Origin: Lingula anatina
Taxonomy: Eukaryota; Animalia; Brachiopoda
Length of the DNA stretch: 64,000 nt
Direction of reading: 5' to 3'
Assembly: GCA_051362555.1 (NCBI GenBank)
Contig: CM120646.1
Coordinates: 11,470,001-11,534,000, forward strand
In this document: positions 1 through 64,000 of the stretch, one piece after another
How positions within the stretch are numbered: the first letter of the stretch is position 1
Layout: each line of letters begins with the position of its first letter
The notes under the pieces: model-generated
Seen by the model: only the letters and a program-made list of their open reading frames with translations
What the model was told of the DNA's origin: nothing
Databases searched by the model: none
Program-made: the position numbers and the translations under genes

Positions 1-1674
1 CACACACTCGCTCACAAAATAACTGCTTCATACAGAAGACTGCCATTATTTTTACAACGTTAAACTTGTAAGTGATTAATTAAAGAAAAAAAAAAAACAG
101 TGATGATTGAATTTGCAAAGTGGGTAAACGTTTCCACTGCTGTACACGTACATGTATGTTCCTTTTTGGGGTTAGACGATGGCGTACTTTTTTATCCATA
201 GTTTCAAGAGAGTGATACTTTGCTACAAACTTCTTCATGTGGGACCATAATAAAATAATAAAATATAGTTTGTAATCTGTGCACTAAATATTCTAAGAAC
301 ATGCCTGTGGCCTCATGTGCCGCACTAAATTAAAAATTCAATTATCGGTAGAAACATTTTTGTAATATCAGGTAAAAGATGCACTTTAAAATGCCCTTTA
401 TTGGTTAGAGATGTGTAGTTTGTGAAATCGCATATAGATAATCTCTTCATTCTGGTGAAATATAGGGCAATGTCTTTTTAAAACAAATTGGTGTTTATAC
501 AACTATACCTTTATGTGTGTCTTTTTTCTCTTATCTTTCTTTTACCTTCATGGTCTTTGGGAAAGCGCAGTTAGTTTAAGCACCCTTAATAGACCCAGAC
601 GAGTTACGTGCTGCACCTACAAAATTAAAAATAAAAACAATTTAACTATAATTAAAAGAACTGTTTGAAAAGCGAAGGTGGAAGATTACAGTTAAGAAGC
701 CGCGAGTATAAGAAAACTATTACAGATTACCAGTATAAACTCTTCCATTCAAATTAAATTAAAGTTATTCTTACTATCACAGTATCTTTGTCCGTTTATA
801 TATATTTTTACGAATATCATAAACTATACAATTAAATTTCTGTGCCTAGCTGTACCTCTTCACACATTATTGTGTTCATTTTTTAAATTAATAATACTCC
901 TAACCTTTCCATTCGAGACAAAGGCAAACGCATTTTTAAAGTGTGTATGTGTATGTTTGAGAAAGGGCTCCATGAGCTAACTATTTAGCCGCAAACATTA
1001 TCTGTGAATATCTAGTGAAAAACCAATTAATGGACCTGGTACAGGGTACATCAAGACTATAAAACATCATTGGGACTAAGATAATTTTCCACGATAAAGT
1101 CGTTCATGATCATGAAAGCGTTTCCCCTTATACCACCGTGAACAGGTAGATGTCTTTAGCTGTAGGCAGATCGAAAGGCTTTCTTAAGTGAGCCCAGCAC
1201 ACTTAAAGTATCTGTTATACAAAGTTTAAATACAATGTACCTCTGCTGAGAAAAAAAAATATGTAACATTTAGGATTTCGTCGCTGTCATTCATAAAAAT
1301 TCAAACGGATTATTTACCCTCTCGGCATAGTGTTGTTGGTCGTGACAGAGGGGGATTGTTTGGTTGTTGAATAATTTATTTAAGTACAATATCGATTAGG
1401 GGAGAATAAAAGTGCACAAAGGAGGTACACAGATGATTCAAATACCTTTGCTAGTGCTTTGTTTGTTTTACTTTTTGGCGTATTCACGCGTAGCACTGTC
1501 AGGATAAATCAATCGCCCAAGGTTAACGCCATGGTGTTTTTCTTATGTAACTTGAGCATGTAATAAAAGGGCAAGCTCTTTTTGTAAATCGTTAAAATGA
1601 ATCCTAGGTAGCATCACGCCAACACCTCTGATAATTTTTATGAAACTTTCCACGCACATCTAACTTGGTTTCAG

Positions 1675-2821
1675 CTAGTCATTTGGCAGGGGCTTTGCTA
1701 GATGACCCAAATACCGTGTTTGTGCGAGAAAATGGAACTGCCAAACTCCATTGGACACTGTTTATTGGGGAAAATGCAGGCTTGGCGTCGGTTCTCGCCA
1801 TGATCAAAAAGAGAGATACCCCCGGTACTCCGCTTTGTCAGTGGGTGAAGTTACGTGCACACGGGGAGGACAACCATTGCGACCGAGGATTGAACTTAAC
1901 AATCACCCCAGAACATATGCGTGTACCAGGTCCAACGAACATTACTGCTACGTTTTCCTTTAAGAACAAGGGGCGTGTCGATGATGGGATCTACGAGTGT
2001 CGTTTTGTGATTGACGAAATGTGGCACGAGATGCAAGTGTACCCGAGATATCTAGTGACAACGGGTAAGTTACTTGTGCGTTTAGTCCAGATGTTTGCAT
2101 TTGCTAGTATGTTATATGGTTGTTTTTTTATCAAAAGCATCAGATCCGATTCTTTAGTTTTATATAAAAGTGTAATTAATATATCACACTAAGCAATCCA
2201 TAAAGCAATTAAAGTCATAATAATTCTTCGTTTTGGGACAGATTTCTTGAGACAGATTGATGCTGACGCTCATGCATGTCAATCAAACAAACAATACTTT
2301 AGTTCAATTTTCGACTGCGGAAATTTCATATTGGATGAAATAACTGTTAACAAATTTAACTAGCAGTTTGTAAGCAACACAAAATCATAATCAGCTGCGC
2401 GTGCCAAACTAGTGAACAAAAGGACAGTTCGCTACGCGAGGCACGCGTTAGCATGGGTTCTAACCTCTTAAAGCTATAATCCTATAGCTGCAACAAACAA
2501 TGGGGACCTTCTGGCTGATGTATCACGCTGTTAATTACACCTAGTTACATCGGATTGTCTTGTCGCGCTGGACCACAGAAACCGGTGTCATGGGGTTCAC
2601 TCGTCTTAAGTATTGTGTTATTCCACCTAAGCTATTGTGTTTGTGCGTTCGAATTTTGAAGGGATTTATACGGCCCTCCAATGTTTGTCCGCCCCTTTCT
2701 ACTCACAAGATAGGGATTAAAACATTTCGAACGTTGTTACACCGGTGTACAACGGAAACAAAATTATTACTACCACGTATATAGCCATTTTATGCCTTTA
2801 TTATTCAAGTCTTGTTTCTGC

Positions 2822-2881
<60 letters not shown>

Positions 2882-3413
2882 AAAAAAAAACAAACAAACT
2901 ATACGTACGATGTGAATGGGGTTATTATGGAAATAAATGCTTGCCTGAATACAGGTATACACTAGTAGAAGAGGGTGATAATTAAACAATTTTTTTCGAT
3001 TAGTCCTCTATATGAGTCTGTAATAGTGGCAGCTTTTAAGTTAAAATAGCATTAAACCGTATCTTTTTTCTCAGTTGAACCAATTGTGACCTTGAATGCG
3101 ATTAACAACAACCCATTCATCACCGGCATCATCTGCCATGTTAGAGGTGGCCGTCCAAAGCCTGTTGAAACGATCCTTGTAAAGAATGGAACCGAAATAT
3201 CTCGCTCCAGACTTAAATGGCAAGAAGAAGCAGGGGACACAGATGGCGATGAGGCATCTTATTGCTCTTCAGTCCATTCTGTTGAAAACTCAGGTGGTCA
3301 GTTCAAGTGTAGAGTGGAACATGCCGATTACTTTTTTGACAGTTCCGAAGTGGACATCCCATTTAGAACACAAGGTGAACATGAACAGTGTAATTTCATA
3401 ATATTTCAATCTT

Positions 3414-3461
<48 letters not shown>

Positions 3462-4311
3462 AAATAAAAGTGATATTTTATTGAAATTATATCAATCGTC
3501 AAATCAATCGTTGTAATTTTAATTTTATATAAAATAATAAAACTATTTTATAAATTTTATATAATATTTAGCATATATTTCACTTCCTTTTTTGTTATTG
3601 GACAAATCAAAAATTTGTGAAATTTTTTTCTATATTCATATAGCCATTTAAATGTATTTATTATGCTAGTCTTTTTTTCTGCATTACTGTGTTTATAAAA
3701 AAAACTATATATACGATGTAAGTGGGGTTATTGTGAAAATAAATGCTTGCCTGAATACAACAACAAACTTAAAGAAACGCTCTAGACTTCAATGCCAAAG
3801 AGAGGTATTTGATACACATGACAATCTTATTGCTCTTCAATCCATTCTGTTAAAAACTCAGGCGGTCAATGTAAGTGTAAAGTGGAACATGCTGAGTACG
3901 TGGTTGACAGCGCAGAAGTTCAGAACATTTAACATTTAGAACAAAAGGTGAACCTGAGGAGTGTATTTCATATATTACAATCTCTTTCTCTCATATTGCA
4001 TGATGTTGGTAATATTTTAAACAGAACTAAAACTTATATTTACTTCAAATATCATTAATTATCATGGGCAATTTTTTCATCTCATTTTAGTAACCAATTC
4101 CATTAATTCTTTTCAATCTTTTAAACTATCGTCACCGACAGAAAATGAAACAAGTGCTCCATGGCATGAGATGAATGACAGAGCATTTGCAGTCAATACA
4201 GCGGTTAGTGTTATAGTAACACTTACATCAATTATATTTGTCCTTATTGTACCTGTAGTGGTACTTGTGTACCTACTATTGAGGCAAAGACGGACACACC
4301 AAAACGTTACG
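1675..4311 (+). CDS. IgSF receptor gene A (partial): V-like exon 1675-2064, C2-like exon 3075-3374, stalk/TM exon 4142-4311; signal exon upstream of the window, tail exon unresolved
   Basis: Canonical AG/GT boundaries in phase 1 (ttggtttcag|CT..ACGG|gtaagt; ttctcag|TT..CAAG|gtgaac; gacag|AA). V exon has DDGIYEC. C2 exon has ICHVRGGRPKP..FKCRVEH. TM is AVSVIVTLTSIIFVLIVPVVVLVYLLL followed by RQRR. Clear paralogy with B, D and E. Confidence 0.85.
2825..2877. repeat. (TA)n microsatellite
   Basis: Direct reading. Confidence 0.95.
3700..3960 (+). pseudogene. Degenerate partial duplicate of the C2 exon with part of its upstream intron, inside gene A intron
   Basis: 3706-3760 resembles 2897-2953. 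3777-3950 resembles the 3' two-thirds of the C2 exon (SRLQCQ..SGGQCKCKVEHAEYVVDSAEV) including the donor AAAG|gtgaac. The acceptor and 5' part are deleted and the frame is shifted. Confidence 0.75.
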
Positions 4312-6613
4312 GTAAGCTTTACTCATTTCAGTTTGACATTTGTGAAATAAACTCATTTTATAGATCGGTAAGATGCTGCATCCATTTTCTGTTTCAATGA
4401 AGCTTCGTTGTAGAATAACAGAGTTAAAATTGTGCATGGTGAACAAGTTAAGGGCATTTCAGTGAAGGCCGTACTGGATTATAAATAGTTCATGCGATGA
4501 TTTCGCATGGTCATTCCTATCAATCGGTTCGGATACATTACACTCACGCATAGCGTCAAAATGTGATGGGGCTACTGTAAATATTTCAGGTGCCGGGGCG
4601 GTAAAAGCTACTTGATTTGTGGACTTAACTCGGGAAACGGTCAAGCGTAAGTGCTTCCTGGCATTGTGCATGTGGAAAACAATGCACCTTGTGGAGGAAC
4701 ACAACCTCCTGTCTTTGATGATGATGATAGATTAAAGCATAACAAGCCAGGGTTTTCCGCCAAATACTCATGTTTAATGAATTTTCACGATAATGGCATT
4801 TTTCTCCGACTTACCAACTTTCAATCTTCCCTTTCTAAGAACCAGTAAAATCCAGGCTTGGAAAATAAAACGATCCACATGGCAACCGATATATTTTAAT
4901 CTGAATTATTGCGCGTTTGAAGAACGCGAAAAAAATCGATGGAGAATTGCAATTAAAAAAATGAAAAGAAAGAAAAAAGAAGGAAAAACTGTACATACTA
5001 GTAGATATTTGGAAGGTAGAGCATCGGAATTGGCTTTAAACGCTGTTAAATTGGTGATCAACTTTAATCATTATAGTTTTATCCACGCCGTGATTCATAC
5101 CAAGGAATTTTGGATTCTTCAAATAGCGATGACGAGAATGGATGTGGAAGCGATGCACCAGAATACAAATTGCCAGGAGTGAAAAAGTAATCAGCACCTT
5201 TAATAATGATAATAATAATGATAATAATAAAACAAAAGTGTGCCACAGCTGATGCAACTGTCCAAATTCAGGAATGCATGTGTGAAAACAGGTTTAATCA
5301 GAGGAGTCCAATATGCATAAAGATGAAATAGCGTGAAATACTGAGAAAACAGGAAAGAGGAGGAGAGAAAATAAAAACTACGGTGGTAACTCTTATTACT
5401 GTTGCGTTTCTGTGTGCGTTTGTTCAGTTGTTGTTGAAATATTGTATTATCATTACCAAATTTGCAATCGGAGGTTTGAATAATTACAATCATTGCAGCA
5501 TAGTTGAATAAAACCATTAGTAAGTAAGAATAAAGATATATTAAAAGACATATGTAAACAAATTTAAGACAAAATATCTAAAATGCAAGGTTGAAAAAGT
5601 ATCAGTTAATTCTGAAACTTGTATATGGCACTTGTTAAAAAGTCATTCATTGATCGTTTGGTTTTAATTTTAGGTCTTTTGAATGTTTCCTATTCCCTTA
5701 AGGAATATTTGACATTTTGTTTTGGTTGTAAAAGATAATGCAGTCTATGATCCGGTTGATTTGATATACTAATAAACAATTTTACATCCATTGAGCCGTC
5801 TTTCAATCAGTAGTTCATGTTTACCATGTTCACAAGCAGCGTCATATTCAAGATCGGGATAAATTATCTTAAGAGCTGTTTCTTTAGACTTTTCTACTAG
5901 GGTGGTCAATTCATTCGTTATCTCAAAGTGCCAGATTTGAATTATTATATAAAGGCAAATATTCCATATTCATACGGACAGCACATGCACATTCAGTATA
6001 TGCACATACCAATTGCAGTAGAGAAGACAACAGTCACACTGAAAACGCATAGGTAAATAAATAAATGTGACGCAAAACGTGTCTTGCCAAAATACGTACG
6101 TCTAAGAGTTTATCGCGGTATTACTACCGATGTCAGAGTGGGATTTACAAACGATGAACGGGACGATGTAACCTAGGACGTTTTGTGTAAGTGGAGTGAG
6201 TTTTGCGTGATTTATTGGCTGTATCTATTTTATTTAGAATTTTTGAAGCGAGTGGGGTTGTTTTTTTTTCATAAGCTCACTCTTTTTTATTGACTCTATA
6301 GGGGCCTATGGGGATTTAACGACATTCGTTTTGAAAATTTCAAGCGATTTTTGCTTTAGGAAGACCGGTAATATTTTAGTGATCTCTCCCCCCCCCCCCC
6401 CGCCCCCACGCGTTGTCCCTCGACCGGTTGATTGAGCTTCCTTTCGTCCTTTCGTGTAGGTCCGCGGTATTTAGATAGCGGCCTTACTAGACCTCGGCTT
6501 TTTTCGTAGTGAATGCTGCCAAGGTGAAAGTCAGGAGTGTGATTTCATTTCCAAGTAGAGAAATTATGCGTTGTGCTAGGCCTATTGGAGTTTTTTTGCT
6601 AACATTGCAGAAT

Positions 6614-9600
6614 ATGTTTCAGTTATTTTCCATTTACTTTAAAAGCAGAATCAAACTGGAGAAGGTGAAACAAATACATAACGTTTACTGGTTGATACTG
6701 GTAATACTAGGTAAGATCAATATCAATTTTATCGATGCACTAGTTCTGTATGTCAACATTGGATTGAATGGTGCTGCAAGAAATTGAGTCTTTTGAGTTT
6801 ATGAAAGTGTATGCCTCTGTAGACGTTAATTGTATCTTAAAAATAAGAAAATATGAGAAACAGATATACCTGTATAGACACAAGTACTGGTAACCTTACA
6901 TTCTGCATTGAAACGCATCATTTACCCTGTCTGCATAGTGTTGTTGGCCGTGACGGCGGGTGGGTTGTTGAATGGTTTAAATGCAATATCGATTTTTGTT
7001 GAAAAAAACCAGCAGGCACGCGACATTGCTTCAAAGTTTTAATATTCAATGCTGGTCTACATTGATTCGCCATAAGATTTATCAACATTTACCATAAGTT
7101 GATTACATACTGATTTTAAGATGACACAAACAACATTGATTTTAAATTTCTATATTCATATTGTAAATTGTATATAAGAAAACTGCTATAAATTAAATGG
7201 AATTACATACACTGTATATATTTCTGTATACAAAAACATGGCATAAAATAGGAAGTTACCTTTAAAAAGATTTCTGATGAACATTTTAATATTGTTAATT
7301 GTTAAAACAATATGTCCAAAAGTAGTTTTCCAATGAGAATTCTAATAAAAACTTTTCATTTTGTTGTGTTCACAAAATTAAAATCTAGCCTAAAGGAAAA
7401 TTTAGCAAATTTCAAATTATATCTCAACTTCACATCGCTGTGGTCGCAGTCCCTCTTGTGATTTCGTGATAGTTTGATATTTCTGATGTAATATTTGGGT
7501 CTCGAATGGAAAAAAACGTGTAGTTTATTCAGTACTGATTTTACTGTCTAAATTGTGTTTTATCACAATAATCAGTGACAATAATCAGTGAAAAGCAAAC
7601 TTAAGTCGCTCAAAAAAAAAAAAAAAAAAAAAAATGCTCCACACACTCGCTCAAAAAATAACTGCTTCATACAGAAGACTGCCATTTTTTTTACAACGTT
7701 ATACTTGTAAGTGATTAATTAAAGAAAAAAAACAGTGATGATTGAATTTGCAAAGTGGGTAAACGTTTCCACTGCTGTACACGTACATGTATGTTTTTTT
7801 TTTCCTTGTGTCAGCTTTTATTTACCAGGAATGAATCAATACAACATATTTGGAACATGATACAAGAAAATAAGAAATGTATCACCAGAAACAACTAAGT
7901 ACGAAAAACCTAAAAAAAAAAAAAAAAAAAAAAAACTTTTTTTTTTCCAGAATATACCAAAAATACACTAAATAATAACTAGGATAATTAACTAAACCTC
8001 TCACTCCCATACACGCACACATGCCTCTCACATTTGGAGCAACTACATAGTATTATCATTGTGACTTTGCCATTTCTATCAAGGTATAAAAAATAAAAAT
8101 GTAGTATACTATCACTTTTTACAACTACTATTTACAGAAAGGTAGACAATAGGCTAATAAGTCTAAGATACAAGGCTTTTTTTTTTTAGCCGTAATAAAA
8201 TAAGTATATGGATATATAAAAATACTAGTGTGAAGAAAAAAGAAACAAAGTGTAGACTTAATATAAATTACATTTTTAATGGACAGAATGGGAAACCCCA
8301 CATGTTTTAATTTTCGAAAATTAGCTTCACGTTCTCCCATTTCTCTGTGATTTCTAATCTTTTTTTCTCAGTCCGTAAATAATTGGAATATGTGTCTATA
8401 TCTCTATATGATTTTATAAATGTTTTTGTGTTTTTCCAGTTAGGGATTTCCAATTTTGTCCTACAGAGAGTAATATATTTTTTGATTAGAAGGATGACAA
8501 GATATATACCGGGCAATTGCTTATTCAGAGTACCCAGTACAAAATATTCTAGTTTTCTTTCTATCGTGAGTCCGCAATGTTTTTTCAAACTTCTGATCAA
8601 ACATGTCCAAATATTTTGCACATGGACACAGTCCCAAAATAAGTGTTTCAGTGTTTCTTTTGACAAATGACAAAAGGTACATTCTGCTGACTCCCTTCGT
8701 TTGCTTTTGTATAGAAAAGAATTTGTACAAAAAATCTTGTGGTTAATTTTAAACTGGAGGGCTTGTAGTCGAGTATCGTCGGTTTGTTCAAACGGTGCCC
8801 CAAAAATCGCCCCCCATATATCATCGTCGCTATGGTAATGCAGAGTGGACTCCCAGCGATTCTGATATCTGGGCACGTCCTTTTAAGGAACAATTTATAA
8901 AATACCTGTGATACTTTTTCATTCATCTGAATCAGTGAAATGTTTTCGTTTCTAGCTTCTGTTATGTTCTGACCATATGCCTTAATTAGTTTTCTCCAAT
9001 TTTGTGGTACGGAGTTTCTTATACTTAAGTGTTCGAGAAAGTTAAAGTTAGATTGATATTTTGCATTGATCTCATCTATAGTGTAAAACTCGCCTGAGAC
9101 ATTAATCAAATCGCATATAAAAAAGACACCTTTATCACACCACCTTTTCCAATAATAGGGGACATCATTAATTCTCACGTTTTCGTTATACCAAATAGGT
9201 TGTGATAAAATGTCGCTTGTCGACTCTGCGGGGCTATCTTGTAATTCTGCCCATGCAGAAGTAACGTTTTTCCAAAATGGATTGAAAATAAATTTTGTTT
9301 GTGAAAGGCCATTTTTCGTGAGATACCAAAAATTACGTCCCCCAATTTTTTCTAGGTTTTTCTTCAAAAGTACTTTCCATGCGCTGCTATGATTATCATT
9401 TAGATACTTTTTTACCCACGTAATTTTTAGGGATTTTGCTAAAAGCCTAAAGTCAGGAGCGCGCAGTCCTCCCTCTTCGTAATTTCTTTTCATGGTTGAT
9501 CTTTTTACTTTATCAATTGCGCTTCCCCAAATAAAAGCAAAAGTTATTTTTTCTAATTCCTTGAAGAAGATTTCCTCGGGAGTTGGTAAAACTGTGAGCA

Positions 9601-12600
9601 TTTGTATTAGCAGTGGCATAGCAATCGTTCGTACTACTACTATTTTACCTATCAAGGATAAAGTTCTAAAGGACCAATCATCGAGTACTTTTTTGTATTT
9701 ATGAAGTTTTTCAGAGAAGTTTTCATGGTATATATCTTCTTTGGACAAGTCGTATTTTATACCTAGGAGCTTGAATTTTCCTTCAAGATTCCATTTTAGT
9801 TCTAGTTTGGTTTTCATTGTTTCCCTTTCCCCCCTTTTTGATCCAATCCAAACTGTCTCAGTTTTATTAAAATTGGTGCGTAGTCCAGAACATTCTGCAA
9901 ATAAGGTTATGATCTCCATAGTTTTTTCCAGCAAAACTCTGTCATCACTTAATATAACCGTAGTGTCGTCTGCGTACTGACTTAGTAGATATTCATTTCC
10001 CTCGATAGTAATTCCTTTTATTTCTTGCTCATGCTTTAGTGCCGAACTGAGTAATTCCAATGATAAGATAAATAGATATGGGGACAAAGGGTCACCTTGT
10101 CTTACTCCTCTTTTGATATCAAAGAAATTGGACAAATGTCCGTTATTTTGTATTGAACTTGAAATATCCTTATATAGTGTTCTAAACCATCTAACTATTT
10201 TTTCCCCAAAATTATAAAAGTGAAGTGTTTTTTCAATGAAAACCCATTCCAAAGAATCGAAAGCTTTTTCCATGTCAAGTAGTAGTAAAACTCCGGATAT
10301 GTTTTCTTTTTCAGTTTTTTTCTATCAAATCGTTCACTAACCGAGTGCACTCCCCAATATATCGGCCTTTTAGAAATCCCAACTGCGTTTCACTTATAAT
10401 TCGACTGAGAAAAGGTTTTATTTTGTTTGCGATACACGCGGACGCAATTTTATAGTCGACGTTTAATAAACTTATAGGTCTCCAATTATTTAAATATTCT
10501 TTCTTTTTCTCCCCCTTCGGTAGACATGTTGTCAGACCTTGTCTTTGAGATATGGACATGCTTTGTATTTCGTATGAGTATCGAAACGATCGTAATAAAT
10601 AGTGTTTTATGTCAGGCCAAAACATCTTATAAAATTCAGCGGTGAAACCGTCAATTCCTGGAGATTTACCGTTTGGCATTTGTTTCAAAGCGGCTAGGCA
10701 TTCTTGTTCTGTAATGTTCGCGTCTATATTTTCATTTTCTCGCGGGAGTTTAGTGATATAGGGATTTTTATCGTTAAAGAAAATGTCAGAATGTTTTTTA
10801 ATGATTTTAGTACCTTTTGAGGAGTATAAATCTGGATAGTATCTTTTCTGTTCATTGACAATATCCTCAATTGCTTTAATTTCGGTTCCATTTTTAAGTA
10901 TTAGTTTAGGAATGCTTTTATCAACATAGTTTCGTTTTTCCAAATTACAGAAATACTTCGTACTTTTTTCACCCTCTACTTTCCACTTCGCTTTTGTTCT
11001 CATTATTATACCCTTTATTCTGTATTCTCTTAACTCTTTAAGTTCTGATTCCACCTTAAATATTTCACCCTTATCCAAATTTGTTCCAGTTGTAGCATAT
11101 AAGATTTTTAGTCTTTCTTCTAGGTCTTTTTCAGCTTTTTCTCTCTCTTTCTTTTTCTGTGTGGAATATCGAATCGAGTTGCCTCTTATTTTGAGTTTCA
11201 ACATCTCCCAAAGCAAGTGATCATTTATACTATACAAAGTTTCTGGATATTCAACAGTGTTTTCTGTTCTATAGTCATTTAAGACTTGTGTAATCGTTTC
11301 TTTTACTAGCAAGATGTAGTTTGGGTCTCCCAATAGACTGTTATTTAATTTCCACGTCCCTTTGCCTCTTTTCTGATTAATAAATCTAAATTCTATTGAT
11401 ATTGGTGAATGGTCAGAGCGGTATGCTAAATCAATGTCAGAATCAACTAAGTATTGCTGTAAGTCGGCCGAGATAAGAAAATAATCTAGGCGACTTTGTT
11501 TGTGATGAGGGCCATGCCACGTATATTTGTTTTCGTAAGGGTGTTGCTCTCTCCATCATCAATCAAATCAAAAGTATTCATTAGTGATTGGACAGTTTTA
11601 TTAGACTTTTCATTATTTTTATTCATGTAATTTCGCGTGTCCCTTACGTAATCAAGCGGAACATTCCAGTCACCGGCGATAATAATTGTAGTATTTCCAA
11701 GTGTGCTTAGTTTCCGTTCGATGTTTTTGAAAAATTCCGGTGAATCACTGTTAGGTCCATAAATTGCCGCGAGCGAAAGGCGCGTTTCTTGTACAGTTAT
11801 GTCCATGATGACAAAGTTCCCCTCAGGGTCTAATATCTTACTGTGTATTTTATATTGAAACGAATTTCGGAGAAGCACCATTACTCCCCTGCTTTTTGAA
11901 GAGAATGAACTAAAAATTACATTTCCACCCCATTCATTTCTCCACATATCTTCGGCATTTTTCCCACTGTGTGTATCTATTAGCAGGGCTACGTCATATT
12001 TTTTCCTACACTTGTCAAAAAAGTCTCTCCTTTTTACTTGATCTGAGCTCAACCCCCTGCAGTTCATGCACCCTATTTTAATACTCGCCATGTTCAATAA
12101 TTAGCAATAGGTAATGGTTATTATACTGGTGGTACCTTATCTGGTGTAAATAGTGATTTCTTATGAAACAAATTATCGTCTCTTGTATTCGAGTCCAGTA
12201 TGCTCCCACATCCATACACTTAAACATACATACAACATTACACGCCACATAGAGGTTACACTTACACACAATATTCTTCATGGCTGACTCAATTACCAGC
12301 TAGAAAAACCAGTGTCCATCGGTCAATACGATGCATAAGCATATATTTATAGTTAGTTCAATACACCGAATAAATGACATCTTGTTTATTTTCTTTCTTT
12401 ATCTTTTCGTCTATTATGTCAAATATATCAAATTTAATCTTGGTCTCGCTATTCTTTGCTTTTCCATAAACGTTCCCGTTGAAAAACCAGGCTTGTTCAA
12501 TTGACTCATTTTCATTCAGCCTGTGTAGAAGTTCGATATTTAATTTCGTCACATCGTCTGCAAATTTGATTCCTTTTCCGGACTTCTTCACAGCTGATCG

Positions 12601-15600
12601 TTTTTTCATAATACGCGCCTTCACGTCGTTATTTTTCACCTTCACTAGAATCGGTCTCTTTTGGCCCTGTTTTCCTGGTATTCTGTGGACTGCTAAAAGC
12701 TCATCCATGTTCACCTTGACATCCACTTCTTGTTGGAGTAGTTTTGCCACTGTATTGGTCGTGTTTTCATCTCTTAACTCCTTAACACCATAAATTTTAA
12801 TATTGTTTTTACGCGAGTACTGTTCATTATAGTTCGCTTTGATTTGTGCTGCTTTCGACATTTGGCACGCCTCTTCCGCCATTTTTGTTAACTTTGCAAT
12901 TTCCTTTTTATTTTCGTGTATTTTTTCTTTCAGTAGTTCATTTTCAACGGTTAAATGGTCATATCCATCTTTCAAAATCCCATACATCAATTCTAAAAAG
13001 CCCGAAAAAACGGTCTTTTCACAAAGTATAGTTTGAATCAAATATTTCCATCGATGCACGGTGTCTTCACGATACTGTCACTCACCCCGTACTTTTTTCT
13101 GGTGCGTGCATCCCTTGATCCGATGGCAAATTCCCGCAGCTCAGCAAACCACGTACTCCGCCCCGTCAGCCATCTTACATCCTTCACGTACATGTATGTT
13201 CCTTTTTGGGGTTAGACGATGGCGTACTTTTTTATCCATAGTTTCAAGAGAGTGATACTTTGCTACCAACTTCTTCATGTGGGACCATAATAAAATAATA
13301 AAATATAGTTTGTAATCTGTGCACTAAATATTCTAAGAACATGCCTGTGGCCTCATGTGCCGCACTAAATTAAAAATTCAATTATCGGTAGAAACATTTT
13401 TGTAATATCAGGTAAAAGATGCACTTTAAAATGCCCCTTATTGGTTAGAGATGTGTAGTTTGTGAAATCGCATATAGATAATCTCTTCATTCTGGGAAAA
13501 TATAGGGCAATGACTCTTTAAAACAAATTAGTGTTTATACAAGTATAATTTAATATGTCTCTTTCTCTCTTCTCTTTCTTTTACCTTCATGATCTTTGGG
13601 AAAGCGCTGCACTCTTAAGCGACCCAGAAGAATTATGTGCTGCACCTACAAAATAAATATGAAAACATTTAAAATGTAATTTAAAGGACTGTTTAAGAAG
13701 GGTAAATGGAGGATTATAGTTAAGAAGGCGTGAGTATAAGAAAACTATTATAGATCACCAGTATAAACTGTTTCATTCAAATTCAATTTTTAAAAGTTAT
13801 TCTTACTATCACAGTATCTTTGTCCGTTTATATATTTCTACGAATATCACAATCTATACACACAGATTTCATTAAATTTCTGTGCCTGGTTGTACCTCTT
13901 CACACATTATTGTGTTCATTTTTTTAAATTAATAATACTCCTAACCTTTCCATTCGAGACAAAGACAAACGCATTTTTAAAGTGTGTATGTGTGTGTTTG
14001 AGAAAGGGCTCCATGAGCTAACTATTCAACCGATAAAAAGATTTTCCCTTATGTGACCTGGAGGTTATGTTGGAGAAATGGCACGACACCTGTACATGTA
14101 TGTAATGTAAACATTCTCTCCGTAACCCGTAGCTGCTCACATTGTCAAAAAGGTACATATAAATACAAATTGATAAAAAACGCACTGAAAATGGCATTTC
14201 ATCATTTCAACATGTAATTGCATGTAGCACGCTTGCCCATCATATACCCGCAACAACCTTAGCAGATGCACAAATGATTCAAAAAGTCAAACAAATGACT
14301 GCCTTCCCTCGCTTTTTGGTGTATTCACGCGGCGCACTGTTAGGATAAATAGATTGCCCAAGATTTACGCAGTGCTGTTAAAGTAACTTTAGCGTGTAAA
14401 ATAAATAAAGCTTTCTTTAATAATTGCTAGGTGGCATCATACCCACACATCCACGCAAACATCCACGCACATTCACACGCGGTGAAATATATTAACAAGA
14501 TAGCAAAGCTGTCAAATGTACAGAGAAAAAAAGCAGAAAATCATAATGCACAAAATAGGATCCTGTCAATAATGCATTATTCCTAACTGCAAAGACAGCA
14601 TCAAATGTAATATTGCACAACAGGTAATACCGATGAAAGTAAATGCATAAGGCTTCAGACCCATGAGATTTTACATAAAACAAAAAATCAATTTACTGTT
14701 ATTTTTATATGAAGAACTAAGAAAGTTGTTGGCATGGGGAAATATCAATAGAACAATTTTAAATGTCCAATTTACCCCATTCTGAGATTCTGAACATCGT
14801 GAATGATTGAATCTGACAAACATTAATGATATGAGTTTATTTCCATTTTTGACACTATTACACAATACACGATAACGGGTTAACCATCATTCTTATGTAA
14901 TCAAATAAAATATTGTTAAGATGCGGTAAATGTACAAGGAACACTTTTAGGTACCTCATTAGTTCAAGAATGAGAATGTTAACATGCCCAAGAATTAAGA
15001 AAAACCATATATACACAAAAGGTAAAGCTTATTTTCTAACTTGATCTGTATTTTAGTAATATTAATCACTCCTGAATGTTTCAAGACAATAGGCCTATCA
15101 ATTTTCTTTGAAATGTGTTATCAGTGTTGTATTTAAGCCGAAAAAAGCTAAAAACAGCATAACTTTTAAGAAAATGGCCCGACCATGCGGATTTTCGAAC
15201 TAGACCTGCATATCATGCATATTTATTAGTTCTGTAAGTTTCAAGCCAAAAAATAAAATAGTATTCCACTTATCGTGTTATCGGTGTTGCATATATGTTG
15301 AAAAAAGTGAGAAAAAAAAAACAGCATAACTTATATAAAAATGGTCCGCTCATGCTGATTTTTTAACTTGACCTGCGTATTATGAATAATCATCAGTTCC
15401 GTAAGTTTCAAGCCAAAAGGTAAAACGGTTTTCCACTTATCGTGATATCGTGTTATCGGTAAAAGAGCACGGCGACGACGACGGCGACAACGACAGACGC
15501 AGGTGACGATCTTTGTCTGTACATAAAAATTACTTGCAATATCAAACTTCGTTTCAGCTAGTCATTTGGAAGCGGCTTTACAAGATGAACTAAATACCGT

Positions 15601-16692
15601 GTATGTGCGCGAGAATGGAACTGCCAAACTCCAGTGGTCACTGTTTATTGGGGAAAATGCAGGCAGGTCGTCGGTGAACTTCATGGTCAAAAAGAGAGGC
15701 GCTCTGCTTTGTCAGTGGGTTAAGGCACACTGGGAGGTAAACCAATGCGACCCAGGAATGACCTTAACAATCAGCCCAAAACAAGTGCATGTACCGGGTC
15801 CAACCAACATTAATTTTACGTTTTCGTTGAGGAACAAGAGTCTTGTCGATGATGGGACCTACGAGGGTCGCTTAGTGATTGACGAAAAATGGCAGGAGAT
15901 GCAAGTGTATCCGAAATATTTAGTGACAACGGGTGAGTTACTGATGCAGATGCTTTCATCTGCTAATATGTAATACATGTGGTTGGTTTTCTATCAGAAT
16001 CATTAGTTTCACTTGATTAATTGCATACAAAAGTATAAATTTAACCTCACATTTAGCATTTCGTAAAGCAATTAACCAGAATATATTCCATTTCCTTTTT
16101 GTTATTGGAAAAATCCGGCTTACTTTGTAAAATGTCTTTGTATTTCGATATAGCCATTCGAAAGGCTTTATTATAATTATGCAAGTCTGCAGTACTATAT
16201 TTTTGAGAAAAAAAAACATACGATGTAAGTATGTATGTATTCTAGTATAAAAAAAGAGAAACGTGTGATTATTAAACATACCGTAAGGTTGATCAAATAA
16301 ATGAGTTTGTTATTGTTTTACGTTTAAAAAGCATAAAGCCCTATCCTTTTTTCTTAGTTGAACCAACCGTGACCTTGAATGCAACTTACAGCAACACCTG
16401 CATCACTGACATCATCTGCCATGTAAGAGGTGGCCGCCCAAAGCCTATTGAAACGGTCCTTATAAAGAACGGAACTGAAATATCTCGCTCCAGTCTTAAA
16501 TGCCAAGAAGAAGCAGGGAACACAGATGACAATGAGGCATCTCATTGCTCTTCAGTCCATTCTATCGAAAACTCAGGCGGTCAATTCAAGTGCAGAGTGG
16601 AACATGCCGGTTACTTCGTTGACAGCACAGAAGTGGACATGCCATTTGAAAGAAAAGGTGAACATGAGCAGTGTTATTTTATTAAATTACAA

Positions 16693-16751
<59 letters not shown>

Positions 16752-17503
16752 AACACACACATTAACACACACGCTCACACAATAGTGCTGGTTGCATAAA
16801 TAGTGCTGGTTACATAAAACGAAACTAAAAGTGATATTTATTGAAATTCTATTAATTGTCAAGATCAATCCATTTTGGTTTTTTTCGTGTTTTTTATCAA
16901 TTCATGTTTTCTCTTTTAATGTTTTAAATCAACGTTAACGGCAGAAAACGAAACAAGAGCTCCACATCCTGTGAGAAATGACTGTGATTGTACAGGCTAC
17001 ACAGATGCTTACTTCATACTATTTATCATTGCCTTAGTAATAGTAATAGTAATGGTAATGATAATGGTTATTGTAATAAGGCAAGGGTGGAAAAGATTGA
17101 AACTCGCGGAAAGCTACGGTAAGTAACACTCATTTCGGTTTGACTCATTTACTTAAACCTTAATAGTGCGCCCATTTTCTGTTTTAACGGAGCATTTTTG
17201 ATACCACGTGTTGACAGTTACTGGGAAATAACATTGCAAAAGGCTTTGTGCTTTCGCTGGCCGAGAACCCTGTAGATATGTTTCTTTCTCTATTAAGTAC
17301 TGCACAGCATCAGTTGCTTTACAGATCGAGCTACGCGTGTTCAGAGGAAAGAACGAGAACAATTGTGTGCCCTTGATATCGAGGCCAATGAAATTGGCAT
17401 TCAAGTTACAGATGACCAAGAGGTATCTGTTTTGTTTACGACAGCCAACGTCTCTGAAACAGCCGTCGTAAACCAGCCTTTGTCGGTCCCAAGCCCGAAT
17501 TAA
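6614..17503 (+). CDS. IgSF receptor gene B (~374 aa): exons 6614-6710 (signal), 15558-15932 (V-like), 16358-16657 (C2-like), 16945-17118 (stalk CxC + TM), 17325-17503 (cytoplasmic)
   Basis: All introns are phase 1 with GT-AG and the frame is open to TAA at 17501-17503. Leader ..VYWLILVIL|ASHLEAA. TM YFILFIIALVIVIVMVMIMVIVI. Tail ends ..NQPLSVPSPN*. The first exon is inferred from its conservation in both duplicated blocks and is less certain than the others. Confidence 0.82.
8307..12097 (-). pseudogene. LINE ORF2 (APE endonuclease, reverse transcriptase, C-terminal CCHC) broken by about 3 frameshifts
   Basis: APE motifs NCRGL, GDWN, RLDYFL, SDH. RT motifs KSPGIDG, WRPISLLN, DMEKAFD, GVRQGDPLSP, YADD. 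C-terminal CTFC..ETLKHLFWDC. Frame breaks near 11550, 10315 and 8876. Confidence 0.92.
12358..13059 (-). CDS. LINE ORF1 protein (coiled coil + L1-type RRM/CTD)
   Basis: Heptad-rich N-part followed by NEQYSRKNNIKIYGVKE and AVHRIPGK..RPILVKVKN motifs typical of L1/Tx1 ORF1. Confidence 0.85.
   Translation of the reverse strand: MHRWKYLIQTILCEKTVFSGFLELMYGILKDGYDHLTVENELLKEKIHENKKEIAKLTKMAEEACQMSKAAQIKANYNEQYSRKNNIKIYGVKELRDENTTNTVAKLLQQEVDVKVNMDELLAVHRIPGKQGQKRPILVKVKNNDVKARIMKKRSAVKKSGKGIKFADDVTKLNIELLHRLNENESIEQAWFFNGNVYGKAKNSETKIKFDIFDIIDEKIKKENKQDVIYSVY
14494..15529 (+). mobile_element. HINE/pearl-like non-autonomous Helentron-type element (internally deleted copy), ending ~28 bp before the gene B V-exon acceptor
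   Basis: Starts AACAAG. Sub-terminal IR TGTACAGA../..TCTGTACA, internal ~160-bp repeats, GAC-rich microsatellite near the 3' end, ends ATAAAAA. Same family as 43619-45295 and 25131-27933. Confidence 0.7.
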
Positions 17504-17629
17504 AATGGTGAGGGAGACGAAAACTGATTTGCCTGGATCACATTTGATGGTGGATCTATTCCATAACAACATTGGTCGGATTTAAATTGTTGGTTTTGAT
17601 ACATCATGTGGATATCCTTATTGATCTGA

Positions 17630-17820
17630 CCAACCATTATAGCCATCAAAGATAGATCCCTGAGGTCTGGTGACAAACTTTTCCTGAAAGTTCCCAAATC
17701 AAAGTTAAAAACATATGGTGACATAGCATTTTGTGTGGCTGCAACAGTAGAATGGAATAAGTTACCAATTTTTATAAGACAAGTAGAGCCACAAGAATCT
17801 TTTAGTAATTGAATACTCAT
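17630..17820 (+). mobile_element. 3'-terminal fragment of an L2/CR1-group LINE downstream of the gene B stop
   Basis: Translates RSLRSGDKLFLKVPKSKLKTYGDIAFCVAATVEWNKLPIFIR, matching the L2/CR1 ORF2 C-terminal pattern (LRS..VP....YGDRAFS.A....WN.LP..IR). Absent downstream of gene D. Confidence 0.7.
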
Positions 17821-18517
17821 TGCGATCGACGAGAATAGTTACACAATCGACGAAAATAGTGACAGCATTGGTTTTAATACACCATAGATGAGGAATGTTT
17901 GACAATTGAATTGACGAAAGTAGATGTTGAATTTATGACAGGGTCGTTTAAACTTGAAACTGAATCGATGGGAAGGCAGTGAATCGACGAAACATAACTG
18001 AATCGACGACATGATTTTTTGCCATTTTGGCCGCCCATATTGCAGCATATTTAAGCTAATGCACCCTGATATAATATTCCATTATGTGACGTTATTTGAG
18101 TTAATTTTTAATGATCTCTAAACTTTTAATAAATCTATCATATTTGACATAATACAAATAAGTTTGGCGATCAACATTTTGAAAATTGGTAGGGATGTCG
18201 TTGAAGCAAGGTGTCATTTTACCTTTTGAAGTACCTGAAAGCGATTTTTCATCCTTGACTTAATAATCCTAATTGGGTTGGTTCGTGGTGTAAATAAAAA
18301 AAAAAAAACATAAAAATTGGTCTAGTTATTGAGCAAGCTGTGAACAACAATCCAGTACGAACAAATTTTTGATTTTATATTTTGAACCGATGTCAGGCGG
18401 TCTAGATTACCAATTAAGGGATATATATATAGACCCTCACCGAGGAATCATGCGCAGGTCAATGTAAAACCGTATAAACCTCCATGCCGTTCAAATTCAG
18501 TATGGATTCAGGGGTAA

Positions 18518-19648
18518 TACCCCCGTCACACTGGAGGCGGAATGAGCAAGAATGCCGTCGGAAAGACAATTCTTTGGGTCTATTCCCACAACTTTAGATC
18601 GATCTATCACCGCGGGGACTCTATTCTAAATAGAGAAATTCGAAATCTATTCTGCATTCTAAATATTTTACCCATTCTTGTGGCATCCCGAATGTTTTTG
18701 TCATGCCAAAAACTTTCGAAGTGCATTCCAAGTGGAAATTTATTGAATGGCATTTGAAAAGTATTCGAACTGCACTATGACTGCATTCTGAATATTCTCA
18801 CGGCATTCCGACAGCATTCGAAACATTTGATCACATTAGAGGACTATTCGAACGGACAAGTGACTTAAAGCCCCCGTTAAACTTATTCGAAATCAATAGG
18901 AATCAAGCCGGAATTACTAAATTAAAAAATTTCAAATTATCATAAAATATTACGGCTTTGTAAGAATGCCTCTGGAATACTAAGAATGCACATCGAACCC
19001 GCCTGGAATGATTCTTGCACATTCAAGGTACACTACCTCTCAAATGCAGAGTGTTGTTGGAATACTGTAGGGATATTGCGATAAATTTCCTCTTGGAATG
19101 ACTTCGAAAGTTTTTGACATGACAAAAACATTCAAGCTGGCCACAAGAATGGGTAAAAATATTTGGAATGCACTCAGAATATTTAGAATGTTTTTAGAAT
19201 GCTCTTCGAATATCCTGGAATGCACAAAGAATTGCATTTCAGACGCCATTCTTAACCATTCCGCCTTTAGTGTGACGGGGATTTTATATCCCGCCGGAAT
19301 GTTTCGAATGTGCCTCGGATGAGCTTAAATATTAATGTTGCCAGCAATCGAACTACACTAGTGCGCCGTTCAAAGTATACTCTAAATAGTCTTACTGCCT
19401 TCTTACAGCATTGTAAATATTCCTAGTTTTCCAACTACATTCGAACTGCTTTTGAGAGCTAACACAGTCGAAAGTGCACTCATCATTCCAGGCGAATTCA
19501 AGCGCATTCTGAGAATTCCAACGGTACTTTTACAATAATTAAGGTCAATTTGAAAATTTTCACCGAATGTGGTGCGAATTTTAAAAGTTCTTCGTTCAGG
19601 CTCATTCTTCTTCATTCCTGCTGATTCCGAATAAGTGTGACGGGGGTA
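18518..19648. mobile_element. Non-autonomous PIF/Harbinger-like element with long internal inverted repeats
   Basis: Perfect 15-bp TIR TACCCCCGTCACACT / AGTGTGACGGGGGTA flanked by TAA on both sides. Internal inverted arms at ~18660-18735 and ~19090-19165. Rich in GAATG/TTCGAA. Confidence 0.75.
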
Positions 19649-22632
19649 TAAAATTTAAAAGGACTCGATATCTCCACAGACGGGATTCGAAAACAAGACC
19701 TGCTGCCCTTTCACCATACGTGCGTCTCTTCTTAGAGCCTGGGTCAAACTGTGCTTGCAACCTTTTTGCAACCACAAAATCTGCGGTCGATTGTTATCAG
19801 TTTGTGAGCTAATTAAAAACCTACAACATATTTTGATCGGCACTTAGTACTGGGCGTATGAAAAAGTAAGAAAAAATCAATCCTATTTTTAAACCAAAGT
19901 CAATAGTTATATAGTTAAGCCTTCACTTCACAATTTCTGAGCCTTGGCTAATGTAAATTTACTTTCCCCTTTTGTACATAATTTACCACATGGTTGACGT
20001 CCTTGGCTTCAGCATATGACTTCGTGTTGTGTCTCTTAATATCAATATAGGTAATGTGTGTGTGTGTGAGTGAGTGTGAGTGAATGTGTGTGTGTGTGAG
20101 TGAGCGAGCGAGCGCGTGGGCGTGTGTGTTCTAGGTCACCAGTTAAGCAATGTAGGCCCTATCTATTTGAATTCTCTCAATTGCAACTTGTCGACTATTT
20201 GTCACGTTACCTTTAAATATCAACAGTTAAAGGCAAACATAAATATACTGGTGAAAGAATACTGTAATTCCCTTTTCAAAATTTACTTTATATCATGTTG
20301 CTTGCGATCAGTTATTGTCTGTAATACCTCAATATATTCAACGCAGGTAATGTCTTTTAGCAGTCTCTAAAGATGCATGTACAGTCCACATTTTAGTTGC
20401 AAAAATATATTTTTGTCGTATGTATATCATTACAGTGAATATCAACAATGCTTCTTTATATATAAGGCTCTTTTACATGTAATGGTGGTACAACAAAGAT
20501 AAATATATGTTAAAGTTGCAGTGATATCCAGTTGAATTTTTCTTTCATCTCGAGGTGAATAAAGAAATGTTCAATTCATCTCCAGCTTCAATGCATTTAT
20601 TGAACAAGGTTTTCTTCAGAATAAAAATCCTTTGATCTTTAGTTTCTTTGCAACATCCCCTTTGAGGCATTCTTTATCTTTAATCAGTTGATATCTTCAA
20701 ATATTTGACCACTTTCATTGACGATTGAAAGAGACAAAACTGGAATAGGATCATTGGTAATGTAATTGAAACATGCCTACAGAAAGTAGCAATTGATGCA
20801 TTAAGTAAAACTAGTAAAGTGCACTTTGACACTCGATATAAAAACAAGATGCCCCGAAGGAATGTTGAATATCGCCGCCTAGGATAATTTTGTAAGATCT
20901 TTATATCTATATCTATCTATCTGAAGTATATAGAACTTTGCATAAGGTATTGAAGCAACCAGTAACTCTATCATCGTTATTATTATAATTATTTAGACTT
21001 TGTGTGTTATGCAACCTCTTCATGTGTTTGTTAATTATATGCACATGTCAAACTTAGTGTCTTTTGTATTGTGATTTGAATTGTGTGAATAAAATAGTGG
21101 ATGTAATCCAGGTCTAACAGTTTTATCCGTTCTTGCCTTTAACCTGGTAATAATTGTTGTACTGGTATGTAGAATGGTACATGTATGGGATGATATTTTG
21201 CCATTATACTTAAATCCTGAATCTAGTAGTATCTAGGTCAAAACGTCGAATTAACTTTTAAGTGAAAAAAACAATAAAAATCTAAATTCACTAAATGGCC
21301 CATGGCAACGATTATCCACGAGACACATCCCGACCCTCGCCCCCTTGGTGCGGGGTTCGGGGCCAGCTCAAGGGCCACGAATTTTTTTGGTGTTTTGGAG
21401 AACAAACGGTGTCCATATATCAAGTTTGATGTGCTTTAGAGCTACATGTAGACGTACTCAGTAACTAAACGCATTGAAAAAATGAGACGTAACAGCGTTT
21501 GGTTAATCCAATGTGGAGATGCTTAAAAAACTCGCTGTCCTCTAAATTAATCAATTTCCGACAACACGCAGTATATGTTTGCATATTCGACTGATGATTC
21601 ATGCTCGTATGTACGAAAAAAAAACTCAACCAAAAATGAAACCAGGAAATCATGACCATATTGAAAATAATTGTAAACAGACACACAATAAATATAAGGA
21701 AAATATTGATAAAGACCGGCATTTTGTAGCATCCATTGTAAAATATTAAAAAGATTATGATGCTTCATATAAAAAATTAAATACAAGACGACTAACGTCG
21801 AGAACAGATATTTCAGAAGTAATAAATACCTAACACACACACACAAAAAAAAAATTCGGTGTGGGATATAAACGCGTTCTGTAGAATTCTGTAGAATACT
21901 GAGCGTCTGTGTGTGTGTGTGTGTGTGTGTGTGCATGCGCGCGCGCACATTGATCCAAGTACAGAGTAATTTAAAGCCCTTATATTGATCAAACCTGTAA
22001 CAACAAAGATAAATATATAGCCATTTTTTGTATGCTGCAGTGACATCCATTTTCATTGACTGCTCTCATGCTGTGATGGATAAATAACATAAAATCTATC
22101 TTCAGCTTTTATCCTACCATGTTTACGCCTCCTAAATAACATGAAGAATTCAAGTTCTTTTTGTTTTTGTGAAAAAGTCCACTTTTTTTGGTTCTGCGAA
22201 AGAAATTATTTGGGCTTATTCTATCAACAGTAGGCTAATCAAATAAGGACACATCTTAATCAACCATTCACAAAATGGATTTTCCAGGAGAAAAGGACAA
22301 TTTCCCTGTCCTTAACCAATGGTTAATGAATCCATTCTGACATTCAAAGTTAGTCCCTGTTGTTTTCTAAAAATGTTTTTTTTTTTGTTATATTCTCTGA
22401 AGAAATTATTACAAAGTGAAGCCATCTATTGAGGTCGGGCGATGTGATGCAAGTATGCAAGCACAAATTCCAGAATTATTGGATTAACCGCCGCTTTGGT
22501 GGTAAAACAGAATAAATTATATTTCTATGAGTTGTTGACAACGTATTTATTGTGAAATATGGATTTCGTACGAACAGTTGTTATCCCTTAAAACTCATAG
22601 CTATATTTAATAGAAATGGTTATTCATTTCTA

Positions 22633-24025
22633 CACACACTGGACAAAAGAAGTGTCACCTACTAACTCAGAGTAATAAAAGTAGGCAGATCTTGGGAACT
22701 TATAATGCCTGGTCTACTTATAATGTGACTAATGTAATGAGTATAAAACCGCTATACCATGGCATTGTATTGTTGGTCTTGTACATGTACAGCAAATGTT
22801 ATTCCTGTCTTCCTCCAATATGGCAAGATACAGGCAATTATTTAACAGTTATAGGTGCAAGTTATTAACCTGAAGAGGCGGAATATAAGCAATGTCAGAA
22901 TATCGATACAATTGAATTGTTCAGTCAGAACCGTGCAGAGGGTCTGGTCTTGGTATAGAAACACTGGATCAAGAGGCAAATTGCCTCTGATGGGTCGTCC
23001 AAGAAAAAATACTATCCGTGAAGACCGACGGCTGATTTTGATGTCCAGGTTGTCAAAGTTCGACATTGCTTGTCAGTTGACAACACAGTGGAACAATTTC
23101 ACACATAATAATGTGTCTGTGAAAATTGCTAGGCGTCGGTTACATGCTCAGAGAGTGTACAGCAGGGTAGCAAGTCTGAAACCTCTTATATCGTTACAAA
23201 ACAAGCAACGTAGAGTGAACTAGGGTCCACAGGATCTGGAACTAGACGGTTCATGACAATTGGTCCTATATATTTTTTCTGATGAGTGTCGCTTTGGTCT
23301 GACCTCTGATGACAGACGGGTACTATGCTGGCAAACTGCTGGTAAAGCATTTGAACCACATGCACTGAATTTTCGAACCCGGAGCAGCATATTCATCATG
23401 GTGTGGGGCTGCATCAGCATCCATGGCTTGGGCGAATTGATAGTGGTTAATGGAAACACGAATCACTAGAAATATATCGATGTTTTGGAGTCAGGCTTGC
23501 TACCATCTATTACTAACATGTTTGGTGACAGGAATTATCCATTTGTTCACCAGGATGACAATGCTCCTTGTCACAGGCCCAGAGCAGTTGATGATTGGTT
23601 TGACCAACAGGACATTCGCAGGGTGATGTGGCCTGCCCAGAGTCCGGATGCAAACATAATAGAAAATGTGTGGAATGATATGTCACCAACTTTTTAAAAA
23701 TGTCCGTCTAACCAGCAGAGAAACTCTGTTATATTCAGTGTTTCATGCTTGGGCCAGCATAAGCCCTGAACGCATCAGACAATTATATGAATCCTTGCTT
23801 CGTAGACTGGCACCTATTATTAGGTCAAGTGGCTATGCCACTAAGTACTGATTTTGGACTTGAAACTGCATATTTTGGTAGAATGTATATTTTGTTCTCA
23901 TTTTGTGATTTTTTTGTGAAATTTGATGTTAATAAAATGATACCAGGAGCATATCATTCCACAGTCATTTATCTCCCCCATAGTATTGGCTCAGAAGGGG
24001 TGACACTTCTTTTGTCCAGTGTGTG
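22633..24025 (+). mobile_element. Tc1-family (DD34E) DNA transposon, defective, 1393 bp
   Basis: 27-bp TIR CACACACTGGACAAAAGAAGTGTCACC with TA duplication. Empty site in the paralog at 49407-49408. Transposase remnants GRPRK, IFSDE, MVWGCI, QDDNAPCH..WPAQSPDANIIE (34-residue D-E spacing), with stops and frameshifts. Confidence 0.95.
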
Positions 24026-25056
24026 TACACCTGCAATGTTATAGGCATGTGTCAAAGTATAAAAATATAACACAATGTGTTTTGATCTACCATACTGTGA
24101 ATCAGAAGCCTAGGCTTGTTGCCGATCAATTCAGGCACAAATGTAATATAGTAGGTCACCCGACCCTGGTATTAGCAATCGTGAACCTGAATATTGATCA
24201 GCTGATTTAGCTATGGTGGTAACTTGTGATACTTGCAGTTGACGTACTATAATAGTTTGCATTGATTTTGTGTTTGTATACTTTGTATGTAGTTTTTCAC
24301 GGCGAATTTGGAAAGATCGGATTTATATTGCGGTGTCTAGGTTAAATATGTAAATAAGGACCTTGATGCTAATGCCTTCGTGAAGAAAATCTTTAATGTT
24401 GACGCACTGGCACATGTCATTTTTCTTTACTCAGGGTCATCTGAGTTAGTGCTGCATGCATGGCGGCTTTGCCAACCGCTAAAGCACACTGATTTATATT
24501 GATTCTGGAAAAAACTCATTTGAAGCTAACACGAATTTTCGTGATGGAGTTAACAGAAAGGTAAACATGCTTATGAAAATAAATGCAATGCGTTCCCAGG
24601 GTCCATTTTACAGCTGTTTGGTTAAGAAAAATGAAAGAGTTTATTTTTATCTGTTCGCGGAATTTCCATATTTAGTTGGGATTTATCGTTGCGGTAGCTG
24701 CACACATGTACTGTATATTATGGCGAAGTTGCACATCTATAAAATGGCTGCAACCCTTGATTCCAAAAGCCCCTAAAGCCTAATGTTCGTAAGTCCAAAT
24801 TTTTTTATAAATCTGTTATTTGAAACCTTTTACAATTTATACATTTGCATAATAATTTTATTTATGCAAGTTACCTCTCTATGTTCTGTAATACCTGTAT
24901 GTTCACCTTTATTGTTATGGTTCAGAGCTAGCATGTACACCTGAAAAATGAATATACCCGTTAGCAGTCCACTTCTATGATGGTAATCAAAATATCTCTC
25001 TCTCCTCTCGAAACTTATGACGATTTCATTTTCAAGAGCAACTTCTTACTGTTCTT

Positions 25057-25099
<43 letters not shown>

Positions 25100-25130
25100 T
25101 TAAGTGTATCCAATAATATTTCCTTTAATT

Positions 25131-27933
25131 TTTATGTACAGACACAGATGTGTCTGTACATATAGCCATCACCTGCGTCTGTCGTCGCCGTCGTCGTCGC
25201 CGTGCACTTTTACCGATAACACGATAAGTGGAAAACCATTTTTTCTTTTGGCTTACAGAACTGATGAATATTCATAATACGCAGATCAAGTTCAAAAATC
25301 AGCATGATTGGGCTATTTTTAGGGAAGTTATGCTGTTTTTTCCCTTTTTTCAGCATTTATATAGCACCGATAACATGATAAGTGGAAAACCGTTTTATTT
25401 TTTGGTTTGAAACTTATAGAACTGATGAATATTCATAATACGCAGGTCAAGTTCGAAAATCAGCATGATCGGTCCATTTATATGGAAGTTATGCTGTTTT
25501 TTCATTTTTTTCAGCATTTATGCAACACCGATAACACGATATTTGAAAAACCGTTTTACCTTTTCACTTGAAACTTACAGAATTGATAAATATTAATAAT
25601 ACCCAGGTCAAGTTCGAAAATCAGCATGATAGGAACATTTTTATGGAAGTAATGCTGTTTTTTTCACTTTTTTCAGCATATATTCAACCCTGATAACACG
25701 ATAAATGAAAAACCACTTTACTTTTTGGCTTGAAACTTACAGAACTGATGAATATCTATAATACCCAAGTTAAGTTTGAAAATTGGCATGATCAGGGCAT
25801 TTTTATATAAAGTTTTGCTGTTTTTTCACTTTTTTTCAGCATATATGCAACACCTATAACACACTTAAAAGAAAATTGATTGGCCAATTGTCTTGAAATT
25901 CACAGTAGTGATCAGTGTTACTGAAATACAGATTAAGTCTTGAAAATAAGCTTGATCAGTTAAAGTTTGGTGAAGTTATGCCTTTTTTGTATATAAGTGT
26001 TTTTTTCCTTAAATTTAATTCTCAGGCATGTTAACAGTCATTTTTGAACTAATTAGATATGTTAAAAAAACTCATATCTTTACATTTTGTCAGATTCAAC
26101 CATTCACTATGTTCAGAATCTCAGAATGGAGCAAGTTGGACATTTATAATTGTTCTATTGAAATTTTTGCTTTGACAACATATTTTTTGATCGATCATAT
26201 AAAAAATGACAGTAAATTGATTATTTTGTTTTATGAAAAAAAGGTGTTGAAAATGGATATGAACTCTTTCAATACAGTTTTCTCTTGTTTACATTTTGGT
26301 ATTTTCAAAGTATGACTCTGAACTCTATGGGCTAGTCACATTTTCTGAATATCCATGATACTTTTATTTTTTTATTTAAAAATTTATGTTTATTTATTTA
26401 TGCTGTTAAGCATTGTGTAATATTGCATCAAAATTGAACAAAACCCTATTCGGGCACTGCCTCCGTAGTGGCGGTGAAAGGAAAACCATGTCACTTGCTC
26501 TTCTCACACTTACAGGAAAGAAACATAGGACTGAAATACAGCTTCAGTTGAAAAATTGTCTCATTAGTTAGTTATATTTTTATCTTTCACATGTTGAAAT
26601 TTTCAATGTGGGACTTAGAGCTCCCTTGGGCATGAAGCCCAGTGGTAATCAAATTTTCTTAATGTCCATGTTTTTAATAGTAGATATTTTAAAATTGGTG
26701 GTATTTATACAGTTAATCATTATGTAATGTTGCATCAAAATTGACAAAAAACCTACTTTGTGCTCTGCCACCATTATTATTATGTAAAGTAAAGTGTTAA
26801 GTTCAATTTTTTAACTAGTCTTACAAGAATGATTCATAGGATTGACATACAGCTTATATTAGAAAACCAGCTCTATTGGATTATCATTTTTATTAAATTT
26901 ATGCATTTTTTTTTAAATTTCTAATTGTAAACTTGAACTCTGATGGGCCTGAAACCTTATGCTTTTACTTTCATCAGTGTTACCTGTTGTGCATAATTAA
27001 AATTTGATGTTAACTGTGCAGTTAAACATAATGTATTATTGCATCAGAAGTGGCAGTCTCCTGTTTTTGTGCATTGCTGTTTTCTGCTTTTCTTAAGGTG
27101 TGACTTATGGGCCTGAAGACCTTTGATAGAAAAATTTGTGTGGTCAGTCTGTAAATTCCCCTTGGGTATTCGCTAGGCTAAGTTCAGTGCTATAAACTAA
27201 TTTGCCTAATTATAAGTGGCCATTAAATGAGATTTCATAAAGCACACTTGTTGATATTTCCCTGTAAACTCCCAAAGGTTAGACTCTCTGCTAGATAACA
27301 TAGTGTCCATAATAAGGAAGCAGTAAATAGCAGCTTCATTGGAATTATATTTTTGTTGTTTTTTTAAAAATTTTTTCTCCAACACTGGCATTTTTAAGAT
27401 GTGACTTTTAACTCCCATCCACCTGAGGCTCTGCACATTTTCTGTATTTCCACATAAGCAGTTGTATTGGTATTTGTCTTTAAACACTATGTAGCATTAT
27501 TTTATGCACTGTCATCATTTTTTCATATATTGGGACTTGCATCATGTGAATTTAACTCTCATGGTCATGAAACTGTAATATTATTGAAGGAGTGTATTGA
27601 GACCATCTTCTGGGTCTCCAGTAAGACAGTCAGATTTTAAAGTTCATATTGATAGGTATCTATTTTTTCTGTTGGAAGACCATCAAAATGGGAGATGGAT
27701 CAACAAAGATACTTTGGAATACTGTCAGAAAATATCTCTGGATCTGCTCCTGTTATTGACCATGTTACCTGTTGCGCATGATTAAAAATCAGTGTTGACT
27801 GACTGTGCTATTATAAGAATTATTTATTATTGCATCAAAATTGACAAAATGACCTATTTTGCATCTTTTTTTCTGTTTTTTTTTTTTTTTTTTTTTTTTT
27901 TGTCTGTACATTTGACAGCTTTGCTGCCTTGTT
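25131..27933 (-). mobile_element. HINE/pearl-like non-autonomous Helentron-type element (~2.8 kb) with an internal array of ~4 x ~160 bp
   Basis: Reverse complement of the 14494 and 43619 family. Hairpin TGTACAGACACA-GA-TGTGTCTGTACA at ~25135-25160, (GTC)n tract, repeat units starting ~25212/25367/25528/25690. Comparison with the empty site at 53341-53360 shows insertion in a T-run with no TSD. Confidence 0.75.
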
Positions 27934-27955
27934 CTTAATTATATTCAAAAGACAG

Positions 27956-28490
27956 ACAACCAAACAAGTGCTGTGAGAAATGTCGGCGTGAATGTCGTGC
28001 AGACAGTTATAGCGGTATTATTAGTTCATGTATTTGGACTGATAATACTTGTTGTACTGGTATATCAAATTTGGAATCCTGTGTGAACCCCCAAACAACT
28101 TTTTACACCCTATGCATTTGTATCAGTGTGGCTGATTTACCTAATCCAGACAAAGTTACTTTAATAAGACTATTTACTATACAAAAACTTTTGCCCATTA
28201 CTGTAAAAAAAGCAAAATTGTATCTTTAAGTGTTGTTAATTACAGGTTTTGTAGGTGCCTTTAAGTTTGAATTGATAAATATTTCCGACTTCTCTTGCAC
28301 GATGTTTGTTTTATACTTCCAGCTAACGATGTTATACACCAGGCAGAAGAACAAACGTAACACTGTGTTGCCCAGATTTCTTTGGTTCATGATTGTCGCG
28401 CCTGCCGAAAATGAAAACGAACCTTGCGTTTCACAAAATCAGGCCCCGTCTCACAGAAAATCTTAAGTCCTCTTCTGTGGCTAAAATGGA
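27956..28490 (+). pseudogene. IgSF receptor pseudogene C (paralog of gene E): only TM and cytoplasmic exon remnants
   Basis: 27956-28093 matches the gene E TM exon but has TGA at 28084 and has lost its donor. 28323-28490 matches the gene E tail exon with frameshifts. Signal, V and C2 exons are missing: homology jumps from ~24780 (=50210) to ~24955 (=53140). Confidence 0.85.
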
Positions 28491-28618
28491 GTTACTTAAC
28501 TTACTTACTTACTTAGAATAAATATAAATAAATAAAATTAAATTAAAAATAAAGTAAAATAAAAAGCCGCGTTCCTCGTTTTATCTATCTGAATTTCAGC
28601 AACTATTTAGAAATCTTA

Positions 28619-29039
28619 CACACACTGGACAAAAGAAGTGTCACCCCTACTGAGCCAATACTATGGGGGAGATAAATGACTGTGGAATGATATGCTCCTG
28701 GTATCATTTCATTAACATCAAATTTCACAAAAAAATCACAAAATGAGAACAAAATATACATTCTACCAAAATATGCAGTTTCAAGTCCAAAATTAGTATT
28801 TAGTGGCATAGCCACTTGACCTAATAATAGGTGCCAGTCTACGAAGCAAGGATTCATATAATTGTCTGATGCGTTCAGGGCTTATGCTGGCCCAAGCATG
28901 AAACACTGAATATAACAGAGTTTCTCTGCTGGTTAGACGGACATTTGTAAAAAGTTGCTGACATATCATTCCACACATTTTCTATTATGTTTGCATCCGG
29001 ACTCTGGGCAGGCCACATCCTGTGGATGTCCAGTGTGTG
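28619..29039 (-). mobile_element. 421-bp internally deleted derivative of the same Tc1 family
   Basis: One full TIR at 28619, the 3' end of the transposase (WPAQSPDANIIENVW) and only ~13 bp of the other TIR. TA on both sides. Empty site at ~54077. Confidence 0.9.
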
Positions 29040-30923
29040 TAGCTTACTAATAATTGGGAGCTGCATACTCAATATAAATCAACAAAAACACATCTTAAAC
29101 TCATCTTGGAAATTGAGATTACAAAAAATTTATTTTTTACTTTTTTGTCCGCTTAATGTCTGATGGTGACGTCCCAGTACAAAATGATATTTTGCCATTT
29201 CTTTAATTAATCTTGAATCCATTAGTGCCGAGGATACACTATCGAATTAAGTTAACAGCAAACTAAGTTTACATTTTGCCTGATTGTATCGTTGATAAAT
29301 AATCATTCAGAGAAAAGCAATTTTGAATATTTTGAACCAAGCGCGAGGGATAGGCGGCAAATATAAGATTTTAAATTGTTTGTGAAACAAACTGAGTCAG
29401 TAACAGAGTGCATGTAGTAGGCTTTGGTTTACCTTTGTGAAACGGGGGCCAGTTTCATTACGGCAGTCGGATGAAAAGATTTTAAAAAATTAGATTTGTC
29501 TTTATATTAAAACGTAAGATTTATTTATTAGAATTTGTAAGTCCTTGCTCTATGGGGCAATTTTACGTTTTTATGAAAATCTTTATAAATGTTTTTATAT
29601 AAAATGTCTATATATAGAATTTTTTGAGTAAGGTGATTTTAAAAAACTAAAATCGAAAATAGTAATTTCTTGAAACTTGTTGTCCTCCAAATATATCAAT
29701 TTCCGACATTGCCTAGTACACGTATGCGTCATCGCCTGATGATATGTCACGTGTTCGCAAAACACTCTACAGACGTGTTTAAAAATCGATACCAGCAATG
29801 ATGCCCATATTGAAAGTAATTGAAAACAAACATACAATAATGATAAGGCAAACATTGAAAATGACAATGGCGGTTTACAGTATCTGTCATGAATTATTTG
29901 ACATTTAATGACGCTTCCTATCAACAAGAGTCCAGGTCAACATGATTCTCGCCGAAAACAGACAGTATAGACACAAAAAAATAAAGTTTGCCATAAAAGC
30001 ATGGTCCACATTTGGTTGATATTTTTAGTGTACACACGGGTCATCCTGTGTGTGCGCATTGATCCAGATACAGTGTAAAGTTTTTCTATTGATCTTAGCT
30101 ATGAAGATAAATGTGTAGCCATTTTGTACAGTGTAAAGTGTTAGCCGGCTGCAGTGTTTGCTTTCATGCGATATCAGCTGATTCAACTGTGCGACATACA
30201 TGTATTTATCCAAAATGGTATCAGAACTGACACTTCACGATGTTTTTTACCGTTCGCTGAGATCCAATGGCATTTTTTGCCATTTTATATGTACATTTAT
30301 TGTGTCACATGTGGCAAGATTGATTATATATATTTCAATGAATTGACTATAGAAAAACCAATATTATTTGTTTCTTTTTGTTAATGTCTTCGTGTGAAAG
30401 ACGTCAGCTCAAATTTTACGCACTACAGTAGCAGACGTTATCTTTAGTTAGGCTCTTCATGGAGTTGTCGGTATTACCGTATTTGTATGGGGAAAATACA
30501 CGCTTGAATTAATCCTTTCAAGCCTGTGTTGACTCAAAAGGTGAACAAGCTGACATAAACCGTGCGTTCCCATGGTTAATTTTCATTTCCATTCAATCTA
30601 CAATATGTTTGGTTTAAAGCACAAATATTTGAATGGATACTATTGACCTATACCCTTTTTTCCATTTGAAGGTGAAAAACAAGTAATGACAGTCTATTTT
30701 TGATCTGGTGCAATTCCAAATTGTAAGGTGGGTTTTTCCGTTGTGGTAGTTGCGTATGCTGACGTTGCACATCTACCACATGGATCCGCCTTATTGGTAT
30801 ATACAGTGTATTTATTGACATCTTATTTTAGTTAAAACTAAACAAGCATCACATAGAGGACGATGCTGAAATTACTGCAGCAGCTCCACGAATTTTATTT
30901 TGTTAATAAAAACTACCGTCAGC

Positions 30924-31007
<84 letters not shown>

Positions 31008-31011
<4 letters not shown>

Positions 31012-33720
31012 AGGTTTGCTGTGTTTGTTGTGTTAGCTATGATTGTGTTCGGTGTGTATCGTGTATGTTCGTATGTGTACGTAGAGGTCAAGGGTTGAAA
31101 GACCGCGCCCCATAAAATTTGATTTCCACCTGAGAGTCGGACGGAGATGCAGGTTGAATAACTGAAATAGGTATTCCAGTGAGCTTGCAGGTAAGTTTAA
31201 CTATATTTAATAAAGGACCAATCCATAGTTTAAATTCATACATTTCTAAATTGATATATTTATTTTTTATGGTGTTTTTGGCATTGTTATATTTTTATTT
31301 CTTTGTTCTGTCTTTCTTGTCTTTCGTCAGTGTAAATTTTGTATATGTAATTGTTTAAAATTAATTTGTTTATATTGCTCTTGCAGATATTTGGAGATAT
31401 TTGGAGATATTTGTACAATAACAATAAAGAAACATCAACCCGAGCTATCGGTCTGTTACATTTGGCGCCCGAACAGGGACTTGACTACAAATTGATATCT
31501 GCAAGAGTCACGGCCTGTTAAGAGAGATATTTTCGTCCGTCCTCCAAGGGTCCCCACTGCCCCGTATAACACGGTCCAGAGAAGAGGGATACTTTCTTTC
31601 TCTCCGCCAAGGATTCCCGCTGCCCCGTAGAACACGGTCCAGTGAAAAGGGATTGTTTTTCTTGCTGTCCGGTAAAACACCGATCAGTATATTCAGATGA
31701 TGTGTTGATGGCCATGGACGAGTTGTCGTCGATCTAATGCTGTGCCTTTGTGACTGTGCCCGATTCGCATAGGTCTACGTGGACAGCTACGAGTTGACAG
31801 TCGAGGATTTGGTTGCTTGGTTTGGCGTAATTGTCGAACTTTACATTGACTGCAGTGTACATATTTTGCCTAGGCTGTATATATTTCATTTGACTGTGGA
31901 CTTTAATATTTTTTTGCCGATATTCAGACATTGATATTGAACTTTTCTGATTGCACTGTTGTATAAAATTGGACTACTATTCCCACTGACTTTTGGATTT
32001 GTCCATATAAAGACTTTTGATACCTGTACATATATTTTTTATTCACCAGTAATTTATATATTTGAGGCTAGGTATAATACAAACATAACGTTGGTAGAAT
32101 TTTTATTTTCATCTAACACGTTGGTTTGTTGATTACCAGGCTTCGTAGGAGTTCTTTAAAGTAATGAATACCAAATTATTTATTTATTTTTTCTTAACAA
32201 TTTGATAATTTACAGTAGTTTGACTAATTTTCTTATTTTTTTTGCAGACAGTTCTAAAAACACCAATTTTAGATCATAGTTGGCGATATCTCAGACTAGT
32301 GGATTGGTCCTAATTAGTGAACTAGGTCTATATAAAGACACGGAGTCTTATGGTCCTATATATCCAGCAGATTCTCTCAGGTAAGTGATATTTATTTAGG
32401 GATTTTTTTTCTTGCCTGGGGGAAAGGGGGCCTACATTTCTCCCGATGTGTGAGTTTTGAATGTGTCTTCAACTGATTATGAATATGTTGTGATGATATT
32501 GATATGATGGTGTGAAATCATGACTGTGCATTGATGCTATTGATATGTACTTGACAATGAATAAATAAACATTTTTGACTATTGTGTTGTTATTATTCAT
32601 GAATGAATGTGATGTATATATTAGCTAGCAATATGGCATAAAAGTTTTTGAGAATGGCCTACCTATCGTCTTTATTAAGGTCAAGAAGCATTGTCATTAC
32701 TGGACTGCCCGAACAAATTACAGACTCTGAATTGAAAGACTTTTTAAAATTCCATCTGGTATTCCATTTAAGCAGTGGTTGTTTGAAGTCAAAGCTCTTC
32801 GACGTGACGGTATTTATTCCGATGCCGTTTTATTACATGCGATCAGAAGGTCACTCAAAGGTTCTGCGTCTGATGTTTTATATCACTTGGTTTGGTTCGG
32901 AATGTCGCATTCGATGGTAAACACAAGATTGCTGATAGATGGCAGAGTGAAGTGTTTGTGGTAGTAGATCAGCCGAATGATGGTATTCCAGTGTATGTAG
33001 TGAAAAGAGAAGATGGTGCAGGAAAATCAAAGACACTACATCGAAACATGTTACTTCCCATCTATGAAATGAAACAGGAATATGAAGAAAAACAGAATGA
33101 AGAACTTGCAGAAGTACGACCCACAAGAAGTAAGAACAGGCCAGAATGGATGAATAACAAAGATTGGATATTGTAAATAAAATTATATGGCATAATAAAT
33201 ATAAATCAAAGATTGATGTTGTTGTTGTTTTTAATGGTGTGGAACCCATTTCGGGGGGAGGGGAGAATGTAAGGTTTGCTGTGTTTGTTGTGTTAGCTAT
33301 GATTGTGTTCGGTGTGTATCGTGTATGTTCGTATGTGTACGTAGAGGTCAAGGGTTGAAAGACCGCGCCCCATAAAATTTGATTTCCACCTGAGAGTCGG
33401 ACGGAGATGCAGGTTGAATAACTGAAATAGGTATTCCAGTGAGCTTGCAGGTAAGTTTAACTATATTTAATAAAGGACCAATCCACAGTTTAAATTCATA
33501 CATTTCTAAATTGATATATTTATTTTTTATGGTGTTTTTGGCATTGTTATATTTTTATTTCTTTGTTCTGTCTTTCTTGTCTTTCGTCAGTGTAAATTTT
33601 GTATATGTAATTGTTTAAAATTAATTTGTTTATATTGCTCTTGCAGATATTTGGAGATATTTGGAGATATTTGTACAATAACAATAAAGAAACATCAACC
33701 CGAGCTATCGGTCTGTTACA
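31008..33720 (+). mobile_element. Non-autonomous Gypsy-type LTR retrotransposon (2.7 kb) inserted in a (TA)n tract
   Basis: 453-bp LTRs (31008-31460 and 33268-33720), TG..CA ends, one mismatch seen. PBS TGGCGCCCGAACAGGGAC at 31463-31480. PPT GGGGGGAGGGGAGAA at 33253-33267. Interior holds PNMA-like gag relics (SIVITGLPE; EVKALRR..AIRRSLKGSASDVL) joined to an integrase C-terminus (GKHKIADRW..PVYVVK..KTLHRNMLLP). No RT. Confidence 0.93.
31463..31480 (+). promoter_or_regulatory. Primer binding site complementary to the 3' end of tRNA-Lys(UUU)
   Basis: 18-nt TGGCGCCCGAACAGGGAC, 2 nt after the 5' LTR; this is the known tRNA-Lys3 PBS sequence. Confidence 0.9.
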
Positions 33721-33989
33721 TATATATAGACTTGACATTTAATATGGAATATTTCGGTTTCGAAGGTATACCTAGGTAAAAATGCGTTCTTTTATCAAAA
33801 AACTCCGATCTCATATAAGATTTGTGAATGGAGAACTGTGTAGTCAGGTGTGTCGCTACCAATTATCTGACTTTCATGTCTGTTGCGCTGCTACATTATG
33901 TAATGTGCAGTGATTTAATTGGGTAGTGTTCCTTTGGACTGGTCAAAGCTTGGCTTGGGCAAAGCTTGGTTCTGTCAAAAAAAGTATCC

Positions 33990-35060
33990 ATATGTCGACA
34001 ACTGCTGCATAGAAGAATTTGAAATTTTGCGTGCAAGCGGTCAGTTTTGTAGTGCGGAAGATGAGTCAAGTAGTGCATTACAAATTTTTAATCTATGGCA
34101 GAATGGCGCAAAAAAGACAGACATTACCAGACAGATCATAGCGTCAAACAGAACGGTCCCCACAGTTTTATAGAGTAATGCCCAGACTGTTCCTACACAG
34201 AGGTCACTCCCAGTGTATCAAAATCTTACCTACATGGTACAGGACCCACTGTCTTTCGGGATCCGCTGCTGCAACCAAACAAAAACACTTAGTCCGTTCA
34301 GAACGAGGGGTAAATTGCCACCAAAATGCGTTTTTCAAAGCCCTTAGCGAACACCAAACTGGGTTTAGCAGGTAAAAACACCAAACGACCTCCGAGGCAC
34401 TGTAAACAGCAAAACATCGTCGTCTGTTTCTCTAATGAATTGGGGCCATGAACGTTTCTGGGTAGAACACTGAAACTGCATGGCTTTCTTTATTGAGGTC
34501 AGATTTCACCTATACCGCCCAATTAGTCAAAACAGAGTTTACAGAAATCCAGAAGAGGCCTACGACGAAGCATATGCCGGGTCTAAAGTGAAAAGGGTGA
34601 TTGACAGCGTCAGTATTTGGAGTGGATACCACATTGGTGCCAAAACACCAATGGTAGTCATCGACGAAAACCTGAACCAGATCAAATTAAGGAATAATCT
34701 CGGAACCACTTGACTATCATTTGATAGGGGGCACCTTAGGAACAATTTTAGGTTGCACGGTGAGGTTGCAGGTTCACACAGAGCACTTTTAAGAGCAGAT
34801 AACTTACAGAACCAAGGGAATGAGCAGCTACCCTGGTCATCAAAATCGCCAGATTTGAACCACATAGACAATATTTCGGTAGGCCATTACTCGCCGAATC
34901 AACTGCCTACATGTCCTACAACAAAACTGGACCAGATTGGACACTTTTAGATCGATGCCTGGAATATTATTCCAGATTGAACTCTAAAAACCTACCCCAA
35001 GGAATGCCTTGCCGCTTGAGAGCGCTGGCAACAGCCAGAAGAGGCCAGGCGTAACAGCGA
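33990..35060 (+). mobile_element. Highly degraded Tc1/mariner-like transposase relic
   Basis: Fragments in shifting frames: HTH-like N-terminus (IFNLWQNGAKKTDITRQI), SVSIWSG..KTPMVVIDENLN, LPWSSKSPDLNHIDNI. Termini not defined. Confidence 0.65.
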
Positions 35061-35367
35061 CCATTACTGTGACTATAGCAACTGACATGAGGGTCTTTTG
35101 TGGAGCGTATAACTCTTTCAAAGACGATAATTTGGAAAATATGGAGAGCCAAAATATCTCTTTTAATAGAAGTCGTATGACATTTAATAGGCAATGTGTT
35201 TTTGTTTGCTTCTCTGGCAAATTCCATCAATGAATTGATATCACAATGACATCAAAGAGATAATTTAAAGTTATTAAAACACGATTTTAATCTTTATTTT
35301 CATTTATCACTCAGCAAAATAGGGAAAAACTGATAAAAAATTACTTGGAAAAAAAATTACATATTAA

Positions 35368-36388
35368 CCCTCAAGAGACCAAGCTATTTTACTGACTGAA
35401 ATGACCAAGTGGGGTCATCTATGACCACATTGTGCTCTGCACAGGGATCTTTATTATAAAAGGCTGCTGAGGCTTTATCACACCCATACTACTCCCAGGA
35501 TTTAAGACAAGTATTTTATAATGATCTAATGTAATAAGTATTTGGTAATAATACTTTTATTGCATGAAATAACCAAGCACAGATTTTAAGAACAACATTA
35601 CTCCGGTATTTAGACAGTCCTTGTCAGTTTCCACTTGCAGAAATATTTCTCTTTTAATTTGCCACACTTAATGAAAAAAGTACATTACAAAATTACTTTG
35701 AGTAAAAATATTTTGATTTATGTTGAGATAGCATCCTGCTATCTTCAATAAGAATAATTAGCTGACTTGCTGAGTAGGGAATACCCTAATGCTGGTAAGG
35801 AAGTCATACAACTCAGAACACATTCAATCAACCTACATGTATGTTACTACCACATCTGTGTATAAAACAAAATCCACACAAACAATTTGTTAATATATGT
35901 ATAATATGATATCGACAGAATAATTTAGATTTCCGAAATACCCGAAATTTGTAACCGTCAAAATGAGAGACCCAGTTATGAGAACAAGTTCCAACAAAGC
36001 AACTGAAATTAGATTTAGCGATGCACTATTAGTAACACTTCAAGCACAATCTTCACAAACCACTTATTTGTGCCTATGTTTTGGGCACACTGGCTGGTTG
36101 CATGAAGCACATGCATGTGAGATTTTCCTGTCAGTGTTGCGTGGGTAATAAAATTTAACTAATATTTAAAAACCAATGCTTCTCTTTGGGGTCATAAATG
36201 ACCCCACAAGAGTTTTTGATGTATACGCCACACTAATTGGTTGATCCCTACAAAAAACTGTGAAAGTGTGTAGGATTAGTAGACTGACAAACTCATGCAA
36301 GGAAAGAAAATTCGAATAAAAAATAAAGAGATGGCACATTAAATCATATGGCTTGGGTCGTAAATGACCCCACTCGGTCACTTGAGGG
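35368..36388. mobile_element. Non-autonomous piggyBac-like element (~1.0 kb)
   Basis: TTAA on both sides, CCC..GGG termini, TIR CCCTCAAG(A/T)GACC(A/G)AG, sub-terminal palindromic repeats GGGGTCATnnATGACC at both ends. Confidence 0.8.
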
Positions 36389-36404
36389 TTAAATGTCAAG
36401 GCTG

Positions 36405-36406
<2 letters not shown>

Positions 36407-36482
<76 letters not shown>
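36407..36482. repeat. (TA)n microsatellite
   Basis: Direct reading. Confidence 0.95.
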
Positions 36483-36487
<5 letters not shown>

Positions 36488-36759
36488 GTAAAAACTTTTT
36501 TCCTGTACGAGTAATATTATATATATAATAAAAAGAAAAAAGAACAGCAACTTTTTTTGCCCCGACCGGTTTCTTTTTTCTTCAGGGGGTTTTGTTTATT
36601 TGTTACTAGGTGATGTCATAAAGGCTAAAATATGACGTCTGTAACAATGGGTGTTTAATTGTAACTTTTACCAATGCTTTTATCTATTCAATGTAGGTTT
36701 ATACTTATTAATGAATAGATTTTCTTTCATTTCCCTTTCTGTTTGGGTTGTTTCCCTAT

Positions 36760-37283
36760 ATATATATAACAATTGTTTCCGTTGTACGACGTTTTAAAAA
36801 TGTTGGAATTGTTTTAATACCTATCCTGTGAATAGAAGGGGGCGGACAAACAATGGGGAGCCGTCTAAATCCCATCAAAATTCGAACGAAAAAACACAAT
36901 AGTTTAGGCGTACCCGTAATAACACACAATATCTTAGGCGAGTGAAACCCATGACGCCGGTATCTGTGGTCCAGCGCGAGTGCAACAATCCGCTGTAACA
37001 AAGTGTAATTAACAGCACGATACATCAGCCAGAAGGCCCCCATTGTTTGTTCTAGCGAAAGGATTATAGCTGTAAGAGGTTTGAACCCATGCTACCGCGT
37101 GCCACTAAACTGTCTCCCGTAGCGAACTGTCCTTTTGTTCACTAGTTTGGCACGCGCAGCTGATTTTCTTTTTAGTGTTGCTAAAAAACTGCTAGTTAAA
37201 TTTGTTATCAGGTATTTCATTCAATATAAATTTTCTGTAGTCAAAAATTGAACTAAGTATTGTTTGTTTGATTAACACGCATT
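36760..37283 (-). repeat. Dispersed ~510-bp repeat; inverted copy of 2270-2783 (gene A V-C2 intron)
   Basis: Reverse-complement similarity along its length (e.g. CAGCTGCGCGTGCCAAACTAGTGAACAAAAGGACAGTTCGCTACG). Family not identified. Confidence 0.75.
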
Positions 37284-38477
37284 TATTAATAAATGAATAA
37301 TCTATTTACAAACTTACTAGTTCAAGTATTTATAAAACATGAACGATAATGAATGAGGAATAAGGAAAAAACAGCGAATATCATTTTCAAAAAGGAACAA
37401 TACATGGCAAATATATTACTTATACTATATTTATATTATAATATTTAAATTAAATGAGGTGCATTGACAGAGGCGCAAGGAGAATCCAACTCCAACGTGC
37501 AACAGGGGGACCTATGACATTTTGATCACTCAATACGTGAGAGTATGGTCAATTTACAGTGTAAATCATCAGTTAAAGAGGAGGGGGGTCTTTCCATAGC
37601 TCGCTCTCTATTGTTAAACGCGACTGTTATTATCTCTCGAACAAGCTTAAACCATGCTCATACAATTACTGTGTCTCCGGCTGCCGTGCAGAAACGCCAT
37701 GTCGAACATATTTTACTACAGTTACAAACAGTTAACACTAGCGACTTGTTTTAGATCACTCAAGTAAGAATACATACATGCGATACCTGGGGGGGGGGCA
37801 ATCAAGTATGCAAATGATCTATTATTTGTAATTGCACAGTACATATAAAAAGACCTTTGTCCTAACTCAGTAGTTTGGTATAGGATGCTTGGACAAAAGT
37901 TTCTATTCAACTCGCTTAGACTAGGGAATTATATCCGATATAATTCCCTGCTTAGACCTAGGGCGTGATGCTGCTATCACCCAAGGAAACACCTTCACTG
38001 AACCCTCTACCTGAAGTCCCCCTAGCTGAAACAAGAATGTCCCTTGAGCCCGTCCATTTGTTAATCGTCAAATGATTTGTGATTTCATTGAACGTCTTTG
38101 ATCGAAAGCTTTTAAGTGACAATAACCAAACCTTGTGCTGATTATTTATTAAAGCGTAAGTTTATTCAACATGATCTATTATGTAAACAATACTTGCCTA
38201 GATTGTGCTTGGGTTGATCATCGTCACTGTTTGGCTACTCTCACTGTGTGCTGAACGACAGACAACTTATACATATCATCTGTGTTACCAAGGAGTTATA
38301 ACTCCTTGGTGTTACTGTGTAAATGATCACATTAAGTTAAAATATAACGATGTCGGTGATTTAATTGCAGACTGGTTTTGTTTAAATTGTCGTAAATTAA
38401 GTAAAGCTTAACAAACCCTGTTTCTAGTTCACAGTGTTTATCCCAGCTACATGTATAAAACTGCATGAAGAATATAA

Positions 38478-38540
38478 GGCCACACTTTTTTTATTTTTAT
38501 GGATGACATCCTGCGCGCGCACCGATTTTTGCCCGCTCTC

Positions 38541-38574
<34 letters not shown>

Positions 38575-39457
38575 CCCCCCCCCAGCCCCCAACGAAGTGG
38601 GTTGTCGCAAACGTTATTGAATTTGCCAAGGAAATGAGCTTTCTGCGCATGCGTATTATCGCCACGTGGAAATGTGGCCGCTTTGCCATCAAATTCATCT
38701 CCAGGATTACTTTCAAATTACACGACAATAAAAGTCATAAACAGAACGGGTGCCGTCGTTTTGGATTGGTATGCCATTGATATTAGGCATGGAGATATCA
38801 CCTTTTTTACAATTGTGCGAAAGGTTTGCGGCAGCCAGCGATTATCGCCCGAAAAAATATCTGTGACATTCTGTACAAAGCAGCACATACCAGGTTTTCT
38901 GTAGCGAAAAAAGGGTCGACAAGGGCGTAGAGGTATTTGGTGGGATGAAGGTCGGACAGGCCACCTGACAGTTTGGCTGCTTCATGTGAGTCGAAGTAGA
39001 CAAAATGGCATCGTCCGAAATGACCTTTAATAGATTTGGTAGTATTAAGCATATCTTTGCATCATTTTTTTAAAAATTTCTGTGAAGTGTTCAAAATGCT
39101 TTAATACAAAATAAAGACACACTGTTCGTTTGATATTTGTTTTATCGATTGCTATACCAACAAAATGCATGATACAACCTGAAATAGATTTGGTAATTTG
39201 AAGTATATCTATTCATGACTTTTTTTTTACATTTCTACGAAGTATTCTCAATGCTTTAATATTTTGAGAGCATGGATAAAGACATATTGTTAGTTTGATA
39301 CGTGTTTCTGAGGTAAATTTTGTGTTTCCAGCTGTGTACTGACAGCATTCCTTTACTTAAGCAGTATTTTTTTTTGGACTGTTTTTTTTTTTCGCCCTCT
39401 CGCACCGATTTTGGGGTACCCAGAGGATGTCATCCATAAAAATAAAAAAGTGTGGCC
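38478..39457. mobile_element. Non-autonomous Zator- or Harbinger-like DNA element (980 bp)
   Basis: ~34-bp TIR GGCCACACTTTTTT(T)ATTTTTATGGATGACATCC with TAA on both sides. Confidence 0.8.
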
Positions 39458-40939
39458 TAATATAAATATGAGGCAGTGTATAAAAGATTTTACACTTTAA
39501 AAATTCAAGAATTTATACATGCTAGGTACATGCACATCACTTAGGTCATTTCACAAAAAATGCACTTAATTGTTTAGATTAACCTCTACTTTTATCGATC
39601 TCAACTCCTTGTCTGATCCACCTGAAAGAAATATAGTGAACATGAGGCAAACTAACACGTTTACATGTAGGCGAAGGGGGTATACTACAATATTGATTAC
39701 AAACAATATCAACATCGATTCAAGACCGTTGCCTGTCTTTCACACATTTACACGAACACACGAAGGTCGCGTCCCGATATTTACCTCTCTCCTTCGAACA
39801 AGCAAAGGGCTGACCCGAAGTAAGCTTCCTAAACTAAATTCCCTTTGATTGTATATTGTAATTACTCCACTTGCTCGCCTCCATTGTCTTGTAAAAGTGA
39901 CAAAGAATGTGTTGTTTTCACACTCGAGTTGATAGAACTCCTTGGCCTTGTTGCATAATGTCTTTATCAAGGTTATAATCAATGTCTTGCCTCACTTAAA
40001 AAGGCAGTTGACTTTCATACTGGTTTTTGCTTCACTTATGCTAACCCACTTTGTACAAATATGGTTTCAATAAATCGACAAAATTATGACACTTATGAAA
40101 ATTGAATATCAAACGTTTTGATACGATTGAAATAAATGGACAAGAAGGATTACGGTATTACCCCTGTACAGTATACATGTATGCACATGCCAATTGCGGT
40201 AGAGAAGTTATCAGTCACACTGAGAACGCATAGATAAATGTGACGCATTTGTTCAAAACGTGTCTTGCCAAAATACGTACGTCTAAGCGTTTATCGCGGT
40301 ATTCCTACCGATCTCAGAGTGGGATTTACAAACGATTAACTGGACGATGCAGCCTAGGACGTTTTGTGTAAGTGGGGTGAGTTTGAGGGTGATTTATTGG
40401 CTGTATCTATTTTATTTAGAATTTTTAAAGCGAGTGGGTTTGACTTAGTTTCATAAGCTCTCTCTTTTTTTATTGACTCTATAGAGGCCTAGGGGATTTA
40501 ACGACATTCGTATTGAAAATTTCATGCTATTTTTGCTTAATGGAAGACTATGTAGTTTGGCGCTCTAATGTCGTTTTACGTTTTTTAAGTTAATGCACGC
40601 GGTTTCAAAAACTTGTAGCGATTTTACGACAATGGTTTTATAACCAGTCAAGGGTGGCATTCACATCGAGAAGAGCCTAGGTCTAGTAAGGCCGCGACCT
40701 AAATATGGCGGACCTACATGAAAAGAAGACCGCTAATATTTTAATGGTCTCTCCGCCTCTCATACGCTCCCCCCACGCGTTGTCCCTCGACCGGTTGAAT
40801 TGAGCTTCCTTTCATGTAGGTCCGCCATATTTAGGTAGCGGCCTTACTAGACCTCGGCTCTTCTCGTAGTGAATGCTCCCAAGTAGAGAAATTATGCGTT
40901 GTGCAAGACCTGTTGGAGTTTTTCGCTAACATTGCAGAT

Positions 40940-43900
40940 ATGTTTCTGGTATTTTCCATTTACCTTAAAAGCAGTACCAAACTGGAGAAGGTGAAACAAA
41001 CACATAAAGTTTACTGGTTGATATTGGTAATACTAGGTAAGATGAATATCAATTTTATCGATGTACTAGTTCTGTATGTCAACATTGGATTGAATGGTGC
41101 TGCAAGAAATTGAGTCTTTTAGGTGTATGAAAGTGTATGCCTCTGTAGACGTTAATTTTATCTTGAAAATATGAAAATATGAGAAACAGATATACCTGTA
41201 TAGATACAAGTACTGGGAAACTTACATTCTGCATTGAAACGGATCATTTACCCTGTCTGCATAGTGTTGTTGGTCGTGACGGCGGATTGGTTGTTGAATG
41301 GTTTAAATGCAATGTCTATTTTTGTCGAACAAACACAGCAGGCACACGACATTGCTTCAAAGTTTTAATATTCAACGTTGGTCTACATTGATTCGCCATT
41401 AGATTTATCAACATTTACCATAAGTTGATTTCATATTGATTTTAAGATGAGACAAACAACATTGATTTCAAATTTCTATATTTATTTTGTAAATTGTATA
41501 TAAGAAAACTGCTACAAATTAAATGGGATTACATACACTGTATATATTTCTGTATACAAAAACAAGGCATAAAATAGGAAGTTACCATTAAGAAGATTTC
41601 TGATGAACATTTTAATATTGTTAATTGTTAAAACAATATGTCCAAAAGTAGTCTTCCAATGAGAATTCTAGTAAAAGCTTTTCATTTTGTTGTGTTCACA
41701 AAATTAAAATCTAGCCTAAAGGAAAATTTAGCATATTTCAAATGACATCGCAACAACACATCGCTGTAGTCAAAGTCCCTTTTGTGATTTCTAGAATGTT
41801 TGATATTTCTGATATAATATTCTGATATAATATTTGGGCCTCGAATGGAAAAAAACATGTTGTTTATTAAATGCTTATTTTACTGTCAAAAGGGTGTATT
41901 ATCCCCCCCACCTTTTCACAATATTCAGTGACAAGCAAACTAAAGTCGCTCAAAATATAACTGCTTCATACGTTTCCACTGCTGTACACGTATGTTCCTT
42001 TTTGGGGTTAGACGATAGAGCTAACACCCCATTTCCATAGATTTTTAGATCGATCTATCCCTGTGGGGAGTCTCACTATATTACTGTCAGCTTGGCCGGC
42101 TTAAGCGTCTGTCCCGCCTACTAAAAGCTGTAAGGGGGTAATTAACTAAGGTGCCCGCTCGGCTGACTGCAATTTAGCGTGAACCCCCAGGGAGTTAGGT
42201 CGATCTAATTCTTAATCTTAAGAACGATATAAATCTCTGGGAAAGCACCCTAAGATACTTTGCTACAAACCTCTTAATGTTGGACCACAATATAATAATC
42301 AAACATAGTTTGTAATCTGTGCACTAAATATTCTAAGAGCATGCCTGTGACCTCATGTGCTGCACAAAATTAAAGATTCAATTATCGGTAGAAACCTTAT
42401 TAATATCAGGTAAAAGATGCACTTTAAAATGCCCTTTGTTGGTTATAGATGTGTAGTCTGTGAAATCGCATATAGATAATCTCTTCATTCTGGGAAAATA
42501 TAGGGCAATGACTCTTTAAAACAAATTAGTGTTTATACAAGTATAATTTAATATGTCTCTTTCTCTCTTCTCTTTCTTTTACCTTCATGATCTTTGGGAA
42601 AGCGCTGCACTCTTAAGCGACCCAGAAGAATTATGTGCTGCACCTACAAAATAAATATGAAAACATTTAAAATGTAATTTAAAGGACTGTTTAAGAAGGG
42701 TAAATGGAGGATTATAGTTAAGAAGGCGTGAGTATAAGAAAACTATTATAGATCACCAGTATAAACTGTTTCATTCAAATTCAATTTTTAAAAGTTATTC
42801 TTACTATCACAGTATCTTTGTCCGTTTATATATTTCTACGAATATCACAATCTATACACACAGATTTCATTAAATTTCTGTGCCTGGTTGTACCTCTTCC
42901 CACATTATTGTGTACATATTTTAATTCGATGATACTCCTAACCTTTCCATTCGAGACAAAGGCAAGCGCCTTTCAGAGTGTGTGGTGTCTTTGTGAAAGA
43001 GCTCCATGAGCTAACTATTCAACCGACAAACTGATTTTCCCATATGTGACCTGAAGGTTATGTTGGAGAAATGGCACGGCTCCCGTATGTAATGTAAACA
43101 TTCTCTCCGTGACCCGTAGCTGCTAACATTGTTAAAAAGGGTACATATAAATACAAACTGATAAAAAGCGCACTGAAAATCGCATTTCATCATTTCAACG
43201 AATCAGATTTCAACACACGGCCCCTGCGACAAATTATATGTGATGTGAGCTGTAGCAACATAGGCGTCATAGATAGTGCTCAGTAGTGATCAAATTAGGC
43301 AAATTCCTTGATGCTCTAAAGTACAGTAACACTAACATGTAATTGCATGTAGCACGCTTGCCCATCATATACCCGCAACAACCTTAGCAGATGCACAAAT
43401 GATTCAAAAAGTCAAACAAATGACTGCCTTCCCTCGCTTTTTGGTGTATTCACGCGGCGCACTGTTAGGATAAATAGATTGCCCAAGATTTACGCAGTGC
43501 TGTTAAAGTAACTTTAGCGTGTAAAATAAATAAAGCTTTCTTTAATAATTGCTAGGTGGCATCATACCCACACATCCACGCAAACATCCACGCACATTCA
43601 CACGCGGTGAAATATATTAACAAGATAGCAAAGCTGTCAAATGTACAGAGAAAAAAAGCAGAAAATAATAATGCACAAAATAGGATCCTGTCAATAATGC
43701 ATTATTCCTAACTGCAAAGACAGCATCAAATGTAATATTGCACAACAGGTAATACCGATGAAAGTAAATGCATAAGGCTTCAGACCCATGAGAGTTCAAG
43801 TTCACAAATTGCCAAAATGAGAAAAATGAAAATTTGAAAAAACAAAAATAGATGCATAAATTTAATTTAAAAAATCCGATAGAGCTGGTTTTGTCATTTG

Positions 43901-46459
43901 AGCTGTATGTCAATCGTAATAATCATTCTTGTAAGTTGAAAATATAATAAGTAACAGTTTTCTTTTCATAACGTTTGTGGTGGCAGTGCACGAAGTGTTT
44001 TTTTTGTCATCTTTGATGCAATATTACATTTAGAAAATTTGATTACCACTGGGCTTTATGCGTTGGGGTTTTAAGTCCCACAATGTAAATGCCAATATGT
44101 GAAAGATAAAAATTTTGCAAAAATGTACAACAGAAAAGAAGCTTTTCCAACTCAGGCTGAATTTAAGTCCTACCTGTATGTTACCTTTCTGAAAGTTTGA
44201 GAAGGGTAAGTGACATGGTTTTTCCTTAATGGTCTTTGTGGAAGCTCAGTGCCCAAAACGGGGTTTTCTTCATTTTGATGCAATGTTACATAATGTTTAA
44301 CAGCATAATGACCATCAATTTTAATAATAAAATGAAAATGTCATGGATATTCAGAATAACAAAGCTCTTCAAGCCCATGGAAGTTCAAAGTAACACCTTG
44401 AAAATGCCAAAATGTAAACAAGAGATAACTATACTGAAATGAGTTTATTTCCACTTTCACCACATTTTACATAAAACAAAAAATCAATTTACTGTCATTT
44501 TTATATGAAGAACTAAGAAAGTTGTTGGCATGGGAAAATATCAATAGAACAATTTTAAATGTCCAATTTACCCCATTCTGAGATTCTGAACATCGTGAAT
44601 GATTGAATCTGACAAACATTAATGATATGAGTTTATTTCCATTTTTGACACTATTACACAATACACGATAACGGGTTAACCATCATTCTTATGTAATCAA
44701 ATAAAATATTGTTAAGATGCGGTAAATGTACAAGGAACACTTTTAGGTACCTCATAAGTTCAAGAATGAGAATGTTAACATGCCCAAGAATTAAGAAAAA
44801 CCATATATACACAAAAGGTAAAGCTTATTTTCTAACTTGATCTGTATTTTAGTAATATTAATCACTCCTGAATGTTTCAAGACAATAGGCCTATCAATTT
44901 TCTTTGAAATGTGTTATCAGTGTTGTATATAAGCCGAAAAAAGCTAAAAACAGCATAACTTTTAAGAAAATGGCCCGACCATGCGGATTTTCGAACTAGA
45001 CCTGCATATCATGCATATTTATTAGTTCTGTAAGTTTCAAGCCAAAAAATAAAATAGTATTCCACTTATCGTGTTATCGGTGTTGCATATATGTTGAAAA
45101 AAGTGAGAAAAAAACAGCATAACTTATATAAAAATGGTCCGCTCATGCTGATTTTTTTAACTTGACCTGCGTATTATGAATATTCATCAGTTCCGTAAAT
45201 TTTCAAGCCAAAAGGTAAAACTCGGTGAAAGAGCACGGCGACGACGAAGGCGACAACGACAGACGCGGGTGACGATCTGTGTCTGTACATAAAAATTACT
45301 TGCAATATCAAACTTCGTTTCAGCTAGTCATTTGGAAGCGGCTTTACAAGATGAACTAAATACCGTGTATGTGCGCGAGAATGGAACTGCCAAACTCCAG
45401 TGGTCACTGTTTATTGGGGAAAATGCAGGCAGGTCGTCGGTGAACTTCATGGTCAAAAAGAGAGGCGCTCTGCTTTGTCAGTGGGTAAAGGCACACTGGG
45501 AGGTAAACCAATGCGACCCAGGAATGACCTTAACAATCAGCCCAAAACAAGTGCGTGTACCGGGTCCAACCAACATTAATGTTACGTTTTCGTTGAGGAA
45601 CAAGAGTCTTGTCGATGATGGGACCTACGAGGGTCGCTTAGTGATTGACGAAAAATGGCAGGAGATGCAAGTGTATCCGAAATATTTAGTGACAAAGGGT
45701 GAGTTACTGATGCAGATGCTTTCATCTGCTAATATGTAATACATGTGGTTGGTTACTTGTATCTATCAGAATCATTAGTTTCACTTGATTAATTGCATAC
45801 AAAAGTATAAATTTAACCTCAAAATTAGCATTTCATTAAGCAATTAACCAGAATATATTCCATTTCCTTTTTGTTATTTGAAAAATCTGGTTAACTTTGT
45901 ACAATTTCTTTGTATTTTGATATAGCCATTCGAAAGCCTCTATTATAATTATGCAAGTCTGCAGTATTATATATTTGAGAAAAAAACTTATTATGAAAAT
46001 GAATGTATGTATTCTAGTATAAAAAAAGAGAAACGTGTGATTATTAAACATATCGTAAGGTTGATCAAATAAATGAGTTTGTTATTGCTTTACGTTTAAA
46101 CAGCATAAAGCCCTATCCTTTTTTCTTAGTTGAACCAGTTGTGACCTTGAACGCTACTTACAGCAACACCTGCATCGCCGACATCATCTGCCATGCACGA
46201 GGTGGCCGCCCAAAGCCTGTTGAAACGATCCTTATAAAGGATGGAACTGAAATATCTCGTTCCAGACTTAAATGTCAAGAAGAAGCAGGGAACACAGATG
46301 GCAATGAGGCATCTCAGTGCTCTTCAGTCCATTCTATCGAAAACTCAGGCGGTCAATACAAGTGTAGAGTGGAACATGCCGATTACATTGTTGACAGTGC
46401 TGAAGTGGACATCCCATTTGGAAGAAAAGGTGAAAATGAGCAGTGTCATTTTGTGATAT

Positions 46460-46511
<52 letters not shown>

Positions 46512-47250
46512 AACACACACATTAACACAAACGCTCACACAATAGTGCTGGTTACATAAATAGCGCTGGTTACATAAAAAACGAAACTAAAAATAATATT
46601 TATGTTTTTTATAATGTTTTTTTTACATTTCTCTTTTTTAATGTTTCAACGTTAACGGCAGAAAACGAAACAAGGGGACCAGGTCCTGTGAGAAATGACT
46701 GTGGTTGTACAGGCTACAGAGGCGAATTCTTCATACCATTTATCATTGCCTTAACAATAGAAATAGTAATGGTAATTGTAATGGCAATAATGCTAGCGTG
46801 GAAAATATTGAAACACGTGAAAAGCTACGGTAAGTTACACTCATTTCGGTTTGACCGATTCACTTATACCTTTTAAAAATAGCTACTTTGATGGGACTTT
46901 AAAAAACGTTGCACCCATTTTCTGTTTCAACTAAGCTTTGTTATGACATAACGTGTTGACAGTTGCAACGAGATAATATTGTGGAAGGCTTTGTACATTC
47001 GCCTGCTGCAAAACATGTAAACATGTTTCCTTCTCTTTAAAGTACTACACAGCATCATTGTTTTACAGATCGAGTTACGCATGTTTACAGAGGGGGAGAA
47101 AGGGAACAAGTTTGTGTCCTTAATATCGAGTACAGTGAACCTGGCATCCAAGTTACAGATGACCCAGAGGAACCTGTTCGGTTTAGAACAGACAAAGTTT
47201 CTGAAACAGCCGTCTTAAACCAGCCAAAGTCGGTCCCCAGCCCGAATTGA
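40940..47250 (+). CDS. IgSF receptor gene D (~373 aa): exons 40940-41036 (signal), 45324-45698 (V-like), 46130-46429 (C2-like), 46662-46829 (stalk CxC + TM), 47069-47250 (cytoplasmic)
   Basis: Phase-1 GT-AG introns, open frame to TGA at 47248-47250. TM FFIPFIIALTIEIVMVIVMAIMLAW. Tail SYDRVTHVYRGG..NIEYSEPG..SVPSPN*. Paralog of gene B. Confidence 0.85.
43619..45295 (+). mobile_element. HINE/pearl-like element at the same intronic position as the copy in gene B
   Basis: Same termini and flanks as 14494-15529, plus ~670 bp (about 43793-44464) absent from the gene B copy. Confidence 0.7.
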
Positions 47251-50200
47251 ATAGGTGAGGGAGACGAAAATCGAGCTGCCTAGATTACATGACTACTCTT
47301 TGGTAATAATAATTGTTGGTTTTAATACATCGTGGTGGATATTCATATTTTTAATTATTATTAAATCAACATTCACACGAATATCCGTACGTTTCACTGC
47401 GCTGTTGTCCTAAAATCGTTATTTTATGACCATACTTGATTTTAAAGTTATATATTTGATCACGCATTAACCTTTGGTGAAAAAATATCTCGATGGAGAT
47501 AAAAAGGAATAAACTTCAATGCGCTATAATTACGTCACCATCTAGTAAAGAAACCGGGGTTTCAACATGTGGCAATTTAATGAGCACTTTTTTAAATAGA
47601 AAATGGTTTTTACTCTAGCACTATAGCAACTATAGCATCATTTTAAACTTCTTCTTTATATATATATATGGAACTTTCCATAAAGTATCGAAACAACCTT
47701 ACGGTCTATAGTTATTCATTTATGGTTTATTTATTATTTTTATCATCATAATTACTTGAAAACCTGCGTGTTATGCAAAATTATTTATTTTGAGAGGTTT
47801 TTCTGCTTTTGTTAATTGTATGCACATGTCAAACTTAAAGTGTCTTTTGTAATGTGGTTTCTATTTTGTATGAATAAAATATTGGATGTTGTCCAGGATG
47901 TTTTAACAGTTTTATCAGTTTTTGCCTTTAACCTGGTAATATATGTTGTACTGGTATGTAATTAAATCCTAAATCTAGTAGTATCGAAGTTAAATTATCG
48001 ATTTACGCTAAACTAAGTTAACATTTTGCCTCGTGGTATTGTTGATTAACAATTATTCACGACTGAGAGACGCAACAATCATATCTTCGAATATTTTCAA
48101 CCTCCCGTTTTTTAAGAATTCTTTAAAGGAGGGGGCTTTGAAAGCTATCGACAGTCGACAAAATAGAGTTTAAGATCCTTTGTGTATCAACTAGTTGATT
48201 TTAGTTATCTGTTTTTTCTAGCTCTTTGTGAAACAGGGGCTAGTTTAGTTACGGGAGTCTTAATGTTAATTTTCATGCTCAACTGTAATCTTGATTGCCA
48301 ATTACCCCCCCCCCCCCCCGAAAAAAATAAAACTTAAAACGACAATTAAATGTGAGGATGCTTTGAAACTCGTCCTCAAATTTAATTTCCGACAACGCGC
48401 GGTTTGCATTATCGACCTGATGATTCGTGCACGTACTAACAAAAAAAACCTTCAAAACTGAAACCAGGAAATGATGCCCGTATTGAAAATAATTGAAAAC
48501 AGGCACACAATAAATATAAGGAAAATGTTGATAAGGACAGGCGGTTAACAGCATATATCGTTAAATATTAATCAGATTATGATGGTTCATATCATCAAAA
48601 TTTCAATACAAGACGACGAACACCGAGAACAGATATTACAGAAGTAAAAAATACCTAGTACAAATATTCGCTGTGGGATATAGACAGGTTCTGTAGTTTG
48701 TACATACATGTACTGAATGTGTGTGTGAGCGCAAGCACACTGTTATTTAAAGCCCTTATACATGTGTATTGATCAAACCTGTAACAAAAAAGATAAATAT
48801 ATAGCCATTTTGTGTGTGATGCAGTGACATCCAGTTGCATTGATTGCCCTCATGCTGTGATGGATAAAGAACATAAAAATCTATCTTCAGCTTTTATCCT
48901 TCCATTTTTACGCCTCCTAAATACTATGAAGAATTCAAGTTCTTTTTGTTTTTGTGAAAAATTCCACTTCTTTTTGGTTCTGTAAAGGAAATTATTTGTG
49001 CTTATTCTATTAACAGTACGCTAATCAAATAAGGACACATCTTAATCAACCATTCAAAAAATGAATTTTCCAGGAGTAAAGGACAATTTCCCTGTCCTTA
49101 ACCAATTGTTAATGAATCCATTCTGACATTCAAAGTTAGTCCCTGTTGTTTTCTAAAAAGTTTTTTTTTTTGTTTTATTCTCTGGAGAAATTATTACAAA
49201 GTAAAGCCATCTATGGAGGTCAGGCGATGTGATGGCAAGCACAAATTCCACAATTATAGCATTTACCTCCGTTTTGGTGGTAAAGCAGAATTGCTTATAT
49301 TTCTATGAGTTGTTGAAAATGTATTTATTGTAAAATGGATTTCTTACGAACAGGCGTTATCCCTTAAAACTCATAGCTATTTTTAATAGAAATGGTTATT
49401 CATTTCTACACCTGCAATGTTATAGGCGTGTGTCAAAGTATAAAAATATAACACAATGCGTTTTGATCTACCATATTGTGAATCTTAAGCCTAGGCTTGT
49501 TGTCGATCAATTCAGGCACAACTGTAATATAGTAGGTCAACCGATCCTGGGATTAGCAATCACGAACCTGAATATTGATCAGCTGATTTAGCTGTGGTGG
49601 TAACTTGTGATGCTTGCAGTTGACGTACTATAATAGTTTGCATTGATTTTGTGGTTGTATACTTTGTATGTAGTTTTTCATGGCGAATGTGGAAAGATCG
49701 GATTAACATTGCGGTGTCTAGATGGGATACGTAAATAAGGATTTTGCTGCTAATGCCTTCGTAAAGAAAATCTTGAGGGTAAATGCTGACGTACTGACAC
49801 ATATGCTATTTCTTTACTCAGGGTCAACTGAGTTAGTGATGCATGCGTGGTGGATTTGTTAACAGGTAAACCATCACACATTTCATATTGAGTTTGAAAA
49901 TAGTCTTTTGAAGCCAACAACATTGCCCTTTATTGGAGTTCACAAAAAAGGCAAACGTACTTGTGAAAATAAAGTCAATGCGTTCCCAAGGTCCATTTTA
50001 TTGCTATGTGAGTTTTGTTTGGTTAAGAAAGAATTCATTGCTTGTCTTTCGCTTTCAATTACACGCAGACATAGTAAAAAGTGGAAATTCCACGTCACTT
50101 TTCAATTAAGAGTATTGACAGTATTTATTTTTACCTGTTCACATATATGTTGGGGCGAAGTTGCACATCTACAACATGGCTACAAACCTTGATTCCAAAA

Positions 50201-51045
50201 GCCCTTTGGGCCGAATGTTTGTTACATATCCTGTATTCGCCAGTGAATATAAGACGTTCAATAAAGCTCAACCTTAGTCTTATCGACACATTCCCATTAC
50301 GGCACATGCACTGTAGCAGTTAACTTGAAAACAAAGTAAGACGAATAAAGGCACGATCTTGCCATTTTAACTCAAAAGCATGCTACGGACTCTGTTATAA
50401 CAACAATTAATCATTCATCTAGCCATATGTAGTGTTTATACTGCATTGATGAAAAAGATTCGCCGTTTTACTGACTAAGGTCAGACAGTATAAAGTATTA
50501 CCAGAGATTTATATGACACACACTGTACCTGTACCCCAGTACATATTTCGTTTAACATTTTAGTATAGATACATAAGACTAAGAATGTATGTGACTCACC
50601 AAATACAGCTCTTGTATTGGTTTTATCCAGTTAAAGTGGATGCAGCGTTTGCCTTCATTTCGAAGATAAAAATGCAATTTGGTCTTCAGATTGGTAGCAC
50701 TCCACCGAATCCATTCCAGTTCAGTGCAACGCATACCGGTACTTTCGAGCGTCCTACAAATGTGTCACCAACCTTACAGAATTAATGAAGGTGCTTGAAT
50801 TGTTCCCCTCGCCGTTTTAACATGTACTAGCTTTCTCTCAATACAAGGACAAGAGCAATATTGCAATTGCAAGGTACTGGGGTCATCAGTACGACATACG
50901 TACACTGTGACATGTTCATGTACACTGTATGAGTCACCTACATATACAATGGAAGTGTGGGGAATCACCACGTACATCATCGTACGTTAATTTTGGATTT
51001 TTTATTTTCGGTATCGTTACACAGATAAGAAGGTAACTCGACAAG

Positions 51046-53519
51046 ATGGTTCAGGCAATTTTACTACTGGTGATTTTGAATTGTTGGTTGGGTCCAGGTG
51101 AGCTGAATTTAGATTTTTTCAACTGCCAGAGTGCACAAAGGTCGTATAATCGTCTTGGGACCGAGGCTAATGATAGTTACACTGTTCCTTTGGCTGAAAA
51201 TAGTACATTTAAACTGTACTGGGACCAGGATCTCAGATTAATAATGGTCGCTTTTCTTCAGCACACAGGTACTGGTACAATGTAGAGCATGTAAATTCAT
51301 GTCATGAATTAGCTAGAGACATATGTGGATATACATGTATAGTGAAACCCCCATTTGTGACCCTGGTAGAGGGTAGCGTACATAACCCAGTTGTTAGCGT
51401 TTATAAGCGTACAATACTGTAACCTCGGCTGGATGCGATATGACGTCCTTGACCCCATTTCCAGAGATTAGATCGATCCAAACATTTAAGCCGGATTATC
51501 GGACAGTAATCTAGTGAGATTCCCCGCGGGGATAGATCGATCTAAAAGCTCTGGGAATACGCCCTTTGCTAAGATCACGACGAATAATTGTGTGGTCACA
51601 TGCTAATTGGGACGCGTAATGATTGGTCAAGATGATGCAACAAGTGCGGTAGAAGCACAAGTGGCTGTTATAACGGCACCTGGGCGACTCCTACTTATTA
51701 TTTCGCGTCATAAAGGGGATTGCGTCTAAGGCCACAATCTTGTATAAAATTGACATTAAATTGTAATCAAAACAGGGGCGGCATTACCCACCGTAAAACA
51801 GTGTCCGAAAAATTGATTAAAGAAAATACCGATCAAAATAATATTATTATTATTATTATATTAATATAATGTCTTAAAAGAAATTATGCATCACTGTTTA
51901 AGATGCACACTCGCTTTAAACACACGCACACGCACCCACACGGTTAAATTTCCATGCGATAATTTACGATTTCAAACGTGACACCCATGACAACTATTGA
52001 AGGTTTTATGTAACAGGGCTGATGAAGGTTGAAATATTGTGAACTCCGTTTCAAAACGTACATGAAAGCTATAGTATAAGAGAGAATTTCATTTTTAACA
52101 TTATCTTAATTTAAAACAACTGGATGAATCAAAACATTCACTCTGATATCAAAACTTGTTTCCAGCGGTTTTGTCTTCAGTGGCTTTGGAAGAACCCACA
52201 GACATAAATACCGTGTTTGTGCCTGTGAATGGAACTGCCAAACTTCAATGGTCACTGTTTATTGGGGAAAATGCAGGCAGGTCGTCGGCGAACGTCATGA
52301 TCAAAAAGAATAATTCTCTGCTTTGTCAGTGGGTTAAGGCACACTGGGAGGTAAACCAATGTGACCCAGGAATGAACTTAACAATCAGACCAGAACATGT
52401 GCGTGTACCAGGCCCAACCAACATTACTGCCACGTTTTCCTTTAGAAACAAAAGGCGCCTCGATGATGGGACCTACGAGTGCCGTTTTGTGATTGACGAA
52501 AAATGGGACGAAATTCAAATACTACGGAAACAGTTAGAAACAACGGGTAGGTTTTGTAGCAAGGTTATTACCTACAACTATGTGTAATTCTCGTTGCTGT
52601 TTTTCTGTTGAAAATATTGTGGCAATATATTTATATAACCCATGCTGAAATCAACATCGAAACAAATTTTACATCTGTTGATTTATTCATTTAACAAACC
52701 GACTGACCTTTACAAAAATATTTATCCCTTAAGTTAGTTTTTATTCAAACATCTTTTTCCTTTATTACGGAATGCTTTCGGATTTATCAAATAAATGGGA
52801 TTGCTAGAGTGGCATTTTTAAAACTTTGGACCTTATCTTTTCTCCTTAGCTGACCCAAATGTTACTATGATTGCGACTTACAACGACTCATCCAACACTA
52901 CCATTACGTGCTTTGTCAGTGGCGGCCGACCAAAACCTGTTGAAACGATCCTCTTGCTAAATGGAACCGAAATATCACGCTCTGCTCTCACATGCCAAGA
53001 GTGCACATACTGCCCCTATAATTCGAAGTGCTCTTCAATCCATTCCGTAGAAAAGTTTACCGGTATATACAAGTGCAGAGTGAAACTTGTCGAATACGTC
53101 GTTGACAGTGCCGAAGTGGACATCCCATTTACAACAAAAGATACCCGTAAGTAGTCCACTTTCAACAGATGACTTACAGAAATTTCTGTGATGATAATCA
53201 AAATCCCTCTCTCTCTCTTCTCTCGAAACTTATACCGATTTCTTTATAAATGTTTTTCATTTTCAAGAGCAACTCCTCACTGTTTTATTTATTTATTAGT
53301 TAATTTATTTATTTGTTTATTTAGTGTATCCAATATCATTTCCTTTAATTTTTCTTAATTATATTCAAACGACAGACAACCAAACAAGTGCTGTGAGAAA
53401 TGTCGGCGTGAATGTCGTGCAGACTGTAATAGCGGTATTATCAGTTCATGTTTTTGGACTGATAATAACTGTTGTACTGGTATATCGAGTTTGGAATCCT
53501 GTGAAAACCCCCAGTAAGT

Positions 53520-53554
<35 letters not shown>

Positions 53555-53999
53555 GGCAATTTTTGTACACCCTATAGGCCTACATCTGTATCAGTGTGAC
53601 TCGTTTACCTAATCCAGACAAAGCTACTTTAATAAGACTATTTAACTATACAAAAACTTTTGCCCATTTCTGTGGAAAAAAAGCTAAATTGTATCTTAAA
53701 GTGTTGTTATTTACAGGTTTTGTATGTGACTTTAATCTTTTGTTTGAATTCATAAATGTTTCCCACTTCTTTTGCACGACGTTTGTTTTATACTTCCAGC
53801 TAACGATGTTATACACCAGGCAGAAGAAGAAACGGAACACTGTGTAGCCCATTACACAGACTCCTCTGGTTCAGTGGAGATTGTCGCGCCTGCCGAAAAT
53901 GAAAACGAACCTTGCGTTTCCCAAAATCAGGCCCGTCTCACAGAAAATTTAAAGTCCTCTTCTGTGGCTAAAATGTTATTTAGTAAATTTACTGCGTGA
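51046..53999 (+). CDS. IgSF receptor gene E (~355 aa): exons 51046-51097 (signal), 52166-52546 (V-like), 52850-53146 (C2-like), 53376-53513 (TM), 53800-53999 (cytoplasmic)
   Basis: Signal MVQAILLLVILNCWLGP|AVLS. All introns phase 1 GT-AG, 1068 nt open to TGA. V has DDGTYEC. C2 has TCFVSGGRPKP..YKCRV. TM VVQTVIAVLSVHVFGLIITVVLVY. Confidence 0.88.
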
Positions 54000-56900
54000 C
54001 TTATTGAGTTGTTTTTCACAACAAATTAAAAAGCCAAGTTTTATCTATCTGAATTTCAGCAACTATCTAGAAATATTAGCTTACTTATAATTGGGAGCTG
54101 CTTAAATCAATATAAATCAGCAAAAACCCATCTAAAACTCATCTTGGAAATTAAGATAACTAAAAAAATTTTTTTTCCTTTTTTTGTCCGCTTGATGTCT
54201 GATGGTGACGTCCCAATACAAGATGATATTTTGTCATTACTTTAATTAATCTTGAATCCATTAGTACCGAGGATAAACTATCGAATTAAGTTAACAACAA
54301 ACTTAGTTTTCATTTTGCCTGGTTGTATTGTGTATAAATGATCATTCACGCCCCAGAGACGCAATTGCTATATATTTGAATATTCTCACGCACGAGGGAT
54401 AGGCGGCAAATATAAGATTTTCGATTGTTTGTGAAACAAACTCGGTCAGTAACAGAGTACATGTAGGCTTTGGTTTACCTTTGTGAAACTGGGGCCAGTC
54501 TCATTACGGCAGTCGGATGAAAAGATTAAAAAAAATTAGATTTGTCTTTATATTAAAACGTAAGAATTATTTATTATAGTTTGTAAGTCCTTGCTCTATT
54601 GGGCAATTTTATTTTTTTATGAAAATCGTTATAATGTTTTTATATAAAATATGTCTTTATATAGAATCTTTTGAGTAAGGTGATTTTATAAAACTAGAAT
54701 CGAAAATAGTAATTTCTTGAAACTCGTTGTCCTCCAAATATATCAATTTCCCACATTGCCTGGTACATGTATGCGTCATCGCCTGATGATAAAAATCGAT
54801 ACCAGCAATGATGCCCATATTGAAAGTAATTGAAAACAGACATACAATAATGATAAGGCAAATATTAAAATGACAATGGCGGTTTACATTATCTGTCATG
54901 AAATATTAAACATTGAATGACGCTTCATATCAACAAGAGTCCAGGTCAACATGATTAACAACGCCGAGAACGGACAGTATAGACACAAAAGATAAAGTTT
55001 GCCATAAAAGCACGATCCATATTTGGTTGATATATTAGTGTAAAAACGGGTCACACTGTGTGTGCGCATTGATCCAGATACGGTGTGAAGTTTTTCTATT
55101 GATCTTAGCTATGAAGATAAAATGTTAGCTGGCTGCAGTGTTTGCTTTCATGCGATATCAGCTGATTCAACTGTGCGACATATTTATCCAAAATGATATC
55201 AAAACTGACACTACGCGATACTATTTACCTTTACTGTGATCTAATGGCATTTTTTTTTTTTTTGCCATTTTATGAGTTATTGTGTCGCATGTGACAAGAT
55301 TGATTATACATATTTCAATGTATTGCGTATAGAAACATCAATATTATTTGTTTCTTATTGTTAATGTCTTCGTGTAAAAGACGTCAGCTAAATTTTTACG
55401 CTCTGCAGTAGCAGACGATGTTTTTAGTTAGGCTCTACGGTATTACTGTATTTGTATGGGGAAAATATATGCTGGTAATAATCCTTTCAAGCTCGTAAGG
55501 ACTCAAAGGGTGAACAAGCTGCCAAAAACCGTGCATTCCCATGGTTCATTTTTATTTTCATTCAATCTTTGTGTGGTTAAGAGCACAAATGTTTGAATGG
55601 GTACTTTTGACCTATACCCTGTTTGTTTCTCTTTCATTGCATGAATGCATAATCAACAATGATGTACTCGAATGGAATTTCCAGACTCTTTGTCCCTTTA
55701 TTTTCATTTGAAGGTGAATAACAAGTAATGACAGTCTATTTTTGATCTGGTGGAATTTCCATAGTAAGTTGGGTTTTTCCGTTGTGGTAGTTGCGTATGC
55801 CGAAGTTGCACATCTACCGCATGGGTCCGCCTTATTGGTACATATTTATTGACATCTTATTTTAGTTAAATCTAAAAATAAACATCACATAAAGAGGCAC
55901 ATTTTTACAAGCTATTTCGATAACTCAATTTTATTGAGGAAACAAAAGCGAAAGAAGCACGGTTGTCGCTTTTTTAAACCAGGCAATTTTTCATAATAAT
56001 TCCTTAATTTTTCCAAAATAAAATTCTACTTACCTTTAGCGGGGGATGCAGTTTTATTATAATCCACCTGAGCTTCATTGCAGAAGGTTATCTTCTTTGC
56101 CGCCTTCTCGATTCCCATGTCTCTAATGTTGCGGATTCGTTTCAGTTGAATGTCGCTTGCAATTACTGCAGCAGCTCCACGAAATTTTGCATATCCATAT
56201 CCATATTGTTTGGTGAATTTTGATTTTCCTCCGGTCCCTTTAATTGCACTAGTAGATTTTGAATTCAGGTGATTTTATTTTGTTGATTAAAACTACGGTC
56301 AGCTGAAAAGAATTAATGTTTAAATATCAAAATACATGTACAGTAAAATCTTAAAATAATATTGCATTAATTACACTCATTACATTATACAAGAATTAAA
56401 CTGATTACTGAGCATAAACTTATTACTTGTTTGTTAAGTCTTATATTATCTGCAAAGCTTAGTAAGCCACGTCACACACTAGAAGGTGCTCTTGATACTG
56501 CAGATGTAAGAGTGAATAATGGTAACAGTTATAGTGCAGGTTAGAGTTCACTTGATATAGGTCATATGTCATGATCCTTTCCTATTATAATTCATGAAAT
56601 CAGTCATTCGGTTACGTCGCACACACACACGAGCGCGCGCGCCTGCGCGTATAGCTAATATTTAACAAAATTGGGACATTTTAAAACAATACCAGAACAG
56701 TGGGTACCGGAGCTCGCGCCATTGTTTCATTGTTTAAAAGTCGATCGTCTCTGGGCGAATACGCAGTGTCCTTGTGTGCCCCACAAAGCATGTCTGAAAC
56801 CGTATAAAATATAAAAAAATGTAGACGGCCCAGTTCACCATAAAGACTTTCGATTTTTTTTCTTTTGTGAGGCAGTTGAGTATGTGAAGTTCAACAACTG

Positions 56901-58330
56901 CCACTACTGTGCTATCCAATATTTGAATAAAAGAACTTGATTTTTTTAATTCAGTATTTTTAGTAACAATGCTTAATAAATCAGATCAGATAGCAACAAC
57001 AAAATGATAATTTTTAGCTAAATTTCCAAGAGCGGAGTTTTAACAATACAAACATGAATAATTTTTAAAAATATAAATGAAAATTAATGAGTATAAAACA
57101 GATTGAAAGCAATGTAGACTAATATCTCAAAAGGACTTCATTTAAAAGGATATACTTTACAAAAGAAGTTTATAAACTTTCTACTATTTGACCGAGATGC
57201 CAAGCATATGACAAAGCGACTGTAATATTCTGGGTGTTTATTAGAAGTCATATTATATTTTGTAAACAGTAGGTGTGGCCGTCTTAATGGCTACAAAACT
57301 GCAATCATTTTAGGGTTGCTACTTTTCGCTTGCGTGAAAATAAATAAAATAAAATAAAAACTGGCCACGAAACTTGCACCACGCACATTTGAAGCATTCA
57401 GTTAGATGGTAATTCCACCTTTGATCCCTTTTTACTGCAATCTTTGAATTATTTTAATCGTCCTACATCCGATTCCCCATGCATGTTTGTAAGTTAATCA
57501 AGGATAGGAGAACTGCATGTAAAAACCTATCTATAATTGAACAGTTCTGAAGACATGAAATAGACCATATTTAGTATCATGTATAACAAAAATTAAGACC
57601 AGTAGTCGGACTTAGTTACATGTGGAAGAACGGGCTATTATATCTGCACTTTTAGTGTGTCGCATGTACTAGATCGGTTATATATTTGAATGTCTAGATT
57701 ATACTTCAATGATCAAGGTCCGTTTCGTGTGGTATATGTATTTGTGTAGAAAACCAGAGGCCTTATATGTAAGCACTAGCCGACGTTATCGTAAGCCAGA
57801 CCCTTTATCAAGTCATTATTTGTATGGTATATATGTTAACCAATAAAGCAAATTGATTTCAAAAATAGGTCATTCAAGTTAGCACAATTGCCCCTGATGT
57901 CAACAAGGTCAACATACTGTGAGAAATAATGCAATGCAGTGTCAGGGTTCACTTTAATTCAAAGTTTTTTTTTTTTTTGCTTCTCTTTCGCATTCCATTA
58001 TTCTCATTGCACGCATACACAGTTAACAGTCAACGTGGGGTTTACATTCTGTCTTTTTATATGAAATGTTGACAAAGGTTATTTTTAGCTCTGCCGAAGA
58101 TAAAAAACAATTTGAATTTCAGATTGGTAGCAGTCCAATGGATCCATTCCAATTTAGTGTAACACATACTGTCTAGCGTCCTACATATGTGTCACCAACC
58201 TTACAGAATTAATGTAGGTGCTTCAGTTGTTCCCCTTCGCAGTTTTTACATCCACTAGGTTTCTCTCAACGACAGGAGCTACATTACAATTTTAAGGTAC
58301 TGGGGTCAGACGGTACGGCATAATTGTGAC

Positions 58331-58598
58331 CTGGAGCGGATCCAGGATTATTTAAAGGTAAGGAGGGTGTCCGTGGATGTGAAGTCGACCCTCTCCCCCC
58401 TTGTCGGGGGTTTGGGGCCCGCTTAAGGACCCCGAAAAAATTGGTATTTTAGAGTGCAAAGAGTGCCATTTGGTACGGTTTAGAACTATGATTCAGCTAG
58501 TCAAAATTCTAATTTCAAGGGGACCATTGGCGTGATTTTTTAAGAAATTGAAGGGGGGGGGGGGCAGGACCGCTGACACCCCCCTAAATCCGCCACTG
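58331..58598. mobile_element. Small hAT-like MITE in the gene F upstream region
   Basis: Imperfect TIR CTGGAGCGGATCCAGG / CCTAAATCCGCCACTG, degenerate 8-bp flanking repeat ATTGTGAC/TTTGTCAC, absent from the homologous gene E upstream region. Confidence 0.6.
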
Positions 58599-58763
58599 TT
58601 TGTCACCTACATGCATTTACATGTACATGTAGCACTGTACAAGGGCCACGTAAATGTGGGGAATCACCCCCGTCATCGCTATATTTAATTGGGTTATTTT
58701 CTTAAGTTTCGGTATCATTATAAAATCGGAACATGTTTTCAAGTGAGAGGGTAACTGGACAGG

Positions 58764-58815
58764 ATGGGTCAAACAGTATTACTACTGGTGATTTTGAATT
58801 GTTGGTTGAGTCAAG
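58764..58815 (+). CDS. Signal-peptide exon of a further paralog (gene F, E-type); remaining exons not in the window
   Basis: ATG..MGQTVLLLVILNCWLSQ G|gtaagc, 52 nt, same length and phase as gene E exon 1. Flanks 58110-58980 are homologous to 50680-51270. Confidence 0.75.
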
Positions 58816-59399
58816 GTAAGCTTAATTTTGATTTTCAACCGCCAGATTGCACAAAGATCGTAATCGGCTAGGGACCAATGTCTTTGATCGTTACACCGTT
58901 CGTTTGAGAGAAAATGACAGATATAAAAAATCCTGTACCAGGGTGGCAGTTTAAGGATGTATTTTTTTCTGCAGCACACCTAAATTGCAATGTAATAATC
59001 GGTTTTGATTTTCACAGAGATTTTTGGTTTTCACAGAGGCATTTTACTTTTCCGTCATTTTAAATAGTTTGTTATAGGCCCGTATTCCAGAATCTCCCTT
59101 TACCGTTAAGGGAGAGTTAAAGTCGACCTTATATGAAATTTGTATTCCAAGACCCTTCTTTATCTAACTTGAAAGGAATCACTTAACAATCATCCTTACC
59201 AAAGGAATCGGTCATTTCTAGAATCTGCCTTTGCTTTAAGATTTCCTTTATTTTCGGCTGAGGATTCCTTAAAATGTAAGGTCTGGAGTAACTTTTAGTC
59301 TTCCTTAAGCAGCATTCGTGTACAGTTCTCTTGTGAAAATCAGCTCCATGGTGGACTATGTAAACCAACATGCCTACCTAAATTCAAAATCATTAAATT

Positions 59400-59620
59400 C
59401 AACTAGAAAAGCCCTCCGAGAGTGGGGACCTCCGCCAAGGCAGCAAAGTCTCCACCCAATTTTTATTCTATAATGATTTAGTTTTTTGATTTTCGATTAT
59501 TGATTGATTATTGATCCGGATCACCACCAAAAACTAATAATCTGTTCCTTGGCCCACTTGTGACAGATCCTGAAAATTTCATCACAATCGGGCCATAACT
59601 TTTTGAGTTATGGCCCGATT
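59400..59620 (+). mobile_element. Probable 5' fragment of another HINE/pearl-like element
   Basis: AACTAG start, then GATCCGGATCACCACCAAAA..AAATTTCATCACAATCGG..ATAACTTTTTGAGTTAT, resembling repeat units of such elements. 3' end not found. Confidence 0.4.
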
Positions 59621-61106
59621 AGAAATTCATATTAACTGCTTTGAATATTTTTACAGCTTTTTATAGAAATTCATATTAACTGCTTTGAATATTTTTACAG
59701 CTTTTTATATATTGTTGGATCTTTGGCAAAATTAGTAATAGGCACTGGTCCCTCAAAACAAAAGAGAATATCATGTTTACATTCTTTATTCAATATATAT
59801 AAATGTATGTACATATTCCACAGTATGGTATGCAACCAGCTTACTAGAGAATTGTTTTATAGATTTTTGAAAATTTAATGGTGTTGCTACTGCTTTTTAA
59901 TTATAAGTTCTGTAAGTTATCACAAGTATCCAATATGTCTTGTCAAGCTGTGGCGTCACTGTCTTTTTCTTGTGTGAGTTCGAACTCCTGCCAGAATGAG
60001 TGGCTCGAACCTCCCTTGGCCAGACCGTGTCCATTGTCAGCATACTGCTTTAGTCACTTAATAATTGAAGAATTTCAGACAAAAGTCTTTTGCACATTGT
60101 TCAACTTTACTGTGATAAGTCTTTTGCACATTGTTCAACTTTACTGTGATGGCCTTCTTAACCTCCGTCTGAGTTGTGTTGAACCATTTGCGGATGTATT
60201 CTGAAAGTTAGACATTGTGAATTTCAATTAATTGTACATGTCTACAAAAATGCAAAATGATGAAGGAAAAATTTTCTAATGAGATCAATAATATTCATTG
60301 CACCAATTCTATTTTGAGCAATTCATAGCCTTTATTAGTTAACTGAATTTTTTTCAAAGACAAGGTATTAAAGCTGGATAATTTGTAAAAATATATATAT
60401 ATATAAAGAACATGAACATATTTCATAGGACCAAGTCCACAGGAACAATCAGAAATGTATTTTAAAAGGCAGACATTCGCAGAGTAGAAAACCATTACAG
60501 AGCTGCCAGGGCCAAAAATGTCCCAAAAACTATATGAAAACTCATTTCCGAGGGTAAACAGTAATTCCCTATTCTCACCAGTCTTTGCTTGACCTAAATC
60601 ATCAGTCCAAACCACAAAAAAGCAATCCCCAAGTTAAAATTTATAGCTTTTGTGTAAGCAAAATAGTCAGATTTTCACAATGCACATTTCATTTCCATTA
60701 TGTATAGGTTAGCAAAAAATATTTTTAAACAAACTATGGTGTTTACCTCACATTAAGGGTTGAAAAGAAATTAAAGGGAAAGAAAACTTGGCAAATAAAC
60801 GATCCTGAAGAACGTGTGAGGTAATGAAATTTGCCCTGACAGCCCCTCTAACATGTTAATTGTATGTTATTTATTAGCATGGGTCTTCCTCAGTTATATA
60901 TCATGATGGTCCCTTGGAGGCAGTTGTGGATAACATTAAATAGATAATTTTTAATAAATCACAAACCAAAAGTTAAATGAAATGTCATTTTTTTAGATTC
61001 AACTGCATTTAAAGAAATATGAACAATTGATCACAGTTTAATAAGAAATAAAGAGACTAAACAATGATTGCATTATGTATCCTTGTTTCTTGTAACTTGT
61101 TTAATG

Positions 61107-61107
<1 letters not shown>

Positions 61108-61168
<61 letters not shown>
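61108..61168. repeat. (TA)n microsatellite
   Basis: Direct reading. Confidence 0.95.
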
Positions 61169-61172
<4 letters not shown>

Positions 61173-61829
61173 TTAACAAGGTACACTACAAATTAGATCA
61201 ATTAATTATCTCATATTCAATTTGATTAGATGCCCAAATGATCCAATGCATTACTGTAATACATACCTTCCTCAATCCGATTTTTCTACACTCTGTACCC
61301 TTCCACTATGCTCCTGAATTTAAACTGTCTTGATAGCTGTATACTAATTTGCTGTTTGTCTCATATAAACAAAGACTTAGACAGGATACCACACATCTGA
61401 TAACACCTAATAGGCGGTTACTGTTACTAGTGTAACAATAGCTACAGGAGTAGTGACCTAATAATAGGTGCCAGGCTAACAAAAGAAATTCACAGTTGTT
61501 GAATCTGTGGTTATGGCTGGTGGAGTAGGGCATTCTCTAGCTAACATCAGTTGACTGTTAAACCTTATAAGTGATTGAGCATGGTTTATAATAAAATGTA
61601 TCTTTATATTATTTTAATTTGTCCCCGTTTCCCATCCTTTATGAGGGACAGTACTATACCCATAATGTTCACTTATACTTTTACATTACATTTTATATAT
61701 TAGGCAGGATTGCACTTTCACTTTTTAAAACAGCCAAGGTCAAGTAAAATCCGATTAGATAAGGTTGACGTTCAATATAATAGAAGAAATATGAAGTAAG
61801 TAAATATGATCACACAAAAAGTAAAAATA

Positions 61830-64000
61830 CATTATATACTGATATTAAGACCAGTTTCATTATTTTTCATTCAACCCGGCTTTATAAAAAAATCACTATA
61901 TGAATTAGCATAGTATTTCCTATAGGTTCCTATAGAAATTCCTGTAAGATTTCCTATAGGATCCTATAGGAATTTTTGTAATGGTCTGAAAATATATTAA
62001 AAATTATATACTGATATTTAGACCAGTTTCATTATTTTTCATATAACCTGGCCTTATAAAAATTCCCTATATGAATTAGCATAGGATTTCCTATACGTTC
62101 CTATAGAAATTCCTATTAGATTTCCTATAGGATCCTATAAGAATTTTTGTAATGGTATGAACATAAATAAAAAATAAAAATTATATACTAATATTTAGAC
62201 TAGATTCATTATTTTTATTCAACCAGCCCTTATAAAAATTCCCTGTATGAATAAGCATAGGATTTCCTATAGGTTCCTATAGAAATTCCTATAAGATTTC
62301 CTATAGGATCCTATAGGAATTTTTGTAATGTTCTGAACATATATTAAAAATCAAAATAATATACTGATATTTAAACCAGATTCATTATTTTTCATTCAAC
62401 CCGCCCTTATAAAAATTCCTTATATGAATTAGCATAGGGTTTCCTATAGGTTCCAATAGAAAATCCTATAAGATTCCCTACAGGTTCCTATAGAAATTCC
62501 TATAAGATTTCCTATAGGATCCTATAGGAATTTTTGTAATGGTCTGAAAATATATTAAAAATTATATACTGATATTTAGACCAGTTTCATTATTTTTCAT
62601 ATAACCTGGCCTTATAAAAATTCCCTATATGAATTAGCATAGGATTTCCTATACGTTCCTATAGAAATTCCTATTAGATTTCCTATAGGATCCTATAGGA
62701 ATTTTTGTAATGGTATGAACATAAATAAAAAATAAAAATTATATACTAATATTTAGACTAGATTCATTATTTTTATTCAACCAGCCCTTATAAAAATTCC
62801 CTGTATGAATAAGCATAGGATTTCCTATAGGTTCCTATAGAAATTCCTATAAGATTTCCTATAGGATCCTATAGGAATTTTTGTAATGTTCTGAACATAT
62901 ATTAAAAATCAAAATAATATACTGATATTTAAACCAGATTCATTATTTTTCATTCAACCCGCCCTTATAAAAATTCCTTATATGAATTAGCATAGGGTTT
63001 CCTATAGGTTCCAATAGAAAATCCTATAAGATTCCCTACAGGTTCCTATAGAAATTCCTATAAGATTTCCTATAGGATCCTATAGGAATTTTTGTAATGG
63101 TCTGAACATAAATTAAAAATTATATACTGATATTTAGACCAGTTTCATTATTTTTCATATAACCTGGCCTTATAAAAATTCCCTATATGAATTAGCATAG
63201 GATTTCCTATACGTTCCTATAGAAATTCCTATTAGATTTCCTATAGGATCCTATAGGAATTTTTGTAATGGTATGAACATAAATAAAAAATAAAAATTAT
63301 ATACTAATATTTAGACTAGATTCATTATTTTTATTCAACCAGCCCTTATAAAAATTCCCTGTATGAATAAGCATAGGATTTCCTATAGGTTCCTATAGAA
63401 ATTCCTATAAGATTTCCTATAGGATCCTATAGGAATTTTTGTAATGTTCTGAACATATATTAAAAATCAAAATAATATACTGATATTTAAACCAGATTCA
63501 TTATTTTTCATTCAACCCGCCCTTATAAAAATTCCTTATATGAATTAGCATAGGGTTTCCTATAGGTTCCAATAGAAAATCCTATAAGATTCCCTACAGG
63601 TTCCTATAGAAATTCCTATAAGATTTCCTATAGGATCCTATAGGAATTTTTGTAATGGTCTGAACATAAATTAAAAATTATATACTGATATTTAGACCAG
63701 TTTCATTATTTTTCATATAACCTGGCCTTATAAAAATTCCCTATATGAATTAGCATAGGATTTCCTATACGTTCCTATAGAAATTCCTATTAGATTTCCT
63801 ATAGGATCCTATAGGAATTTTTGTAATGGTATGAACATAAATAAAAAATAAAAATTATATACTAATATTTAGACTAGATTCATTATTTTTATTCAACCAG
63901 CCCTTATAAAAATTCCCTGTATGAATAAGCATAGGATTTCCTATAGGTTCCTATAGAAATTCCTATAAGATTTCCTATAGGATCCTATAGGAATTTTTGT
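61830..64000. repeat. Satellite array with a 558-bp higher-order repeat of three ~176-205-bp monomers; runs off the window end
   Basis: The same landmark recurs at 62023, 62581, 63139 and 63697 (558-bp period). Monomers are built from ~11-bp CCTATAG sub-repeats. Confidence 0.95.

Follow-up and report, generated by a model that had tools for sequence, protein, structure and literature searches.

A tandem cluster of putative V-C1-like immunoglobulin receptor genes in the brachiopod Lingula anatina

Immunoglobulin receptor clusters in animals

Clusters of variable immunoglobulin (Ig) receptors are known in vertebrates and cnidarians, and snails carry polymorphic clusters of genes for single-pass membrane proteins; for a brachiopod, none was found in our searches. 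Among the vertebrate systems, CD2/SLAM proteins display a disulfide-less V domain above a constant domain and are encoded by clustered genes, the V domains of B7 and butyrophilin proteins retain the canonical disulfide, and the paired Ig receptors (SIRP, Siglec, CD300, NITR) are homogenised by gene conversion. A V-C1 tandem outside the vertebrates is shown by the sponge SAML/RTK EV-C1 (PMC11926128). The Alr complex of the cnidarian Hydractinia has 41 members of ~24% identity with I-set domains, an Fn3-like spacer, many ITAM/ITIM tails and a proven role; the same source describes allorecognition for colonial encrusting animals (PMC9546547). For the PTC1 and PTC2 clusters of the snail Biomphalaria, divergent haplotypes and an association with parasite resistance have been established (PMC7494358).

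The cluster described here is compact, expressed and easy to miss, as public protein sets contain only two unnamed models of it. Literature searches (supplements excluded) retrieved no report of an Ig receptor cluster in Lingula or any other brachiopod; the genes may be mentioned in a survey, from 2018, of the immune genes of Lingula. The words "brachiopod" and "Lingula" do not occur in a review of the invertebrate Ig superfamily (IgSF) (PMC11999971).

Organization of the locus

The window is the whole stretch of L. anatina DNA that was analysed, 64,000 nt in length. The cluster spans positions 1675..58815, from the first base of the V exon of gene A to the last base of the leader of locus F, and comprises six loci (A to F), all on the plus strand, as the first-pass annotation had proposed. 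Four of the six (A, B, D and E) contain Ig exons, four V and four C exons in total, which are related to each other far beyond chance (tblastn E-values 1e-28 to 1e-84); all eight have AG/GT ends, a length divisible by 3 and phase 1, in line with the scheme of one domain per phase-1 exon seen at first. Transposons are abundant throughout the region.

Gene A is partial. Its V-like exon (1675..2064, 390 nt, AG/GT ends, open) is followed by a C1-like exon (3075..3374; Pfam C1-set 24.9 bits, cut-off 21) and by a stalk and transmembrane (TM) exon (4142..4311), which is 170 nt long and therefore ends in phase 0; no tail homolog was found 3′ of it, and the gene has almost no tail. A degenerate partial copy of the C exon lies at 3778..3991 (76% to 3203-3420 by blastn, also seen by tblastn). 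The leader of gene A is predicted to lie ~0.9 kb 5′ of the window start, because window positions 1-167 match intron 1 of gene B at 7640-7802.

Genes B, D and E yield complete open models of 374, 373 and 355 aa with five exons each and, once the correct leader is chosen, without internal stops; they had been called intact from the start. In gene B, the leader (6614..6710; 97 nt, phase 1, GT donor) matches loose ends of RNA reads that precede the V exon and aligns with the leader of P0002, one of the two unnamed Lingula proteins; then follow the V-like exon (15558..15932, from exon comparison and the open model), the C1-like exon (16358..16657; Pfam C1-set 27.5 bits), the stalk and TM exon (16945..17118) with an uncharged TM segment, and the cytoplasmic tail exon to the stop (17325..17503), which encodes no Tyr. 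Gene D has the same kind of leader (40940..41036, 97 nt, again with RNA loose ends and a P0002 match), a V-like exon 98.9% identical in nucleotides to that of B (45324..45698; RNA depth ~10-16 at 80% likeness), a C1-like exon for which V-C joints in RNA and a fold model are available (46130..46429), a stalk and TM exon with a Glu within the TM segment (46662..46829), and a tail exon (47069..47250) with three Tyr in the tail region and no ITIM/ITAM. Three 70-nt stretches resembling signal peptides (1433-1502, 14274-14343 and 43399-43468), considered as leaders with a non-canonical donor (GA, not GT), were rejected because it is the GT-flanked exons starting at 6614 and 40940 that agree with the RNA loose ends and with P0002.

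Gene E begins with a leader of the second type (51046..51097, 52 nt; 76.5% aa identity to the leader of P0001, the other unnamed protein), followed by a V-like exon (52166..52546; 73% aa to P0001), a second Ig exon (52850..53146; 92% aa to P0001; Pfam C1-set 17.3 bits, below cut-off), a stalk and TM exon (53376..53513) and a tail exon (53800..53999), the last two from the open model. Locus F consists of a leader only (58764..58815, 52 nt; 86.5% nt identity to the E leader), and no V exon was found 3′ of it in the remaining 5 kb of the window. The two leader types noted at first, B/D and E/F, are thus 97 and 52 nt long. Locus C retains TM and tail exons (27956..28467) with 92% and 93% nt identity to those of E; the TM exon has a stop and has lost its donor, the tail exon has a stop and a frameshift, and leader, V and C exons are absent. 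The initial description of A as partial, C as a pseudogene and F as a first exon stands, with the refinement that C is a 3′ remnant without Ig exons.

As first noticed, related ectodomains are joined to differing stalks, TM segments and tails. TM and tail divergence is strong between A, B/D and E/C; the TM segment of A is 24-27% identical in aa to those of B or D, and B and D share 64% in the TM segment and 67% in the tail. Between B and D, intron 1 and V are ~99% identical, and identity drops to ~80% once TM and tail are reached. A two-gene unit has been duplicated, B+C and D+E; with tandem paralogs of differing age, pseudogenes and unit duplications, the locus has the makeup of a birth-and-death multigene family. 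Up to 8 (X2) and 10 (X9) contigs bear one V-exon variant letter, and by this count further gene copies are likely to exist.

Relatives

The two unnamed L. anatina proteins, P0001 and P0002, one of them consisting of leader and V only, are the only close relatives; no close match outside Lingula was found among 1.84 billion representatives, in which other brachiopods and phoronids may be thinly covered. The next-best matches are weak fish and frog V-C proteins, and no Alr protein came up in the sequence searches. A conserved one-to-one ortholog, which would have told against the first interpretation, did not turn up outside Lingula in these searches. The proposal is supported that these type-I membrane proteins form an IgSF family that is tandem, specific to the lineage and subject to birth and death.

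Structure of the two domains

Models of moderate confidence (mean pLDDT 62.7 and 61.1) give both domains an Ig beta-sandwich, and both match Ig folds in structure comparison, as had been expected. Domain 1 alone aligns with MPZ over 104 residues (Z ~12, rmsd 2.0); its nearest neighbours are V domains and it has the extra C′ and C″ strands. The canonical B-F disulfide with the C-strand Trp is missing: the B-strand position is Trp in all six sequences, and B and D have Gly where the F-strand Cys would be. Another pair of Cys, spaced 12-14 residues apart, is retained, and the Pfam V-set score is below cut-off. Since Alr V domains lack the disulfide likewise, this marks an atypical V, and the models place domain 1 as a V-like Ig fold without the canonical disulfide. 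For domain 1, the highest-ranking Atlas cluster is unnamed and mostly cnidarian (0.95), the phylum being known for 5 of 55, and serves as a lead only. In a PDB sequence search the best hit was not significant (beta-2-microglobulin, E 0.14).

The "C2" assigned to domain 2 in the first-pass annotation is unsupported; there is no Pfam C2-set match, and on the models the domain is likely to lean towards C1. Pfam C1-set scores exceed the cut-off in three of the four window exons and fall below it in gene E and P0001, and domain 2 aligns with IgM over 93 residues (Z 10.2, rmsd 2.9). All 47 Foldseek rows (best E 1.7e-3) and 39 of the 50 VIA rows point to chains that carry C1 or B7-type constant domains, in which the PDB is rich; the other 11 VIA rows are non-C1 (LILR, CHIR, KIR, ICAM-2, CD48 and others), and some of these are tied with the top. 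In the model of domain 2 a short strand occupies the D position, where a C2-set domain has none; the G strand is poor, only one of five models having converged, and the domain has no C-strand Trp.

The two-domain model of P0001 matches CD48 (Z 13.4, rmsd 5.0, 171 aligned), CD58 (13.0), butyrophilin (12.9), B7-H6 (12.8), PD-L1 (12.6) and nectin (12.6), all tied, and the list also holds the adhesion proteins nectin-1, nectin-3, MPZ, CD166 and JAML; the common fold shows no function. These ties speak for a non-immune adhesion or cell-identity family, that is, a locally expanded nectin/JAM/CD2-like set serving neural, epithelial or gamete contact by homo- or heterophilic binding through V. Such a family would also agree with the absence of ITIM, ITAM and ITSM from the four tails searched (B, D, E and P0001) and with the failure to find positive selection. 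However, conserved adhesion genes usually retain orthologs and the searches found none outside Lingula, while TM segments and tails turn over fast and several loci are remnants; an adhesion role seems rather unlikely, though it is the strongest of the rival readings. A homodimer prediction for the P0001 ectodomain yielded no verdict, with a score of 0.01 against a mark of 0.32.

Transcription

RNA reads span the V and C exons and skip the intron between them; joints were seen for leader-V, V-C (GT-AG) and C-TM. The check for spliced transcripts was thus answered at the level of the family: both RNA runs contain V-C joints (X17, 8 reads; X18, 6 reads), and each has 5 reads with leader-V loose ends. 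Eight reads of X17 splice a C exon to a stalk that is not in the window. Reads are mostly <90% alike to D, 2 of the 183 placed on D being at least 99% alike; splicing is therefore shown for the family and not as expression of each gene. Expression is very low, and the spliced variants are several and distinct. Among the 15 joints listed of 141 (17.5 kb, four RNA runs, expressed repeats dominating), none fell at an exon end and none belonged to gene E.

Sequence exchange, selection and variability

The V exons are mosaics between the subfamilies: the ratio of sites grouping D+E to sites grouping A+D is 28:41 for V and 9:59 for C (Fisher p=4e-4), and for P0001 the sites siding with D relative to E give 10:16 for V and 2:35 for C (p=0.002); a runs test for tracts within V gave p=0.054. 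In the C exons, dN/dS is 0.37-0.58 and significantly <1 in five of six pairs (Fisher test), i.e., selection is purifying and the genes are therefore maintained. In the V exons, dN/dS is 0.53-0.94, values equally compatible with relaxed constraint and with mixed selection. In none of the 12 V- and C-exon pairs did the ratio exceed 1, and the diversifying selection looked for by dN/dS did not appear, dN being significantly above dS in none of 14 exon-pair tests (pairs <45% aa identity left out). V domains are 64-98% identical. Among five sequences, the variable positions of V lie at the N-terminus, the EF loop and the G strand, and neither the BC loop (1 of 6 columns variable) nor the FG loop (2 of 5) is enriched in them.

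It could be argued that this is an unstable duplicated segment under weak selection, in which one or two copies have a modest role, the others are drifting, converting and decaying, and the TM and tail differences are non-adaptive. Between B and D, dN/dS is 0.85 for V, 0.87 for the tail and 1.14 for TM; loci C and F are defunct, as are additional fragments, reads closely matching D are rare, and the region is transposon-rich, all of which would suit such decay. Yet five open exons and the GT-AG sites have been preserved in B, D and E even though V has diverged by ~30% in aa, the C exons are constrained as described, and distinct spliced variants are expressed, which makes this explanation unlikely.

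Reads and contigs diverge from the window, in a way in which allelic polymorphism is indistinguishable from paralogy or cryptic species. P0001 and gene E, with 73% identity in V and 92% in C, show a pattern expected of alleles and thereby recall an allorecognition or gamete self/non-self locus, at which divergent V alleles bind only matching alleles; the arrangement of one domain per exon agrees. P0001 may instead be a paralog. Lingula is solitary, and its genes have neither an Fn3-like spacer nor ITAM/ITIM. The bulky aromatic residue in place of the B-strand Cys, as in domain 1 of Alr (described in PMC9546547), speaks for such a locus; however, exon pieces of X9 differ from the window by 13-19%, about as far as flank pieces (10-13%), and L. 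anatina probably conceals cryptic species (PMC8146825). A self/non-self locus of this type thus seems quite improbable.

A putative role in recognition

These are spliced genes for single-pass proteins whose outer Ig domain is predicted to be V-like and whose inner one is likely C1-like. They may well encode recognition receptors of the cell surface, the outer domain of which would attach to a protein carried by microbes, parasites or other cells; this is the reading tentatively preferred here, at somewhat less than even confidence. Host-defence recognition is the most likely, putative use. In such a family, gene conversion would carry V-exon sequence from one paralog to another while each retains its own stalk, TM helix and tail, and similar putative binding heads would then serve different outputs, in the manner of paired receptors. 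The outputs would differ, B having an uncharged TM segment and a tail exon without Tyr, D a Glu in the TM segment and a Tyr-bearing tail, and A almost no tail. More far-reaching, and doubtful, is the idea that a brachiopod arrived independently at a polymorphic complex of paired-type immune receptors. Its scaffold would be V-C1, as in B7, butyrophilin and antigen-receptor chains, its V domain would be Alr-like, disulfide-less and diversified by conversion, and its haplotypes would differ in gene content.

If domain 2 is truly C1, the cluster provides a protostome V-C1 membrane protein beside the sponge example, which bears on the origin of the scaffold; hyperdiverse haplotypes, should they exist, would make it an entry point to host-parasite or self recognition in a phylum that has received little study. 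Failing both, it is one more lineage-specific Ig expansion.

Comparison with known systems

CD2/SLAM proteins (CD48, CD58, NTB-A) share the top-tied fold match (Z 13.4 and 13.0); they differ in that domain 2 of Lingula leans C1 rather than C2, ITSM is absent, identity is 14% and evidence of orthology is lacking. B7, butyrophilin and nectin-type proteins and the sponge receptor share the order of V, C1-like domain and TM, but the Lingula proteins have neither a B30.2 nor a kinase tail, and identity is 12-17%. With SIRP, Siglec, CD300 and NITR the cluster shares near-identical outer domains on different TM segments and tails (B and D) and one charged TM segment; it differs in having no ITIM-bearing partner and no known adaptor, and its pairing logic is putative.

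The Alr complex of Hydractinia (PMC9546547) shares with the cluster several features: tandem genes, putative genes and pseudogenes, single-pass proteins with one domain per exon, V domains without the canonical disulfide whose B-strand Cys is replaced by Trp, Phe or Tyr, and tails that diverge more than the ectodomains. The Lingula cluster differs from it in combining V with a C1-like domain on a short stalk, the C exon splicing directly to the stalk and TM exon in place of an Fn3-like extracellular spacer exon, and in the absence of such tail motifs, the 64-98% identity among its V domains and the lack of any sequence match. The PTC1 and PTC2 clusters of Biomphalaria share with it that they are lophotrochozoan, fast-changing clusters for single-pass proteins with whole-gene insertions and deletions, a likeness by description (PMC7494358).

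Organization of the cluster

Self-comparison of the window reveals repeated blocks, and tblastn with single exons places four V-like exons, which encode the outer domain 1 (starts 1675, 15558, 45324 and 52166), and four exons of the second domain, here called C exons (starts 3075, 16358, 46130 and 52850), on the forward strand; all eight have AG/GT ends and are in phase 1. With leader, transmembrane (TM) and tail exons added, loci B, D and E, described as intact in the first-pass annotation, indeed form open five-exon models of 374, 373 and 355 aa; locus A, considered partial, has its V, C and TM exons in the window. Since positions 1-167 match intron 1 of B, the A leader is predicted to lie ~0.9 kb upstream of the window start; 3′ of the A TM exon, which ends in phase 0, no tail homolog was found. 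Locus C retains nothing but TM and tail, both with stops, and locus F only a leader, no V exon following in the remaining window, so that their designations as pseudogene and first exon stand. Directly behind the E and F leaders lie decayed fragments resembling a V-exon start (51157-51222 and ~58860-58930). Extra E-type TM-like segments downstream of D (~47867-47962, open) and of B (21090-21180, frameshifted) may be either alternative TM exons or additional remnants.

Intron 1 of B harbors a near full-length LINE in antisense (7790-13185, minus strand), with ORF1-like, endonuclease and reverse transcriptase pieces spread over several frames. It ends in poly-T and is apparently accompanied by a short target duplication; no such insertion is present at the corresponding site of A or D. 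A Tc1/mariner-like transposon (22631-24027) is bounded by 29-bp inverted ends and contains HTH and DDE pieces, both broken; a short inverted copy (28617-29034) is located near remnant C. The element at 31007-33721, with two 455-bp direct repeats (99.8% identity) and TG...CA ends, resembles a young non-autonomous LTR element; the three internal ORFs tested had no Pfam match. A repeat family with ~165-bp internal repeats (25126-27933 and introns 1 of B and D), whose copy in remnant C is inverted, is plentiful in RNA reads originating elsewhere in the genome. A satellite (61814-64000; 558-bp higher-order unit, 99% identity, 176-205-bp subunits) continues past the window end.

Expression and splicing

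Mapping of four RNA runs to 42,000-59,500 at 90% likeness gave a mean depth of ~0-2 in exon bins, with repeats dominant, and no splice site among the 15 joints listed of 141. When two RNA runs and two DNA contig sets were mapped to the repeat-poor D region at 80%, RNA depth was ~10-16 over the V and C exons and 0 over the intervening intron. V-C joints fell on the GT..AG site in four reads of run X17 and three of run X18, with equal numbers (four and three) in a shifted register. Loose read ends 5′ of the V exon (five per run) match 6688 and 41014, with 0 matches expected by chance, which identifies the B and D leaders. The family is, therefore, spliced and weakly expressed, and the transcripts by which the first-pass annotation proposed to check the models exist at the family level. 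Expression comes mostly from variants other than D, since reads were <90% identical to it in 71 of 98 and 59 of 85 cases and ≥99% alike in two; eight X17 reads splice the C exon to a stalk which, judged by eye, is unlike that of A, B, D or E.

A leader with a GA donor, within a 70-nt intronic stretch (1433-1502, 14274-14343 and 43399-43468), was ruled out because the loose ends match the B and D leaders instead. Read in phase 1, this stretch gives a convincing signal peptide in A, although it is followed by GA; in B and D its middle appears by eye to be inverted. It is possibly a dead older leader exon.

Relatives and copy number

The E V exon retrieved one protein, P0001 (L. anatina LOC106165109; 342 aa, leader-V-C-TM-tail, no assigned name). 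Searching 1.84 billion representatives with a profile returned five matches, P0002 (L. anatina LOC106165093, comprising a leader and V, and probably on the same scaffold as P0001, since the longest contig is 448,673 bp for both) and four fish and frog V-C proteins recognized via general Ig motifs; two additional database searches found no further relatives. Judged by sequence, the family is confined to Lingula in the databases searched. V identities among six sequences are 64-74%, except B/D (98%), and neither P0001 nor P0002 is identical to any window gene.

X2, a DNA contig set from another sample, contains the D TM region and 3′ flank almost unchanged (0-1 differences; contig depth 32-65). 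Over the V exon its contig depths sum to 323-637; up to eight contigs there, and up to ten in a second set, X9, share one variant letter. These values suggest more family copies than the window's four, depth sums not being copy numbers. X9 has depth 0 over the D TM exon, a hole which proves nothing, and among its pieces listed (16 of 542) the difference from the window is 13-19% for exons and 10-13% for flanks; the divergence is thus not exon-specific and, as L. anatina likely includes cryptic species (PMC8146825), makes no case for or against allelic hyperpolymorphism. In one X9 contig the D 3′ flank (48698) is joined to the V exon that precedes it in the window (45359), a hint that this sample carries a paralog that is truncated or rearranged.

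Domain structure

An AlphaFold2 model of P0001 (9-row alignment; mean pLDDT 62.7, ~80 in domain 1) contains two beta-sandwiches and one TM helix. A wide structural search with it gave CD48 (Z 13.4), with CD58, butyrophilin, B7-H6, PD-L1 and nectin within 1 Z, and Foldseek gave butyrophilins, TAPBPR, PD-L1 and antibody light chains; the model thereby supports the Ig fold proposed earlier. Atlas neighbours of domain 1 are V-set clusters in the main. With strands taken from the model, its canonical disulfide is absent: Trp occupies the B-strand Cys position in all six sequences, the F-strand Cys is also missing in B and D, and a different Cys pair is retained.

For domain 2, the “C2” label used previously found no specific support. 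C1-set is the best-scoring Pfam family (over cut-off in three of four exons), and by our own classification 39 of 50 structural-search rows and 47 of 47 Foldseek rows are C1-bearing chains; LILR and CHIR domains are level with the top structural rows, no Foldseek E-value is <0.001, and the query model, the domain folded by itself, reached pLDDT 61, with one of five models converging. Domain 2 may thus be called C1-like, as a lean and not a proof.

Duplication, proposed exchange and selection

The stretch containing B and C (13.2-30.9 kb) is collinear in many pieces with that containing D and E (42.3-55.9 kb), hence a two-gene unit was duplicated; C would have lost its 5′ exons later. B and D are ~99% alike over intron 1 and V, dropping to ~80% at TM and tail, which fits a conversion tract or unequal crossover. 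Gene grouping differs between exons (informative sites 28:41 for V vs 9:59 for C, p=4e-4), and P0001 combines an E-type C domain with a patchwork V (p=0.002); a runs test within V alone was borderline (p=0.054).

The dN/dS comparison called for earlier revealed positive selection in no pair, no V or C value being significantly above 1, and the BC and FG loops are not enriched in variable V columns. Ratios are 0.53-0.94 for V exons and 0.37-0.58 for C exons, five of six C pairs lying below 1 (Fisher p<0.05).

Proposed function

The tails, ~70 aa long, contain no ITIM, ITAM or ITSM. The TM of B is uncharged and its tail exon lacks Tyr; D has a Glu inside the TM, two Tyr in the tail exon and one at the junction; A has few residues past the TM. 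In paired receptors, heads that resemble one another sit on anchors and tails that differ, and the paired-receptor-like layout seen here favours reading the proteins as recognition receptors. Tentatively, these would serve host defence, with similar outer heads coupled to differing anchors and tails and diversified by gene duplication and V-exon exchange; binding, ligand and signalling are putative steps throughout. A non-immune adhesion family is a less likely reading, and a decaying segment under weak selection slightly less likely again.

Comparison with known systems

No paper on the Lingula family was found in the mostly open-access literature searched. A disulfide-less V and a C1-like second domain are two features worth specialist attention; among non-vertebrates, a sponge has already been reported to carry the V-C1 tandem (PMC11926128). 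Clusters of this kind are likewise known, from the snail Biomphalaria as polymorphic transmembrane clusters (PMC7494358) and from Hydractinia as the allorecognition family Alr (PMC9546547). Domain 1 of Alr resembles that of Lingula in the same kind of replacement of the B-strand Cys (PMC9546547). Alr-like allorecognition seems improbable for Lingula.

Follow-up and report, generated by a model that had tools for sequence, protein, structure and literature searches.

A cluster of IgSF genes in the brachiopod Lingula anatina has undergone real, partial homogenisation. In the window that we analysed (a stretch of 64,000 nt, positions 11,470,001 to 11,534,000 of contig CM120646.1, assembly GCA_051362555.1), a recent conversion-like tract covers the V-type Ig exon of two genes, B and D, and goes far beyond what chance would produce. 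Conversion in this cluster is not V-specific, as it also affects purely intronic DNA and involves a third gene, A. The idea that B and D form an opposite-signalling pair is unsupported. The positions of all features are collected in Table 1.

Table 1. Genes, repeats and homogenised segments in the window (position 1 is the first nucleotide of the window)
Feature	Position	Strand	Description
Gene A	1675-4311	+	V 1675-2064, C 3075-3374, TM 4142-4311; paralogue of B/D type whose leader lies beyond the window
Gene B, leader exon	6614-6710	+	32 codons with a predicted signal peptide; phase-1 donor
L1-like LINE in intron 1 of B	7796-13184	-	several frames contain ORFs; 15-bp target-site duplication
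A-like segment of B intron 1	13185-13460	+	2 differences in 280 columns vs gene A
Tract 1 in B	13461-13901	+	wholly intron 1; 0/441 differences vs D
Second A-like segment of B intron 1	13902-14010	+	2 differences in 125 columns vs gene A
Tract 2 in B	14209-16049	+	from the 3′ part of intron 1 through the HINE-like element and the V exon to 117 bp into intron 2
HINE-like non-autonomous element	14504-15525	+	ends approximate; shortly before the V acceptor
Gene B, V-type Ig exon	15558-15932	+	375 nt, AG/GT bounded; 98% identical to D V domain
Gene B, C-type Ig exon	16358-16657	+	
Gene B, stalk/TM exon	16945-17118	+	TM residues uncharged
Gene B, tail exon to stop	17325-17503	+	whole tail: 1 Tyr, scanned motifs absent
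Gene C	27956-28500	+	E-type gene reduced to its TM and tail exons, with stops
Gene D, leader exon	40940-41036	+	
Tract 1 in D	42459-42899	+	441/441 identical to B
Tract 2 in D	43334-45821	+	includes 671 bp (43793-44463) of the element missing in B
Gene D, V-type Ig exon	45324-45698	+	375 nt, AG/GT bounded; V-set fold predicted (mean pLDDT 81.8)
Gene D, C-type Ig exon	46130-46429	+	
Gene D, stalk/TM exon	46662-46829	+	Glu within the predicted TM helix
Gene D, tail exon to stop	47069-47250	+	whole tail: 3 Tyr, 1 YxxPhi (spanning the exon junction), 1 YxxP
Gene E	51046-54000	+	leader 51046-51097, V 52166-52546, C 52850-53146, TM 53376-53513, tail from 53800

The open frames of B and D encode 374 and 373 aa, and the products are predicted to be surface proteins with one V-type and one C-type Ig domain. 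Their leader exons, which are 8% diverged from each other, lie far upstream of V, and that of B is 50% identical to the N-terminus of the L. anatina protein LOC106165093 (XP_013398639.1, hereafter P0002). According to the assembly, on which the linkage depends, the two V exons are 29.8 kb apart. The second Ig domain of B and D finds its best Pfam match in C1-set (27.5 and 22.5 bits, cut-off 21), Ig_2 being below the cut-off.

Divergence between B and D falls into three levels: about 1% in two tracts, 9% in the background (9.4% in the remaining 7,231 columns of the duplicated block that can be aligned) and 18% in the TM-intron 4-tail segment (97 of 552 columns, 17.6%; intron 4 alone, 39/205). 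The V exons differ at 4 of 375 nt (1.1%), namely at B positions 15721 (silent), 15789 (H/R), 15815 (F/V) and 15930 (T/K), so that 121 of 124 aa are identical. The C-type Ig exons differ at 28 of 300 nt (9.3%), the TM exons at 26 of 168 nt (15.5%), with 20 of 55 aa changed and one 2-codon indel, and the tail exons at 32 of 179 nt (17.9%), with 19 of 58 aa changed. An earlier, sequence-only reading of this DNA had counted 4 nt and 3 aa differences in the V exons and had described the TM and tail exons as clearly diverged, and our recount agrees on both points. Its figure of 15 changes in 100 aa of the “C2” domains also stands as to the 15 changes, which are spread over 99 whole codons of a domain whose best Pfam match is C1-set. 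That the upstream intron, HINE included, is nearly identical holds for substitutions (16 in 1,809 columns, 0.9%, over tract 2) and fails for the 671 bp of the D element that B is missing. The limits proposed for the tract (∼14200-16050 vs 43330-45830) agree with those measured. When compared across exons and introns, divergence turned out to be far from uniform, and this result, together with the shuffles described below, supports the proposal of a recent conversion tract over the V exon.

The tracts were assessed by column shuffles and informative-site counts. Across 2,000 shuffles of the columns, no stretch of 1,800 columns had fewer than 101 differences, compared with 16 observed, and the longest identical run was 166, compared with 441 observed. 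Tract 2 is not seamless, since besides the 671-bp indel it contains indels of 29, 6, 3, 1 and 1 bp. Eight of its 16 substitutions are derived in B, seven in D and one is unassigned; hence the two copies are not one consensus. Informative sites revealed a patchwork inside intron 1 of B: at 13254-13460, 17 sites unite A with B and none B with D; at 13461-13901 (tract 1), 49 unite B with D and none A with B; at 13902-14032 the counts are 15 for A with B and 3 for B with D; and the sequence at 14027-14208 is B's own. The first A-like segment continues a further A-like stretch (7640-7795) located on the other side of the LINE. Sharp-edged near-identity that includes silent and intronic sites, accompanied by partner switching among paralogues, is what gene conversion leaves behind. 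Since B switches partner four or more times between 13.2 and 16.1 kb, we rejected a single unequal crossover as its origin. Homogenisation is concentrated on the V exon, the putative ligand-binding one, and spares stalk, TM and tail, with intronic tracts converted too; the V exon makes up 17% of the homogenised B/D columns. As the residual 0.9% difference is lower than the heterozygosity of 1.6% reported for L. anatina (PMC4595640, in excerpt), the tract 2 event cannot be dated.

The LINE in intron 1 of B matches RVT_1, with a weak endonuclease match, and its insertion is absent from A and D. The HINE-like element occupies the same site in B and D and is absent in A and E. It carries a 13-nt subterminal inverted repeat (14516-14528/15512-15524), a 3′ hairpin and internal repeats of 161-167 bp, thus presenting the subterminal inverted repeats, 3′ hairpin and internal tandem repeats of the HINE (Helentron-associated element) structure used for comparison (PMC4067079, in excerpt). 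Regarding the neighbouring genes, the TM exon of A is out of phase and no B-like tail exon was found for this gene, the candidate exons at 4591 and 5105 giving no unique frame. Leader, V and C exons were searched for in gene C and none was found. The gene E model (355 aa), whose leader and tail are unrelated to those of B and D, is the counterpart of L. anatina LOC106165109 (XP_013398659.1, hereafter P0001).

Pfam gave no V-set match for B or D. The model of the D V domain nevertheless forms a V-frame beta-sandwich with nine strands of 3 or more residues. Its top Foldseek matches were CAR D1, CD96 D1, SCN4B and TIM-3 (E about 2e-4), and VIA-align superposed 86-104 residues at Z 10.1-11.0 and rmsd 1.8-3.0 on matches including P0, VCBP3 D1 and CD48. 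Identity to the matches was low (6-20%) and the 50 listed Z-scores all lay within 1; therefore, the predicted fold is V-set and no single family is indicated. Neighbours of the V domain in the Atlas include V-set clusters at 0.91-0.94. By these matches, adhesion molecules and co-receptors of V-C architecture (nectin, CAR, P0, CD48, CD200, B7, butyrophilin) are among the known systems nearest to B and D. The canonical B-F disulfide and C-strand Trp were not found in B or D: the F-strand Cys position, a Cys in A, E, P0001 and P0002, is Gly, and the B-strand Cys, placed from the model and motif spacing, is apparently replaced by Trp. Both V domains keep the D-x-G-x-Y corner. Homodimer prediction for the V domain, in which the alignment was not used, scored 0.01 and 0.00 and was left out of the evidence.

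The tails of B and D (72 and 71 aa) are homologous, and stalk, TM and tail together are 64% identical. No ITIM or ITSM ([ILVS]xYxx[ILV], TxYxx[VI]) was found in B, D, E or P0001, no ITAM, hemITAM, YxxM or YxN in B or D, and no ITAM or YxxPhi in E or P0001. Neither B nor D has a basic residue (Lys/Arg) in its TM, that of B being uncharged and that of D containing Glu, and no short-tailed partner with a basic TM was found. B and D resemble paired receptors in being closely linked paralogues with near-identical V (putatively ligand-binding) domains; a long-tailed member with ITIM or ITSM, and a member with ITAM or hemITAM or with a short tail and basic TM, were not found. The paired-receptor label that the sequence-only reading had given them is not supported, as these motifs and a Lys/Arg in the TM are lacking and the two tails, homologous to each other, do not differ in length.

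In TM plus tail, 48 of 260 nonsynonymous and 15 of 80 synonymous sites differ (p=1.0), and dN/dS is about 1 (1.14 and 0.87); therefore drift is possible, and relaxed constraint explains the value equally well. The TM-tail island (97/552) is more divergent than its equivalent in the sister pair C/E (60/659; p=2e-5). CpG decay was ruled out as its cause, non-CpG divergence being 15-19%. Measured against A, B and D showed no rate asymmetry in the TM exon (10 vs 8), and intron 4 gave 4 vs 10. Divergence peaks of this kind have been described for selection against conversion (PMC3924837, in excerpt). The background is itself uneven, with 300-column windows outside the island reaching 17.7% and the best 550-column window there holding 79 differences vs the island's 100, so the shuffle test overstates the island. 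Frames free of stops in both genes have a 9% chance under random change and are therefore weak evidence of selection.

Homologue searches yielded two uncharacterised L. anatina relatives, P0001 and P0002, 69-74% identical to the D V domain, and no further family member among the matches examined. The search that returned P0002 gave 7 matches, of which three others were looked at (one eel multi-Ig protein over 38 residues and two apparently bacterial proteins) and P0004, P0005 and P0007 were left out; in the PDB sequence search, no match had an E below 0.07. P0001 has leader, V, C, TM and tail of E type. P0002 has a leader and V of B/D type and ends after V, and no annotated protein with a B/D-type tail was found. 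In these two proteins, which derive from a separate L. anatina assembly, the leaders are unrelated and 66 of 71 aa of the V core are identical, compared with 6 of 18 and 19 of 35 aa at the V ends (core vs ends p=2e-8). Synonymous divergence between A and B amounts to 29/152 in V and C vs 112/274 in TM exon and intron 4 (p=3e-6), and the dS of B or D against E to 0.28-0.30 in V and 0.58-0.69 in C (p=0.05 and 0.01). The grouping of P0001 with P0002 in the V-core tree had 31% support, and the difference in P0001-E identity between V core and C domain had p=0.054. To judge from these comparisons, the sharing of V is a repeated feature of the family and is seen again in the separate L. anatina assembly.

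As an explanation we favour, tentatively and as something short of probable, that repeated conversion keeps the V exons near-identical, with B and D retaining the same partner, D likely signalling or internalising and B being quieter, in keeping with the three Tyr, YxxPhi, YxxP and TM Glu of D compared with the single Tyr of B. The near-identity of the V domains makes it likely that both bind the same partner. A block with one B/D-type and one E-type gene would have been duplicated in tandem, ∼30-34 kb apart, and the copies, lying in the same orientation, may pair out of register between chromatids or homologues and pass tracts of 0.1-2 kb to one another. Tract 1 would have moved from D to B, because B is the copy that switches partners, and the TM-tail segment would be the one longest free from exchange. 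A shared ligand of B and D is predicted, as are phosphorylation or endocytosis through the D tyrosines, a partner chain for the TM glutamate of D, and expression of B or D. Against this explanation, YxxPhi is a short and common motif, and much of the converted DNA is intronic. A bolder reading, in which the cluster is an independently evolved, merohomogenised brachiopod IgSF cluster and D/B a shared-ligand pair with a non-ITIM tyrosine code and an acidic TM residue, seems improbable to us, and with it the idea that conversion keeps one V domain in step across the A, B, D and E tail types; an acidic receptor TM would invert the charges that receptor and adaptor have in vertebrates.

Neutral concerted evolution is somewhat unlikely in our view: conversion would proceed unselected wherever the paralogues are still similar, B and D being redundant adhesion or recognition molecules. 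Purifying selection would keep the Ig exons similar enough for conversion to go on and the weakly constrained TM and tail would drift apart. This fits the wholly intronic location of tract 1 and of the A-B tract, the 17% share of the V exon, the TM plus tail dN/dS of about 1 and the decay of the neighbours (C a remnant, A with its out-of-phase TM exon). Tract 2a is also bounded by indels (137 bp at its start, 671 bp at its end), and just past the stop codon 3.5 kb follow without homology, so that conversion close to the tail would be reduced. However, the other block edges are mostly not raised (7.8% at 5999-6365) and the TM-tail segment of C/E is at background (9.1%). Also against neutrality, the two B/D indels in TM and tail each net to whole codons, no stop has arisen, and V-core sharing is seen again in a second genome.

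An assembly artefact, with B+C and D+E representing two highly divergent haplotypes of a single locus placed in tandem or with tracts created by mis-assigned reads during consensus or polishing, is improbable. The 9.4% background is ∼6 times the reported heterozygosity, tract 2 has derived changes on both sides as well as the 671-bp indel, an artefact would have to include several changes of partner within 1 kb, and B carries its own sequence at 14027-14208. Moreover, the independent assembly shows similar V-core sharing, and two 455-bp LTRs lying 2.3 kb apart were kept distinct at one base. These observations have to be set against allele-level differences in tract 2 (0.9%) and the A-like segments (0.7-1.9%), the 100% identity of tract 1 and the existence of hypervariable invertebrate receptor regions with gene presence/absence (PMC13712769, in excerpt). 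A true activating/inhibitory pair with a non-canonical code, where a phosphatase or kinase would be drawn in by the D tyrosines and the opposite signal would come from B, or from D via Glu and a basic adaptor, is very unlikely. Although tract geometry resembles SIGLEC11/16, and invertebrate IgSF clusters with ITIM/ITAM exist (Hydractinia Alr; Botryllus FcoR, whose ‘core-1’ is YxxI/L/V), D, unlike B, having a motif of this type and a charge in its TM, ITIM, ITSM, ITAM, hemITAM, YxxM and YxN are absent from both genes, there is no short-tailed basic-TM partner, and the tails are 64%-identical homologues instead of the long and short tails that define such pairs (PMC13358205, in excerpt).

Returning to repeated conversion between B and D, a parallel in geometry is SIGLEC11/16, whose ∼2-kb tract extends over the V exon and the sequence upstream of it (PMC5701461, in excerpt). 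Vertebrate paired receptors at large (SIGLEC11/16, Xenopus ceacam301/303, KLRC, PIR; ‘merohomogenization’, PMC3210942) share with B and D the tandem paralogues, a ∼2-kb tract over the V exon and upstream DNA at 99% against a background of about 91%, tracts broken into pieces, repeated occurrence in distinct lineages and the omission of membrane-proximal and cytoplasmic parts. They differ in that B and D are devoid of ITIM/ITAM and of a basic TM residue and have homologous tails of equal length; in addition, the Xenopus ceacam301/303 pairs are opposed in orientation, whereas B and D have the same orientation. The Hydractinia Alr genes (10.1101/2022.03.04.482883) likewise form a cluster of invertebrate IgSF genes; their V domain is unusual and escapes Pfam, and their tails are more divergent than their ectodomains. 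Alr proteins combine V and I-set domains with Fn3-like domains, several with ITAM/ITIM; B and D have two Ig exons followed by a short stalk and no Fn3-sized exon, and no Alr protein was among the matches of the sequence searches. Lingula is solitary, and therefore colony allorecognition does not apply.

For immune receptors of vertebrates, conversion confined to the ligand-binding exons is documented, and the literature covered, to which the survey of L. anatina immunity by Gerdol et al. 2018 did not belong, contained no such report for brachiopods or these genes. If selection drives the pattern, it would represent a convergent solution in a lophotrochozoan; if the pattern is neutral, it would call for caution, because the genomic signature of paired receptors can arise without signalling motifs.

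The window consists of AT-rich animal DNA and carries a same-strand cluster of the immunoglobulin-type (IgSF) genes A, B, C, D and E plus the leader of one further gene; within the cluster one block is present twice, as B+C and as D+E. B and D have five exons each, with canonical splice sites and predicted exon joins, and their predicted open frames are 374 and 373 aa. No B-like tail exon was found downstream of the transmembrane (TM) exon of A; this gene may lack a tail, employ a different one or be defective.

Features of the cluster and repeats in the window
Feature	Position	Strand	Remarks
Gene A			V, C and TM exons in window; leader beyond it
Gene A, second C exon copy	3700-3950		Degenerate
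Gene A, TM exon	4142-4311		170 nt; phase shifted by one base relative to B and D
Gene B, leader; V; C; TM; tail	6614-6710; 15558-15932; 16358-16657; 16945-17118; 17325-17503	+	TM helix coded by hexamer-like repeat
Gene C			Remnant: TM and tail only
Gene D, leader; V; C; TM; tail	40940-41036; 45324-45698; 46130-46429; 46662-46829; 47069-47250	+	TM helix coded by hexamer-like repeat
Further gene, E-type	58095-58979		Upstream region and leader (58755-58814); no V exon from leader to window end
Tract 1	B 13461-13901; D 42459-42899		
Tract 2	B 14209-16049; D 43334-45821		
L1-like LINE	7796-13184	-	B intron 1; full-length-looking; identical 15-bp target-site duplication; ORF2 scattered across several frames (decay and assembly indels alike would fit)
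Tc1/mariner element	22631-24027		29-nt perfect terminal inverted repeats; absent from D+E block
Tc1/mariner short deletion derivative	28617-29041		97% identical to the preceding, opposite strand; absent from D+E block
HINE-like element, longer copy	25126-27910	-	In C remnant, directly upstream of its TM exon; empty site seen in E
Short LTR element	31007-33721		455-bp LTRs, one-base difference; primer-binding-site-like motif past first LTR; own strand lacks a long internal ORF
Dispersed repeat	2272-2761; 36773-37282		A intron 2; between C and D; 84% identical, opposite strands
AT-rich tandem satellite	61814-64000		Unit ~170-175 bp; continues past window end

When B and D were compared, the duplicated block offered 10,073 alignable columns and showed three levels of divergence: two tracts with 0/441 and 16/1,809 differences, a 9.4% background (683/7,231), and an island formed by the TM exon, intron 4 and the tail (97/552, 17.6%). 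None of 2,000 column shuffles approached the near-identity of the tracts. The island exceeded 2,000/2,000 shuffles, a test made generous by the uneven background, in which 300-column windows reach 17.7%; the best 550-column background window held 79 differences against the island's 100. The V and C counts of the sequence-only reading were borne out, with 4/375 nt (3 aa) differing in V and 28/300 nt (15/99 aa) in C; the TM exon differs at 26/168 nt and the tail exon at 32/179.

Using A as a third sequence at informative sites, we found that B intron 1 changes partner. It is A-like at 13254-13460 (17 sites A=B, 2 A=D, 0 B=D), D-like in tract 1 (49 B=D, no other grouping) and A-like once more at 13902-14032 (15 A=B, 1 A=D, 3 B=D), with 3/156, 2/280 and 2/125 differences from A in its A-like parts; from there to 14208 B has its own sequence. 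Since B is the copy that switches partner, tract 1 most simply ran from D to B. Tract 2 begins at a 137-bp indel, takes in the V exon and a HINE-like element common to both genes, whose structure was compared with that in PMC4067079, and ends 117 bp inside intron 2. Tract 1 and tract 2a, the part between the 137-bp and a 671-bp indel, are together cleaner (1/900) than tract 2b (15/1,350; p=0.004), suggesting more than one event. The conversion tract that had been proposed over the V exon is likely real, and conversion likely recurrent.

The tails of B (72 aa) and D (71 aa) are homologues, with 64% identity over stalk, TM and tail. The B tail has a single Tyr, and the TM of B is uncharged; the D tail contains three Tyr, among them YxxPhi and YxxP motifs, and the TM of D carries a Glu. 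Slippage in the hexamer-like TM repeat may underlie the two-codon length difference. dN/dS was 0.37 for C, 1.14 for TM and 0.87 for the tail. Amino-acid change was faster in TM and tail than in C (p=2e-4) and not faster than silent change there (p=1.0); intron 4 differs by 19%, matching its flanking exons (p=1e-5 versus other introns), and CpG decay does not account for the divergence. This favours an older ancestry for the segment from TM to tail over positive selection: it may have escaped conversion or been imported from a different paralogue.

Whatever the depth of comparison, no exon is as strongly homogenised as V. Synonymous differences between A and B were 29/152 in V and C and 112/274 in the TM exon plus intron 4; dS of B or D against E was 0.28-0.30 in V and 0.58-0.69 in C, and neither tail had significant similarity to that of E. 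The only clear relatives of the V domain are two uncharacterised L. anatina proteins, P0001 (LOC106165109) and P0002 (LOC106165093), 69-74% identical to the V domain of D. The window therefore probably comes from a Lingula brachiopod distinct from that of the RefSeq assembly. P0002 has a B/D-type leader, and P0001 an E-type leader and tail. Their V domains share 66/71 core residues, against 6/18 and 19/35 at the ends; trees placed the P0001 ends with E (96%) and its core with P0002 at just 31%, so that core sharing leans on the identity counts more than on the tree. The annotated P0002 model comprises leader and V only, stopping a few residues into the would-be intron, and is possibly a secreted form or a truncated model.

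As our leading though tentative explanation, repeated conversion would keep the V domain shared between B and D while their tails would be held different, with the tyrosines on the D form; PMC3924837 describes a peak of divergence within converting sequence as a recognised sign of selection. Neutral concerted evolution, which we consider rather unlikely, predicts much the same map, because similar exons go on converting while loose tails drift. Haplotigs placed in tandem or a consensus error are improbable. The residual 0.9% of tract 2 does lie below the heterozygosity of L. anatina, reported as 1.6% (PMC4595640), for which reason the tract is not datable and its donor may be another allele. 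However, when its 16 substitutions were polarised with the element copy in C and genes A and E, 8 proved to be derived on the B side and 7 on the D side (one without assignment), which argues against a single collapsed consensus.

That B and D form a true opposing pair is very improbable. PMC13358205 defines the paired-receptor class by signalling through an ITIM as opposed to an ITAM or a basic TM residue; a scan of both tails found no ITIM, ITSM, ITAM, hemITAM, YxxM or YxN, and neither of these two defining features was present. B and D are not members of the class so defined, and the paired-receptor function first proposed for them is unsupported.

The B/D pattern works like the merohomogenization of vertebrate receptors as described in PMC3210942, PMC5701461 and PMC5112662. 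The modelled V domain of D is a V-set sandwich (pLDDT 81.8, six input sequences), its top structural matches (CAR, CD96, SCN4B, TIM-3, P0, VCBP3 and CD48) being tied at Z 10.1-11.0. The absence of the canonical disulfide and of a Pfam V-set match recalls domain 1 of Hydractinia Alr, as presented in bioRxiv 2022.03.04.482883; our searches returned no sequence-level kinship with Alr. The second Ig domain scored best with Pfam C1-set, slightly over the cut-off. Literature searches with the LOC106165109 and LOC106165093 gene and protein accessions returned no paper, and broader ones listed none on this family. Invertebrate IgSF clusters with ITIM/ITAM-type motifs are described in Hydractinia (bioRxiv 2022.03.04.482883) and Botryllus (PMC12582321), and hypervariable invertebrate receptor regions with gene presence/absence in PMC13712769; the B/D cluster represents a previously unstudied brachiopod family.
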